From Octopus vulgaris (taxonomy: Eukaryota), in the NCBI GenBank assembly GCA_951406725.2, contig OX597819.1:2852001-2916000 (forward strand): a stretch of DNA of 64,000 bases. Reading direction: 5' to 3'. Position 1 is the first letter of the stretch; each line of letters opens with the position of its first letter. Positions 1 through 64,000 of this stretch are shown in pieces. The position numbers and the translations under genes were made by a program. Under the pieces are notes generated by a model, which was given only the letters and a program-made list of their open reading frames with translations, was not told where the DNA came from and made no database searches.

Positions 1-53
1 TTGGTGCACTACAGAATTAGTCTGGGAACTTTTTGATACATAAATTATATACA

Positions 54-89
<36 letters not shown>

Positions 90-174
90 CATATGCACAC
101 ACATATATACCCTATATGTAATATTTATTAGCATGTTATTTTGAAACTTAATTTGCATACCGCAAGAGAATTTG

Positions 175-478
175 TTCTAGAATATGTACACACACACACA
201 CACATTCTAGAATATGTACACACACACACACACATTCTAGAATATGTACACACACACACACACATTCTAGAATATGTACACACACACACACACATTCTAG
301 AATATGTACACACACACACACACACACACATTCTAGAATATGTACACACACACACACATTCTAGAATATGTACACACACACACACACATTCTAGAATATG
401 TACACACACACACACACATTCTAGAATATGTACACACACACACACATTCTAGAATATGTACACACACACACACACATT
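175..478. repeat. Minisatellite, 10 copies of TTCTAGAATATGTA(CA)n A, unit about 28-36 bp
   Basis: Ten CTAG-containing units read directly; only the CA tract length varies. Confidence 0.95.
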
Positions 479-682
479 CATATACATATTAATAGAATAG
501 CACATACACACTTGTTAGTATATAACTGGCAATATCTTGTATTAGGGCAATTGAGTTGGAGTATACATATTAAATTCACTTGAAATAACAGACTGCACTG
601 TGTATTCATTATATACAAGAATCGCATTTGGGTGATCATATATGAATAAATGTGGATAAATGTATATCTACGCATATATCAT

Positions 683-930
683 CCTCATCATTTACTGCCA
701 ACTTTCCATGCTGGCATGGGTTAGATGGTTTGACTGAAAACTGGTAAGCTGCACCAGCTTCCAATCTGATTTGGCATAATTTCTATGGTTGGATGCCCTT
801 CTTAATGCCAACCACTCCAAGAGTGTAGTGGGTGCTCTTTACATGCCACCAGCATGAGTGCCAGTTACGCATCATCAGCATCAGCCATGAGTACAATTTC
901 ATTTGGTTTGACAGGTCTTCTCAAGTATGG
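683..930 (-). mobile_element. Decayed 3' end of the RTE family with (GAT)n tail
   Basis: Similar to the 3' terminal segment at 53329-53520 (ccatgctggcatgggtt...ggatgcccttc...gagtgtagtgggtgc). Confidence 0.65.
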
Positions 931-1131
931 TGTATCATTTGTGACAAAGTAATAAAAATTGTCAATAACCCTGAAAGAACTTTTTGCTGAAAATTTTTCA
1001 TACATTAAATACTGTTTTGATTTCTTAAAAACCCATTCTCAAAATAGTTTATTTAAAATTTTGTAAGGTGTTGATATGTAGGAGAGAGAGAGAGAAATCA
1101 ATCCCACAAAACCTAGCTTTGGGAGAGTACC

Positions 1132-1399
1132 GAAGCATGGAACAAACTGCCGGCATCAGTTGTTAGTTGTCGGAGCACTGCATCCTTCAAAACTTCCATG
1201 CTTCCTGAGATTTGCCAACACTACACCTGATTTTCTCCCCTCCATACACACGCAAGCATGTACCTGACTCATACATTGTTCGCTTTCCAGACATTTCTAC
1301 ATTACTGCATGTACTTTATATGCACTTTTGACAAGTTGTGGTGCACCTGAGCACTGTATACAATAATTTCATTATTATTATTATTATTATTATTATATT
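1132..1399 (+). mobile_element. CR1-like LINE 3' fragment with (TTA)n tail
   Basis: Near-identical to 23499-23745 (end of ORF2 EAWNKLPASVV plus 3'UTR). Confidence 0.85.
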
Positions 1400-1547
1400 A
1401 CAATGGTCTGTTAAAGCATTTATTTTTCAGTGTATACGTAAGTTGTATGTATGCAGGATCATGCAAATGTGTTTTCATGCAAGTGAGATCACCTGTTACC
1501 CAATTGGTTATTGACTACAAACTGTGAGTAATAGTAAATATTTAATG

Positions 1548-2140
1548 AAAGCAGTGAGTTGACAGAATCGTTAGCATGCCAGGCAAAATGCTTAGTGCCA
1601 TTCCATACATTGTTGCGTTCTGAGTTCAAATTCCACTGAGGTCGATTTTGCCTTTCATCTTTTTGGGGTAAATAAAATAAGTACCAATTGAGCACTGGGG
1701 TTGATGTAATCAACTTATCTCCTGCCCTGAAATTACTGGCCTCATGCCAAAATTCAAAACCAATGTTATATATTTAATGATGGCAGTGAGCTGGCAGTGC
1801 CGTTTGCATGCTTAATAGCATTTCATCCATCTTTACATTCTGAACTCAAAATCTACCAAAGCCCCTTTCCTTAAAATTGCTGGCCCTGTGCCAAAATTTG
1901 AAAGTAATATTAATAGTGATTTGTAAGGTGATGAGCTGGCAGAATCATTAGTACACCGGGCAAAATGTTTAGTGGCATTTCATCTATCTTTACGTTCTGA
2001 GTTCAAATTCTACAAAGGTCAACTTTGCCTTTCATCCCTTTGGAACTGATAAAATAAATGCTAGTTGAGTACTGGGGCCGATATATAATCAACTTAAACC
2101 CTCCCCTGAAATTGCTGGCCTTGTGTCAAAATTTGAAACT
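1548..2140 (+). mobile_element. Three tandem copies of a tRNA-related SINE (middle copy internally deleted)
   Basis: Repeated gtgagctggcagaatc...ttctgagttcaaattc...aaattgctggccttgtgccaaaatttgaaa; further copies at 15080-15275(-), 21030-21155(-), 29846-30063(+). Confidence 0.75.
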
Positions 2141-2521
2141 TCATGGCTGGTTGCTAGCAAATTTTTCTGCTCTTAAAAGGATTTTATCTTTTGTATATGC
2201 TGTTCAGTATTTATGAGTTAAAAAAATATATCTTTCTACTTGATCTTTAAACTATTTGTTAAATGGTCACAATTTTTCTAGTGTGGTGGATTGACAGTTT
2301 TGAGTAGAGTGTAGAGTGTATCATGCAAGAAGGGATAGTTTGTGTATGTGTATCAGAGAGTAATGAGGAGTGTAGTAGCACATTGAAGTTACATCCAAGA
2401 CAACTCATTTTTCATTATTGGTGTAAATATGTAAATTCAAAATAACTTATGTAACAAGCATTCAATTTGTGTTGTGTAAAAATCAATGAGCCGTGCATGA
2501 TACAAGGTACAAAATACAATA

Positions 2522-2710
2522 TCTATAATAATAAATGTTAAAGTCTGAGACCCCTGTATCTCTGTGTACACTTGCTCTACATTGATGTATTATAACCTTC
2601 TGGAATCAAGATGATCCTGGGATTGAAAATCTGCATTTCATTTGGTTCTTGAACATCCAGCATTGGGATCTGATTTAAAAGCATTTGGGTTGCTATTTCT
2701 AGCAGGTAAA
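2522..2710 (+). mobile_element. Helitron 5' end fragment
   Basis: A|TCTATAATAATAAATG start; shares ctggaatcaagatgatcc..gggattgaaaatctgc..catttggttcttga with the helicase-bearing Helitron at 56746-58237. Confidence 0.55.
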
Positions 2711-3214
2711 GCTTGGTTGAGTCATCTGTCCTGCTTGGCATTTGTCAGATGAAGTCAGAGATCAAGGGAGAGATAAACGATGTTCACTTCGTTAATTTCA
2801 CATCAAGATAAGAACTTTGAAACAAACTGGCCAACAGTTGGAATTCAACTTGGGACTGGAGCAATAGAATTCTTGCACTGCAGAATTAATTCTCATCCAT
2901 CCTTAACCTCCGATCAAACACCACCATGGCATATAGTCATGCTATTTAGCTCTCTTTAGTTTTGGGCCACAGACCCAATTAGCCCTCTGCAGACACTGGC
3001 TTAAAAGTTCACACAGAATGTGGCTTTTAAGCTAGTGAATTATAAAATGCAAAATTATAAAATGCAAAATATATGTAGAACAGAACACAATGCAGTTTCT
3101 GTTGATGGTAATTTTATGGTTACCCAGTGAGTATGTTGATGTTATTCTATAATTCTATAAGTCTAACTAATGCATCAAACTAGCATATGACGGTATTTCA
3201 ATTGAAACAAAAAA

Positions 3215-3535
3215 CAGGCACTCTTTTGGTTACGACAAGGGTTCCAGTTGATCCAATAAATGGAATAACCTGCTGATGAACTTAATGTGCAAGAGGCTGA
3301 GCACTCCACAGACACAAGTACCCTTAACATAGTTCTCAGGGAGATTCAGCATGACACAGAATGTGACAAAGCTGGCCCTTTGAAATACAGGCGCTACTCA
3401 TTCTTGCCAGCTGAGTGGACTGGAGCAACGTGAAATGAGGAGTCTTGCTTAAAGACCCAATGTGCCACAAGGTATCAAACTCACAACCATACAATTGTGA
3501 GCCAAATACCCTACTCACAAGGCCACTCGCCTTCA
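3215..3535 (-). mobile_element. tRNA-derived SINE (second family)
   Basis: Minus strand has A/B-box-like head then ttcacgttgctccagtccactcagctggc core; related heads at 25055, 26540, 51345. Confidence 0.6.
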
Positions 3536-4045
3536 CAGTACTTCAGTTATAGTTAAGGCAGTGGATGTTTTTTGTGTATAGTATATAATAGAAGACCGCC
3601 TGTTTGCCGTCATTAGTGCAAATATGTTAAGTTCACAAAAAAACATTATATGACAAGTATTAACACGCATTCAGCTTCTGTTTTGTAGTTTAAGTTGGGG
3701 TTTATATGGGAATTTGTTTTCTTAAATGGTGTGGATTCTACAAAGATCAGCAGAGACAACTTTGTCAATTTCTTGCCTTGCACATACTGTGGAGTGGTTG
3801 GCATTAGGAAGGCCATTCAGCCATAGAAACCAAGCCAAAACAGACTAAGGAACCTTGTGTGGAACCCTGGCCTTACCAGTTCTTGTCAAGCCCTCCAATC
3901 CATGTCTGCACAGAAAATGGACATTAGATGATGATGATGGTGATGATGATGACGATAATGATTATGATGATGATGATGAAAGGCAGTGTATTTCAACAGA
4001 AATATCATAACAAAAGTGTTAAGTATATTCCTTCCCACTATTTGC

Positions 4046-4098
<53 letters not shown>

Positions 4099-4609
4099 AT
4101 ACAAATCACCCTTTCTTGCATGATACTCTGTACACTTTACACAAAACTAATCAACCCAATTATTACTCTGCAATAATATTATAACCACTCAATACCCAAC
4201 ATAACTATTATTCAGTCAGTTCCTGGCCAACAGCCAATTAGGCAACAGTTGACCCCATCCACACCAAAAGGCTGCAACAACATTCCTACATTTATATGAC
4301 CTTACACACTCAGGTAAACACTTAAGAATAAATACTTTAAAAGATGATTGTAATTAATTTTTTTTTATTTATTTATATTTTTCGCTTGTTTCAGTCAGTA
4401 GAGTGCACACATGTCAGGGCACTAATTTCAAGGGCTTCAGTTGAAACCCTTGAATAAACTGATCCCAGTACTTTCCTTTGTCTTAAATCAAATGAAACTC
4501 AATCCATCCATTCACTTTACACGCAATTAAAAAAATGTTTTTTTTTATCAACAGTTAATTGTCTCTATTTATAAATGATTGCAATTCTTATTATAGAACG
4601 ATAATGATA

Positions 4610-5065
4610 GTTTTGAAAATTCTTGGTTTTACCATTTGGTGTTAATACAAAGAGATTGTTGCCATTTCCAACTCTGGAACAACCCAACATAGAGCTGACC
4701 ATGGAAAAAGCACTGCAGCATAAGGTGAAGCCCAACTATTTCGTTAATTGTAGGTAACGGAGGAAAATGTTACAAAGTTTTGCTATTAAATTCAAAATGT
4801 TTTGGTCAGTTTTCTAACACAGAATGTCGCAGTTATTATTATAGCTAAGGGAGGTAACTCTTGTAAACCATTTGAAACCTCTTGCAGTTACCTAACCTGC
4901 TAGAAATAGCAGCCCAAATGCTCCTACATCAGATCCCAATGCTGGATGTTCAAGAACCAAATGAAGGTCATATTTCCAAAATGGTATAATGTGTCTATGT
5001 AAAGCAAATGTACACTGAGATACAAGGGTCCCAGACAGACAGAATTTCACTTTTATTTATATAGA
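4610..5065 (-). mobile_element. Helitron remnant with Pif1-helicase C-terminal fragment
   Basis: Minus strand 4621-4740 encodes [15 protein letters not shown], matching 57970-58030; TCTATATAAATAAAAGTG 5' end at 5065. Confidence 0.7.
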
Positions 5066-6299
5066 TTATATCATCATCATTATCATCATTTAACATCCAT
5101 CTCCCATAGGGTTGGTGGTTTGACAGGATTCAATGAATCAAAGGATTGCATCAAGATCCAATGCCTGCTTTGTGACATGGTTTCTATGGCTAGATGCCAA
5201 CCACTTTACAAAGTGTACTGGGAGCTTTTTTTCTTTCTTGTGGCACAAGCACTAGTGAGGTTGCCATGTAATCTGCTTTTTTTTTCTTGTGGCACAAGCA
5301 CTAGTGAGGTTGCCATGTAATCTGCAAGACCAAAAAGCTCCCTTCACAAAGGGAGTTGGCTTTATGCTAGGTGTTGAGGAGTTATAAAGTAAGAGAGGAC
5401 AAGAACTTGTTTGTTGCTATGGAGAAAATACACAGCTACCCAACATTATATAAGTATGGGTAGTAGTAATCAGGGTGTAACTGGAAAGAGAGATGAAAAT
5501 GGTGGTGATGAGGTGTCAAAACATACTCTCTATACAAAATAGGATAACAACAATAAATGAGACAGTTACAACAGGAGATCAGGAAGGGTGAATGGGTTAA
5601 GTGTTCAAGACTGTAGGAGGAGAATGAGAGATGGTTTGAGAAGGGGTGGAGGTGGATGTAGCAAAAGGTGAAGAAAGGAGGAAGCACAGTTGATGGTAAA
5701 TATGAGTTGAGAGAGAAGATAAAAGATATGAATGGTTTGGAGGAGAGGTGAAGAGTGATAGTAGAGAGAGAATAGAGAGCAGAAGATATGGTAAGGATGA
5801 GAGATAGGAAGATGATGGGTGGGGTGGATGGATAAAAGTTTACAAGTCTGGGAAAGAATGAAAGAAAGTGATGTAGTGACAAGAATGTAGGAGGTCAGAG
5901 ACAGAATGAGGTGAATACAATGAGTACGAAGCAAAGGTGGGGGAGGGGCAAAGCCAGATATGAAACAATGTTAAGAATAAAGAATGAGTGTCAAAAGGAT
6001 AAAAGTTGAGGGAAGATGGAAAGATAACTGGCATCACAGAAGGATTGTTCATATGTTGAGGTCAGCCTTCACTACTTTGTTCCACATTGTAATTAAAAAA
6101 ATGGAGGTAATAAAAAAGCAAGCTCACTAAGATCAGATGGTATGATTTTCAGGTGTTCAAGCAATCCACTTTTACTCAACAAAGCTGCAGCGAAAAGAGC
6201 TAAAATGTACCTGAACACTGAAAATAACTGCATAGTGATGTTGAGAAGAAAACTGCGGTTAAAATGCACTTTACCTGGTTATTACTAGATTTCCTTTGT

Positions 6300-7640
6300 A
6301 TGACATTTACCAGAAAAGAGTAAGGGTAATCAAATATAATTTGTTAACGAATTTACCACCAAAAGCAGTCTTGATAAAATGTAAATTGCAACAAAGCTAC
6401 AAAGGTAACTGAGCCAGGCCAGCTGTGAAAAAGCTGCTGGAATAAAAGATGTTGTATTTATGATTTTCCTCATTCACGTTGATGATTTTTGCTTTGCAGC
6501 ATTCATAAGTTTTCCAAACACAAGTTATTGACAGGCTCCATAAAATATTTAAAGTTAAGAGTGAACAAGTAGCAGGGTTTCAGTATATCAGATAAGATAT
6601 CAAAAAAGAAAGGTGAGGATATTAAACTTGGACAAGATGAATATGCAAAGAAATTCGAATATATTCCAATGGAAAACAACAAAAACTTAGAAGATACAAT
6701 ATCAACAATTGATATTACAGAAATTATGCTACTGATGGAAGCCATATTAGTTAGCCACACAAACCAGACCATATTTGAATTGTGATATTAGTGAGTTAAT
6801 TTCCATTCTAAAACAGGAAAACAGAGCATATTAAGCAAGTTAACAAAACAATAAAGAAAGAAAGGAAAAATTGTTAGGGTGGCTGCGTGGTAAGAAGTTT
6901 GCTTCACAACCACATAGTTTGGGGTTCAGTCCTACTGCATGGCACTTTGGGCAAGTGTCTTCTGCTATAGCCTCAGGCCGACCAAAACCCTGGGAGTAGA
7001 TTTGATAGACAGAAACTAAAAGAAGCTTGTTGTGTGTGTGTGTGTGTAATTGTCTTTGTCTCCCACCACCATTTCACAGCCATAACTTAGCAGTTCAACA
7101 AAATAGACCAATAGAGTAAGTACCAGACTGGAAAAAAAAAGTACTGGAGTCGATTAAAATTCCTCACTGCAGTGAGCTAGCATGGCCGTAATCTAGTCCC
7201 TGAAACAACAGAAATAAAGAAATAGCAATTCCAAAATTAGGATATCTTGATTGTTTATAAATAGTGGCATATATTGATTCCTCTTTTATTAATCTAAAAC
7301 CTGGGGACAACAAGGAGGTTAGATTATCTTTTGATAACAATAATCATATGTCCATTGCTTAGCAATCTAAATGCATTAGAAAAGTTTTCAAAAGTATTCT
7401 ATCTGTAGAAACTTAGGCAATGGTTGAAATGGCAGAAGCATGGTTTTTCACAGAAAATTTTTATTGGAATTGTCACAGATAAAAGACAATATTAGAAATT
7501 TGTACCTCTGTGATGCAGTACACCCAACAAGGCAAATTTTAGACAAAAGACTTCACATAAAGATGGCTATTTTGAGACAAATGATAAGCAGAAAGAAAAT
7601 TGCAAAGATTTCAAGGGAAAAACGGGTTGCCATCCTTTAA
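6300..7640 (+). mobile_element. Decayed Ty1/copia-type LTR retrotransposon RT-RNase H, split by a SINE
   Basis: MIFLIHVDDFCFA at 6460-6498; KIFKVKSEQ..FQYI; QDEY; RNase H-like DAVH.T.QI.DKRL.I.MA.LRQM in ORF 7440-7640; many stops and frameshifts. Confidence 0.65.
6876..7222 (+). mobile_element. tRNA-derived SINE
   Basis: ggtggctgcgtggtaag (A box), ggttcagtcc (B box), central (TG)n; same family as 52302-52760. Confidence 0.8.
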
Positions 7641-7889
7641 GATTCTCGTCTTTATATCAGAACCTAGAGAATCTTCAGTACAATTATTATTTTATTTTGT
7701 GGTTAAAAACACTGTATTAAAAAAAAAAAAGGTGAAATAGTCAAGGGGAAGCAACTCCTCCCTTAAAGGGAGATAATATCTCCTATCACTGAAACAGAAT
7801 ACCCGGAATCAGGAACGGAAAAGAAGAGGTTTTTACATGCATGTTGGTTAACCAGTTGATCGTGATTTTCCTTCGTATTTAAAACTTCT

Positions 7890-9170
7890 GTCACTAGTAG
7901 TGGCGGTAGCTCTCTGAACTTTCTCCAGTCTGATCTTATTCTGGCTACTATACTTTCAAAACATCTCCCTCCACGGCGAGATCACCTGCATAACAAAAAC
8001 CATCAACTACCTCTAGGGATACTCCAGGGCATTCAAGAAAATATTTCCCACGTGTTCTTAATCTTTATCGATCCTGCAAATATGCCACATACTTTCTATA
8101 TCAACCGGCTGGTGATTCCACTGCACCTCTTGTGTATACAGCTTGCACTGGGTACACCATCTGGAATTTCTACCAACTCCATTTCTACATCTTAACCAAG
8201 GCTATTTTCCTTAAAACAGTAGAGTCCTGTCTGTTTTCTTGTTTACTCAAACTTTGGTCTTTGCAAATTAACTTTAAGGTCCTACCCCACCTGTAATTTC
8301 TTTTCTAATTTTACAATCAAATAATAATAATAATAATGAAATTATTGTATACAGTGCTCAGGTGCACCACAACTTGTCAAAAGTGCGTATAAAGTATATG
8401 CAGTAATGTACAAATGTCTGGAAAGTGAACAGTGAATGAGTCAGATACATGCTTGCGTGTGTATGGACGGGAGAAAATCAGGTGTAGTGTTGGCGAATCT
8501 CAGGAAGCATGGAAGTTTTGAAGGATGCAGTGCTCCGACAACAAACAACTGATGCCGGCAGTTTGTTCCATGCTTCAGCAACTCTTAACGTGAAAAAATG
8601 TTTCCAAAAGTCATGGGAGCTGTGCTGTTTTCTGACTTTGTAAACATGTCCATGGGTGTTAGACAGGTGGAGTCTGAAAAGGTGCTCAGAGTTATTGTTT
8701 GTAAGATGGTTAATAATTTTATGTCCATGATCATGCCATAGTTTGTACACCCTGCACTAAAATGTTGTTGAAGACTGCCTATCAATTTATTTTTCTTTGT
8801 ATTAACAATGCTTGTATAGCACCCAATTATTTTTACTATTTCTATTTATCTACCTACATCAACAATGTGATCTATGTTCCATCATCTCAGAAAGCATGGA
8901 AGTTTTGAAGGATGCAGTGCTCCGACAACTAACAACTGATGCCAGCAGTTTGTTCCATACTTCAGCAACTCTTAGAGTGAAAAAATCTTCCATAATAATG
9001 AAATTATCTTTATATAGCAGCTCCCAAGGTCAACCAGTATTGAACTCCTGTTATAGCTGGGACAACTACGATGAATAGGGAGATTGAGAAACAAATTCTG
9101 GTGAAAATTAACCAAAGTACTTGTACTTGTTGCTAACTCTCACCTCATTGCAACTATTCTGATGAGTGTT
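7890..9170 (-). mobile_element. Highly decayed RTE RT remnant interrupted by a composite CR1 insertion (8322-8986)
   Basis: Minus strand remnants CRNGVGRNS.WCTQCKL (8140-8190) and LFIVV..AIT (9040-9080), homologous to ORF 54343-55677. Confidence 0.55.
8322..8722 (-). mobile_element. CR1-like LINE 3' fragment with (TTA)n tail
   Basis: ORF 8478-8750 HKIINHL...HFFTLRVAEAWNKLPASVV; near-identical to 23350-23745. Confidence 0.9.
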
Positions 9171-9234
9171 TACCTGAATTAGATAAATGAGAGAGGGTTT
9201 ATACAATGGTATTGGAATGATGTTCTGGCCGAAT

Positions 9235-9470
9235 TACTCTTTACTCTTTTACTTGTTTCAGTCATTTGACTGTGGCCATGCTGGAACACCGCCTTTAGTC
9301 GAGCAAATCGACCCCAGGACTTATTCGTTGTAAGCCTAGTACTTATTCTATCGGTCTCTTTTGCCAAACCGCTAAGTTACAGGGACGCAAACACATCAGC
9401 ATCAGTTATCAAGCGATGTTGGGGGGACAAACACAGACACACAAACACACACACACACACACATATATAT
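9235..9470 (-). mobile_element. 3' half of tRNA-SINE (a matching 5' half lies at 10779-10911, beyond a CR1 insertion)
   Basis: Reverse complement of 52560-52760; 10779-10911 is the reverse complement of the SINE head. Confidence 0.75.
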
Positions 9471-9623
9471 ATGTGTGTAGGGGTAAAATATGAAAAATCA
9501 ACGAAAATGCACATTGCAAATAAAAAAGGCTATTTATGACAGGTAACGACAAATATATACATTTAAATTGACTGAGGTAGTAATACGAGTCATAAAAGTC
9601 ATTATTATGAGATGATTATAAGA

Positions 9624-10686
9624 TAATAATAATAATAATAATAATATAATAATAATTGTGTACAGTGCTCAGGTGCACTACAACTCATCTAAAGTGTATA
9701 TATAATCAGGTGTAGTTTCGGCGGATTTCAGAAAGCATGAGGGCCTTAAAGGATGCAGTGTCATGGCAGTCAACAACTGACGCAGGCAGTTTATTCCATG
9801 CTTCAGCAACTCTGAGCGTGAAAAAATGTTTCCGAAAGTCATGGGAGCTGTGTTGTTTTCTGACTTTGTAGGCATGTCCACGTGTGTTGGACACATGGAG
9901 ATCAAAAAGGTGTTCAGTGTTGTTGTTGGTGAGGTGGTTGATAACTTTGTGGGTGTTTACCAAGTCCATCGCCAGACGCCAGAGCTTCAGTGAATCCATG
10001 CCCAGGGAAACAAGGCGCTCAGAATATGGTAGGTGTCTGATGGAGGGTATGCGTTTGGTTGCACGTCTCTGGACAGATTCCAGGAGGTCAATGTTCTGAG
10101 CAAGATAGGGGTTCCAAACTGATGATGCGAATTCCAAGTGTGGTCGTACCATAGCTGTATACAGTTTTAAATAGATGGCTGGAGAGTGGCTAACAAAAGT
10201 CTTGCTGAGTGATGCCAAGACACCCTCGGCCTTCTTGACAATTTTAGAGATATGCTTTGTCCAACGCAAATCACTGTTGACGGTGATGCCTAGGTCACGC
10301 TCGCAAGAGGATTTCTTGATATCAGTGTTGTGGAGGGAGTATGTGGACGCAGGGTTTTTTCTCCCAAAATGCATGGTGGTCCACAGCCAGTTTCAGTTGC
10401 CAGTCTGTGATCCATTGCTGCATTGTGTCTAGGTCTGATTGCAGGAAAGAGTTGTAGACATCAGGATCTGTCTTCTTGATTTCAAGGTACAGCTTGATGT
10501 CATCTGCATATTTCAATACTGTGGCATTCTTTAAATTGGCATCTATGTCATTAATGTATGCCACAAACAAGAGGGGACCAAGGACAGATCCCTGTGGTAC
10601 ACCCGATGACATCTCATATGGTGGAGAATGCTGTCCTAGAACTGTGACTACCTCCTTTCGGCTGAGAATGAAGGATTTCAACCAGT
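9624..10686 (-). mobile_element. 5'-truncated CR1-like LINE (RT C-terminal part, frameshifted)
   Basis: ORFs 10322-10714 (GVPQGSVLGPLLF, YADD) and 9706-10374 (ERDLG, VRPHLEFASSVWNP, QRRATK); (TTA)n tail. Confidence 0.92.
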
Positions 10687-11268
10687 TAAAAATGATAATA
10701 AAGTAAGAGAACAAAACGGACCATGGTTTACGCGAAGCTATTCATCGTTTGAACAACACCGGTTGATATATATATATCAATTCCGCTCACAAGGCTTTGG
10801 TCGGCCCAAGGCTATAGTAGAAGACACTTGCCCAAAGTGCCACGCAATGGGACTGAACCTGGAACCATGTGGTTGGTAAGCAACCTACTTACCACACAGC
10901 CACTGCTGCACCTAGATTAGAAAAATATGTTACTGAGAGTATCTAGCTGTAAAACAACAGCTGGACACTCTTCCTATCATGAACACCTGCCTGTTTTTCA
11001 AGCAAAGGGTTTTCTTATTCCATGTAGCTTCAAAGATATGAAGTGAGTGGACAACGTATTGGAAGGAGAAATACCAACAGAACATCATGCGAACATCATG
11101 ACTTTTATATAAGCAAGCAGCAGATGTAAACAAACACACAAACATGCATGGACACATATCATATACATATATCATCATCATCATAATTTAACATGCATTT
11201 TCCATGCTGGCACAGGCTGGATAATTATACAGGAGCTGATGAGCCAGAGAACCACGCCTTCTCTCCCC

Positions 11269-11300
<32 letters not shown>

Positions 11301-11862
11301 TACATATTTAAATAGGTTTCTTTTTCAGTTTCCATCCATCAAATTCACTCACAAGTCTTTAATCAGCCTGGTGTTGGAGCTACAGTGGAAGATGCCTGGT
11401 GTTGGAGCTACAGTGGAAGATGCCTGGTGTTGGAGCTACAGTGGAAGATGCCTGCCCAAGATGCTGCTGCACAGTAGGATTGACCCTGAAACCAAGTGGT
11501 TAAGAAGTTCAGCTTCTTAACCACAAAGCCATGTCAACACTTATGTAATGTTATAATTCCAAATTATTGGAGAATTTTTATGGAAGCAAATACCAAGGAT
11601 TGACAGAGGTGAAAAGTGAAAGCATAAAAAATTTCAATGAGTCCAAAATCCAAGATGTTATTCATAGAAGATGGAACAGGTGATAATGGCTTGAGTTGAA
11701 AATGTAAGGACAAAAATTACCATTTTACTGTAATTCTAGTCACTCCAATGAAGTATGGAAATGTAAGTAGTAAGCCATGGTGGTCAATAGATACAAAACA
11801 CAACTTCTTAAAAACTAATTAGTTTAAAAAAAAAAAAAACAAATCACTGTAAAGAATTTTAC

Positions 11863-12033
11863 CTCGATATTAAAATATGGAGCCAAATAAACAGCATTCC
11901 AGATGTTTTCACTTTCATATTTCATGTACTTCTCAGCCATTGTATTCATATCTAGTTTTTGGCGACAATGGTTATAATCACATGTCTGCGATCCATTTTT
12001 CTTTCTTATAAAACATTGGTCATAAAGAGAACC
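11863..12033 (-). CDS. CTBS: CTBS-like GH18 gene, coding exon 6 (GSLYDQCFIRK...IWNAVYLAPYFNIE)
   Basis: cacttag| acceptor, |gtaaaa donor, 171 nt open, phase 0-0; W...APYFN matches chitobiase W...APYYNY. Confidence 0.85.
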
Positions 12034-12146
12034 CTAAGTGAAAAAAATAATATCAATTTAATTTGTAAAATTTTTCATTCATTTCTTTATCATCATATTA
12101 ATTACAGATTATTGTAGCTTACTAGAAGCATTGTGTATTGTCTGTA

Positions 12147-12408
12147 AAATATAACATGTCTTGAATGGCACAACAATGCAGAGTGGACTATACTAAGTGT
12201 TATAATTTAATTATCCACAGTCTGATAAGATAATATCATTTTGGAATATAAAAATTCCTTCTTCGGATATTGCTAGGAATTGATCGAGTCACTGCTATAA
12301 GCAATCAACTCCTAGAAAGAATTTTTATATTCCAAAATATTATATCAGACTATGAATAATTAAATAGTCTACTCTGCATTGTTGTGCCATTCAAGACACG
12401 TTATATTT
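12147..12408. repeat. Foldback (MITE-like) inverted repeat, arms about 90-110 bp
   Basis: aaatataacatgtcttgaatggcacaacaatgcagagt...ttttggaatataaaaattc is mirrored by gaatttttatattccaaaa...actctgcattgttgtgccattcaagacacgttatattt. Confidence 0.9.
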
Positions 12409-13013
12409 CACAATCATAATTTTTTTAACGTATTTTTTATGATTCTTAAATGCAGTTAATTTGTAAATGACATCAAATGTTAGATGGAAAAATGAGGAAT
12501 AAGTCAAATTTATCACCTGAAACTATCATGAAAAACATCAATAAAAATAAATGAATAAATAAATATCTGTATTGAAACTATCGTTGTAAAAAGAGTTGTT
12601 TTAATCAAGTAAGGAGAATAGTCATTGAACTTTATAAAATTGAACTTTTTTCCTTTTATGGAAAATATTACAGATGCTGAATTACCTCCCTTTAACTATA
12701 AATTCCGTATGTTCTTAAGGGGAGCCATATCGAACAACTCGGGATAAATTTCTGAGAAGATCGACTCATCGTCATCAACATTTAACACCCATTTTCCATG
12801 CTGGCATGGGTTGGACGGCTTGACAAGAACTGACAAGACCAGGGGCCACACCAGGTTCCATAGTCTGTTTTGGCTTGGTTTCTATGGCTCGATGTCCTTC
12901 CTACCGCCAACCACTTTGCAGAGTGTAGTAAGGTGCTTGTGATAGATATAATAAACAACATGTAATGAAGTTTTAACGTATTAGAAATGATAGAAAAATA
13001 ATAATATACTTAC

Positions 13014-13120
13014 ATTTCCTTTGGGTTTAAAAATATCACAGAGGTAGACATAGCCATGCCATGGTACACTTAAAATAAATTTTTGAGGAGAAACACCACT
13101 GACCATGTATTCATCAAAAC
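13014..13120 (-). CDS. CTBS: CTBS-like GH18 gene, coding exon 5 (FDEYMVSGVSPQKFILSVPWHGYVYLCDIFKPKGN)
   Basis: ttgctttcag| acceptor, |gtaagt donor, 107 nt, phase 1-0; P.K.ILSVPWHGY is the GH18 P.KLVMGVPWYGY motif. Confidence 0.9.
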
Positions 13121-13249
13121 CTGAAAGCAAAAAAAAAATAATAATTAAATATCTACCTTAGAATTATCTTGAAATTCTGACTGATAACTGATATTATACT
13201 AACAACAAAGAACAATAAATGAATGTCAAAAATGTTTAGCTAATGATAG

Positions 13250-13720
13250 GTGACCATGAATAAGTCTCCTTCCATCTCCTCTGTCCACTATTCCTGGGAT
13301 GGTCATGAGGGGAGAGTCCTCAAGCACCTCCTCCACTGGGTCCTGTCAGAAGCAACCATCATTAGACATTCTAGCTGGATTCCCAAGCATGACCAACTAA
13401 GACTATGGATATTATCCAACCATCTTGTTCGTCTACCCCTAGGTTTCCTGCCAGTTGGCTTGGCTTGAAGAGTTCATCTTTCAATTCTTTCCTATGACAT
13501 TCTAATCACATGTCCATAGTACCAGGGCTGTGACCTCCCGAAGTGGGGAAGTATCAGCTCGACCTGGAGAGACTCCCTAATCATTCCATTGAGTAAGTTA
13601 ATGAGCTACACATTCCATTGAGTAATGTTACTCCAAAGACCCTTCGGAGGAACACCATTTCAGCTAATTGTATTCACAGTCCAATTCCTTTGGTCATTAC
13701 TCAACAAGAGGTATGGAAAC
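13250..13720 (-). mobile_element. Decayed RTE-clade LINE C-terminal remnant
   Basis: Minus strand PTGRKPRGRRTRWLDNI resembles the RTE R.RGRP..RW.D.I motif. Confidence 0.5.
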
Positions 13721-14089
13721 CAAATTGAAAATAGATTTGAATTTTTTTGCCTGCCTCTTCTCTTCAGACACTTGAATGCTGGAGACAGTGTTTTACACAG
13801 TGTAACACAGTTTTTGTCCTTTCATTTGTAAAGTTTGAAAATATTGATTTGTGTGAAATCTGACTGCCATTTCTAGCATGCTGTACGATTATGCAGAAGC
13901 TCTTTTGTTCAATACTACACTTAAAATTCACAATCAACAACAAAAAACATTTTCTGAATACAGAAAGAAAAAAAAATCCTTAATTATGATATCTGACTTC
14001 AGCATTAGTAAGAGAGAGAGGTCTGTATTTTGAGTTGAACCTGGTATTTAACTGGTATAAATTGCAGCAATCCCAGAGGAAATACACAC

Positions 14090-14188
14090 CATGCTTTCCG
14101 AAATCCGCCGAAACTACACCTGATTATATATACACTTTGGATGATTTGTAGTGCACCTGAGCACTGTACACAATTATTATTATTATTA

Positions 14189-14222
<34 letters not shown>
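14090..14222 (+). mobile_element. CR1-like LINE extreme 3' end (same subfamily as 9624-10686)
   Basis: catgctttccgaaatccgccgaaactacacctgattatatatacacttt...gtgcacctgagcactgtacaca plus (TTA)n. Confidence 0.85.
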
Positions 14223-14224
<2 letters not shown>

Positions 14225-16004
14225 GATCAACTACTAAACACAGAGCAAAATACTTTCAGACAGACAGGTCAGAGAATTTGTCAAGTAGAAATTGAAAAGC
14301 ATTTAACTTACTATCAATTTTATCCATTCACATAAATAATTAATTCCTGCTAGGATTGACTTGGCCTTTTATCTGACTGCAGTTGCTAAAATAAGTTCCA
14401 GCAATATTCTGGCATTGATTTTATTGACTATACTTTATCCTTGAGCCAAGTTAAAAGGAACAATTTTCTTTTGTGAGTGCATATATTACAATGTGTAACA
14501 TGATTTTTGTCCTTGGGTAACAACTGTCATTTCCTATTTGCTTACTCCTAGAAACTATGAAAAATGGCTAATACTTCCTTCAAACCTTGCTTTTGTTACA
14601 ATATTTATTCAAACCCCAAAGAAACCCTCTCAACACATGGCTATGATGCACCTCTCTCCACACCTGCTCATGATTGGAGATGCACATATTGTCAGCCACC
14701 AAAGAAATGCTCAACTAGTTAAGGTCAAGTAACTGAGTCAGAAAACCGAAGTTTGAAGGGAATGGTAGTCATTTCCTTTGATTTTTAGAGAGAAGCAAAT
14801 AGAAAATAACACTTACTGACCAAAGATTAAAAAATAAAAATTTGGTAACTCTGTGTTATTGTGCCAACACCTGCAATTCTAGCATTCAATTTTGCCTCCT
14901 ACCTTCAATAAATACAACTTAAGATACATAAACTTCTACACTTTGGAAAAATACACAAAAAGTGAGACAGATGTGTTATTCAGAGGTGATGGTCACAATG
15001 AAATGATTTCCAAAAAGAAAAAATGAAAAAAAGAGAAAAATTTATAAAAGTGAGGAGAGAAAATGAGGCTATATTAATAATGGTTTCAAATTTTGGCACA
15101 AGGCCAGCAATTTTGGGATGGGCGTAAATCAATTACATCAACCCCAGGACTCCTGTCCTTGAAAGGATTAAAGGCAAAGTCAACATCAGTGGAATTTGAA
15201 CTCAGCATGTAAAGACAAAGAAAATGCTGCTAAGCATTTAACTGGTATAGTAATGATTCTGCTACTTCACCGTGTTTGAGGCTACATAAATAATATTAAA
15301 AATACTTGGCAAGCACCATCTACTACACATTGCTTAAATTAGTCAATGTATGTCTGAGTGAATTCTCATGCTTTTGCTAACATCTGTTTTCACCTCTTGC
15401 TAACACAAACAACAAATACTAGTGATTACATTAAATGTTCAACTATATTAAATACCTTAACTGATAACCAGTAACAGTTTATAAAAGAAACAAAGTTGAA
15501 AGTAACAATGTCTCTTTAGATCCTTAATAAGGCATAGTTAACACGTAGTAAGTTACTGTGTGGCACTGCTGACTCTAACAATAAAAGTTCATATCTTACA
15601 ACATTGGTTTGTACCAATTGTCAACCATAAGCAAAGAACAGTCTACATGTTGCAATGAAATAACTGTTTTATGATAAAGAGTACATCCGACAGGGAACAT
15701 CTGTCATAGTGACTGCAAAGAAAATATAATTTAGAAAACTATTCAAGTATCTTAGGATGGTGAAATGGAGTTTTCAGTTTTCCAAAGGATTCATATAACA
15801 ACTAAGTGATATTGTTTAAAAAATCATTTCATTTTAAAGAAAAGGAAGTTTATATAATTTCCTCTTTATTAAGTTTAAAAGAGAAAATGAAGTGGTTATA
15901 AATCAAAAATAAGATGTAAATTTTTTCATTGAGCTTCTTGAGATAGAAAACATCAACATTAAGCTTGAAATAATTCAATAATTTAGTTGTAGTACCGTAC
16001 TTAC

Positions 16005-16176
16005 CAAAGTGTAGTTTAGTAATTGGAACAGCGGCTTGAGCCAAACAATGAGTCTCTTCATGATTTATAAAGCTTTCAGCGTTAAGCATAAATTTATCAC
16101 ACACACTAAGCATTTTCTTTATAAATTTGCACTGATATTCACGACAAGGTGGGAACCAACTGATAAGGCACAGAAA
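16005..16176 (-). CDS. CTBS: CTBS-like GH18 gene, coding exon 4 (FLCLISWFPPC...CDKFMLNAES...CLAQAAVPITKLHF)
   Basis: tttttacag| acceptor, |gtaagt donor, 172 nt, phase 0-1; aligns with chitobiase VAWSP...CDFLFVMSYD...CIAAANAP. Confidence 0.88.
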
Positions 16177-16489
16177 CTGTAAAAAGACAGGTTTTATAGA
16201 CATGATTTTTTTTTAAAATACTTCTATATACAACACTGAAATATTTGGAGAGAAAAAAGAGTACTAAATGAAAATTTTAATATTTATTTGCTATGCATAT
16301 AGTAGGACAACGATAGAACACAGTTCTCATTAGAGCAAGATGTACCCAATGAGATTTTTAAATAAATCTTTAAAAAAAAAGGAAAGGAAGTCTTAAAAAA
16401 GGTTTAAAATATTGAAATAAATGAAAAGAGTAAAAGCAAGGAAGACTGTGTATATTGTGAAGGAGGAAAGAAATTTTTAAGTATATTAA

Positions 16490-17522
16490 CCCTTTAGCAC
16501 TTAAACCTGCCATATCCAGTCAAATTATCCTACATGTTTTATAATAAAAAAAAATAATAATGAAATTCTTGTATACAGTGCTCAGGTGCACCACAACTTG
16601 TCAGAAAGTGTGTATAAAGTATATGCAGTAATGTACAAATGTCTGGAGAGTGAACAGTGAATGAGTCAGATACATGCTTGCGTGTGTATGGAGGGGAGAA
16701 AGATCAGGTGTTGTGTTGGCAAATCTCAGGAAGCGTGGAAGTTTTGAAGGATGCAGTGCTCCGACAACTAACAACTGATGCCGGCAGTTTGTTTCATGCT
16801 TCAGCAACTCTTAGCATGAAAAAATGTTTCCAAAAGTCATGGAAGGAGCTGTGCTGTTTTCTGACTTTGTAAACATGTCCACGGGTGTTATGTTCAAACA
16901 GGCCAGATCTGGTTTTTCACACCAACCTTACAACAGCATTCTAAAAAAATTAATTATTTTTTTAACATTTTAATGTTTCAGTCATTACACTGCAGCCATG
17001 CTGAGACACCACATGGGACAACATGGTTCTTTCCAGTTAAATGGATTGACTCCAGTACTGTGTTTTTTTTCTTTTTTGTTAAGTTGGATATTTATTCTAT
17101 CAGTCTCATTTGCTAAACTGCTAAGTTACAAGCACATTAACACACCAACACTGGTTGTCATGCAGTGGTGGGGGACAATCACACAAAGAAAGAAAGAAGG
17201 AAAAAAAGAAAGAAGATAGATAGATAGATAGACAGACAGACAAACGGACGGGCGAATGGACAGACAGACAGACTGGCAGGCAGGCAGGCAGACAGATAGA
17301 CAGACAGATAGATAAATGGATAGCTAGATACACAGACAGACAGACAGACAGACTGACAGATAGATATGATGGGCGCTTCTTTCAGTTTCTTTCTACCAAA
17401 TCCACTCGCAAGGCTATAGTAGAAGACACTTTCCCAAAGTACCATGCAGTGGGACTGAACCCAGAACCATGTGGTTGGGAATAAATAAGCACTGTTTTTG
17501 ACAGAATATGAATGCTAAAGGG
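16490..17522. mobile_element. piggyBac-type MITE (TTAA TSD, CCCTTTAGCA termini) containing nested CR1 (16553-16890,-) and SINE (16965-17480,-)
   Basis: ttaa|ccctttagca...tgctaaaggg|ttaa; uninterrupted 204-bp relative at 28129-28332. Confidence 0.75.
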
Positions 17523-17678
17523 TTAAATATTGTTGCATAGCTCTAAGTCTTGTATGGCTGAGTATACCTATGGTACATAGCTTGTTAATCAAACAACTAA
17601 ATGCTCCAAAGATTCATATCTTCTACACATTTTTACATGCAGTGCTTAATCATATAAAGTACAGTGTAACACTCTTGA

Positions 17679-17729
<51 letters not shown>

Positions 17730-18189
17730 TTTCTCCTCTCCAATCTACTCCTCTGTAGAGTTGTTGTTTAGCTCCTGGCCATCTTTTAATGAGCAGATCT
17801 ATAATCAAAGGCATTCTATCTAACGATCATGCCATAGTTTGTACACCCTGCACTAAAATGTTGTTGTTGAAGACTGCCTATCAATTTATTTTTCTTTGTA
17901 TTAACAATGCTTGTATAGCACCCAATTATTTTTACTATTTCTATTTATCTACCTACATCAACAATGTGATCCATGTTCCATCAAGCAAAAGTGAGTGCCA
18001 TATCATCACTGATGATATGACACTCACTTCCAGTCGATGCAGCAAATGGAACACGAATGATGATATTAAATACAAGGACAATGGAGAAGTCATGTATACT
18101 GGCAAACACTCTCATTGAAACCTTCTTTTCAGATGCTGACTACCATCCTGCTTCTCACTGTTCACTCCCACCTCCCCTTTCACATGGCA

Positions 18190-18685
18190 CTGTCAATGTC
18201 GGCACACTGACAAGGATAGCTGCATAAAGAAGTGCCAATCTCTAAATGTGAAAGGAACCTGTGGAAAGGACCCAGGAAGATGTGGGGTGAGGTGGTGAAA
18301 TGTGATTTTCGAATGTTGAGTCTCTCAGAAGCAATGACAAGTGACCAGGACTACTGGTGAATTGCTGTGCCTGAGAAGACATATCAAGCTAAGTGAAATC
18401 ATGGTCATGGCCTAGTGTCAGTGAAGTGCAAATGGCACACATGCTGGTGACACATAAAAGGCACCCATACCGGTGACGCATTAAAGGCACCCATGCCAGT
18501 GACATATAAAAGACACCCAGTACACTCAGTGGAGTGGTTAGTGTTAGGAAGGGCATCCAACTGTAGAAACCAAGTCAAAGCAGACTGGAGTCTGGTGCAG
18601 CTTTCTGGCTTACCATCTACAGTCAAAGCATCTAGCCCATGCCAGCATGGGAAAAAATGGATGTTAAATGATGATGATGATGATG
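18190..18685 (+). mobile_element. Decayed RTE 3' end with (GAT)n tail
   Basis: GTCGK.PRKMW.EVV remnant followed by aaaaggcaccc repeats and ggatgttaaatgatgatgat. Confidence 0.7.
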
Positions 18686-18688
18686 GTA

Positions 18689-18739
<51 letters not shown>

Positions 18740-19119
18740 TGTGTGTATATATATATATGTGTGTGTGTGTATATATATATGTGACATGGAAAAATGGCTT
18801 ATCTGGAAAAGCAGCTTAGGCCCTACTACATCTCTAAACTCAAGGACAGAACTTTTCGGATCATGCCCACATGAAATCACATTTCACCACCTATCTTGGC
18901 TCTGCCGTCACCTACAACCTATCCCTTGATGCTGAGCTCAATATACGCATTGGCAAGGCAGCTGCTGTGATGGCCCAACTCTCCAAACAGGCATGGGACA
19001 ACAATAAGCTGACCAAGACAATAAGCTGACCACAGATAAATATCCTCTATTTACATAATATCGAGGTCTCTTTCTTTCTTTTGTTATCTTACTGTTTTTA
19101 CCAATATATATATATATAT

Positions 19120-20107
19120 ATCACACTCAGAAGAAGCCCTCCAAAAGCTCATCAACTGATTTGAGCAAGCATGTAGTGACTTTGGCTTAGTTATCAGCCT
19201 CAAGAAGACCAACATCATGGGTCAGGCTACATTGGACATCCCAAACAGATATATTGGAGATTACAGACTACAGGAGGTGGAGAAGTTTACCTATCTTGGC
19301 TCTACCGTCACCTACAACCTATCCCTTGACGCTGAGCTCAATATACGCATTGGCAAGGTAGATGCTGTGATGGCCCAACTCTCCAAACGCGCATGGGCCA
19401 ACAATAAGCTGACCAAGACCACAAAAATGAAGATTTACCAGGCATGTGTACTTAACACTCTATTGTATGGAAGTGAGACTTGGATGCCATACACACGCCA
19501 AGAGCGTCGCCTAAACATCTTTCACCTGCGCTGCCTCCGGAAAATCCTTCGCATCAAATGGCAGAATCATGTCCCCAACAAAGATGTCCTCAAGTAGGAA
19601 TACCAAGCATGTTTGCACTCCTCACACAAAGACGTATGAGATGGCTTGGACATGTTAGCTGTATGGAAGATGGTAGAATCCCCAAGGACATATTCTACGG
19701 AGAGCTTGCTAGGGGCACTAGGTCTGTGGGAAGACCGTTCTTACAATACAAGGATGTCTGCAAAAGGGACATGAAGGCCTGCGACATCAATATTAGTAAC
19801 TGGGAAGCAGTTACCAGCAACCATGGAGATTGGCGACATACCGTAAAAGAGGGAACACAAAGGAGTGACATAGTGAGAAAGGAGAAATGGAAAGACAAGA
19901 AAAGACGTCAACAAGAAACTACGACATTACAACCAGCCAGGCAAAGTCTTCGCTACATTTGCGGTACCTGCCAGAGGGAGTGTTTGTCCAGGATAGGACT
20001 ACACAGCCACAGCAGGAAATGTATTAGGACATGAAATGTAAAAGCCGGACTAGATTATTTTATGCGCAACACCATTGTCTCCTGAGACAAAAAGGATGCC
20101 AACAACA
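19120..20107 (+). mobile_element. RTE/BovB-like LINE 3' part with C-terminal C2HC zinc finger
   Basis: ORFs 19217-19597 (FTYLGS, LLYGSETW, FHLRCLRKIL) and 19480-20034 (RWLGHV, GEL..G.R..GRP, CGTCQRECLSRIGLHSH); (CAA)n-like tail. Confidence 0.9.
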
Positions 20108-20176
20108 TATTTCCTACTGGAGTAATTAGTCACAAGGTTAATTACAGAGTTAAAATTGACTGAAATATAAACTTAC

Positions 20177-20391
20177 GGATATATTAGAAGAAACGGAAAC
20201 CAAATTAGATTTCAATTCTGATATCACATCGGTAATCACAGTCACGTTTTCTGCAGTCAAGTCTGATGAAGTCAGCCGAACCATATCTAGTAAATAGATA
20301 TCTACAAAGAACTCAGCTACTTTATTTTTCTCTTTATGTATCCAAGACTTAATTTCCTTTTCCTCCTGAAGAGATTCTTCATGAAGTTTGC
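20177..20391 (-). CDS. CTBS: CTBS-like GH18 gene, coding exon 3 (contains degenerate catalytic motif DIYLLDMV)
   Basis: ttttactttccag| acceptor, |gtaagt donor, 215 nt open, phase 1-0 joining exons 2 and 4 in frame; SWI...K......D....D matches chitobiase SWI..K...MDGINIDIE spacing. Confidence 0.82.
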
Positions 20392-20881
20392 CTGGAAAGT
20401 AAAATACAAACCTTCTCTTATTTTTACAGACAAATTTTTTTTTAATATTGTTATACTTGGTGATGGTCATATTCTTGCCAATTAAACACACGCACTATAT
20501 ACTTGGTCTTCACTTCTGCTTTATTATTATTATTATTATTATTACTATTATTATTATTATTATCTTAGTTTCTTTGTCAAAGCTCTCTCATCACACACTC
20601 TGTGACCTCTTCAGCGACTCTCTATCCCATGTGTCTCCTCTTGTTCTGTTTATTCCATTTTGTCTTCCTGTGAGCTTAGACAAAGACATTGAAATAATAA
20701 AGCTGAAGTGAAGACCAGATATATAGTGTGTTTAATTAGCAAAAATATGACCAACCTGCTTCAACACAAGATTTCACATCAGGAATTTTGCAAAGCAAAT
20801 ACAATTTTTTCAAAATCTTTTCCAAATAATTCTAAAAGATATACAATATTGTTCATTACAATTTTATCACTAATTTTCTTC

Positions 20882-20921
<40 letters not shown>

Positions 20922-21283
20922 CATGTGATTAAGACTTTATGAATATAAAATCTCAGCTTTTGAGTGGCTAAGGTGCTGGAATATCTTGCTTTAAGTATCC
21001 CTACACATGAATAATCCTTTCTATTATAGGCACAAGGACTGAAATTGTAGGGAGGGGACTAGTCAATTACATTGACCCCAGTGTTTCACTGGTACTTAAT
21101 TTACCGACCCCAAAAGGATGAAAGGTAAAGTCAACCTTGGCAGAATTTGAACTCAATCCCTACCCATGAATAATGGAAAGACAAATTAAGAAAAATTGAT
21201 GTCAAAGAACTTTCTGAAATTAATATTTGTAAATTACAAGATAATTTCTTCTTCATATTTCTGTTGTCACTTTATCATTTTAA

Positions 21284-21787
21284 TCCTTTAGCATTTAATC
21301 CAGCTATATCCAGTTGTGGGATGACGTCAGCAGCTGGGGAGTTGACCGGAACTTGGGGCTGACCAGAAGGGGCAGGAGTGATGCGCATGCAGGCAGGGCA
21401 GGATTCGGCCTTTTCGATCGAGGTCGCCAAGGGAGTAAGACGCGTGAGCACGTTGTTAAGGTAGGGTTGAAGCAGCTGCTATTTCTAGTGTTCGGGTCGG
21501 GCTGTGTTGAAGGATCCGTTACCGCTGAAGGGTCTCCGTCTGAGAGAAGAGAAGGTAGGTGTCTTTATTTCGAATCTCTCGCACACACCACACCAGTCAA
21601 AATAGGCTACCTGTTTTATGCTCCAGCTGGCCAGACATCTTGCCACTCAGACCAACCCTACAACACCATTCTAAAGATTACCAGTTACCTTATCAAAATC
21701 TCAAAGCTACAAGAGAATGCATGATTAATACAAAAGAATGAGAATAAATAAGTATTACTTATGATAGAAAAATGTGAATGCTAAGGG
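21284..21787. mobile_element. piggyBac-type MITE interrupted by a solo LTR
   Basis: ttaa|tcctttagcatt...aatgctaaggg|ttaa. Confidence 0.65.
21315..21592. mobile_element. Solo LTR, 278 bp
   Basis: TGTGG...CCACA inverted termini with perfect 5-bp TSD CCAGT (21310-21314 and 21593-21597); GC/CpG-rich relative to flanks. Confidence 0.85.
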
Positions 21788-22844
21788 TTAAATGAAAATG
21801 GCTTAACACTAAATACTGCAAAAAATTTAATCAGAATGCTGCATGTAATGAATCACGTTTTTATTCACACATACAAATGAAACACTTGCTATTTCCTTTT
21901 CCTCTTATGTAATCAAGTAGCTTATTGTATGCAGACTTTAAAGAGAAGTAGAATTTGTTCATTTATAAGCTCTTCTGCAAAATAAAAAAATTAGGGAATT
22001 TACCCAAAATTGGAGTCTTAATTGGAGATGCAGCATGGAATTTTGTCAGTGAACAGGTTGCGGTCTCAAAGCGATGAAAACATTTTGACAAATTAAATTT
22101 AAATGTTGAAGTGAATCTAATGGTTTTTGTGTGTTTCTTAAATGGCTTATAATCACCTTCCACATTGGAGTCTTAATATTTTTTTATAAACAAATTAGCT
22201 GACTTTCTGTAAACCAAGACACATTTTCAACATTTTCTTTTTGGTACCATCAAGAAATGTATGAAGGCTGATGCTGTGGAGTCAGTTTAATACTAATGCT
22301 GTACTGGTTAGGCTACTAAATATATTCTTTAAGAGCTATTCCAAAGCATGGCTATATATTTAAATTATACTTCAATATTTTGAAATAGGATTTGCTTATT
22401 CATAAACAAAATTTAATGACCAAGGGTTCTGGTATTTAAAAGATGCAGGCTCAAATATCTACCATTTTCACTGAACTTACTGAAAAAAAAAAATTTACTT
22501 GTTTAACCACAGGCTTACTATTACAGCCATGATCTTCTCATCTTTTTTAATCCATACTATACATAAGGTTACATTAGTCTTTTTTATTCCATAAATTGGG
22601 GAATGTGGTTTGAAGGTAATTTAATTACTAAATATAGCAGTTAGTTTATGGAGCCACACAGAGTATGTATGGGAAACCCTTTTTAAGAAGTGGGCCACAT
22701 GGGACATTGCTTATTATTAGTGTTTGTCAGCAGACATGACATAGCCGTTGTCCTCACATTTAATATCATCATTCATTCATGTTATACTTACTGCATCTAG
22801 CAGAAGTGAGTGTCATAAAGAGGTCAAATCCTGTACACTATGGA

Positions 22845-23745
22845 TCTCTATTGCAAGCAGACCTGGACACAATGCAGCAGTGGATCATGGACTGGCAACT
22901 CAAGCTGGCTGTGGACAAATGTACCACCATGCATTTTGGGAGGAGAAACCCAGTGTCCACCTACTCCCTCCACAACATTAGTCTCAAAAAGTCTTCATGT
23001 GAACGTGACCTGGGTGTTATTGTCGACAGTGATTTGCGTTGGACAAAAAACATCGCTAAAATTGTCAAGAAGGCTGAGGGTGTCTTGGCATCACTCACCA
23101 AATCCTTTGTGAGCCGCTCTCCAGCTATCTATCTGCGGCTTTATATAGCTATGGTAAGATCTCACCTGGAATTTGCATCACCGGTCTGGAATCCCTATCT
23201 TGCCCAGGATATCAATCATCTGGAAGCTGTTCAGCGACGTGCAACCAAAAGAATACCCTCCATCAGGCATTTGCCATATTCTGAACGCCTTACTTCCCTG
23301 GGCATGGACACATTGAAACTCCAACGTCTGGCAGCTGACTTGGCAGACACCCATAAAATTATCAACCATCGTACAAACAATAACTCTGAGCACCTTTTCA
23401 AACTCCACCCATCTAACACCCGTGGACATATTTACAAAGTCAGAAAACAGCACAGCTCCCATGACTTCAGGAAACATTTTTTCATGCTGAGAGTTGCTGA
23501 AGCATGGAACAAACTGCAGGCATTAGTTGTTAGTTGTCGGAGCACTGCATCCTTCAAAACTTCCATGCTTCCTGAGATTCGCCAACACTACACCTGATTG
23601 TCTCCCCTCCATACACACGCAAGCATGTATCTGACTCATCCACTGTTCACTTTCCAGACATTTGTACATTACTGCATGTACTTTATATGCACTTTCTGAC
23701 AAGTTGTGGTGCACCTGAGCACTGTATACAATAATTTCATTATTA
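22845..23745 (+). mobile_element. 5'-truncated CR1-like LINE
   Basis: ORF 22779-23597 LQADLD...ERDLGV...LEFASPVWNP...QRRATK...EAWNKL; 3'UTR and TTA tail. Confidence 0.92.
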
Positions 23746-24448
23746 TTTTTGTTTAATAATGTGAATGGCTCGGCATACTTTAAGATACACCAGAATTAAC
23801 AGATATTAATGACTTGTAGGGGCGTGGTATTATTTTATATAAAAGTATTTTTTTATTTAGGTGAGCCATTCAGAAAGTCCTGCCACAGTTTGACCTAGAA
23901 CTTCACTCATTGGGTAATACTTTTAAAAGTTCTTGAATTCAGTTAACTTATTGATGTTAGATATTTCCAAGATGGTTCTGGAGGCAAAACACAGATGTAA
24001 GTTCATAATCTTAGGGGAAACATTTTGACTTATTTGGCAGCATAAACAAGAGCACTGATATATCATCAGTCCAGGATAAGTAAACTGTTCTCCACAGAGA
24101 ACAAATTATTGATAACCAAAATCGAATTTCTTCTTTGTAACTCTGTAGGGAAGGTGAGAAGTCCTACTCCATAATTAATGAAATATTCCACACACTGTCA
24201 AGCTACAGCCTTCAAATCTAATTAGCAAGTCAAACTTCCTTAAATTTTTCACTTCATTTCAAACATTCGTGATCGTTATCCAAGAGGAAGGAAAATCTTA
24301 ATTTATTGAAGATTTATCAGATTCTTAAGTCAATTCAAAATGTATTTTTGGATATATTTCTTTGCCCCAACACCCAAACACCCAAAAGTTTATTTTCATA
24401 GAGGCAACTTTCCTCTTTCTAGTTGTGCTTTTATTCTCTTATTTCCAA

Positions 24449-24964
24449 CTAGCAGTATCGCCCGGCGTTGCTCGGGTTTGTAAGGGAAATAACTATATAA
24501 GCATTTTTAGAGAGTTACTTCCCTTATAGATGCCAATTCGGGCTTTCTTAGCCATTTCTGTTTTGGTGTCTTCAAGCCATGAAGTCGTTGTTCTAAAAGA
24601 ACGTGGTCTCCTTGACAACGCATTACGACGTTGATTTCCTTAAATTCCCTTCCCCACAGCTTCACGAGGGAGGGAAGAAGGGGGAGAAGCAAACACAGGT
24701 GCAGGTGTTTGAGCGTGGACGCCAACTCCGCCGCCATCGACACACGAAAAATTATGCATTAAAATGGAATAAAAAATGATGTTAAATTATTTTTAAAATC
24801 GTAGACTCATCGTAGACACGCGCTAATAGCCAGACGGGCTTGATATTAATCACGACTATAAGATACCCGAATTTGGTTAAACTGCACCGCAAAATGTGGG
24901 AGGAGTTAGGAATCTAAATCGAAGGGGACAGACACTCACACAACTACAGTTTTATATATATAGA
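24449..24964 (-). mobile_element. Non-autonomous Helitron
   Basis: Minus strand A|TCTATATATATAAAAC start; 3' hairpin cccgagcaacgccggg then CTAG|T. Confidence 0.8.
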
Positions 24965-25331
24965 TTACAGATTAAAATAATTTTTCCAACTTAACTACAT
25001 AAATAATTATTGAGTTTCATTTTTTATTTAAGTATATACTAGACTATGTGAAAACACATGGCTTAGTGGTTAGTGTATTGACTCATGATCCTAAGACTGA
25101 GGTTTCAATTCCTGAACTGGGCAACATATGTTCTTGGGCATTTTGCTCAAGTTCACTCAGCTGGCAGAAATGAGTAATCCTATGATGGACTGGCATCTTG
25201 TCCATGAGAATATATATGACTTGGGAAGGATCTTTATCCTATATATTAGATGACAGATTACTTCAAAAAATATTTTTAAACATTTATGGATTAACAGACA
25301 TATGCACATAAATTGTGGTAAATATTTTTAC

Positions 25332-25482
25332 CAGTATAGCCATATCTTCGTCCTTTTGAATGAGTATAGCACATCAAGGTAGGATCCGGTTCATCTACAC
25401 TGATTACACTGGATATCAATTCCCAATTCCAGTCCTTCCAGGTTTTCCTTGGTTCGTTATAATCATCGGACATAACAAACAC
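25332..25482 (-). CDS. CTBS: CTBS-like GH18 gene, coding exon 2 (VFVMSDDYNEPRKTWKDWNWELISSV...DPTLMCYTHSKGRRYGYT)
   Basis: tttaatag| acceptor, |gtaaaa donor, 151 nt, phase 0-1; strong match to chitobiase VFVF..KTWKSYDWSQITTV...DSELMCYAHSKG. Confidence 0.93.
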
Positions 25483-25879
25483 CTATTAAAAAATAAAAAC
25501 AATTAAATACATTTTTTTTTTTAAATACGAACAAACATAAAAATGTGGTCATATTCATTTAGTTAAGAAATGTACTTTGCAAATACATGGACCAGAGTTC
25601 ATTCCCACAGTGCAACACCTAACACAAGTATCTTCTACCATAAACTTAGACTCATAAATGCATTAAAGGTGGAATTTTCTACACACAAGCTATACAGAAG
25701 TCTATTAGTTGTTTTGTTACCTACCAACTTCCTACCTACCTAGATACATACATTTGTCTATGTATTTTGTATAGGGGTACAAATGTGACTGTGTGGTTAA
25801 GAAGTTTGCTTCCCAACCACAGGATTTCAAGTTCAGTCCCATTCTGTGACACTTTGGGTAAGCAGCTTCTGCTACATAA

Positions 25880-26205
25880 TATCATCATCATCTTCATTTA
25901 ATGTCCGTATTTCATACTAGCATGGGTTGGGCGGTTCAACTGGGGTCTGGGAAGCCAGGAGGCTGCACCAGGCACCAGTCTGATCTGGCAGTGTTTCTAC
26001 AGCTGGATGCCCTTCCTAATGCCCACCACTCCGTGAGTGTAGTGAGTCCTTTTTATGTGCCACCGGCACAGGTGCCAAGCGAGGCTGGCAACGGCCACGA
26101 TTGTTTAATGCTTTTTACGTGCCACCAGCATGGAAGCCAGCTGAGGCAGCGCTGGCAACGGCCACGTTCGGATGGATCTTTTTACGTGCCACAGGCACTG
26201 GTATC
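25880..26205 (-). mobile_element. RTE 3' UTR fragment with (GAT)n tail and about 3 copies of the 61-bp unit
   Basis: Similar to 53329-53640. Confidence 0.75.
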
Positions 26206-27861
26206 ACACGTGCATCTGTGTATGTGCATGGCTGTGGGTGTGTCAGTGTTTCCTTATCTTGACATTATGTGCTAGTTGTAGACAAGTGTCACTGTCATAT
26301 AAGCAGTGTCCTTTGTTTCCAATCTTCCATGAAAACATGTCTGACTATAAGAAATATTATCTTATTTGGAAATAGGTGAGAGTTGGCAACAGAAAGGGTA
26401 TCCAGCCGTAGAAAATCTGCCTCAACAAATTCCATCCAGCCCATACACGTATGGAAAAGTGGACATTAAACAATGATGATAATGATATATTATACAAAAG
26501 AAGATTTGTAAAATCCAGGTTACTACTTGAGTCAGTGTAGAGGCACATGGCTCATTGGTTAGAATGTCATGAGGTAGTGAGTTCTATTCCTGGACCAGGC
26601 TGCATGTTGTGTTCTTGAGCAAGACACTTTATTTCATGTTGTTCTAGTTCACTCAGCTGTAGAAAGGAGTTGCGACATCACTGGTGCCAAACTGTATCAG
26701 CCTTTGTCTTTCCCTTGGATAACATTGGTGGTGCAGAGAAGAGAGGCTGGCATGCATGGGTGACTGCTGGTCTTCCATAAACAACCTTGCCCAGAGGGGA
26801 ATCTCTAGGTGCAATCCCATGGTCATTCATGACTAAAGTAGGGTTGGGGTCTTTACCTCAGTCAACACTCATGCAAATACTGGCTAACAGTATGTATGGA
26901 AGGAAACAATCCTTCAGTAGGAGAAAATGTTCCTCACCGACTGAAAACGGAGGAAATATTTCATCAATCATATGATATAACAAGCCAAAAAAATGGAGGC
27001 ACTGGTATTACATTTACTCTTAGGCTGCAACTGTTTCAACAACAGATAGAGCAGATAAAGCATTTAACATGGGGGAAAACACATAACCATGAATATAAAC
27101 AGTGATTATGTAATTTTAACCTATACCACATGTGACCCACTTGTCATCTCATTGAAACCAAATGAACAAATCAATATATGGCGGTGCCTCAGCATGGTCG
27201 CAGCTCTCAAGCTGAAACTAGTAGAAGACAAAAGACATAAGCACTGGAATGAATGCAGTTATAAATACACAATCAGTGGGAGACGTAGTGTTGTGTTGTA
27301 GCAAGGAAGCAAACACTTTGACAATGCAAATAAAAGACAGAGAGACCAAAGATGCTTCAATCTTTTAATCTTTTACTTGTTTCACTCATTTGACTGCAGT
27401 CTTGCTAAGGCACCATTTTCAAAGATTTAATCAAACAGATCAACCCCAGTATTAATTTTTTTAAGTCTGGTACTTATTCTATCAGTCTCTTTTGCTGAAC
27501 CATTAAGTTACAGGGATGTAAACAAACCAATACCAGTTGTCAAGCAATGGTGGGGGACAAATTCAAACCACACACACACACATGCAAACACCAAAAAGCA
27601 TCCAATCCACACTGTAAAGTGGTTGGCGTCTGTAAGGGCATCCAGCTGTAAAAACCGTGCCAAAACCGACCTCACCTATGTTTGTGCCACACAAAAAGCA
27701 CTTTGCCACCTTGCTGGACGGTTGGTGTTAGGAAGGGCATTCAGCAGTAAAACTGTGCCAAGACAAACACAGAAGCCTGATGCAGGTTCCTGCCTAGCCA
27801 GCTTTTGTCATATCATCCAACCAATACCAGCATGGAAGGCAGACATTAGATGGTGATGATG

Positions 27862-27905
<44 letters not shown>

Positions 27906-28128
27906 GCAGTATGTTTCTTTCAGTTTCCAGCTACCAAAACACACTCACAAGGGCTATAACAGACAACATCTGCCCAAGGTGCTATGCAGTTGGACTGAAT
28001 CTGGAGGCCGTGTGGTTGGGAAGCAAACTTCATACCATGATAAAATTGGTTGTAATACTGACGTTACTAACCAGACCAGACCGGACAGCCAAATAGTTGG
28101 CTGCTCATGTAGGTAATGCGGCATTTAA

Positions 28129-28332
28129 CCTTTTAGTGTTTAAACTGGCCATATCCAGCTCAAATATCTGACCTGTTTTGTGTTCAAACTGGCCAGTTCT
28201 GGCCTCTCACACTTCACCTACAATGCAAAATAAGCAATCACATTGTTTAAATCTCATAGCTATAAGATAATATAGGATTAATTCAAAACAATGTGAATAA
28301 ATAAGAATTGCCTTTGACAGAATGCTAAAGGG
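28129..28332. mobile_element. piggyBac-type MITE, 204 bp
   Basis: ttaa|ccttttagtg...aatgctaaaggg|ttaa. Confidence 0.7.
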
Positions 28333-31059
28333 TTAAATTTGGGTGTCAATCAACAGAGTCATAAATTTACTGGGATAGTGTAACTTCAAAGAAACAGAGA
28401 TGATCAGAGAAAGAAAAAAAAAAGTGGAAAAAATGAGATATAACAGGAACGAGTCAAAAACAACATAAGAGGGTTCAGATGAAAGGAATACTAGACAGAT
28501 ATACAATTAAATGGCTTGAGCATTTTGGTATAAATTTAGTAGAAAAGTGAGTCAAAATATAGACTGTAATACTGTATATATATGATATAGTAATATAGAA
28601 ATTAAAAGTTAATAATAGAAAAATAAAAAATATTTATAATTAATTTAAAAATACAAATAATACGACTGTATGGTAAGAAGTTTACTTCCCAACCACATGG
28701 TTTTGGGTTCAGTTCCACTGTGTAGCACCTTAGACACCTAGGCTGACCATGAGGGGATTTGGTAGACAAAAATTGAAAGAAGTTCACTATTGCTTGACAA
28801 TCAGTGTAAGTTTGTTTACATCCTCTTAATCTCGTGGTTTGTCAGAAAAAGACTGATGGAATAAGTACCAGGCTAAAGAAACAATTAAGTACCGGGATTG
28901 GTTCATTGAGCTCAGCATTTCTGCTCAGTCCAATGATTGAAACAAGTTAAAAAAAAAAAAAAATAAAGCATTATACAGACTGCAATTTTGTATGAAGGAG
29001 ACAGGAGTAATTGTAATTTATGTTGCATGGAAGCACTTGACTTTCTGGGATCTAAATCAGGACTAATTAACAAACAAAATGAGTTTTTAATTTGATGCAC
29101 ACATCAGATTAATAAAACCTTTTTAAAATTCCAGTTACCTAACTTACAAACAGTGCAGGAGTATATAAATACATATACATTTATACTGACAGTATTACAT
29201 TTTTCACTGTTATTACCTTTCATCTCTGATTTACCTACACTTTATAGTACTACAATCCTTAAACGTCTTTATGAGAGGTGGCTACTCTTAAGAACTTCAA
29301 CTATAAAAGATAAAGTATAACAGAGAAGAAGGAGAGATCCTGAAGGCGCAAAGAGGTAATTGATGAAAATGCAATATGTACCAATTCTGCTCTCAATTGA
29401 TTGTGGCAGCCAGGTAGTGTTATAGATAGAAGAGTGATGGAATCATAAGTGTTAGGGAAAGGGGGTTTTGGGGATGAGATATGGGGAATGTTTCATGAAG
29501 CAAAATGGTTGTATGGACTGAGACCAGCATATACAAGCATAAACAAAATATCTTAAGACCACAATTTTGTTGTCATGTCTCAATCACACCAAAATTGCCA
29601 ATCATCTCGGACCTCCATCAATTATTCTGTGAGGCTCAGAATTGTGAGATCAGCTTTCTCTACTTCATCGTAGCTTCTGGGTCTCCTTCATCCACATGTT
29701 CCATCCTCTTTAAGCAACCAACACTTCTTAAGACAGCCGTCCTCATCCGTAAACATCACATGACTGAATCCACATAATTCTCTCTCTTGCACACAGGTGA
29801 TTTCTCTTATGCCTTATTTTTCTCTCTTGATATATTAGCATTTGGTAAGGTAGTGAGCTGGTAGAATCATCAGCAAGACGGGCAAAAGGTTTGGCGATAT
29901 TTCATCCATCTTTACGTTCTAAGTTCAAATTCTGCCAAGTTTCACTTTGCCTTTCACCCTTTTGGGGCAATAAAATAAATACCAGTGGAACACTGGAACT
30001 GATGAAACCAATCTGCTCTCTCCCCTGAAATTGCTGGACTTGTGCCAAAATTTGAAACCAATATATTAGCTCTTTGTCATACATGCACACTGACACTGCA
30101 AATCCAACAGAGCATATTAGCCTCATCCCACTGAAGTTTTTGCATGTACTCTACATTCAGGGTCCACATCTCACTGCCATGTAGCATTGCTGTTCATACA
30201 CAAGCAACATGCAATCTGACTTTCACTCTGAGACAGAAATCTACTTTTGTTGCCAACAGAGTTTATTATCAAAGCTAAAAAGTGATTTCCTCACTTCTAA
30301 TATTACATTTATTTCCTTCATGTTCAATTGCATTTAAATTTTTGGCATATATTAGGGCACTATTGAGGATCATAGGGTTACTTGAGGAGTAGTAGTCTAC
30401 TATGTCCATCTGTATAAATTTGTAGTTGTCTTGTTCTGTATGTTGGAGAACCAATTAATGGTTTCATAATTCTAGGGTTATTGAAAAGGAACACACCTCT
30501 ATTAACTACTTAGACACAACCTGCAACCTAGTCACAGGACTCTATGAACCCTACATGAAACCTATTAACCCTACACAAACTTCAAATATATAAACGCTGC
30601 AAGTAACCACCCCAATTTTATTAAGAGAAGCTTAGTACATAGCATTAGCAATAGAATATCACTCGTCTCTTCTAACATAGATATCTTCAACAGACATAAA
30701 GAAACCTATAACTCCACACTACAGAAAGCAGGATTTAAACAAAAAATCAAATACCTAAACCCTAATCACCCTATAAGCAGCCCAAATAACAGGAACCCAC
30801 TCACCAATACCACTAACACCAACCACACATCATGCACCACCACAAATTACACCAACAATAAGATAATTTTGAGTAACCCCAATGGAAACAACACCAATAT
30901 GAAAATTCCCAAGGATTCCTATACACAAACCACTAACAACAACAAAAATAACTGCAACACTAATACCAACAAACTGATATTAAATAAGATTAACAATATT
31001 AACAAAACTAATAACACAAAGTATGCAAATAAGTCCCAAAATAACAGCAGCAACAAAAA

Positions 31060-32497
31060 TCTATATATATATAAAACTGAGAATGTGTGTCTGTCTGTCT
31101 GTCTGTCTGTGTGTTTCCCTAAAACTTGAGAACTGCACAACCAATTTCATTCAAATTTTACACATGCCTTACTTAGGGTCCATGTAGTTTCATGGGCAAA
31201 AATAATGTTCAACTTCTTGCCTAGGGTGAGCCCACAGCAATATCATATCTTCTCCACTATTTCAGTATTACGTGTTAAAAGTGAAACAAAAACATTTCTC
31301 TATTTTATGTCAGATACTTTTACTTTAACAATAAAAATTAGAGATAATAATAACAATTGAATTATATGTAGTAAGTAATAATTAAAATCAAACTAAATTA
31401 AATCGTAACATACACTTTACCACGGCTTTTACATTAGATTATCTGCTAATTAGCTAGCATTAAGTATCTATATGAAGTTTGGCTGTATGTAATAGTGAAC
31501 ATCCGCTTCTACTGAGTACTGCTGTTGGTTTATTTCTTATACATAAAGGACTATAGCTTCAACAGAGTACTGCTTTTTGATTCACCATAAGGTTTGTTGT
31601 TATTATTACTGTTAAACTATTGTTATCACGTTTGTTGGTTCCTCGTAAGGGGAACGTTGTTGTGTTGCATTTGTTAAATAATTGTAAACTGTAACCCTCC
31701 CACTTTGGGAGAAGGAGCTTTGGTTATGGTTTAAAAATTGAATAGTGTCCCTGTTTGGGGAAATTGACAATATTTTCACCGTTTACACGAAAGCATTTTT
31801 GTTAGAATGCCTTTGATAGAAGAAAGTCCAAAAATGAATTTCACTGTGGCCGTCGGCGGGCGTGAACTCATTAAAATTAAAATGGAAGAAATACAAACCT
31901 ATTTCGGATTGATCACCAACAAAGATGGTGAATCTAGGATAACACCACCAAACGAAATAAAAAATAAAATTAAAGAAAAGACTATTGTCTATAAAGTATA
32001 CAATGTAGAGAAAAAAAAAGATTTGAACACCTTGAGGAAAGCACCATCGAAAAGTGTCTTGGTGCGACTATGAAAGGTATCAATTATCTAACCACAGGCG
32101 GTAAATTCGCCACAATAGAAGCAAGGTTCGAGTCAACAGAGCGTGCAAGGGAGTACTCGACTCGAACCTTGCAAAGTGGAAATATTTTATTTTTACCTGT
32201 ATATCTGGGACGTAGGACGTCCCAGATAAAAATTTAAAATGTCCCCCCAGAAGTAGATTGTAGCCACACTTCTATACAAGAGGGAGGACAAGATACAATT
32301 GATCGAAATTGCAAGAGACAGGCCTACAATTCCAGTCTGTTATATATTTTGAGTATTGTTATCACTAGCGATATCAAGATATAACTTTGCATTTTGTATT
32401 TTATGTGTAGATGTATATATATAGATGTACATGTAATATGTACACATATATACATGCACTAGCACTATGACCCGGCAACGACGGGTCATAATGCTAG
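31060..32497 (+). mobile_element. Non-autonomous Helitron carrying a captured fragment
   Basis: A|TCTATATATATATAAAAC start; 3' hairpin gacccggcaacgacgggtc and CTAG|T; its 5' part recurs inverted at 51100-51348. Confidence 0.85.
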
Positions 32498-33743
32498 TAA
32501 TAAATACACAGAATTATTTAGGAATAAAATCAGAATAGTCCACAGTCTGACTAATAACTTAGCCACAATAATAGCCTCAATGGTAATAAAAAACTTGACA
32601 AATTCTACGAAACTAGAAAGATTGTGAACAATAAGAATAATAACCAACCAACTAATAGGACTAAGCTCCCCACTAACGCAATGCCTCCTGCTAACTTAGG
32701 TACAGACTTGAATAATTGCCCCCCACAATACAACAAGGATGTAGATATACCTAATTATTTATGCAGCTGTAGGGATAGAACACAGTGCCATTTCTCAAAT
32801 AGATGCAAGACAAATAACATAGTTTACCAATGTCACGTCCGCACAAGTAACGAGACAAAATCATACATAGGTACAACTAAGAACCAAATGATTCTCAGAT
32901 ATAATGCACACCAATCGAGCTTCAGAAATAGGAATAAGGCTAACTCAACAGGGCTAAGTATATACATTTGGGAACTTAAGGATAAAAGAAATAGATTTTA
33001 GCTTAAACTTGTGTATAATCACAAAAACAACTTCCTACACCACCACAAATAGACACTGCGATCTTTGCCTATCAGAACGCCTAGCTATACTTCTGAACAG
33101 AAAATTTGAGAACAACAATTTTTGTCTTCATGTGGGCCTTTATGTATTTTCAAAATACCAGTAGAATAGCCCCTCATGTATTCACGCAGGCCTCTATGCC
33201 TTTCATAATCCCAAACATGAATACTCATCTATATAAGTCTAATTAACTGGGAAACACCTTAAACACTTACACACAAATAGTCACCCTGCAACCCCACTCG
33301 CTCCCCCACACACACACACATTCCATAATACACTTTGCACATACATAGGGCCCCTTCTAGCACTAAGAACTTCCTAAACTCTAGCAATAAAATAATTATT
33401 AACCATAATACAATTTTATACTACCTAAAATTTGATACAAGTTAGCTCCCTTCTCACCCTGTTAGAGTTACCTGCTTCACCTACACTGCCAGTGATAACT
33501 CATCACAGAATATAAACATGCAAAAAAATGTGCTTAATTAAACTAGGAGCCCTGCTCCTAAATAATACTCACCTCACCCTAATTACCCAACGAAACTAAC
33601 CAGTCTACCACAATCAAACCTTTACCAGCGAATTTACCAGTGCAAGAACAAAATTGAATGTAAGACTTACTACCTTAGTTTATATTACCATCACATATGT
33701 ATCAATTATTTTCGCATCCTAACCGATGCATCTATCTATATTC

Positions 33744-33794
33744 GCATTCTGGAAAGATTTACTTAAACCAGTAAATTCAAACGATCGTAAATGC
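33744..33794 (+). ncRNA. Relic minimal type I hammerhead ribozyme (core mutated) in the Penelope 3' region
   Basis: gcatt-CTGGAAA-gatttact/taaacc/agtaaatt-CAAA-cgatcg-TA-aatgc: helices I and II and palindromic helix III intact, three core substitutions. Confidence 0.55.
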
Positions 33795-33984
33795 TACCTT
33801 CATCTCTGCGTCTTCCTTCTATGTCACCTAATTAAGTTAAAGGCATACCAGCGAAAGCCACAAGTTTCCCATTTTTATTATATCCATTTTTTTCTCCTAT
33901 ATAACTTAAACTATGGTTTACCAACCAAACCACCTGCTACTGTACAACCTTACAAAAGACTGTACCTACCCAGGTAATAACCAG

Positions 33985-36040
33985 GATGCCCTCCCTAACA
34001 CCAACCACTCTGTGAATGTAGTGGGTGCCTTTTATGTGCCACCAGTACAGGTGCCAGGGGAAGCTAGCAACGGCCATGATCAGTTGGTGCTTTTTACGTG
34101 CCACCAGCACGGAAGCCAGTCAAGGTGGCGCTGGCATCGGCTACGTTCGGATGATGCTTTTTACAAGCACAGGTATCACAACTACAATTTCCATTTGATG
34201 TTGATGTACTTGACTGAATGGGTCTCCTCGAGCACAGCAGGTCACCCTACGATCCAAAGTAAGCACAGCAGGCCGTCCTGCGATCCAAGGCACTTTGGAA
34301 GGGCTGGGGCTGCTATGTGAAGCTGGTGCAGGAAACAGCCATGAACTCACGTGATTTGTCGGGTCTTCACAGTCACAGCATATCTCCAGAGGTCTCGATC
34401 TTTCGTCATTGCCTCTGTGAGACCCAATGTTCAAAGGTCATGCTTGACCACCTCATTCCATGTCTTCCTGGGTCTACCACTACCCTGGATTCCTTCAACT
34501 GTTTGGGAGTGGCACTTCTCACATCTCTCCTCATCCATCCATAGTACATGACCATACCAATGCAAGCGTCTCTCTTGCACACCACATCCAATGCTTCTTA
34601 TGTCCAGTATTTCTCTCAGAGTGCTTACACTCTGTTGTGTGTGCACACTGACATTACACATCCAGCGGATCATGCTAGCTTCATTTCTTTCAAGCCTACA
34701 CATGTCCTCTGCAGTCACAGCCCATGTTTCACTACCATGCAGCATGGCAGTTCGCACACATGCATCGTACAATCTACCTTTCACTCTGAACGAGAGACCC
34801 TTTGTCGCCAGTAGGGGTAGAAGCTTTCTAAACTTTGCCCAGGCTATTCGTATTCTAGTGGTGACACTCTCTGAGCATCCACTACCGACTACTTCCAGTT
34901 TCTTCCCCTGGAGTGTGATGGAATCTGTTTTCTGAGTATCTGGTGTCTGTGCATCTGCCACAAACGAAAGCTATCTTTTCGGTTAATTTTCCTTTGATGT
35001 TGCTGCACCTCTTACACATCCATAGCTTACACTGGGTACATCTTATGGAGTTTCTACCTACACCTTTTCTACAGATCGAGCAGGGCCACCTACCTGAGGG
35101 GGTGTGATGAGTTCGCCTTCCCACTTACTATAACTTTGGTCTTTGCTACATTGACTCTAAGGCCTTTTGATTCTAAACCTAGCTTCCACACCCAAAATTT
35201 CTTTTCTAGTTCCGGTAGTGATTCTGCTATGAGTCATCAGTATAGAGGAGCTCCCAGGGGCAACCCATCTTGAATTCCTCTGTTATTGCCTGGAGGACTA
35301 TGATGAATAAAAGGGGACTAAGGGCTGAGCCTTGGTGGACCCCTACTTCTACCCAGAATTCTTCCTAATATTCTCGTTACCAATCCTAACCTTACTAATG
35401 GCCTCTCTGTATAGGGCCTGTACAGCCCTTATTAACCATTTGTCAATCTCCAGTTTCTGCATGGCCCACCAGATAAGGGATCAGGGGACCCTGTCAAAGG
35501 CTTTCTCCAAGTCCATGAAATCTAAGTAGAGGGGTTTATCTTTAGCTAGGTATTTCTCCTGCAGTTGTCAAACCAAGAATATGGCCTCAGTGGTGCTTCT
35601 ACCCGGCACAAAACCAAACTACATCTCATCTAAGCAGACCTTCTCTCCATAATGTGACCTTCATCACCTGATCCAACAGTTTAATACCCTTGTATTAATC
35701 TCGAGCATCACCTTTACCCTTGTAGCAGTTGACTATGGTGCTGCTATGCCAGTCATTGGGTATGAATCCATAATGAACTACCTGGTTTACAATGCAGGTG
35801 GCTAGGCCATAGCCCACACCACCAGATGGTTTAAGCATCTCAGCAGTGATTCCTGATGGGCCGGGGGCTTTTCCTGGCTTCATACCCTTAATTGCTTTAT
35901 CTACTACAGAGCTATCTATTGGGATATCTGGTCCCTCTACTGGGTCAACATTTGGCAGGCTCTCCTCCTCCCATTCATTCTCCACATTCAGCAGTCTTTC
36001 ATAATGGCTTCTCCAAGCCTCTTTCTTTTCAGAAACATTA
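33985..36040 (-). mobile_element. Decayed RTE LINE (same family as 53198-56057)
   Basis: ORFs 35695-36084 ([12 protein letters not shown]), 34882-35124 (PHD-like), 34431-34961 (LHGSETW, RLHWYGHV). Confidence 0.9.
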
Positions 36041-36614
36041 AAAGCAAGGATATTTATTAATATGTCACATGTTTTACAAATCATACACCAGCGCCAGCAT
36101 CCACTCTAGTGGAATCATCAGACTGAGCCCTTTTAGGAACTTTGCCTCTTTTCACAGTACTATTGAGTGTGTAGGGGTGGAGAGAGATAGAAGACAGCAC
36201 AAGAGGGTGAGGTGTGGGGGAGAAAGTGAGAGAGAGTGCACGTGCGTGTGTGTGTGAATGTGTGCCCCTGTATCTGAAAGGAGCGTCAATGGAAAAGAGA
36301 AGGAAAGGAAGGAAGAGAGAAAGAAGAAGAAATGTGTTGACATCCCTAGAGCCGGTCAGCTCACTCAATAGTAAATGATTTCTGGCCCCCAGAAGTGGCA
36401 AATCCAGGAGGGCAAAATGCTACCTTTCAAAAAATTGTCCGGGTTTCCCCCTATCGCTATCTTGTGAGAGAGAGAGAGAGGGTGTGGGTGTGTGTGTGCA
36501 TCTGAAAGAGTGTCAATGGAAAAGAGAAGGAAAGAAAGAAGAGAGAAAGAAGAAAAAAATGTGTTGAAATCAGCTCCCTCAACACAAAAAGATTCCTGGC
36601 TTCCAGAAATGAAT

Positions 36615-37003
36615 GTAGGAATGGCTGTGTGGTAAGTAGCTTGCTAACCAACCGCATGGTTCCAGGTTCAGTCCCACTGCATGGCATCTTCTATTATAGC
36701 CTCGAGATGACCAAAGCCTTGTGAGTGGATTTGATAGACAGAAACTGAAAGAAGCTCGTTGTATATATGTGTATATATATATATATGTACATGTGTGTAT
36801 GTGTTTGTGTGTCTGTCCCTCTAAAATCGCTTGACAACCGATGCTGGTGTGTTTTCGTCCCTGTAACTTAGCAGTTCGACAAAAGAGACTGATAAAATAA
36901 GTACTATGCTTACAAAGAATAAGACCCGGGGTCAATGTGCTCGACTAAAGGCGATACTCCAGCATAGCCACAGTCACATGACTGAAACAAGTAAAAGAGT
37001 AAA
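36615..37003 (+). mobile_element. tRNA-derived SINE
   Basis: Same family as 52302-52760. Confidence 0.85.
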
Positions 37004-37239
37004 AGTGTATATATATATATATAAAAATCTTTAAATCCTTAAAAATGTTTCAGCCTGAACACTGTGGCCATGCTGGGGCACCACCGTTGAATGAGCTACA
37101 CTAGTATGTGAAACCACCTCTGATACATGGCACTTGATCAACAAGGGAGTTCGATGCCGCTGCCTGCATCTGTGTTTCCTACCGAGAGGTAGGTTCATCT
37201 GGGACCCCCGACAAGAAGAGATCCAGTTTAGTTTTAAAG

Positions 37240-40200
37240 AAACACACATCCACACCATGCTAGTCTCTCAGGCATTTAGGAAGGATGTTAAAGAGCTGTG
37301 GTCCTCTGAAACCCAAGCTGTTGCAGTATCTGGTCCTGTATTTTAATGGTAATGTTGGGATCTTTGGCACCATGCAGTTTTAATACTTTCAGTCTTTCCC
37401 AGTAGCTGACATGTTGCATTGAGACGATCTTCTTAGTGTAGCTTCGTTGAATTGCTTCGAGTTCTGCTGTTAACTTTCTATTGTGTGGTGACCATAGTTG
37501 GGAACAGTAGTCCAAGTGGCTGAGGATGAATGTCTTCCAAAGGACCATCAGTGTCTCCTCTCTTGTTCTGAAATCCATCCAGCTAGCTGTCTGCATTTTA
37601 TTAGCAAATTAGTAATATGCACTTGGAAAGATGCGTCATTGCTCATGTCAATGTCCAGGTCACGCACTGATTTTGACTCAGGAATTACAATTCTTCCCGG
37701 GCCAGTGTATCCGGTCTGCATGTCGTTTACCTTTGTGTGCCGGTAGCGCAGGGCCTGGAACTTCCCTGCATTAAACTGCATGTTGTTGTCCTCAGCCCAC
37801 CTGTATATTGTATCCAACTCCTGTTGCAGATGTGTAATATTTCCAGGGCTTTATATTGGGTGGAAGACTTTTGTGTCATCTGCATAGCTAGCAAGGGTGG
37901 CCATCTTAGCAACTGAGGACATGTCTGAAAGGGACACTATGAACAGCAGTGGCCCCAAGACAGTACCCTGTGGAACACCACTTGTTATTTGTTTCCTTGG
38001 AGGTGGCTCCATTGGCCACAACTGCCTGCCTTCTATCTTTTAGGAAGTTGTGCAGCCACTCTCCAAGTTTTCCGCCTATGCCGAGACCATGCAGTTTGTC
38101 ACAGATCATACCATGGTCGACTTTATCAAAGACTTTTGCAAAGTCGAGATATGTCACATCTACATTTGGGCCATTTAGTAGATCTTTTAACACCCAGTCA
38201 TAGTGTTGCAGGAGCTGTGTTAGGCAGCTTCTACCTGGTCGAAATCCATGCTGGGTGTCAGACAGCAAGTCATTTTCTTCAAGGAACATGATTAGTTTCT
38301 TGCAGACTATTCGTTCCATGACTTTGCTGATGTGTGAGGTCAGAGAGATAGGCCTATAATTTTTAGCATCTGCTCTGCTTCCTCCCTTATGGATAGGGCA
38401 TATTACCCCTCTTTCAATTTGACTGGGAGCTTACCACTTGCAAGAAAGCTCTGAAAAAGAAGCTGTAGCGGTTTTGCAAGGGCTTGTTTGCACAATTTGA
38501 GAAGGATCGCTGGAAATCCATCAGGTCCAGCAGCTGAGTTTGTGTCAATCTCATCTATTGCCAGTGTGATATCGTCATCTTCCATGTAGATGTACTCAAT
38601 TTTTGCCTCTTTGGCCACAGGTAAAGTGGCAAAGAATTCTTTTGGTTTGTTTACTTGCCTGTGTCCTAGAGGTGTAGTGAACACACTTTGGAACTGTTCG
38701 TTCAGTATTTCACTTATCCTCGTGCGATTTCCTGTGAGGGAGCCATCTTTTTGGAAGAGAGGTCCTATTCTCTGGCACACTGTGGCTGTCTCTTTGGCAA
38801 ACTTAAAGAAAGCTTTAGGGTTTGACTTTATATTTTCTATTACCCAAGCTTCTTTATCTGCTCTCTCCTTTTCATGAGACTGATGCAGACTTTTCTCAAT
38901 TTCCATTAGCATTCTCTCGAGCCGAGACTTCTCACCACTTTTGGTGTGCTTGCTCAGGCGGTTCGCAATCCTTGTCCATCGTCTCATAAGAATCTTCCTT
39001 TCTCTAGGGATCCTGTTTTTGTTTTTGTGTGTGCTGGCCCTGCACACTGGGACATATTTGTCACATATGGCTTGTATTATGGACATGAAGCATTTGTGTT
39101 TCATGTCAATGTCTGGTGTGGAGAGACATTTAGGCCAATCCTGTTTGAGGATCTCTTTCTCAATCAACTTCCAATTTGCTTTATGAAAGTTTAGTTTGGA
39201 GAGATTGAAGATACTTCGTATAGGCTGTGTGTCTGCGGGGGCTTTGGTCCTTAGATAGACAGCTCTATTATGTTGTGATCCGAGATCATTGTCGGCATCA
39301 CTTTAACATTATGGATAATATCCATATTGTTTGTGAAGCAGAGATCCAGTATATTATTTGCCCTTGTTGGTTGCAGCACTATTTGCTCCATGAAAGAGGC
39401 ATTTGTGAGATGGAGCAGGAACTCTGCCTGTGCCTGGTGATGGTGTGTCATCCCTGGGAGCATCTGTCCACCAGGCCATTCCACACTGGGGAAGTTAAAG
39501 TCACCCATGAAGAATACACTGTTGTGTTGTTCCAGGTTGGTGAGAACTTCTATTTTTGTTAGGCAGTCTTCAAACATGTCTGTGTGATTTGGGGCATCTG
39601 TGTACAATTTGAGTTTCACACACTGAGTTTGAATATGACAGCAGGACCTGGGGCGTGAGGTCATCTCGGATGTACATTGCAACTCCACCATGACTCCTCC
39701 CTTTTCCATCTGAGCATATGACAACATATTGTGGTATGTGTATTTCTGCATCCCCTATATCAGGTCCAAGATGCGTTTCTGTGAGTGCCATGCATATAGC
39801 TTGATTGCATGTCACAAGGTCTCTCAGGAATGAGATTTTCCTTTTACAGTTGCCACGCAGCAGCCCTCCTACGTTCAGTAGAAATATTTTTGTGGTGTGT
39901 GTGTTGGTGTCTGTGGTGGCCATCCTGCATCTGTTGGTGGTGGCCATATGTGGTGGTAGTTCCAGCTTTGTGTTTGTAACCAGGTCAGTTGCTGGACAAT
40001 GTTTTTGTGCCATGCACAAAAAAGATTGCTGTTCAGCTGCTGCCCTTCTCACACCTGGGTGAAGCTGGCCATTTGTTGGGTTACCGCGCACTACATCCGC
40101 ATATTGTCTTTCAGGAGTGGTCAGTGCGCTTTTTTTCCTTCTTTTATATTTTTCATTTTCTTTTTGTTCTCCCCGGGGGAGGGATTTTTGTTTTGGGTCC

Positions 40201-41400
40201 ATGCGGTTTTGGCAGGGCTTCTGATGTGCAAAACGACAGTTTGCACCATCGTCGCCATGCCAGCAATCTCCCTTCAGGTAGAATTTGCAGATGCTCCTTC
40301 TTTTGCCCTTGTAGCTCTTGCTGGGGCTCTTCTGTTTTTTCTGAACAGTGTTTGTTGTTTTAGTTTTTTTTCTTTTACCTCTTGTTTTCTGTCGATTCTA
40401 GGGTGCTTTCCTTTTTTTTGCAGCCATCACACCTCTTTGGTATTCAGTTGTGTTGGGAGCTGGACATGTGCCATTGTTTTCCTTGGTTGCAGGTCTCTCA
40501 GTGGTGTCTTTTGTTGGGTCCTGAATGCTTTCTCCATCCTTTTTGTCATCCTGGGTGCAGACACCTCCCAGGATGATGTCCAGTGTGTCCATGTGTTGCC
40601 TGATTAGAGCATACGAACAGAGGAATTCATGTTTCTTACGCTCTATCTGGGTGGTGGTCCTGGAGAAATCATTGCTTTTAAGTGCCGCTGCAATGATATT
40701 GTTTGGGGAGTCACCTTCGGCAATCTTCTGGGTGCGGACAAACAATTGCAACTCCTTTGCAGACCAGTTCCTTGACATCTTCGCTTGAGATACAGTGAGT
40801 GTGAAATAGAGGAACAGAGAGAGGAGGAAAGATAAGGTGGTTGACCTGAGAGGGAGAGGAGAGGAGAGAAGAAAAAAGCTGGTGGCAGATCAGCCGGGGG
40901 TGGGGTTGAGATAGAGAGAGAGACAAGGAGATTGACCTGAGAGGAGAAAGAAAGAATGGCAGATCAGCAGGGGGGAGAGAGCGAGATAGAGGTGTGGTAG
41001 AGAAAAAGAAGTAACAGGACAGAGAGGAAAAGAGAGACAAGGGGATGGACCTAAGAGGGAGCAGGGAGAAGAAAGGCAGAGAGAAAAAGGGGAGAGGAAG
41101 AGAGAGGGCGGGATAGAGGTACAAAAGAGTGAAGTAGAGGGACAGAGAGGGTGGTGTAGAGAAAGAAGGGGACAGAGAGAGGAAAAGAGAGACAAGGGGG
41201 TTGACCTGAGAAGGAGCGGAGAGAAGAGAGGCAGAGAGAGAGGGGGCGGGATAGAGATACAAGAGAGACACAAGAGGGACAGAGAGGGGGATGAGAGGTA
41301 GAGAGAGGGAGAGAGAGAAAAACAGAGTGCGGGAGAGAGATACAAGAGAAACACAAGGGAGAGAGAGAGGGCGAGATAGAGATACAAGAGAGAGTGAGCT
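37240..41400 (-). mobile_element. Near full-length, decayed CR1/L2-group LINE (CCCH finger, APE endonuclease, RT)
   Basis: ORFs 39570-40202 (LLNVGGL..ALTETHL), 39251-39751 (MGDFNFP, NILDL, SDHN), 38403-39167 (AGPDG), 37906-38319 (QHGFRPGRSC, LDFAKVFDKVDH), 37548-37817, 37288-37596; CT-rich 5' region. Confidence 0.9.
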
Positions 41401-43659
41401 GTCATTGCAGCTTTGTGAGATTTAGCTGTTATTTCTAGCATGTGAATAGCCTTCTTGAAGGCCAAGGCTGTAGAATCAGAAGTGGAGGGGATTGGGGTAA
41501 TTTTTTTTTTCAGGAAAAAGTTTTAAAAAATGAAGAAAAGAGGTCATTGAAATTTTGAAGTTGTGATTTTTTAAACTTTTTCTCAGAATCGGAATTTCCA
41601 TAGTCTAAAACATGGGATCATGAAAAAAGAAACTTAAGTGCGGAAGGATTCCATTTACATCTGCGTCATGTGAGCCCATGTCTGTGGCTACATGCTTGAT
41701 GTAGCCAAAAATGGAGAGAGATAGAGAAAATGGTTTTTAAAACAGGATATTGTGAAAATGGCCAGTGTGAATGCATGCCTGTGGTAGTATCTGTGTGACG
41801 TGTTTGTGTTTATGTGAGTGAGATAGGCATAAAGGAGTGGTGTCGAGAAACTTGTTAGCAGGCACCATTCTGTTTCGTGGTGAGGCGAGATGACAAGTGT
41901 GTGAGTGCATGGGCGTTGCTGTGTATGTATGAGAACGTGACAGTGCGTGTGTGTATGTGCATATGAGTGCAAGTGAGGACATGTGTATGAATATGTGTAA
42001 ATGGGTGTGAGAGGAGAGGTGACAAGTCTGTGAGTGCATTGGTGGGGCTGGGCGTGTACATAGGTTTGTATGCAAATGAGTGCATGTATGTGTAGGAGTA
42101 TGTGTATGAATGTGTGTGAGAGCGTGTTTTGGGTATGTGTGTATGTGTTTGTGTATCATCATGTAACGTCCATTTTTCATGCTGGAATGGGTTAGACAGT
42201 TCTACAAGAACTGGCAAGTTAGAAAACTGCACCAATCTCTGCTATCTACTTTGGCATGATTTCTATAGTCTGGATACCCTAACCCTAACACCAAACATAT
42301 ATATATATATATCACCATGATCACCGTTACCGACCAGGCTATCAGATGTTGCTACACATCACTGGTCACAATGCACTTTGCATTGTTTTAGCCTTCAAAT
42401 GATGCCACCTCGCTGGCTAAGCAAGCAGGCCAATATATCTCTTATTATAAAAGGCAGATTTTATCTGCCTCCCTTTGTCTCTTATAGAAATCTACAATAT
42501 AGGATTTCTTCAATTACAATTTACCTAGCATTTTTAAGAGTAGAATGCATCGGGTTTTGCCAGGTCCACTTTTTAAAATTTCAACCCCAATTAAGCAAAA
42601 TTTAGAGAAAACTCACATTGTGGTGTATGAGTCAAATGCTTCTCTTAGTGTGGTCTACAGCACACGCACACACACAGTGTGCAACGAATAAAGTGAAAGT
42701 AATTCACTGTGTGTGTTGACAAGTAGACAATAGAATGCGATAGCGATGGCGATGTAATATTTGTTTCTGTCTATGACGCTGATAGATACATGAGTAAAAT
42801 GTATGGGAAGCTAAGGGATAAGAGTGAGTGAAAATGTTCTTGGAAGAAAGTAAATAGCGAGAGAGTGATTTGAGGAAGACTTTACATTAAATAACCGTAG
42901 TGGAGTGAGAGGGTACTGGAGGAAATAGGGTGAGTGAGGAAGATGGCCCCTAGCAACCACACCTTTTAAGATAGGGATTTCTAAGCTAGCCCACGAGCAT
43001 CGTCACCTCATTCTACATGTCCCTGTAAATTTTGGAGCGAATCGGACGGGATAAAGTTATCTCTAAGAAACAGAAAGATCGCCCAAAAGTGTATATAGAT
43101 ATTTAAATGTATTTATATATTCATCTATACACACATGTATGTATAATGTGCATGTATATATTTCCATAGAGGTAACCATTCAATCCATACAAAGTTTTTT
43201 AGGACGAAAATATCTCTTATTATAAAAGGCAGATTTTATCTGCCTCCCTTTGTCTCTTATAGAAATCTACAATATAGGATTTCTTCAATTACAATTTACC
43301 TAGCATTTTTAAGAGTAGAATGCATCGGGTCGTGACAGGTCCACTTTTTAAAATTTCAACCCCAATTAAGCAAAATTTAGAGAAAACTCACATTGTGGTG
43401 TGTAAGTCAAATGCTTCTCTTAGTGTGGGATACAGCACACGCAAACGCACCCACACAGTGTGCAACGAATAAAGTGAAACTAATTTACTTTCTGTAGTGA
43501 GTGACTATTTCACTCTACATTCCCACTTCCACTTTACACACATAGACACGCAAATATATAAATAAAATTGTAAGCTAACGTGTGTGTGTGAGTGTGTGTG
43601 TGTGTGTGTGTGAGGATGCGTGTGTGTGTGTGTGTGTGCGTGAGTGTGTGACAGGAAGT

Positions 43660-44615
43660 TTTTTACGACGAATATAAGACCTATATCCAAGTAGCAGAAA
43701 GATCGCCCAAAAGTGTATATAGATATTTAAATGTATTTATATATTCATCTATGCACACATGTATGTATAACGTGTGTGTATATATTTCCATAGAGGTAAC
43801 CATTCACTCCATACAAAGTTTTTAGGACGAAAATAAGATCTAAAGTTATCTCTAAGAAAAAGAAAGATCACCCAAAAGTGTATATAGATATTTAAATGTA
43901 TTTATATATTCATCTATACACAGATGTATGTATAATGTGTGTGTATATATTTCCATAGAGGTAACCTTTCACTCCATACAAAGTTTTTTAGGACGAATAT
44001 AAGATCTAAAGTTATCTCTAAGAAAAAGAAAGATCGCCCAAAAGTGTATATAGATATTTAAATGTATTTATATATTCATCTATGCACACATGTATGTATA
44101 ACGTGTGTGTATATATTTCCATAGAGGTAACCATTCACTCCATACAAAGTTTTTTAGGACGAAAATAAGATCTAAAGTTATCTCTAAGAAAAAGAAAGAT
44201 CGCCCAAAAGTGTATATAGATATTTAAATGTATTTATATATTCATCTATACACAGATGTATGTATAATGTGTGTGTATATATTTCCATAGCAGTAACCTT
44301 TCACTCCATACAAAGTTTTTTAGGACGAATATAAGATCTAAAGTATATACGCCAGAAAGATCGCCCAAAAGTGTATATAGATATTTAAATGTATTTATAT
44401 ATTCGTCTATACACACATGTATGTATAACGTGTGTGTATATATTTCCATAGAGGTAACCATTCAATCCATACAAAGTTTTTTAGGACGAAAATAAGATCT
44501 AAAGTTATCTCTAAGAAAAAGAAAGATCGCCCAAAAGTGTATATAGATATTTAAATGTATTTATATATTCATCTATACACAGATGTATGTATAATGTGTG
44601 TGTATATATTTCCAT
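43660..44615. repeat. About 166-bp tandem satellite, about 5.5 copies (extra unit at 43050-43210)
   Basis: agaaagatcgcccaaaagtgtatatagatatttaaatg recurs at about 43696, 43861, 44027, 44193, 44354, 44520. Confidence 0.92.
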
Positions 44616-44762
44616 ATAGTCGTGATTCATATCGAGCCCTTCTGGGTATTAGCGCGAGTCTACGATGAGTCTATGATTTTACAAATAATTTACCATCATT
44701 TTTTTCCATTTTAATGCATATTTTTTTAATAAAGGGAAGTAACTCTCAAACTTCACACCAAT

Positions 44763-45284
44763 ATGCGTGCTCATATGCGACGTAATATCACATCAGCAGC
44801 ATTTCCTCACACCCTCCTTGCACTTGGTGAAGGCAAAATACCAGGGGATGAAAATGGTAATATTGCCATCGATTCCATTTGTACCATTGTTAAGACGCCT
44901 TCTGATCTCAGAGATGCAGTGTTCCCATATCTACAAGCTAATTATCAGAATATGGATTGGATTGGCAAAAAGGCTATACTTGCCCCGAGGAATAAAACTG
45001 TTCACCATATTAATGATGAAATGCTAAAACTCATTCCTGGGGAAGTCTATGTATATCAGTCTATTGATACAACTCCTGACTCAGAGGACGTCATCAACTA
45101 TCCAATAGAGGTACTCAATTCCTTTGAGCACCCCGGACTACCACCACACTTTCTCAAACTTAAAGTTGGTGCCCCTATAATGCTCATCAGAAATTTGGTT
45201 CCCCCAAAACAATGCAATGGCACACGTTTGATCGTTAAGTCCTTATCTCCCACCATAAACTTATATCAATATTTGCCTGAATAA
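44763..45284 (+). pseudogene. Helitron Pif1-like helicase fragment
   Basis: NMR..., AILAPRN, YPIEVLNS....GLPPH.LKLKVGAPIMLIRNL...CNGTRL. Confidence 0.85.
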
Positions 45285-45360
45285 TCATCATAATTCAGTG
45301 CAATCATTAACAGTACTTTAAAGCAATTCAGCCCCGAGCAACGCCGGGCAATTCTGCTAG

Positions 45361-46051
45361 TATATATATAAAACTCAACTTGTGTGTCTGTGTGTGTGTA
45401 TGTGTGTTTAACTTCCCGGCACATCTCCTCCTAGCCAACAAATCGTAGAACCACCAAAAATGGGTCACTTAAAGTTTAGGCAAATGAAAATTGGACTGCG
45501 CTATTTCTGTTCCGAAATTCATCTCGCAAGTGCAAAAATCGATAATGTGTTTGTTTAGGCCTTATCCCATGCATTGAATAGTGAACTTTACTCAGTCAGC
45601 TGTTTGACGTGAACTGTGTTCACCACGCGTGCAAGCATGTGTAAATTGCATGAAAAATAAAAAATCAAGATATAAAAACGAATCGCCGTAAACATTGTAG
45701 AAATTTGACAAAGAAATGAATTTTCGGGATGTAGCCTGGCAGGTTTTTTCGTATTAATTGTTTGGACTTTGTGAACACATACCAATTGTTTTCATAACAT
45801 TTTTAACACTTTGGATTAAATGTGACCATTTTGCATTGAGTCTGCAGTTTGAATCACTTTAACCAAATTTTAGCAGGCCGGAGCAAATCTATATATATAA
45901 AGCTGAAGTTGTCTGTGTGTGGCAGGTTTGGTAGCCTTCAACTAACACTATCTCCTTATAACAAGTTGCATAATGCAAAATTTTTACTTTTCAAAAATTC
46001 CAATTCTAAAGGGTCGAAACAAACCCAAGCAACACCGGCTGATACTGCTAG
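45361..46051 (+). mobile_element. Additional short Helitron segments (a complete 164-bp mini element at 45888-46051)
   Basis: TATATATAAAACTC and A|TCTATATATATAAAGC starts; gcaacaccggctgatactgCTAG|T end. Confidence 0.6.
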
Positions 46052-46629
46052 TATATATATCATCATCATTTAACGACTGTCTTCCATGTTGGCATGGATA
46101 GGACAGTTGACAAGAGCCGACAGGGTAGATGACTACCCCGGACTATTGTGTCAGTTTTCAGCGTTTTTAAGACTGGATGCCCTTCCTAACACCAACCACT
46201 CTGCAGAGTGGACTCAGTGCTTTTTACAAGGCACTAACAAAGGCAAGGTTAGTTTTGGCATGATTTTTACAGCTTGATGCCCTTCCAAATGCCAACCACT
46301 TTACAATGTGAACAGAATGCTTTTTCTGTGGCACCAGCACTGGCCGCATCACCAAGTAACTTGCAAGACAAGGTATTTTATATGTAACGGTTACAAGTTG
46401 CATTATATAGACAAAACAAAAATGAACAAATATGCACAATAACATTAAAACAATTGACTTACTCTTTAAAAAAAATAGAGGACAAAAAAAATGTAGTATT
46501 TCATTTAGATATATTAAATCATTTTTACCTTACACTCCAACCAGTTTACACTCTAAGAATACTTCAATGGAAAATGAGAAAAGTAGGTACAGTAATGAAA
46601 ATATATGGAGAAAAGAAATTGTTGCAGGA

Positions 46630-47423
46630 AGCTCATAAGAAATGAGGCTAGTATGCTTCGCTAGATGTGTAATGTCAGTGTACATGCATGAGAGAATATA
46701 AGCACCCTGAGAGAAAAGTTGGGCACAAGAGGCATCAGATGTGATGTGCAAGATAGACAACTGCACTGGTATGGTCATGTGATGCATATGGACAAAGACA
46801 GTTGCGTGAAGAAGTGCTGCATTGCAACTGTAGAAGAGGTAAACATGGGACGAGGTGGTGAAGCATGACCTTTGAATGTTGGGCCTCACAGAGGCAATGA
46901 CAAGTGACTGAGACTTTTGGCGATATGCCGTGCTTGAGAAGACCCACCAAGCCAAGTGAGATCACAGTCGTGGCCAATGATGGTGTCATGCAACTGGCAT
47001 GTAAAAAGCACCCTTCAAACGTTGGGCAATATGCTGTACTTAAGAAGACCTGTCAAGCCAAGTGAAGTTGTAGTCATAGCTAATATCAGTGCCATCAGAC
47101 TGGCATCTGTGCTGGTGGCACATAAAAAGCACTGTTCAAGCATTAGATCTTACAGAGGCAGTGACAGGGGACCAAGACCTTTGTTGATATACCGTGATTG
47201 TGAAGTTCTGTCAAGCAAAGTGAGATTGTAGGCATGGCCGATGCCAGTGTCATGTCAATGGTACCAATAATGGTAGCATGCAAAAAGCACCCATAACACT
47301 CTTGGAGTGATTGGCATTAGGAAGGGCATCCGGCCATAGAAACTATGCCGAATCAGACCGGAACCTGGTGCAGCTCCCTAGCTTAACAGTTTTCAGTCAG
47401 GATGTTAAATGATGATGATGATG
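46630..47423 (+). mobile_element. Decayed RTE 3' part with 3'UTR and (GAT)n tail
   Basis: RNEASMLR.MCNVSV...LHWYGHV...TWDEVVKHDL remnants, then aaaagcaccc units and gatgttaaatgatgatg. Confidence 0.8.
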
Positions 47424-48416
47424 TGTTCAGTAAGGAATTTAAATGAAAATTTAAGGTGGTTTGACCCTTTTGGTGCCAACAAATCTCAGACTGCCCCTAG
47501 TTCTGTGCTACAAACATCTTGTTTCACCCTTTGGCATTCACATTATTCAGTCAAAAGTAATGCTTATTTATTCACATTCTGTAGAATTAATCATGCATTA
47601 TCTTGTAGCTTTAAGATTTTGATGAGGTAACTGTTAAATTTTAGAATGATAGTGTAAGAGTTTGAACATAAAACTGGTACAATATTTGGGTTGGATATAA
47701 AGGGTTTAAAGTGGCATAAATTAGAAACTTTCCATAAAAATTTCATATTTTGTTCCAGACACCACTTTAATAATTGATAAAATTATTTTATTAAATTCTG
47801 CATTGCTTTCAAAAATTAATTGAAGAAAAGGCAGGGATTGTAACTTAAATATGGCAACAAATGGGTGAAACAATAAAGTAAGGAGTGTTAAATCAAGAAC
47901 TTTATTGCCGTCCATGATGAAGAAGTTTTGAATGCTTGCCATGGTGAGTCTACTGTCGTGAGAAAGAATCAATTCAAAACTTGGTGTTTAGGAATTTTCT
48001 TTTACAACAAGTTCAAAATTTTACGCCAACGCGCCAACCGTTAAACTGCCACTACGTTGCTGTCCGTCGTTAAGAAATGCCAGCCATGGTGACTCTACTA
48101 TCCTCACATTCTATCCCTTCAAACTTTGGTTTCCAATATTTTATTATTTTTATTCAGCTCGCAAGTTCATCTGTCCCTTTTAAATGTTTTGCTGTCTGCC
48201 TTGAAGCAGACCTTTCCGTTGCCACTGCCTGATATTTATGATTGATCTTTCTAAATATTTTATTTCTCAACTTACTCAAGATCTTTTGTTGTTTATAAAT
48301 GGGAGAGAGATAGATAAAGATAGAGAGTAAGAGAAAGCGAGGGAGAGTCCGAGAGAAAAGAAAAGTAAGAGAGTGGGGAAGTGAGAGAGAAAGGAGAGAG
48401 AAATAAAGAGGGAGAA

Positions 48417-48728
48417 TCATCATCATCATCATCATCGTTTAACGTCCATTTTCCGTGCTAGCACGGGTTGGGCGGCTCAACCGGGGTCTGGGAAGCCAGG
48501 AGGCTGCACCAGGCTCCAGTCTGATCTGGCAGTGTTTCTACATGTGGATGACCTTCCTAACGCCAACCACTCTGTGAGTGTAGTGGGTGCTTTTTTCGTG
48601 CCGCTGGCACAGGTGCCAGGGGGGCTCGCAGCGACAACGATCAGTTGGTGCTTTTTACATGCCACCGGCACAGAAGCCGGTCAATGCGGCGCTGCAATCG
48701 GCCACGTTCGGATTGTGCTTTTTACGTG
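48417..48728 (-). mobile_element. RTE 3' UTR fragment with (GAT)n tail
   Basis: catcatcgtttaacgtcc...ggtgcttttacgtg units. Confidence 0.8.
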
Positions 48729-48797
48729 CTGAAAGGAAGCAACAGAAAGTAACAACCACACTCTTACCCGCGCGTAGAGCGGGTCACCTTCAGCTAG

Positions 48798-50209
48798 TAT
48801 ACTTATATAAATTGAATATGGGCGATCATTGTATTCTTTCTTTCTTGTCTTGAGGTTCACAGCCAAATGGCTCAGTGGATTCACATGAAAAATGGCACAC
48901 AGGTGGAGACAGGTCCATAGATTGTGTTGCTGTTTGTATTTGTTTCGTAGCCCCCCATAGTTACCGAGAAAATCGAATAAGCGGTAAAAATCGATTTTCA
49001 ACCATATCTTTTACCAATTTCGAAGTTTGGCTAAAATGAGTTATATTGGAGTGAAAGCGTGTGTGTGAGGGAGAGAGAAGTTGTGTGTTGATGTATGTGT
49101 GTGAGGGAGGTTCATCAAAAATGTAAAATGTTTTCTTTTTTCTTAAACACGAGATATAGTCTTCAAATTTAGGATGTTTTTGAAAGATACTATATTTTAT
49201 AATCAGATTATATATACTTTCTCACACAACAATCAAAAGATATTTATTTTAAATCACTTATTTATTTATCTATAAAAGGAAGGATGTGTGTGTGTGTGTG
49301 TGTGTGTGTGAATGTAATTTATGCACATCCACTAATTAGCACACATGTCGCTCCAATTTTACGACATTGGTCACGATCATGGCTGTGTTTTTGTCAACTT
49401 CTTTTCCCCAAAACACCTGCAGATAGTGGTAAAAATCGCTTTCAAGCATAACTTTTACCAATTTTCACGTCGGTGATATCCGTAAGTTTACTAATATGAG
49501 TTAAGTCACCTGTCTAGTAATAGCAAGAAAGAAAAACAAAGGGTAAACTTTTAGATTAACACCTGCACAATTTTCATTAAGAAAAAAGAAAAAAACTTGA
49601 ATTTTTTGCATGGAATCAAGTGCCCTGACCTCCTAATATGCTGCAAATCCCTTATTTTGGTTTGGAAAGGAGGGGGGGTAGGACGGGGGTTGCATATCTT
49701 GGAATCATTGGAAATTTTCTTTTTTTCATTGAATGAATTCCTGTGACTTCCTAATGTACTACAAAACCCTTTTTTGAGAACCGAAAAATGGGGTGGCATG
49801 CGGTTGAAGCCTTGGAAAATTTCCCCCATCCCACCCCCATTAAGCTTTTCACCCATACGATTTTCAGTAAGGAATAAAAATTAAAATTGGATTTTTTTTT
49901 GCATGAAATCAAGTATCTTGATCTCCTAATATGCTGCAAATCCCTTATTTTGGTTCAGAAAAAAGTGGGGTAGGGCGAGGGGGAACCCCACCATCCCGGA
50001 ATCATTGGAATTTTTTTTTTCGTTCAATGAACTCCTGTGACCTCCTAATATGCTACAAAACTCATTTTGGGTCCGTAAAACAAGGTGAGGTGAGGTGGAA
50101 GCCTCGGAAATTTTACCCACTCCCAACATTTTACAGAAATAAGTTTTCCAGAGTGTGAATTAAATGGCTCGTTATTAAATATATATACAGTAGAGAATGT
50201 GACATATTA

Positions 50210-50258
<49 letters not shown>

Positions 50259-51048
50259 GTGTGCAAGCCTTCAATGCAACCTTCTCCAATGCATATCTTA
50301 GTACCCCTAGGAGGGGTTAGGTCTAGATCGGGATTAGTCACTGCCTTTCAGAGGTTTCTGAGGCCCCTTTCACTAGGTTAGCTTAGGCTTATGTTAAAGC
50401 TTAGTTATTTAGCTATTTTCCTTGCAGGAAGGGCTCCAAATCCATGGACCAAGTGGGGTTAGATGATGGGAGTGGTGGTTTCGAAACCTGATCACATCTG
50501 CCAGTCAAACCCCCAATGCATGCATTCCTGTCACGACACTGATTCTGCAGAACTGGGTTGAGTGTGAAAACCAACTTTAAAGTATATAGATTTTTTTGAA
50601 TCAGCAATGTTGTGTTCGGTTAAGTCCTATTTGGGGTGAAAAATCAATAAACTGATTCCTTATGGGATTTTCCATTCAATCAGGATGAAAAATCGATAAA
50701 CCAATTCCTTATAGGATTTCTCACTAAAATTGGCTACACCCCATTTTCAACCATAACTTTTACCAATTTTGATATATTTTGTTCAAACTTGATGCCGGCG
50801 TTACTAAGCACTCATGGGATCTTTGAATGCTCTAAGTTCTCAAAAAAAAAAAAACAATCAATAAACCAATTCCTTATAGGATTTCCCAATCAAATTGTCT
50901 GCAACCCATTTTCAGCCAAACGTTTACCAATTTCAACGGATTTCACTCAAATTTGACGTCAGTGTTACTTAGTTTGGTTTGAAACAAAGCACTTGATTAG
51001 ATTAATAATCCTAACTTAATCCCAGGCAACACCGGGCTATACTGCTAG
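48798..51048 (+). mobile_element. Non-autonomous Helitron with internal repeats (about 290-bp duplication 49605/49897; short repeats 50630-50960)
   Basis: Follows another Helitron 3' end (acccgcgcgtagagcgggt..CTAG, 48797); ends cccaggcaacaccggg..CTAG|T. Confidence 0.65.
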
Positions 51049-51835
51049 TATATATAATTGTTAAAGAGGACAACAAACGTTATGGCAAGGCAAACATCTC
51101 AAACATCTGACATAAAATAGAGAAATGTTTTAGTTTCACTTTTAACACGTAATACTGAAATAGTGGAGAAGATATGATATTGCTATGGGCTCGCTCTAGG
51201 CAAGAAGTTGAACATTTTTTTTTGCCCATGAAACTACATGGACCCTAAGTAAGGCATGTGTAAAATTTGAATGAAATTGGTTGAGTAGTTCTCAAGTTTT
51301 AGGGAAACACACAGACAGACACACATTGTCAGTTTTATATATAGAGAGATACATGGCTTAGTGGTATTCAGGGTATTCAGCTTACAGTGGTATGGTCGTG
51401 ATTTCAATTCCTGGTGACGCATTGTGCTCTTGAGCAAGACACTTTATTTCTTGTTGCAACAACCACATTAAAGAATATCCTGGGTGCTTTTTGATGTGGT
51501 GCATGAACCAGTGGGGTCACCAAGTAACATGCAAGACCCTCAACTGAAGGGGTAACTTTGAGCCAGATGATGAAAAGTTAGAATATGGTAGGGGATCAGT
51601 AACAGGTATCTTGCTGTAGAGACTATACATGGCTACCCCAGGTGGTAAAAGACAGATGGTGAAGATGTGAGACATGCCCTCAAGTTAAAGGGAGGTGTAT
51701 ATAAGCATGGACACACACACACACATGCAAATATACACACACACACACATGTATACTTACATATAATATACATATACATACATATATACATACATATATA
51801 TACATATACATACATATATACACATACACACATAC

Positions 51836-51875
<40 letters not shown>

Positions 51876-52055
51876 GTTGCTTTATGAACAAATAAGAAGA
51901 GAGTAATCAATTCATGTTGTAGAGGATGTGTTTGTCTTTTTAATTGAAGCTCAACATTTGTCTCACAACTCAAGTTTCACACCAATGTGATTTTCACAGT
52001 GGCATGAAACTCAATTCATGAAGCAAACTCTGTGTCAGTTTCAATTAAAAAAATA

Positions 52056-52100
<45 letters not shown>

Positions 52101-52301
52101 TCATCATCGTTTAACGTCCATTCTCCATGCTAGCATGGGTTGGACGGTTCGACCGGGGATCTGGGAAGCCAGAAGGCTGCACCAGGCTCCGGTCTTATCT
52201 GGCAATGTTTCTACAGCTGGATGCCCTTCCTAACGCCAACCACTCCGTGAGTGTAGTGGGTGCTTTTTACGTGCCACCGGCATATATATATATATATATA
52301 T

Positions 52302-52478
52302 AGGCGTAGGAGTGGCTGTGTGGTAAGTAGCTTGTTTACCAAACACATGGTTCCGGGTTCAGTCCCACTGCATGGCACCTTCGGCAAGTGTCTTCTACTA
52401 TATATACATATATAGGGTCGACCAAAGCCTTGTGAGTGGATTTGGTAGACAGAAACTGAAAGAAGCTCGTCGTATATA

Positions 52479-52557
<79 letters not shown>

Positions 52558-52760
52558 CTGTGTTTGTCCCCCCAACATCGCTTGTCAACCGATGCTGGTG
52601 TGTTTACGTCACCGTAACTTAGCAGTTCGGCAAAAGAGGTTGATAGAATAAGTACTAGGCTTACAAAGAATAAGTCCTGGGGTCGATTTGCTCAACTAAA
52701 GGCGGTGCTCCAGTATGGCCACAGTCAAATGACTGAAACCAGTAAAAGAGTAAAAAGAGA
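52302..52760 (+). mobile_element. Full-length tRNA-derived SINE with central (TA)n(TG)n
   Basis: A box gagtggctgtgtggtaag, B box ggttcagtccc, 3' gactgaaaccagtaaaagagt; about ten partial or complete copies in the window. Confidence 0.85.
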
Positions 52761-53498
52761 GTATATACAATCCATCTGATGCTATTTGTCTATCCTGCAC
52801 CTAACTCAGTTTGGATCTTGAGTCCATAGATAGCGGTGCAATATATGCAGTGAGCATACCCCATGCCATGTATGACCTCTGTGACCCATATATCCAGTCA
52901 GCCATTTGTGAATGTATGCACAACTGGAGTATAAATCCGTGTTTACTTTAGTAAGTATGTATTTGTCCTTAAATATTGTTTGTACATGATAATGCTATTA
53001 CCGACCTGACCTTGATGGTTTATGCATATGTATGTATATATATATATATATTTGTGTATATATATATATATATATATAAATATATATTTGTGTACATATA
53101 TATATATATATATTTGTGTACATATATATATATATATATTTGTGTACATATATATATATATATATTTGTGTACATATATATATATATTTGTGTACATATC
53201 ATCATCATCATCATCATCATCGTTTAACGTCCGTTTTCCATGCTAGCATGGGTTGGACGGTTCGACCGGGATCTGGGAAGCCAGGGCTGCACCAGGCTCC
53301 AGTCTGATCTGGCAGTTGTGTGTATATATCATCATCATCATCATCATCATCGTTTAGCGTCCGCTTTCCATGCTAGCATGGGTTGGACGGGTCAACTGGG
53401 GTCTGTGAAGCTGGAAGGCTTCGTCAGGCCCAGTCAGATCTGGCAGTGTTTCTACGGCTGGATGCCCTTCCTAACGCCAACCACTCCGCGAGTGTAGT

Positions 53499-54295
53499 GG
53501 GTGTTTTTTACGTGCCACCTGCACAGGTGCCAGACAGAGCTGGTGAACGGCCACGAACGGATGGTGCTTTTACGTGTCACCGGCTCGGGGCCAGGCGATG
53601 CTGGCAACGGACACAAACGGATGGTGCTTTTACGTGCCACCGACACGGGGCCAGACAGAGCTGGCAACCGGCCACGAACGGACGGTGCTTTTACGTGTCA
53701 CCGGCACGGGGGCCAGCCGAGGCTGGCAACGGATGCGAACGGATGGTGCTTTTACGTGCCACCGACACGGTTGCCAGACAGAGCTGGCAAACGGCCACGA
53801 GCGGACGGTGCTTTTACGTGTCACCGGCACGGGGGCCAGCCGAGGCTGGCAACGGACGCGAACAGATGGTGCTTTTACGTGCCACCGACACGGTTGCCAG
53901 ACAGAGCTGGCAACGGCCACGAGCGGACGGTGCTTTTACGTGTCACCGGCACGGGGGCCAGCCGAGGCTGGCAACGGACACGGACGGATGATGCTTTTAC
54001 GTGCCACCGACACGGGGCCAGACAGAGCTGGCAAATGGCCACGAACGGAAGGTGCTTTTACGTGCCACCGACACGGGGCCAGACAGAGCTGGCCAACGGC
54101 CACGAACGGACGGTGCTTTTACGTGTCACCGGCACGGGGCCAGGCGAGGCTGGCAACGAACACAAACGGATGGTGCTTTTACGTGCCACCGACACGGGGC
54201 CAGGCAGAGCTGGCAAACGGCCATGAGCGAATGGTGCTTTTACGTATCACCGGCACGGGTGCCAGACGAGGCTGACAGCGGACACGAACAGATGG
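53499..54295. repeat. GC-rich tandem array, about 13 units of about 61 bp, mostly alternating two variants
   Basis: ggtgcttttacgtg(t/c)caccg recurs every 60-62 bp. Confidence 0.93.
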
Positions 54296-54342
54296 GTCAC
54301 TTAACCCCTGCTTTCTGATATATGATTTGATTTTGATTGTTC

Positions 54343-55677
54343 TCACTGGTCTTTCCGGGTCTTCTCACGCACAGCATACTTCCATAGGTCTCGGTCTCTG
54401 GTCATTTCCTTGGTGAGACCTAGAGTTCGAAGGTCGTGCTTCACCACCTCGACCCAGGTTTTCCTGGGTCTACCTCTTCCACAGGTCCCCTCAACTGCCA
54501 GGGTGTGGCACTTTTTCACACACCTATCTTCATCCATTCTCACCACATGACCATACCAGCGCAATCGTCTCTCTTGCACACAACATCTGATTCCTCTTAG
54601 GTCCAACTTTTCTCTCAAGGTACTTACACTCTGTCGACTATGAACACTGACATTACACATCCAACGGAGCATACTAGCTTCATTTCTCGCGAGCTTACGC
54701 ATGTCCTCAGCAGTCACGGCCCATTTTTCACTGCCATGTAGCATGGCTGTTCGTACACATGCATCATACAGTCTGCCTTTTACTCTGAGCGAGAGGCCTT
54801 TAGTCACCAACAGAGGTAAGAGCTCCCTAAACTTTGCCCAGGCTATTCTTACTCTAGCCGTTACACTTTCAGAACACCCACCCCCACTACTGACTTGGTC
54901 ACCAAGATAACGGAAGCTATCAACCACTTCTAGTTTTTCCCCCTGGAAAGTGACGGAAGTTGTTTTCTGCAGATTTTCAGAGGTTAATGCTCCCGAGCAT
55001 CTGCCACATACAAAAACCATCTTCCTAGTTAGCCTTCCTATGACATTGCTGCACCTCTTATGTGTCCATAGCTTACACTTGGTGCATCTTATAGAGTTTC
55101 TACCTACACCTTTTCTACAGATCGAGCAGGGCCATCTACCTGAAGGCGTTTGTGATTTGTCTACCTTCCTACTTATTACGACTTTGGTTTTAGCTAGGTT
55201 GACTCTAAGGCCCTTCGATTCTAAACCATGCTTCCACACCTGAAACTTCTTCTCCAGTTCTGATAATGACTCAGCAATTAGAGCAAGGTCATCAGCATAG
55301 AGGAGCTCCCAGGGGCATCCTGTCTTGAATTCCTCCGTTATTGCCTGGAGGACTATGATAAATAGGAGGGGGCTGAGGACTGAGCCTTGGTGGACCCCTA
55401 CCTCTACCCGGAATTTTTCACTGTACTCATTTCCAACCCTCACCTTACTAGCAGCGTCCCTGTATATGGCTTGCACAGCTCTCACTAACCATTCTTCTAT
55501 TCCTAGTTTCCTCATTGACCACCATATGAGGGATCGGGGGACCCTGTCGAAGGCTTTCTCCATGTCAACAAAAGCCAGGTACATGGCCTTATCTTTGGCT
55601 AGGTATTTCTCCTGCAGCTGCCTTACCAGGAATATAGCATCAGTGGTACTTTTCCCTGGCACGAAACCAAACTGCAT
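54343..55677 (-). CDS. RTE LINE ORF2 reverse transcriptase (444 aa open segment) with inserted PHD finger
   Basis: QFGFVPGKST, FVDMEKAFDRV, GVHQGSVLSPLLF, YADD, FRYLG, RLRWYGHV; upstream part in ORF 55688-55960 after a frameshift. Confidence 0.9.
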   Translation of the reverse strand: MQFGFVPGKSTTDAIFLVRQLQEKYLAKDKAMYLAFVDMEKAFDRVPRSLIWWSMRKLGIEEWLVRAVQAIYRDAASKVRVGNEYSEKFRVEVGVHQGSVLSPLLFIIVLQAITEEFKTGCPWELLYADDLALIAESLSELEKKFQVWKHGLESKGLRVNLAKTKVVISRKVDKSQTPSGRWPCSICRKGVGRNSIRCTKCKLWTHKRCSNVIGRLTRKMVFVCGRCSGALTSENLQKTTSVTFQGEKLEVVDSFRYLGDQVSSGGGCSESVTARVRIAWAKFRELLPLLVTKGLSLRVKGRLYDACVRTAMLHGSEKWAVTAEDMRKLARNEASMLRWMCNVSVHSRQSVSTLREKLDLRGIRCCVQERRLRWYGHVVRMDEDRCVKKCHTLAVEGTCGRGRPRKTWVEVVKHDLRTLGLTKEMTRDRDLWKYAVREKTRKDQ

Positions 55678-56745
55678 CTCATCTAAACTAACTCTCTCTA
55701 ATTAGTTGGCTTATGACCCTCTCTGTAACCTTCATCACCTGATCCAACAGCTTGATACTTCTGTAATTATTTGTATCTAGGGCATCACCTTTACCTTTGT
55801 AGCAGTTGACTATTATGCTGCTACACCAGTCATTGGGTATGACTCCTTCATGTATCACCTGATTAACTATACAGGTGACTAGGCTATAGCCGACACTACC
55901 AGATATTTTGAGCATCTCTGCAGTGATACCTGATGGGCCTGGGGCTTTCCCTGTCTTCATGCTTCTAATTGCCTTAGCTACTAAGGAACTATCAACCCTG
56001 ATAGCTGGTCCCTCTGTTGGGTCAACGTTCGGCAGACTCTCTTTATCCCATTCATTTTATCGAAGACGGGGGCATATAGAAGACATAGGGAGAGGGACAG
56101 GGTTAGTTTGGGGAGGAGGGGGGGGGAAGAAATGGTCAAGGAACACATGTGCGGAAGCTGTGCGATGGGTTATTTGTGTGTATATATATATATGTATGTA
56201 TATATACATATATATTTGTATATATTTATATTTATATAAATATATATATATATTTGTATATATTTATATGTATGTGTGTATTTGTATATATATGTGTGTG
56301 TATATATTTGTATACACACACACACACACACATATACACTTGAAAGAAGGAAAAAAATGGTCTGCTAAAATGAATACATAAACACACAAATGCCATCCAA
56401 AGGTATATCTTATTTCCCCTCTCATGATATTATGCTCATAAGTGCAGATCTCCAATTTGCTGTTAATAATAAACAATCATTAACTTCCCGATCTCCATTT
56501 TCTTCCTCTTTTAAATTAATATAAACTATGTTTTTACATTCACCTATTATTTTAAGGAAATTCATTCCCCAAAAATACTAGGTATTGAGCCAGTATTTCC
56601 TTGGACGAACGATCCCTTCATGAGATTAACACAACCTCTAATTAACCTGAGCATCAAATTAATATACCTGCTTGTTGTTTATACACCTGACTTCATCTTT
56701 TGTTTTTCTGTAAATTTAACTATATGTATATATATATATATATAT

Positions 56746-58237
56746 ATATTATAATAAATGTGAAATTCTGTCCATCCGTCTGGAACTTCTTTATCTCAGT
56801 CTACCTTTTTGGAATCAGGATGATCCCGGGATTGAAAATCTGCCCTTCATTTGGTTCTTGAGCATCCAGCATTTGGGAGTAGGTCTGGATGAGGATTTGT
56901 TATGTGCTAACAGTTGAAAATTCAAATTTTAAAAGAACTCCAAAAATTTGTGAACTTACAAGTTTTTCATTAAACTGAATTTAAAGTACTACCAAAACTT
57001 TGTGAATTTAAAAAATATTTTCAATTCAGTTCATTTAAAACTAGATCCAAGTTAGAGTGAAATATTGAAGAACTTGAGCTTTTGACCCAAATAGGAGTTA
57101 GACTTGGATGCTGAAAGACTTGCAGCTCCGCTGTAGGATCTGATAAATGAAAGCATTCAGCAAGACAGTAATGGAGACATCACTTTTCCAAATGGCTGTG
57201 GTATTTTGGTCAAAACTGTAGAAGAGTTGATTACCAAGATTTACCCAACCGTTGGACATAATTTTCAATATCATAATTGGCTTTGTGAAAGAGCAATACT
57301 TGCATCAAAGAATGAAACTGTCCAGATTGTTAATTGGAAACTTATGCTCAGAAATCAATACTCAGAAAAAAATTTATTTCGCATCTGATTCATCATCGTT
57401 TAACGTCCGTTCTCCATGCTAGCATGGGTTGGACGGTTCGACCGGGGTCTGGGAAGCCAGGAGGCTGCACCAGGCTCCAGTCTGATCTGGCAGTGTTTCT
57501 ACAGCTGGATGCCTTTCCTAACGCCAACCACTCCGTGAGTGTAGTGGATGCTTTTTATGTGCCAGGGGAGGCTGGCAACGGCCACGATTGGTTGGTGCTT
57601 TTTATGTGCCACCGGCACGGAAGCCAGTCAAATGACTGTGAATTATCCTACTGAGCTTCTTAACTCTGTGGCTCCTCCTGGAATACCTTGTCACAAACTA
57701 ACATTGAAGAAAGGAGTTCCAATCATGCTTTTGGGAAATCTGGATCTTCCAAAGCTGTGTAATGGAACAAGACTGATTGTCAGGCAAATGCATTCATATC
57801 TTTTGGAAGCAACAATTCTCACAGGACAAGGAAAGGGAGACAATGTGTTTATTCCAAGAATTCCCCTGATTCCAGAAGACATGCTCTTTGAATTCAAGAG
57901 ACTTCCATTTCCAGTCAGAGTTAGTTTTGCAATGTCAATTGACAAGAGTCAAAGACAATCACTGAAAATTGTTGGACTTCACCTCATGCAGCTGTGCTTT
58001 TTCCATGGTCAGCTTTATGTTGGTTGTTCCAGAAATGGCAACAATCACTTCATGCACCAAATGGTAAAACCAAGAATGTTGTTTATCCTGTTGCTTTACA
58101 GGGATCTCCAAATGTGATACTCTGTGATAGAAATCTGAGATGGTAGGGCACCAATAAATGGTTTATTATTATTGCACTCTTTAGCTTTCCACAGGAACCA
58201 TCTCAAAAGTCCACATGGAGTGCAGCTTTTAGGCTAG
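56746..58237 (+). mobile_element. Helitron remnant with Pif1-helicase fragments, interrupted by an RTE tail (57388-57630)
   Basis: WLCERAILA (57206-57388); ORF 57548-58117 LCNGTRL...FIPRIPL...[25 protein letters not shown]; ends CTAG|T. Confidence 0.85.
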
Positions 58238-58371
58238 TATATGTGTGTGTGTGTGTTTGTGTGTGTATGTATATATGTATGTATATAAGCCATAAGATGA
58301 CGCCATCCCACTGGCTGGGCGTGCTGTGGCCAGCGGTGTCAAATGGACGCCTGACGGACTGGTCGGTCAAG

Positions 58372-58419
<48 letters not shown>

Positions 58420-58516
58420 AATAAGGGTAGAAATTGATATTAGTCAATTAAAACCAGTGGCCCAGCATATTAAAAAGAATCCGAAGATTAAAATATTTTT
58501 ACATACAAAATTTAAA

Positions 58517-58750
58517 GGACAGACACATTTTACCTACTCTGACTTCCGTGACTTTACTTTAATGTCTACATCTATAATTAGTTATTGAAAACTTGTTTCT
58601 GGGTATTAAAAATACTTGCTCCTTGCTTAAATAAATCTAGAACTGTAGCGTTTTTGTTTCTGGAGATATTTAAGCAATTATGTTATACTTGATTTAATCC
58701 TACATTTCAAGATATACCTGTAATTGTCTAATTTTCCTACCTGAAACAAA
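58517..58750 (+). repeat. 234-bp direct duplicate of 61127-61360
   Basis: Ungapped match with 5 substitutions counted by eye. Confidence 0.95.
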
Positions 58751-60680
58751 GTGGACAGTCAACATGCTAGATATAGACGTCAAATCGCTATTTTCACAAA
58801 CACTCAACACATTTAGTAGGAGGTAGATTTATTATTTAAAACAGTTTGATTCAGTCCACGTAAAATAAGTTTCGCGGGCTTCTATTTGAGGGCCGTGTAA
58901 CTAAGTTGCATGGAGCCGAATCAAACTGTTTTAAATTATGTATGCATGCGTACATGTATGTGCAAGTATGTGCACATGTATGTTTGTATATATGTAAGTG
59001 CTTGTATGTATTATTTAAAACAGTTCGATGTGTGTGTGTGTGTACAATGACCTATTGATTTCGTATATTCGCGTGTATAAAAATCGATGTGCACCACCAG
59101 CACCTTCACCACACACCGAAGTTAATATTCAAATTTTCAGAAAAACAATCATGTATTTAAACTACCCGAGAAGCGCCTACGATGACTTTGTTTGTTTATA
59201 TGTGGTGTAAATGTTCCTAATTTTAGAGAAATACAGAAAAGGAAGTTACGTTCAGTATAATAAGGTAAACAATGTAGCTAAAGAAGTCAATTTAAGTATT
59301 TCTTAGCAGCAAGGGCCAGTTTATTTACAAAAACAATTCTACAGACATCACTATAAATAAATTCATCGCATGCTTATTTGCATCTGTCCTTACTTGGCTG
59401 GAAGATGTTGTCATGGAGAGATAGATAGAGGTACTCAAAGTATCTTTACCAAATACAAATACTATTTGGATTGGGGATTTCTAAACGAGCTAAGTTATTA
59501 GAAATAGATGTGGCCTATCTGGATAAATAAAGAGAAGTGATGCAAATAATGTTGTAATTTACACTGTTAAGAATTACTAACGTACATAACAACCTTGCAT
59601 GATCTTACCTGTCCTCAGTACAAAAAAAAAAAGGTAATGTACACAAATGGTTTCGGTAAAGAGAAAATCGTGTGGGTGAAAGTATCAAGATTTACAATGG
59701 TTTTCTAGGTTAATTAAGCACATGACAAATCTATCGGAAATAAGCATGGATATCTTTTGAAAAGACAACATGCTCTCATGTACAATTTATTTAATATTTC
59801 ATGTAAGTGGCGGGCTGGGTTATTGTCAATGAGATCGAATGCAATTAATTACTGGCATCGTTGACGCTGAGGAGAATGGAACCTTGTCTGGTTAACAAAT
59901 TCAAAACTAAAAGTCTAAGCCGGTTTTTTTCTTCTTCTTTCTACCATTCACCACGCCCTTCGTAGTATGTTTATCTTTTATGCCTTTTTCTAAAAGTAAA
60001 AAAAAAAAAAGTCAGTAGATTTAATTTATTGACACCGTTATTTGTAACTAATCCAATAATATTTTATTTGGCAAAAGACCCACTTTGTTTAATCCTCAAA
60101 TCGGGTAGATCTATAATCAAAGATGTTCCAACCCCATTTATCAGGTCTTTTTGTATACATTTCCTGACGTGTCCTTCGTATTTAAAACAATGCAATATAC
60201 TTTGGTGAAGGGGTATTTGGCTACAGTTTCTAGCAGGTCGAGAGACCGTATAGGGGGGCGGGCTAGTTGACTGGAGCACCTTCCTGTAAATTGGGGTGAT
60301 ACAGTCAACTGAGTGATTTGCTGAACCTTACATTATCGATCACAAACATAGGCAAAGCCATTGACAATAAGACTCCAAACGATCGAGCTAAACAATAGTG
60401 TAGAAACTATATTTATATGTAGGCCTACATGTTGTTTCCACTTTTACTTTTCACCTTTGATTTCTATAGATTCTTAATCCCTTCTCAGCTATATATATAT
60501 ATATATGTGTGTGTGATATGATATGATATACGGTTGGGTAGGGTAGCATTCCTCAGAAAAAAAGTTAATCAAAATAACATAAAGCTATCTTCACACTCCA
60601 TGTAATCCATCCAATGGTATGAACTGATACAGAGTAAATAAAGATTATAACAAGAGGAAATTAAATGATTGAGTACTCGC

Positions 60681-60839
60681 CTCCTTTCCTTCGAATTCGA
60701 GTCCATCTGGTACGCGCTGACACTGGCTTTTCTCCTCACACGTACAATCCTGTTGGTTGTCGATACTATGACAGCATAATAGGATCGACAAAAGTAAAAT
60801 CACAGTCGGAATTATGTATTTACTGAAGGATTTAGTCAT
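60681..60839 (-). CDS. CTBS: CTBS-like GH18 gene, coding exon 1 (signal peptide and CTC...C motif)
   Basis: ATG at 60839; hydrophobic signal IIPTVILLLSILLCCHS; DCTCEEKSQC matches chitobiase DCPCPEPELC; ends GAG|gcgagt, giving KE|VFV with exon 2. Confidence 0.8.
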
Positions 60840-61014
60840 ATTGGTTGTTAATTAAAACACTTAAAACTCGCTATTTGCAAAAATTGTGATGTTATAAATG
60901 AATAATAGAAAGGCGATGTACGTCTGAACGTTTTTCTTTTTTCTTTTTTTTGTCCAAATGATAAAGAAAAAAACTTTTTACACACTTGCAGACACCGAGC
61001 TACATGAGTACTAA

Positions 61015-61110
61015 TTGCCTGCGCACAAAGAGATTGTGAGAGAGGCGGGGGGGGGGAGCACGAGTCTTAATAAAGTTATCGGAATAAGGCCATGGCTGTG
61101 ACGTCATATC
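61015..61110. promoter_or_regulatory. Putative proximal promoter of the CTBS-like gene
   Basis: Locally CpG-richer stretch 180-270 bp upstream of the ATG with TGCGCA (61020), GAGGCGGGG GC box (about 61042) and a perfect CRE TGACGTCA (61099-61106); motif presence only. Confidence 0.45.
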
Positions 61111-61126
61111 AGTTGACTAATGGCTG

Positions 61127-61360
61127 GGACAGACACATTTTACCTACTCTGACTTCCGTGACTTTACTTTAATGTCTACATCTATAATTAGTTATTGAAA
61201 ACTTGTTTCTCGGTATTAAAAATACTTGCTCATTGCTTAAATAAATCTAGAACTGTAGCGTTTTTGTTTTTGGAGATATTTAAGCAATTATGTTATACCT
61301 GATTTAATCCTACATTTCCAGATATACCTGTAATTGTCTAATTTTCCTACCTGAAACAAA
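61127..61360 (+). repeat. 234-bp direct duplicate of 58517-58750
   Basis: Same alignment as above. Confidence 0.95.
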
Positions 61361-62289
61361 ATGCGCTTTTCTTTTTTGTTATTGATTTTTAAATAAGCCA
61401 AACACTTTCATTTTTTTTTTATATATATATATATTTTTGACTGTTATTTTGTATCAGGTGTCAGCAGTAATGTGATTGGCTATTATATGTAAACATTTTA
61501 TAATTAACATCATAAAGATTATATCTATTATGAGCAAGCAATATCCATTCGATTATGAATCAACCGTCAGGGAACAAAAACGTAAAAATAAAAATATATA
61601 AACTGTAAACTCAATAAATATACATTCAATAATTATTTGTCAACAAATTCATAATGATAGACTTATTTATACAGGCATATAGGGGGATTTAAAAACTGAA
61701 TCTCAGCTAGTATACAGGTATCTGTTCCTCAAAGCTCTAGTCTTAGAATCACGAGTGAAGCAATTGCAAAGAATTTCTAAATAGATTTTCTAAAGGAATT
61801 TCTGACTGCCAATAATCACAATCAAAGGATTCTAGATTGAACACTTGGTTATGGGCAATCAGAAGTTCCTCTGGGAAATCTATTCTGAAATTCTTTATAA
61901 TTGTTTCACAAGTGATTCAGAGACAAGAGATGTAGAGAATACACGTGTGTGTGTGTGTATGTGTGTGTTCACGCGCGCGCACTCACACACACACAAATAT
62001 ATGTTGATAGTTATATTAGTATATTTAAGTTAACATTAAAAATCAAAGCATATTTAATGTTTAAGTGCCAGTCTCTTTAATGATTGATAATGGACTTGAG
62101 TTTAATTTTTCACTGAAAATATTGCAGGGAAAGGGAGGAAGGAGGATATGAAACTGGAGAAGTTGAAGCTGATATAAATATGCCAATAAATACAAAATTT
62201 AAGAACAAATGTGGAATTCCACATCTGAATAATTTCAATCTAAAGTCCCCATATATTCATATGTAAAATCAAATTGTGTCCCATTCCCG

Positions 62290-62394
62290 AAAAAGGCAAT
62301 TATCACCCTGTTGCACTCATTTCTAAATATTTCCATGGTAATGGAAACAGCCATTAACAATAATCTTCTGACACCTTATAAGACATTGTCAATG

Positions 62395-62428
<34 letters not shown>

Positions 62429-62640
62429 ACTCACTCACTCACTCACTCACTCCTCTTTGATTAATCTTAGAGCCAGATCCACTGGTAACCAAGACTCCTC
62501 TGTCACAACCACCACCACCCCAAGTGGGCTCTTGCCTTCGATGAATGCAGTGGAAGCAGTGTTACTCTCAACACCAACAAAGCTTTCATCCATGTCTATC
62601 ACACAAATCTCCAATCAGAACTTCCTGCCTATGGACTCTA
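62290..62640 (+). mobile_element. Highly decayed LINE RT remnant
   Basis: NYHPVALIS...VMETAIN and VTLN.NKAF resemble NYRPIALLS / LDISKAF. Confidence 0.4.
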
Positions 62641-62667
62641 CCTGTCTCACAGCTCTTACATATATAT

Positions 62668-63348
62668 AATTAAAAGAAAATGGAGCATTAATGGTTAATA
62701 ATTCATTTATTAACATATTGATAATCATTCCTACAATGTTTTAATTTATACTCAATTGATAAATTACAAATTTATGTAATAAATTTGCATTTTTAAATTC
62801 TGAGAAGAATATCATCAGGGAAATATTAGACGTTAAAGAATTACATTGTGAACAATTTATTCTTTCCAACAAAAAGTTTGTTAGAAAGAACAAATTGTTC
62901 ACTATATTTCCCTGATAATACTTTGCTCACAACTTAAACATGCAAATTTATTACATAAATTTGCATGTTTATTGAGTATTAATTGAAACAATTGTAAGAA
63001 TGATTATCAATATGTTAATAAATTAATTTCTCTCCTGTGTCCTTATATACATTTACGAAGAGGAGACAAACACCCCCAGGCCTGGCAGCTGGGGGTGTTT
63101 GTCTCCCCTTCGTAAATGTATATAAGTACACAGGAGAGAAATGTGTCAAAGCCATCAGGAGGCGTCGATGCTTCCTAGGGCTGAGCAGCGGTGGTGTAGC
63201 CCCCTACTGTCACGTTCACGTTAGATTGACAGTATACAACCATTCTATCGCCCCACCACCGTGCATGTCTCTATGAGAGATTTGGAAATTTAATATTTCT
63301 GAATAAATTAATTATTCACCATTAACTCGCAATTTTCTTCTATTAATT
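62668..63348. repeat. Nested foldback element: outer inverted arms enclosing two long hairpins
   Basis: Outer arms 62668-62711 / 63302-63348; hairpin A 62705-63023; hairpin B 63026-63142. Confidence 0.85.
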
Positions 63349-63376
63349 GAATATACATTATATGCTTAATATATTC

Positions 63377-63590
63377 TTTATTCTTTTACTTGTTTCAGTC
63401 ATTTTGACTGCAGCCATACTGGAGCACCGCCTTTAGTCGAGCAAACTGACCCCAGGAATTTATTCTTTGTAAGCCTAGTATTTATTCTATCGGTATCTTT
63501 TGCCGAACCACTAGGTTACAGGGACAAAAACATACCAGCATCAGTTGCCAAGCGATGTTGGGGGACACACACACACAAACATATACACAC

Positions 63591-63639
<49 letters not shown>

Positions 63640-63797
63640 ACTTCTTTCAGCTTTTGTTTACCAAATCCACTTACAATGCTTTGGTCGGCCGGAGGCTATA
63701 GAAGAAGACACTTGCCCAAGGTGCCACACAGTGGGACTGAACCTGGAACCATGTGACTGGTAAGCGAGCTACTTGCTACACAGTCACTCCTCTGCCT
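63377..63797 (-). mobile_element. Full-length tRNA-derived SINE
   Basis: Reverse complement of the 52302-52760 family. Confidence 0.85.
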
Positions 63798-63897
63798 ATT
63801 TATTTTAGGGAAATTTTTTTCCAATAATATAAGGTATAAAACCAGTGTTATCTTGGATGTAATCATCCCTTTAAGAGGTTAATATAACCTTACATTA

Positions 63898-63945
<48 letters not shown>

Positions 63946-64000
63946 GGCAAGAATGAATGAGGATAGCTGGGATGAAGTGGTGAAGCACAACCTTCAAACA

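Follow-up and report, generated by a model that had tools for sequence, protein, structure and literature searches.

A mollusc-wide chitobiase paralogue predicted to be membrane-anchored and non-catalytic

Gene structure and transcripts at the octopus locus

The window, a 64,000-nucleotide stretch of the Octopus vulgaris genome (contig OX597819.1, positions 2,852,001 to 2,916,000), carries on its minus strand the first six exons of a nine-exon gene that codes for a 456-residue protein. Joined, the six exons comprise 975 nt and give 325 codons with zero stops, as had been claimed in an earlier note made from the letters of the window alone, and the motifs quoted in that note lie where it placed them, DIYLLDMV at 20302-20279 and FMLNAES at 16092-16072. 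Its gene model stands for exons 1 to 6 but is not complete as given, with three more exons located beyond the window. The public Octopus vulgaris protein P0188 is identical to the nine-exon model.

The 5′ untranslated part of exon 1 covers at least 60840-60973; contigs start at 60973 and 60951, and the true start of the exon cannot be set from them. The coding part of exon 1 (60681-60839) contains the ATG, signal-peptide-like hydrophobic residues 8-26, and a CxC motif, and ends in a GC donor. Intron 1 (25483-60680, 35.2 kb) is a GC-AG intron of phase 0, at the same position as intron 1 of the lysosomal chitobiase gene, CTBS, and holds fragments of a retroelement and of a Pif1-helicase. Exon 2 (25332-25482) encodes strands β1 to β3 with the WxW and LMCxxH motifs. 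Exon 3 (20177-20391) encodes strand β4, in which DIYLLDMV replaces DGVNFDIE and Val141 (codon 20281-20279) stands at the position of the catalytic Glu. Strands β5 and β6 are encoded by exon 4 (16005-16176), where NAES (residues 207-210) replaces MSYD, and strand β7 by exon 5 (13014-13120), which contains PWHGY with His254 where CTBS has a Tyr. Exon 6 (11863-12033) codes for the insertion domain, with its Cys residues and the APYFN motif. The in-window portion of intron 6 occupies 1-11862, and the intron, ~40 kb in total, continues outside; no further exon was found in a search of the window. The remaining coding sequence, which supplies the last part of the barrel, a transmembrane helix, and the cytoplasmic tail, lies 28-36 kb past the window, also on the minus strand: exon 7 (QIWFED; G000:C6:2823861-2823771), which the earlier note had left to be found, exon 8 (C6:2820988-2820839), comprising strand β8 with Trp360 and Asp364, the last helix, and a stalk, and exon 9 (C6:2816146-2815992), comprising a Gly-rich transmembrane helix at ~407-430, a basic run, a tail with PFxxD and a terminal EExxxL, and the stop codon.

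Contigs in four of four runs, from four studies, connect exons 2 to 6 in order through GT-AG introns and show 0 letter differences from the genome in these exons. Of four runs compared with exon 1, three have contigs that continue into exon 2 through the GC donor, and the fourth has none. The gene is called spliced because these contigs skip the introns; the RNA status of the runs is the tool's guess, and contigs omit rare variants. The spliced model proposed for exons 1 to 6 is thus borne out by transcript-like contigs, and the splicing of exons 7-9 is based on public protein records.

Descent from chitobiase and loss of the catalytic residues

A separate CTBS with intact motifs, the Glu-bearing counterpart for which the earlier note had proposed a search, lies on another contig of the octopus genome. 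The two octopus proteins are 24% identical (blastp E 1e-34), and the first six introns are common to both genes in place and in phase (6/6). Comparison of profiles by hhalign matches the octopus family to chitobiases over 340 columns with a probability of 100 and an E of 1.5e-56, so the match is not due to chance. Shared with CTBS are homology over the whole domain, the N-terminal CxC, the WxP..C, PWxGY, and QxWxD/E motifs, and the six introns. The main differences are that the octopus protein lacks the Glu and the MxYD motif, has an additional helix and tail and two extra introns, and belongs to a separate clade. By these comparisons, the octopus gene is a duplicate of CTBS, and the shared introns together with the profile match place its descent in CTBS rather than in the chitinase branch.

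In a tree that included no chitinases and was computed without the columns of the signal peptide, the membrane portion, the tail, and the catalytic positions, 19 rows of the membrane form lie on one side of a branch with an SH-aLRT of 100. The membrane form spans cephalopods, bivalves, and gastropods, with full-length orthologues in all three classes, and is by its sequences an old mollusc-wide subfamily rather than an octopus oddity. Lingula is the likely sister of the mollusc membrane clade; in the Lingula form the Glu is replaced by Asp and the anchor is present, and the tail pattern described below is absent from both sister sequences, P0020 from Lingula and P0022. A profile search of a large protein set returned five rows, all of them already known. 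Public databases name the membrane form “di-N-acetylchitobiase”, and our searches of papers turned up no description of this subfamily.

The roles of the β4 and β6 residues in GH18 enzymes are taken from passages of bioRxiv 10.1101/2024.12.18.628861. None of the 19 family rows has a Glu at the position of Val141, and the Met, Tyr, and Asp of the β6 MxYD motif are each found in 0/19, the octopus reading N-A-E-S. Among 81 relatives with the Glu motif, the same residues are present in 81, 81, and 79 sequences, respectively. The register of Val141 is agreed by the 153-row alignment, by the profile comparison, and by a gapless count from a shared intron, all of which contradict a shifted β4 register seen in a five-row MAFFT alignment. 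In an AlphaFold model of the Argonauta orthologue, the motif at the position of DIYLLDMV closes strand β4. All six frames of the window lack both DxxDxDxE and DGxNxDxE, so these introns hold no alternative Glu-bearing exon 3, and contigs link exons 2-3-4 directly. Recoding of the Val codon by A-to-I editing was likewise rejected, as GTT contains no A and the contigs carry no letter differences in exons 2-6. With its open frame, its contigs, and the 0/19 count for Glu, the earlier description of an intact, spliced, and conserved chitobiase paralogue without the catalytic residue is upheld, and from known GH18 chemistry the octopus protein is very probably non-catalytic.

Predicted fold, pocket, membrane anchor, and tail

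P0188 matches PF00704 with 31.0 bits against a cut-off of 29.6 (E 2.7e-7) and matches no other Pfam domain; the Argonauta orthologue, P0001, scores 36.5 bits. Taken one by one, none of the six exons in the window has a GH18 match in Pfam (0/6), nor has exon 2 alone among PDB sequences. The Argonauta model is a (β/α)8 barrel with a chitinase insertion domain and a mean pLDDT of 88.5, computed from an alignment that included many active chitobiases. All Foldseek matches listed for this model are of GH18 type, and VIA-align gives a Z of 28.4 with an rmsd of 2.9-3.1 over ~300 residues. A GH18 barrel is therefore the predicted fold. A homodimer prediction with two copies of P0001 residues 24-451, made with the alignment unused, scored 0.09 against a mark of 0.32, which speaks neither for nor against a dimer.

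The pocket has its own set of conserved residues, mostly placed at strand ends. Ser210, Asp364, and Glu337 are family-specific and kept in 19/19 rows, as are His254 in 18/19 and an acidic residue at 209 in 17/19; Trp253 and Tyr256 are also present in 19/19. The β8 Trp, mapped by sequence only, is Trp360 in the octopus and is found in 11/19 family rows.

Hydrophobic peaks are observed at residues 8-26 and 407-425, and the Argonauta model contains a long helix at 399-431. The 456-residue octopus protein is predicted to be a type I membrane protein, and its anchoring in the membrane is close to certain. The earlier note had proposed a secreted protein, a claim not supported by the full sequence, in which exon 9 encodes a transmembrane helix and tail that are present in P0188. 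Active di-N-acetylchitobiase is a soluble lysosomal enzyme that acts from the reducing end of chitobiose; the C-terminal hydrophobic helix is missing from the octopus's own CTBS, and only 2/81 Glu-motif relatives reach the same hydropathy mark. Within the helix, Gly recurs at fixed places (alignment A2), with Gly414 invariant and Gly409 and Gly418 nearly so.

The tail comprises 26 residues, ends at the stop in exon 9, and contains no kinase domain. The pattern PFxxD...[DE][DE]xxxL-COOH is found in 15/19 family members. Of its parts, PFxxD occurs in 17/19 and the terminal [DE][DE]xxxL in 15/19 (shuffle mean 0.14, maximum 3), the latter in 0/81 Glu-motif relatives; an aromatic-x-acid-acid sequence occurs in 18/19. 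The family rows are related and were chosen partly for their membrane helix, so that neither these counts nor the shuffles amount to independent trials. The canonical signals DxxLL, [DE]xxxL[LI], YxxΦ, and NPxY are each found in 0/19 tails, as is a class I PDZ end. In all four cephalopod-branch comparisons, the helix and tail are better conserved than the ectodomain (p 0.028 to 1e-6), which changes fairly fast (310/354 residues identical between the octopus and O. bimaculoides); in four of six non-cephalopod comparisons the excess of the tail over the ectodomain is non-significant (p 0.19-0.74).

The tail resembles known trafficking signals. EEXXXL is described as a basolateral sorting pattern in parts of PMC10940456, for vertebrate epithelial proteins and with the adaptor not settled. 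The same pattern that ends 15/19 family tails, an acidic cluster lying 3-5 residues ahead of a single Leu, is found in the monoleucine-sorted proteins amphiregulin and betacellulin, a likeness of short motifs only. Sortilin, too, is laid out as a type I protein whose short tail closes with an aromatic-x-acidic cluster-Leu; its motif is HDDSDEDLLE (PMC3660575), and several family tails likewise read [YF]HDD. Sortilin differs in its unrelated ectodomain and in DxxLL, absent from all 19 family tails, and no homology is claimed from this short-motif likeness. The cation-independent mannose-6-phosphate receptor, a sorting receptor with an acidic tail, has a similar layout. By likeness to these signals, the tail is probably a sorting or adaptor signal.

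A candidate cargo receptor and the alternatives

The reading that we favour, at a probability of roughly 45%, is that the protein serves as a non-catalytic cargo receptor of glycan type, held in the membrane, trafficked by its tail, and built from a lysosomal enzyme. This duplicate of CTBS has lost the catalytic Glu and the β6 Met, Tyr, and Asp and acquired a predicted transmembrane helix and a conserved acidic tail. The ligand of its remodelled GH18 pocket would most likely be a glycan or glycoprotein that contains GlcNAc, and the mode of binding would differ from that at the -1 subsite of chitinases. The tail would bind a trafficking adaptor, so that the receptor is sorted between the cell surface and endosomes, and the cargo would pass to the lysosome, where active CTBS works. 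The glycan-cargo step is the weakest part of this proposal. Binding of chito-oligomers in the usual mode is doubtful because the β6 Met, Tyr, and Asp are lost in 19/19 rows and the β8 Trp is kept in 11/19.

The best-surviving alternative, a possible if doubtful one, is a membrane scaffold or chaperone without catalytic activity. Here, the barrel would offer a protein-binding surface, the Gly-rich helix would pack on a partner membrane protein such as a transporter or an enzyme that makes chitin or processes glycans, and the tail would steer the complex. The family-wide disappearance of the -1 subsite residues fits this arrangement, as do the recurrent helix Gly residues and a helix identity of 20-22/23 among cephalopod-branch rows, higher than a plain anchor needs. 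However, the helix is only 7-11/23 identical outside cephalopods, no partner is indicated, and the residues that are specific to the family and invariant in it lie at strand ends, the ligand site of GH18 proteins, which suits a kept pocket.

An unlikely alternative is that the protein organises chitin fibres, tethered at the surface of chitin-secreting epithelia (radula, beak, shell, and pen) and holding or shaping nascent chitin uncut. Its distribution, in chitin-secreting molluscs and Lingula, agrees with such a role. In addition, of two limpet transcripts named “di-N-acetylchitobiase”, one is ~40-fold more abundant in the radula formation zone than in muscle and the other is less abundant (PMC9263180); a limpet family member bears the same database name, and either transcript may be the membrane form, which makes the observation a lead only. 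On the other hand, signals of the EExxxL type are basolateral in vertebrate epithelia, opposite the chitin-secreting face, and the residues that hold the sugar are lost. Scallop and oyster chitobiase genes are widely expressed according to sections of PMC7560691, for a gene set that may or may not include the membrane paralogue.

More improbable still is an enzyme with rebuilt chemistry, in which Asp139, acidic 209, His254, and Asp364 would form a new catalytic or metal site. Asp139 and acidic 209 co-occur in 15/19 rows, alongside the near-invariant His254 and invariant Asp364. Position 139 is nonetheless Asn or Lys in 4/19 and position 209 Ser or Lys in 2/19, unlike the catalytic residues of the active relatives, and what 209 replaces is not the acid but the Tyr by which the acetamido oxygen is held.

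The title of the earlier note proposed a candidate secreted chito-oligosaccharide lectin, a reading that would liken the protein to YKL-40 or the insect IDGFs. In its favour, the octopus protein has a signal-peptide-like N terminus, a predicted GH18 fold, no catalytic Glu, and a kept Trp360, and shedding of the ectodomain could release such a form. The chi-lectins YKL-40/CHI3L1, YKL-39, and Ym1 and the insect IDGFs likewise have a GH18 barrel that lacks this Glu, and the structural scores of the mollusc model against chi-lectins are similar to those against chitinases (Z ~27-28). Chi-lectins and IDGFs are soluble, and YKL-40 also retains the β6 Tyr and Asp. In contrast, the mollusc protein has a helix and tail, seen in exon 9, in P0188, and in the orthologues; it has lost the β6 residues that hold the sugar at -1, and it descends from the chitobiase branch. 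Chi-lectins and IDGFs group with chitinases, apart from chitobiases, in portions of PMC1945033, and YKL-40 keeps chitin binding and Trp352 in the account excerpted from PMC11190707. A secreted lectin is thus highly improbable. A decaying pseudogene or mis-assembled model, to which 24% identity to CTBS and a non-canonical first donor might point, is refuted as far as sequence allows by the open frame, by splicing in four studies, and by full-length orthologues in three mollusc classes.

Among membrane-linked GH18 proteins, the plant receptor kinase CHRK1 of tobacco, which reportedly lacks the catalytic Glu, offers a partial parallel to the proposed receptor. As in the octopus protein, an extracellular GH18 domain is linked to an intracellular part, which in CHRK1 is a kinase and in the octopus only the short tail; available text of PMC5485988 describes this architecture and calls the GH18 domain predicted enzymatic.

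A broader and rather unlikely extension of the receptor reading would place the conversion before the split of molluscs and brachiopods, when a lysosomal enzyme became a cargo receptor in the form of a dead barrel on a membrane anchor. In molluscs the protein would then have acquired an acidic tail for sorting, by convergence with signals of the sortilin and monoleucine types. The result would be an undescribed class of endocytic or sorting lectins with a GH18 fold, kept by molluscs since the classes split and delivering cargo that carries GlcNAc (glycoproteins, or fragments of chitin or peptidoglycan) to the compartment of its active twin.

The animal GH18 pseudoenzymes known so far belong to the chitinase and stabilin-1-interacting groups, and members of the chitobiase group are treated as plain enzymes in the relevant parts of PMC1945033 and PMC7560691. 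On the sequence comparisons presented here, a chitobiase-derived membrane form is added to them: a dead, membrane-anchored chitobiase that has been kept across cephalopods, bivalves, and gastropods under the database name of the enzyme. Reports of “di-N-acetylchitobiase” expression in radula or mantle may therefore track a non-enzyme. If the protein is a receptor, it would be a testable candidate for the sensing, uptake, or positioning of chitin-type glycans in molluscs and would represent a clean conversion of an enzyme into a receptor, with an intermediate-looking form in Lingula.

Gene structure and the canonical chitobiase

The chitobiase-like gene is carried in the window (G000:C6:2852001-2916000, C6 being contig OX597819.1) of the 2.8 Gb Octopus vulgaris genome. 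As proposed in the earlier note, its first six exons join in a single frame of 325 codons with zero stops, and every motif quoted there was found in place. All six lie on the minus strand: exon 1 (coding part, 60839-60681, from the joined frame), and, supported by both the joined frame and contigs, exons 2 (25482-25332), 3 (20391-20177), 4 (16176-16005), 5 (13120-13014), and 6 (12033-11863). AG is found at five acceptors, GT at five donors, and GC at the first donor. Contigs of all four runs, which come from four studies and are presumed to be RNA, join exons 2-6 at exactly the predicted sites, with 0 letters differing from the genome within exons. Exon 1 contigs were obtained from three of the four runs, two of them matching the exon 2-6 records in length (2002 and 1573 letters) and depth, and since the loose end of all three is the start of exon 2, intron 1 is a GC-AG intron of 35.2 kb (25483-60680).

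The genome and one run's contig differ in exon 1 at 60780, 60832, about 60852-60860, 60917, and 60919; one of the differences is a gap of 9 bases in the 5' UTR, and all are likely alleles. Some annotations break the gene up: the database model for O. sinensis does not start until exon 3, and in one older model for O. bimaculoides the GC donor of intron 1 is apparently read through.

A search with exon 2 led to a 451-aa Argonauta hians protein, named di-N-acetylchitobiase-like in the database, which ends in a hydrophobic helix followed by a short tail. As a genome query, this protein matched the exon 7 sought since the earlier note (C6:2823861-2823771), exon 8 (C6:2820988-2820839), and exon 9 (C6:2816146-2815992), all outside the window. 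Four spliced contigs reach 554-907 letters beyond exon 6, where the remaining coding part needs 396 bases. The nine-exon model encodes a protein of 456 aa, in which hydrophobicity peaks at residues 8-26 and 407-425. It is identical to the public O. vulgaris protein P0188 and shares its C terminus with O. sinensis, O. bimaculoides, and two more cephalopod-branch proteins. Because of this common C-terminal helix, the product is predicted to be a type I membrane protein, and the word "secreted" in the earlier note is not upheld.

The same query has a second genome match at C5:52334693, giving two loci altogether. Within the 100 kb fetched around it, a seven-exon plus-strand gene (G000:C5:52303707-52334950) encodes a 370-aa di-N-acetylchitobiase (CTBS) with intact DGVNFDIE and MSYD motifs and no membrane helix; a separate Glu-bearing CTBS, whose existence had been left to be checked, is thus present. 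Each of its six introns has a counterpart, at the matching position and phase, among introns 1-6 of the window gene; the two proteins are 24% identical (blastp E 1e-34).

The window also contains transposon remains. Non-LTR retroelement remains are found at 54346-55701 (minus strand; reverse transcriptase by Pfam, E 3e-27), at 22764-23594 (plus strand; weak Pfam match), and, by eye from translations, at 9709-10392 and 37909-39754 (both minus strand); Pfam gave no family match on 38406-39302. Pif1 helicase 2B domain fragments at 44733-45281 and 57545-58114 (plus strand, each E about 1e-15) are likely Helitron remains. A repeat-like plus-strand stretch at 53377-54272 stays open over long distances in several of the plus-strand reading frames, and a stretch resembling it by look is present at about C5:52334260-52334660, directly ahead of the last CTBS exon.

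The membrane-anchored family and its relatives

Searching 1.84 billion cluster representatives at E ≤0.001 yielded 411 matches. The analysis used the 150 best; the top-ranking of these are proteins of ~450 aa whose match extends through the membrane part. The alignment comprised 151 proteins and two octopus models, with one 1611-aa protein excluded. The family is defined as the window gene together with 18 of the highest-ranking rows among the best 150 of 411 matches (P0001, P0003-P0019); an incomplete O. sinensis model and fragments were excluded, and P0020 and P0022 were set aside because their tails differ from the family tail. Source names are available for nine of the 18 rows and all are molluscs: one cephalopod (Argonauta), three bivalves (Potamilus, Pinctada, and Mya), and five gastropods (Haliotis, Patella, Biomphalaria, Candidula, and Babylonia).

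A tree of 50 rows and 333 columns was built by quick IQ-TREE without an outgroup and with SH-aLRT as the sole support measure, after taking out the signal peptide, the membrane part, the tail, and the catalytic columns. In it, a branch with SH-aLRT 100 sets off the 19 family rows from all the others, as a clade apart from the soluble chitobiases. The cephalopod group has a support of 100, the group with the three named bivalves has 85, and the gastropods split in two groups. Two further proteins that carry a C-terminal helix, P0020 from Lingula anatina and P0022, fall between the family and 29 soluble relatives, and the branch parting them from these relatives has SH-aLRT 100. The Lingula protein has Asp in place of the catalytic Glu and KSDH in place of MxYD, an intermediate-looking state. 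This topology fits a single old duplication predating the split of the mollusc classes and probably also that of the brachiopods, the order of events being inferred from an unrooted tree.

An independent second group of Glu-less chitobiase-like proteins (P0024, P0026, P0028, P0030, and P0115), from the sharks, rays, and skates Pristiophorus, Hypanus, Narcine (twice), and Leucoraja, has no membrane helix and forms its own branch beside vertebrate-type CTBS (SH-aLRT 99); they may be genuine secreted lectins that cartilaginous fishes derived from a chitobiase. Other soluble chitobiase-like proteins with altered catalytic motifs are P0095, P0109, P0120, and P0035, three of them on their own long branch.

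Catalytic residues and the pocket

No DxxDxDxE-type motif occurs in any frame across the whole window. Counted by hand from the shared intron preceding exon 3, the motif is reached without a gap in both octopus proteins and Val141 occupies the Glu position, and comparing a profile of 24 family rows with one built from 26 relatives that bear the Glu yields this register too (probability 100, E 1.5e-56); the catalytic Glu is absent, as the earlier note held. The family has Leu (11), Val (3), Met (3), Thr (1), or Ile (1) at this position. None of the 19 family rows has the Met, the Tyr, or the Asp of MxYD; among active-type relatives these are present in 81/81, 81/81, and 79/81 rows, in a set selected by the beta-4 motif, whose Glu is hence there by selection. 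In human chitotriosidase, the acid/base is described as Glu140; Asp138 helps to hold the acetamido group, Asp213 helps to hold the -1 sugar, Tyr212 takes part in both, and the intermediate is stabilized by Trp358 (bioRxiv 10.1101/2024.12.18.628861). Given the absent residues and established GH18 chemistry, we infer that the family is inactive as an enzyme.

The predicted structure of the Argonauta orthologue (mean pLDDT 88.5) is a GH18 barrel; every Foldseek match listed is GH18-type, and structural comparison gives Z 28.4 with an rmsd of about 3. Ser210 (Asp in CTBS), Glu337 (Asp in CTBS), and Asp364 (variable in CTBS) are present in 19/19 family rows, His254 (Tyr in CTBS) in 18/19, and an acidic residue at 209 (Tyr in CTBS) in 17/19. 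Trp253 and Tyr256 are retained in all 19, Asp139 in 15, and Trp360 in just 11. The family-fixed residues are placed at or near strand ends and are mostly absent from active relatives, which suggests a pocket remodelled and not erased, a putative retained site of altered specificity. The dead chitobiase of the earlier note stands as to its lost catalytic residues, and its chito-oligomer lectin reading is weakened because the residues gripping the -1 sugar are gone.

The predicted cytoplasmic tail and possible function

The family tails contain PFxxD (17/19), an aromatic residue two positions ahead of an acidic pair (18/19), and Leu as the last residue (18/19). A terminal [DE][DE]xxxL is found in 15/19 rows and 0/81 active relatives, against a shuffle mean of 0.14 that, the rows being kin, is not a probability. 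DxxLL, [DE]xxxL[LI], YxxPhi, NPxY, and class I PDZ ends occur in 0/19 tails. In ten comparisons on a subset of family rows, helix and tail are conserved above the ectodomain in 4/4 from the cephalopod branch (p 0.028, 0.0013, 1e-6, and 0.0004) and two from the bivalve branch (p 0.015 and 0.027), with no significant excess in four from gastropods (p 0.19-0.74). The terminal motif resembles the monoleucine basolateral sorting pattern EEXXXL (PMC10940456), and the [YF]HDD of several tails resembles the HDDSDEDLLE of the sortilin sorting tail (PMC3660575), both being short-motif resemblances.

The gene is a CTBS paralogue that is intact and spliced and lacks the catalytic residues; its hydrophobic helix and tail are conserved across molluscs. 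We tentatively favor, at a probability of roughly 0.45, a non-catalytic cargo receptor whose ligand is a glycan or glycoprotein containing GlcNAc: the protein would enter the secretory pathway, remain in the membrane, be routed between surface and endosomes by adaptors reading its tail, and bind its ligand in the remodelled pocket. A protein scaffold or chaperone within the membrane is a weaker but serious contender. Less likely is an organizer of chitin fibres at secreting epithelia; in limpets, one DIAC transcript is about 40-fold up in the radula formation zone and another is down (PMC9263180), either of which may be the membrane form. An enzyme rebuilt with other chemistry appears improbable, and a secreted chi-lectin more so, as a C-terminal membrane helix and tail are predicted and the -1 sugar residues are gone. 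That this intact frame is a pseudogene is scarcely credible.

Animal GH18 proteins have been divided into three groups with chitobiases treated as enzymes (PMC1945033), and the molluscan chitobiase motif is given as LDGXNXDXEX in an account whose relevant passages include no dead membrane form (PMC7560691). We found no description of a Glu-less membrane chitobiase in the literature searched, which covered few subscription journals. The observation in the earlier note is real, broader than was seen there, and different in kind from the reading in its title: a membrane-anchored pseudo-chitobiase found across molluscs. Inactive GH18 proteins as such are already known; what is distinctive here is the origin from the chitobiase branch, the membrane anchor, and the sorting-like tail.
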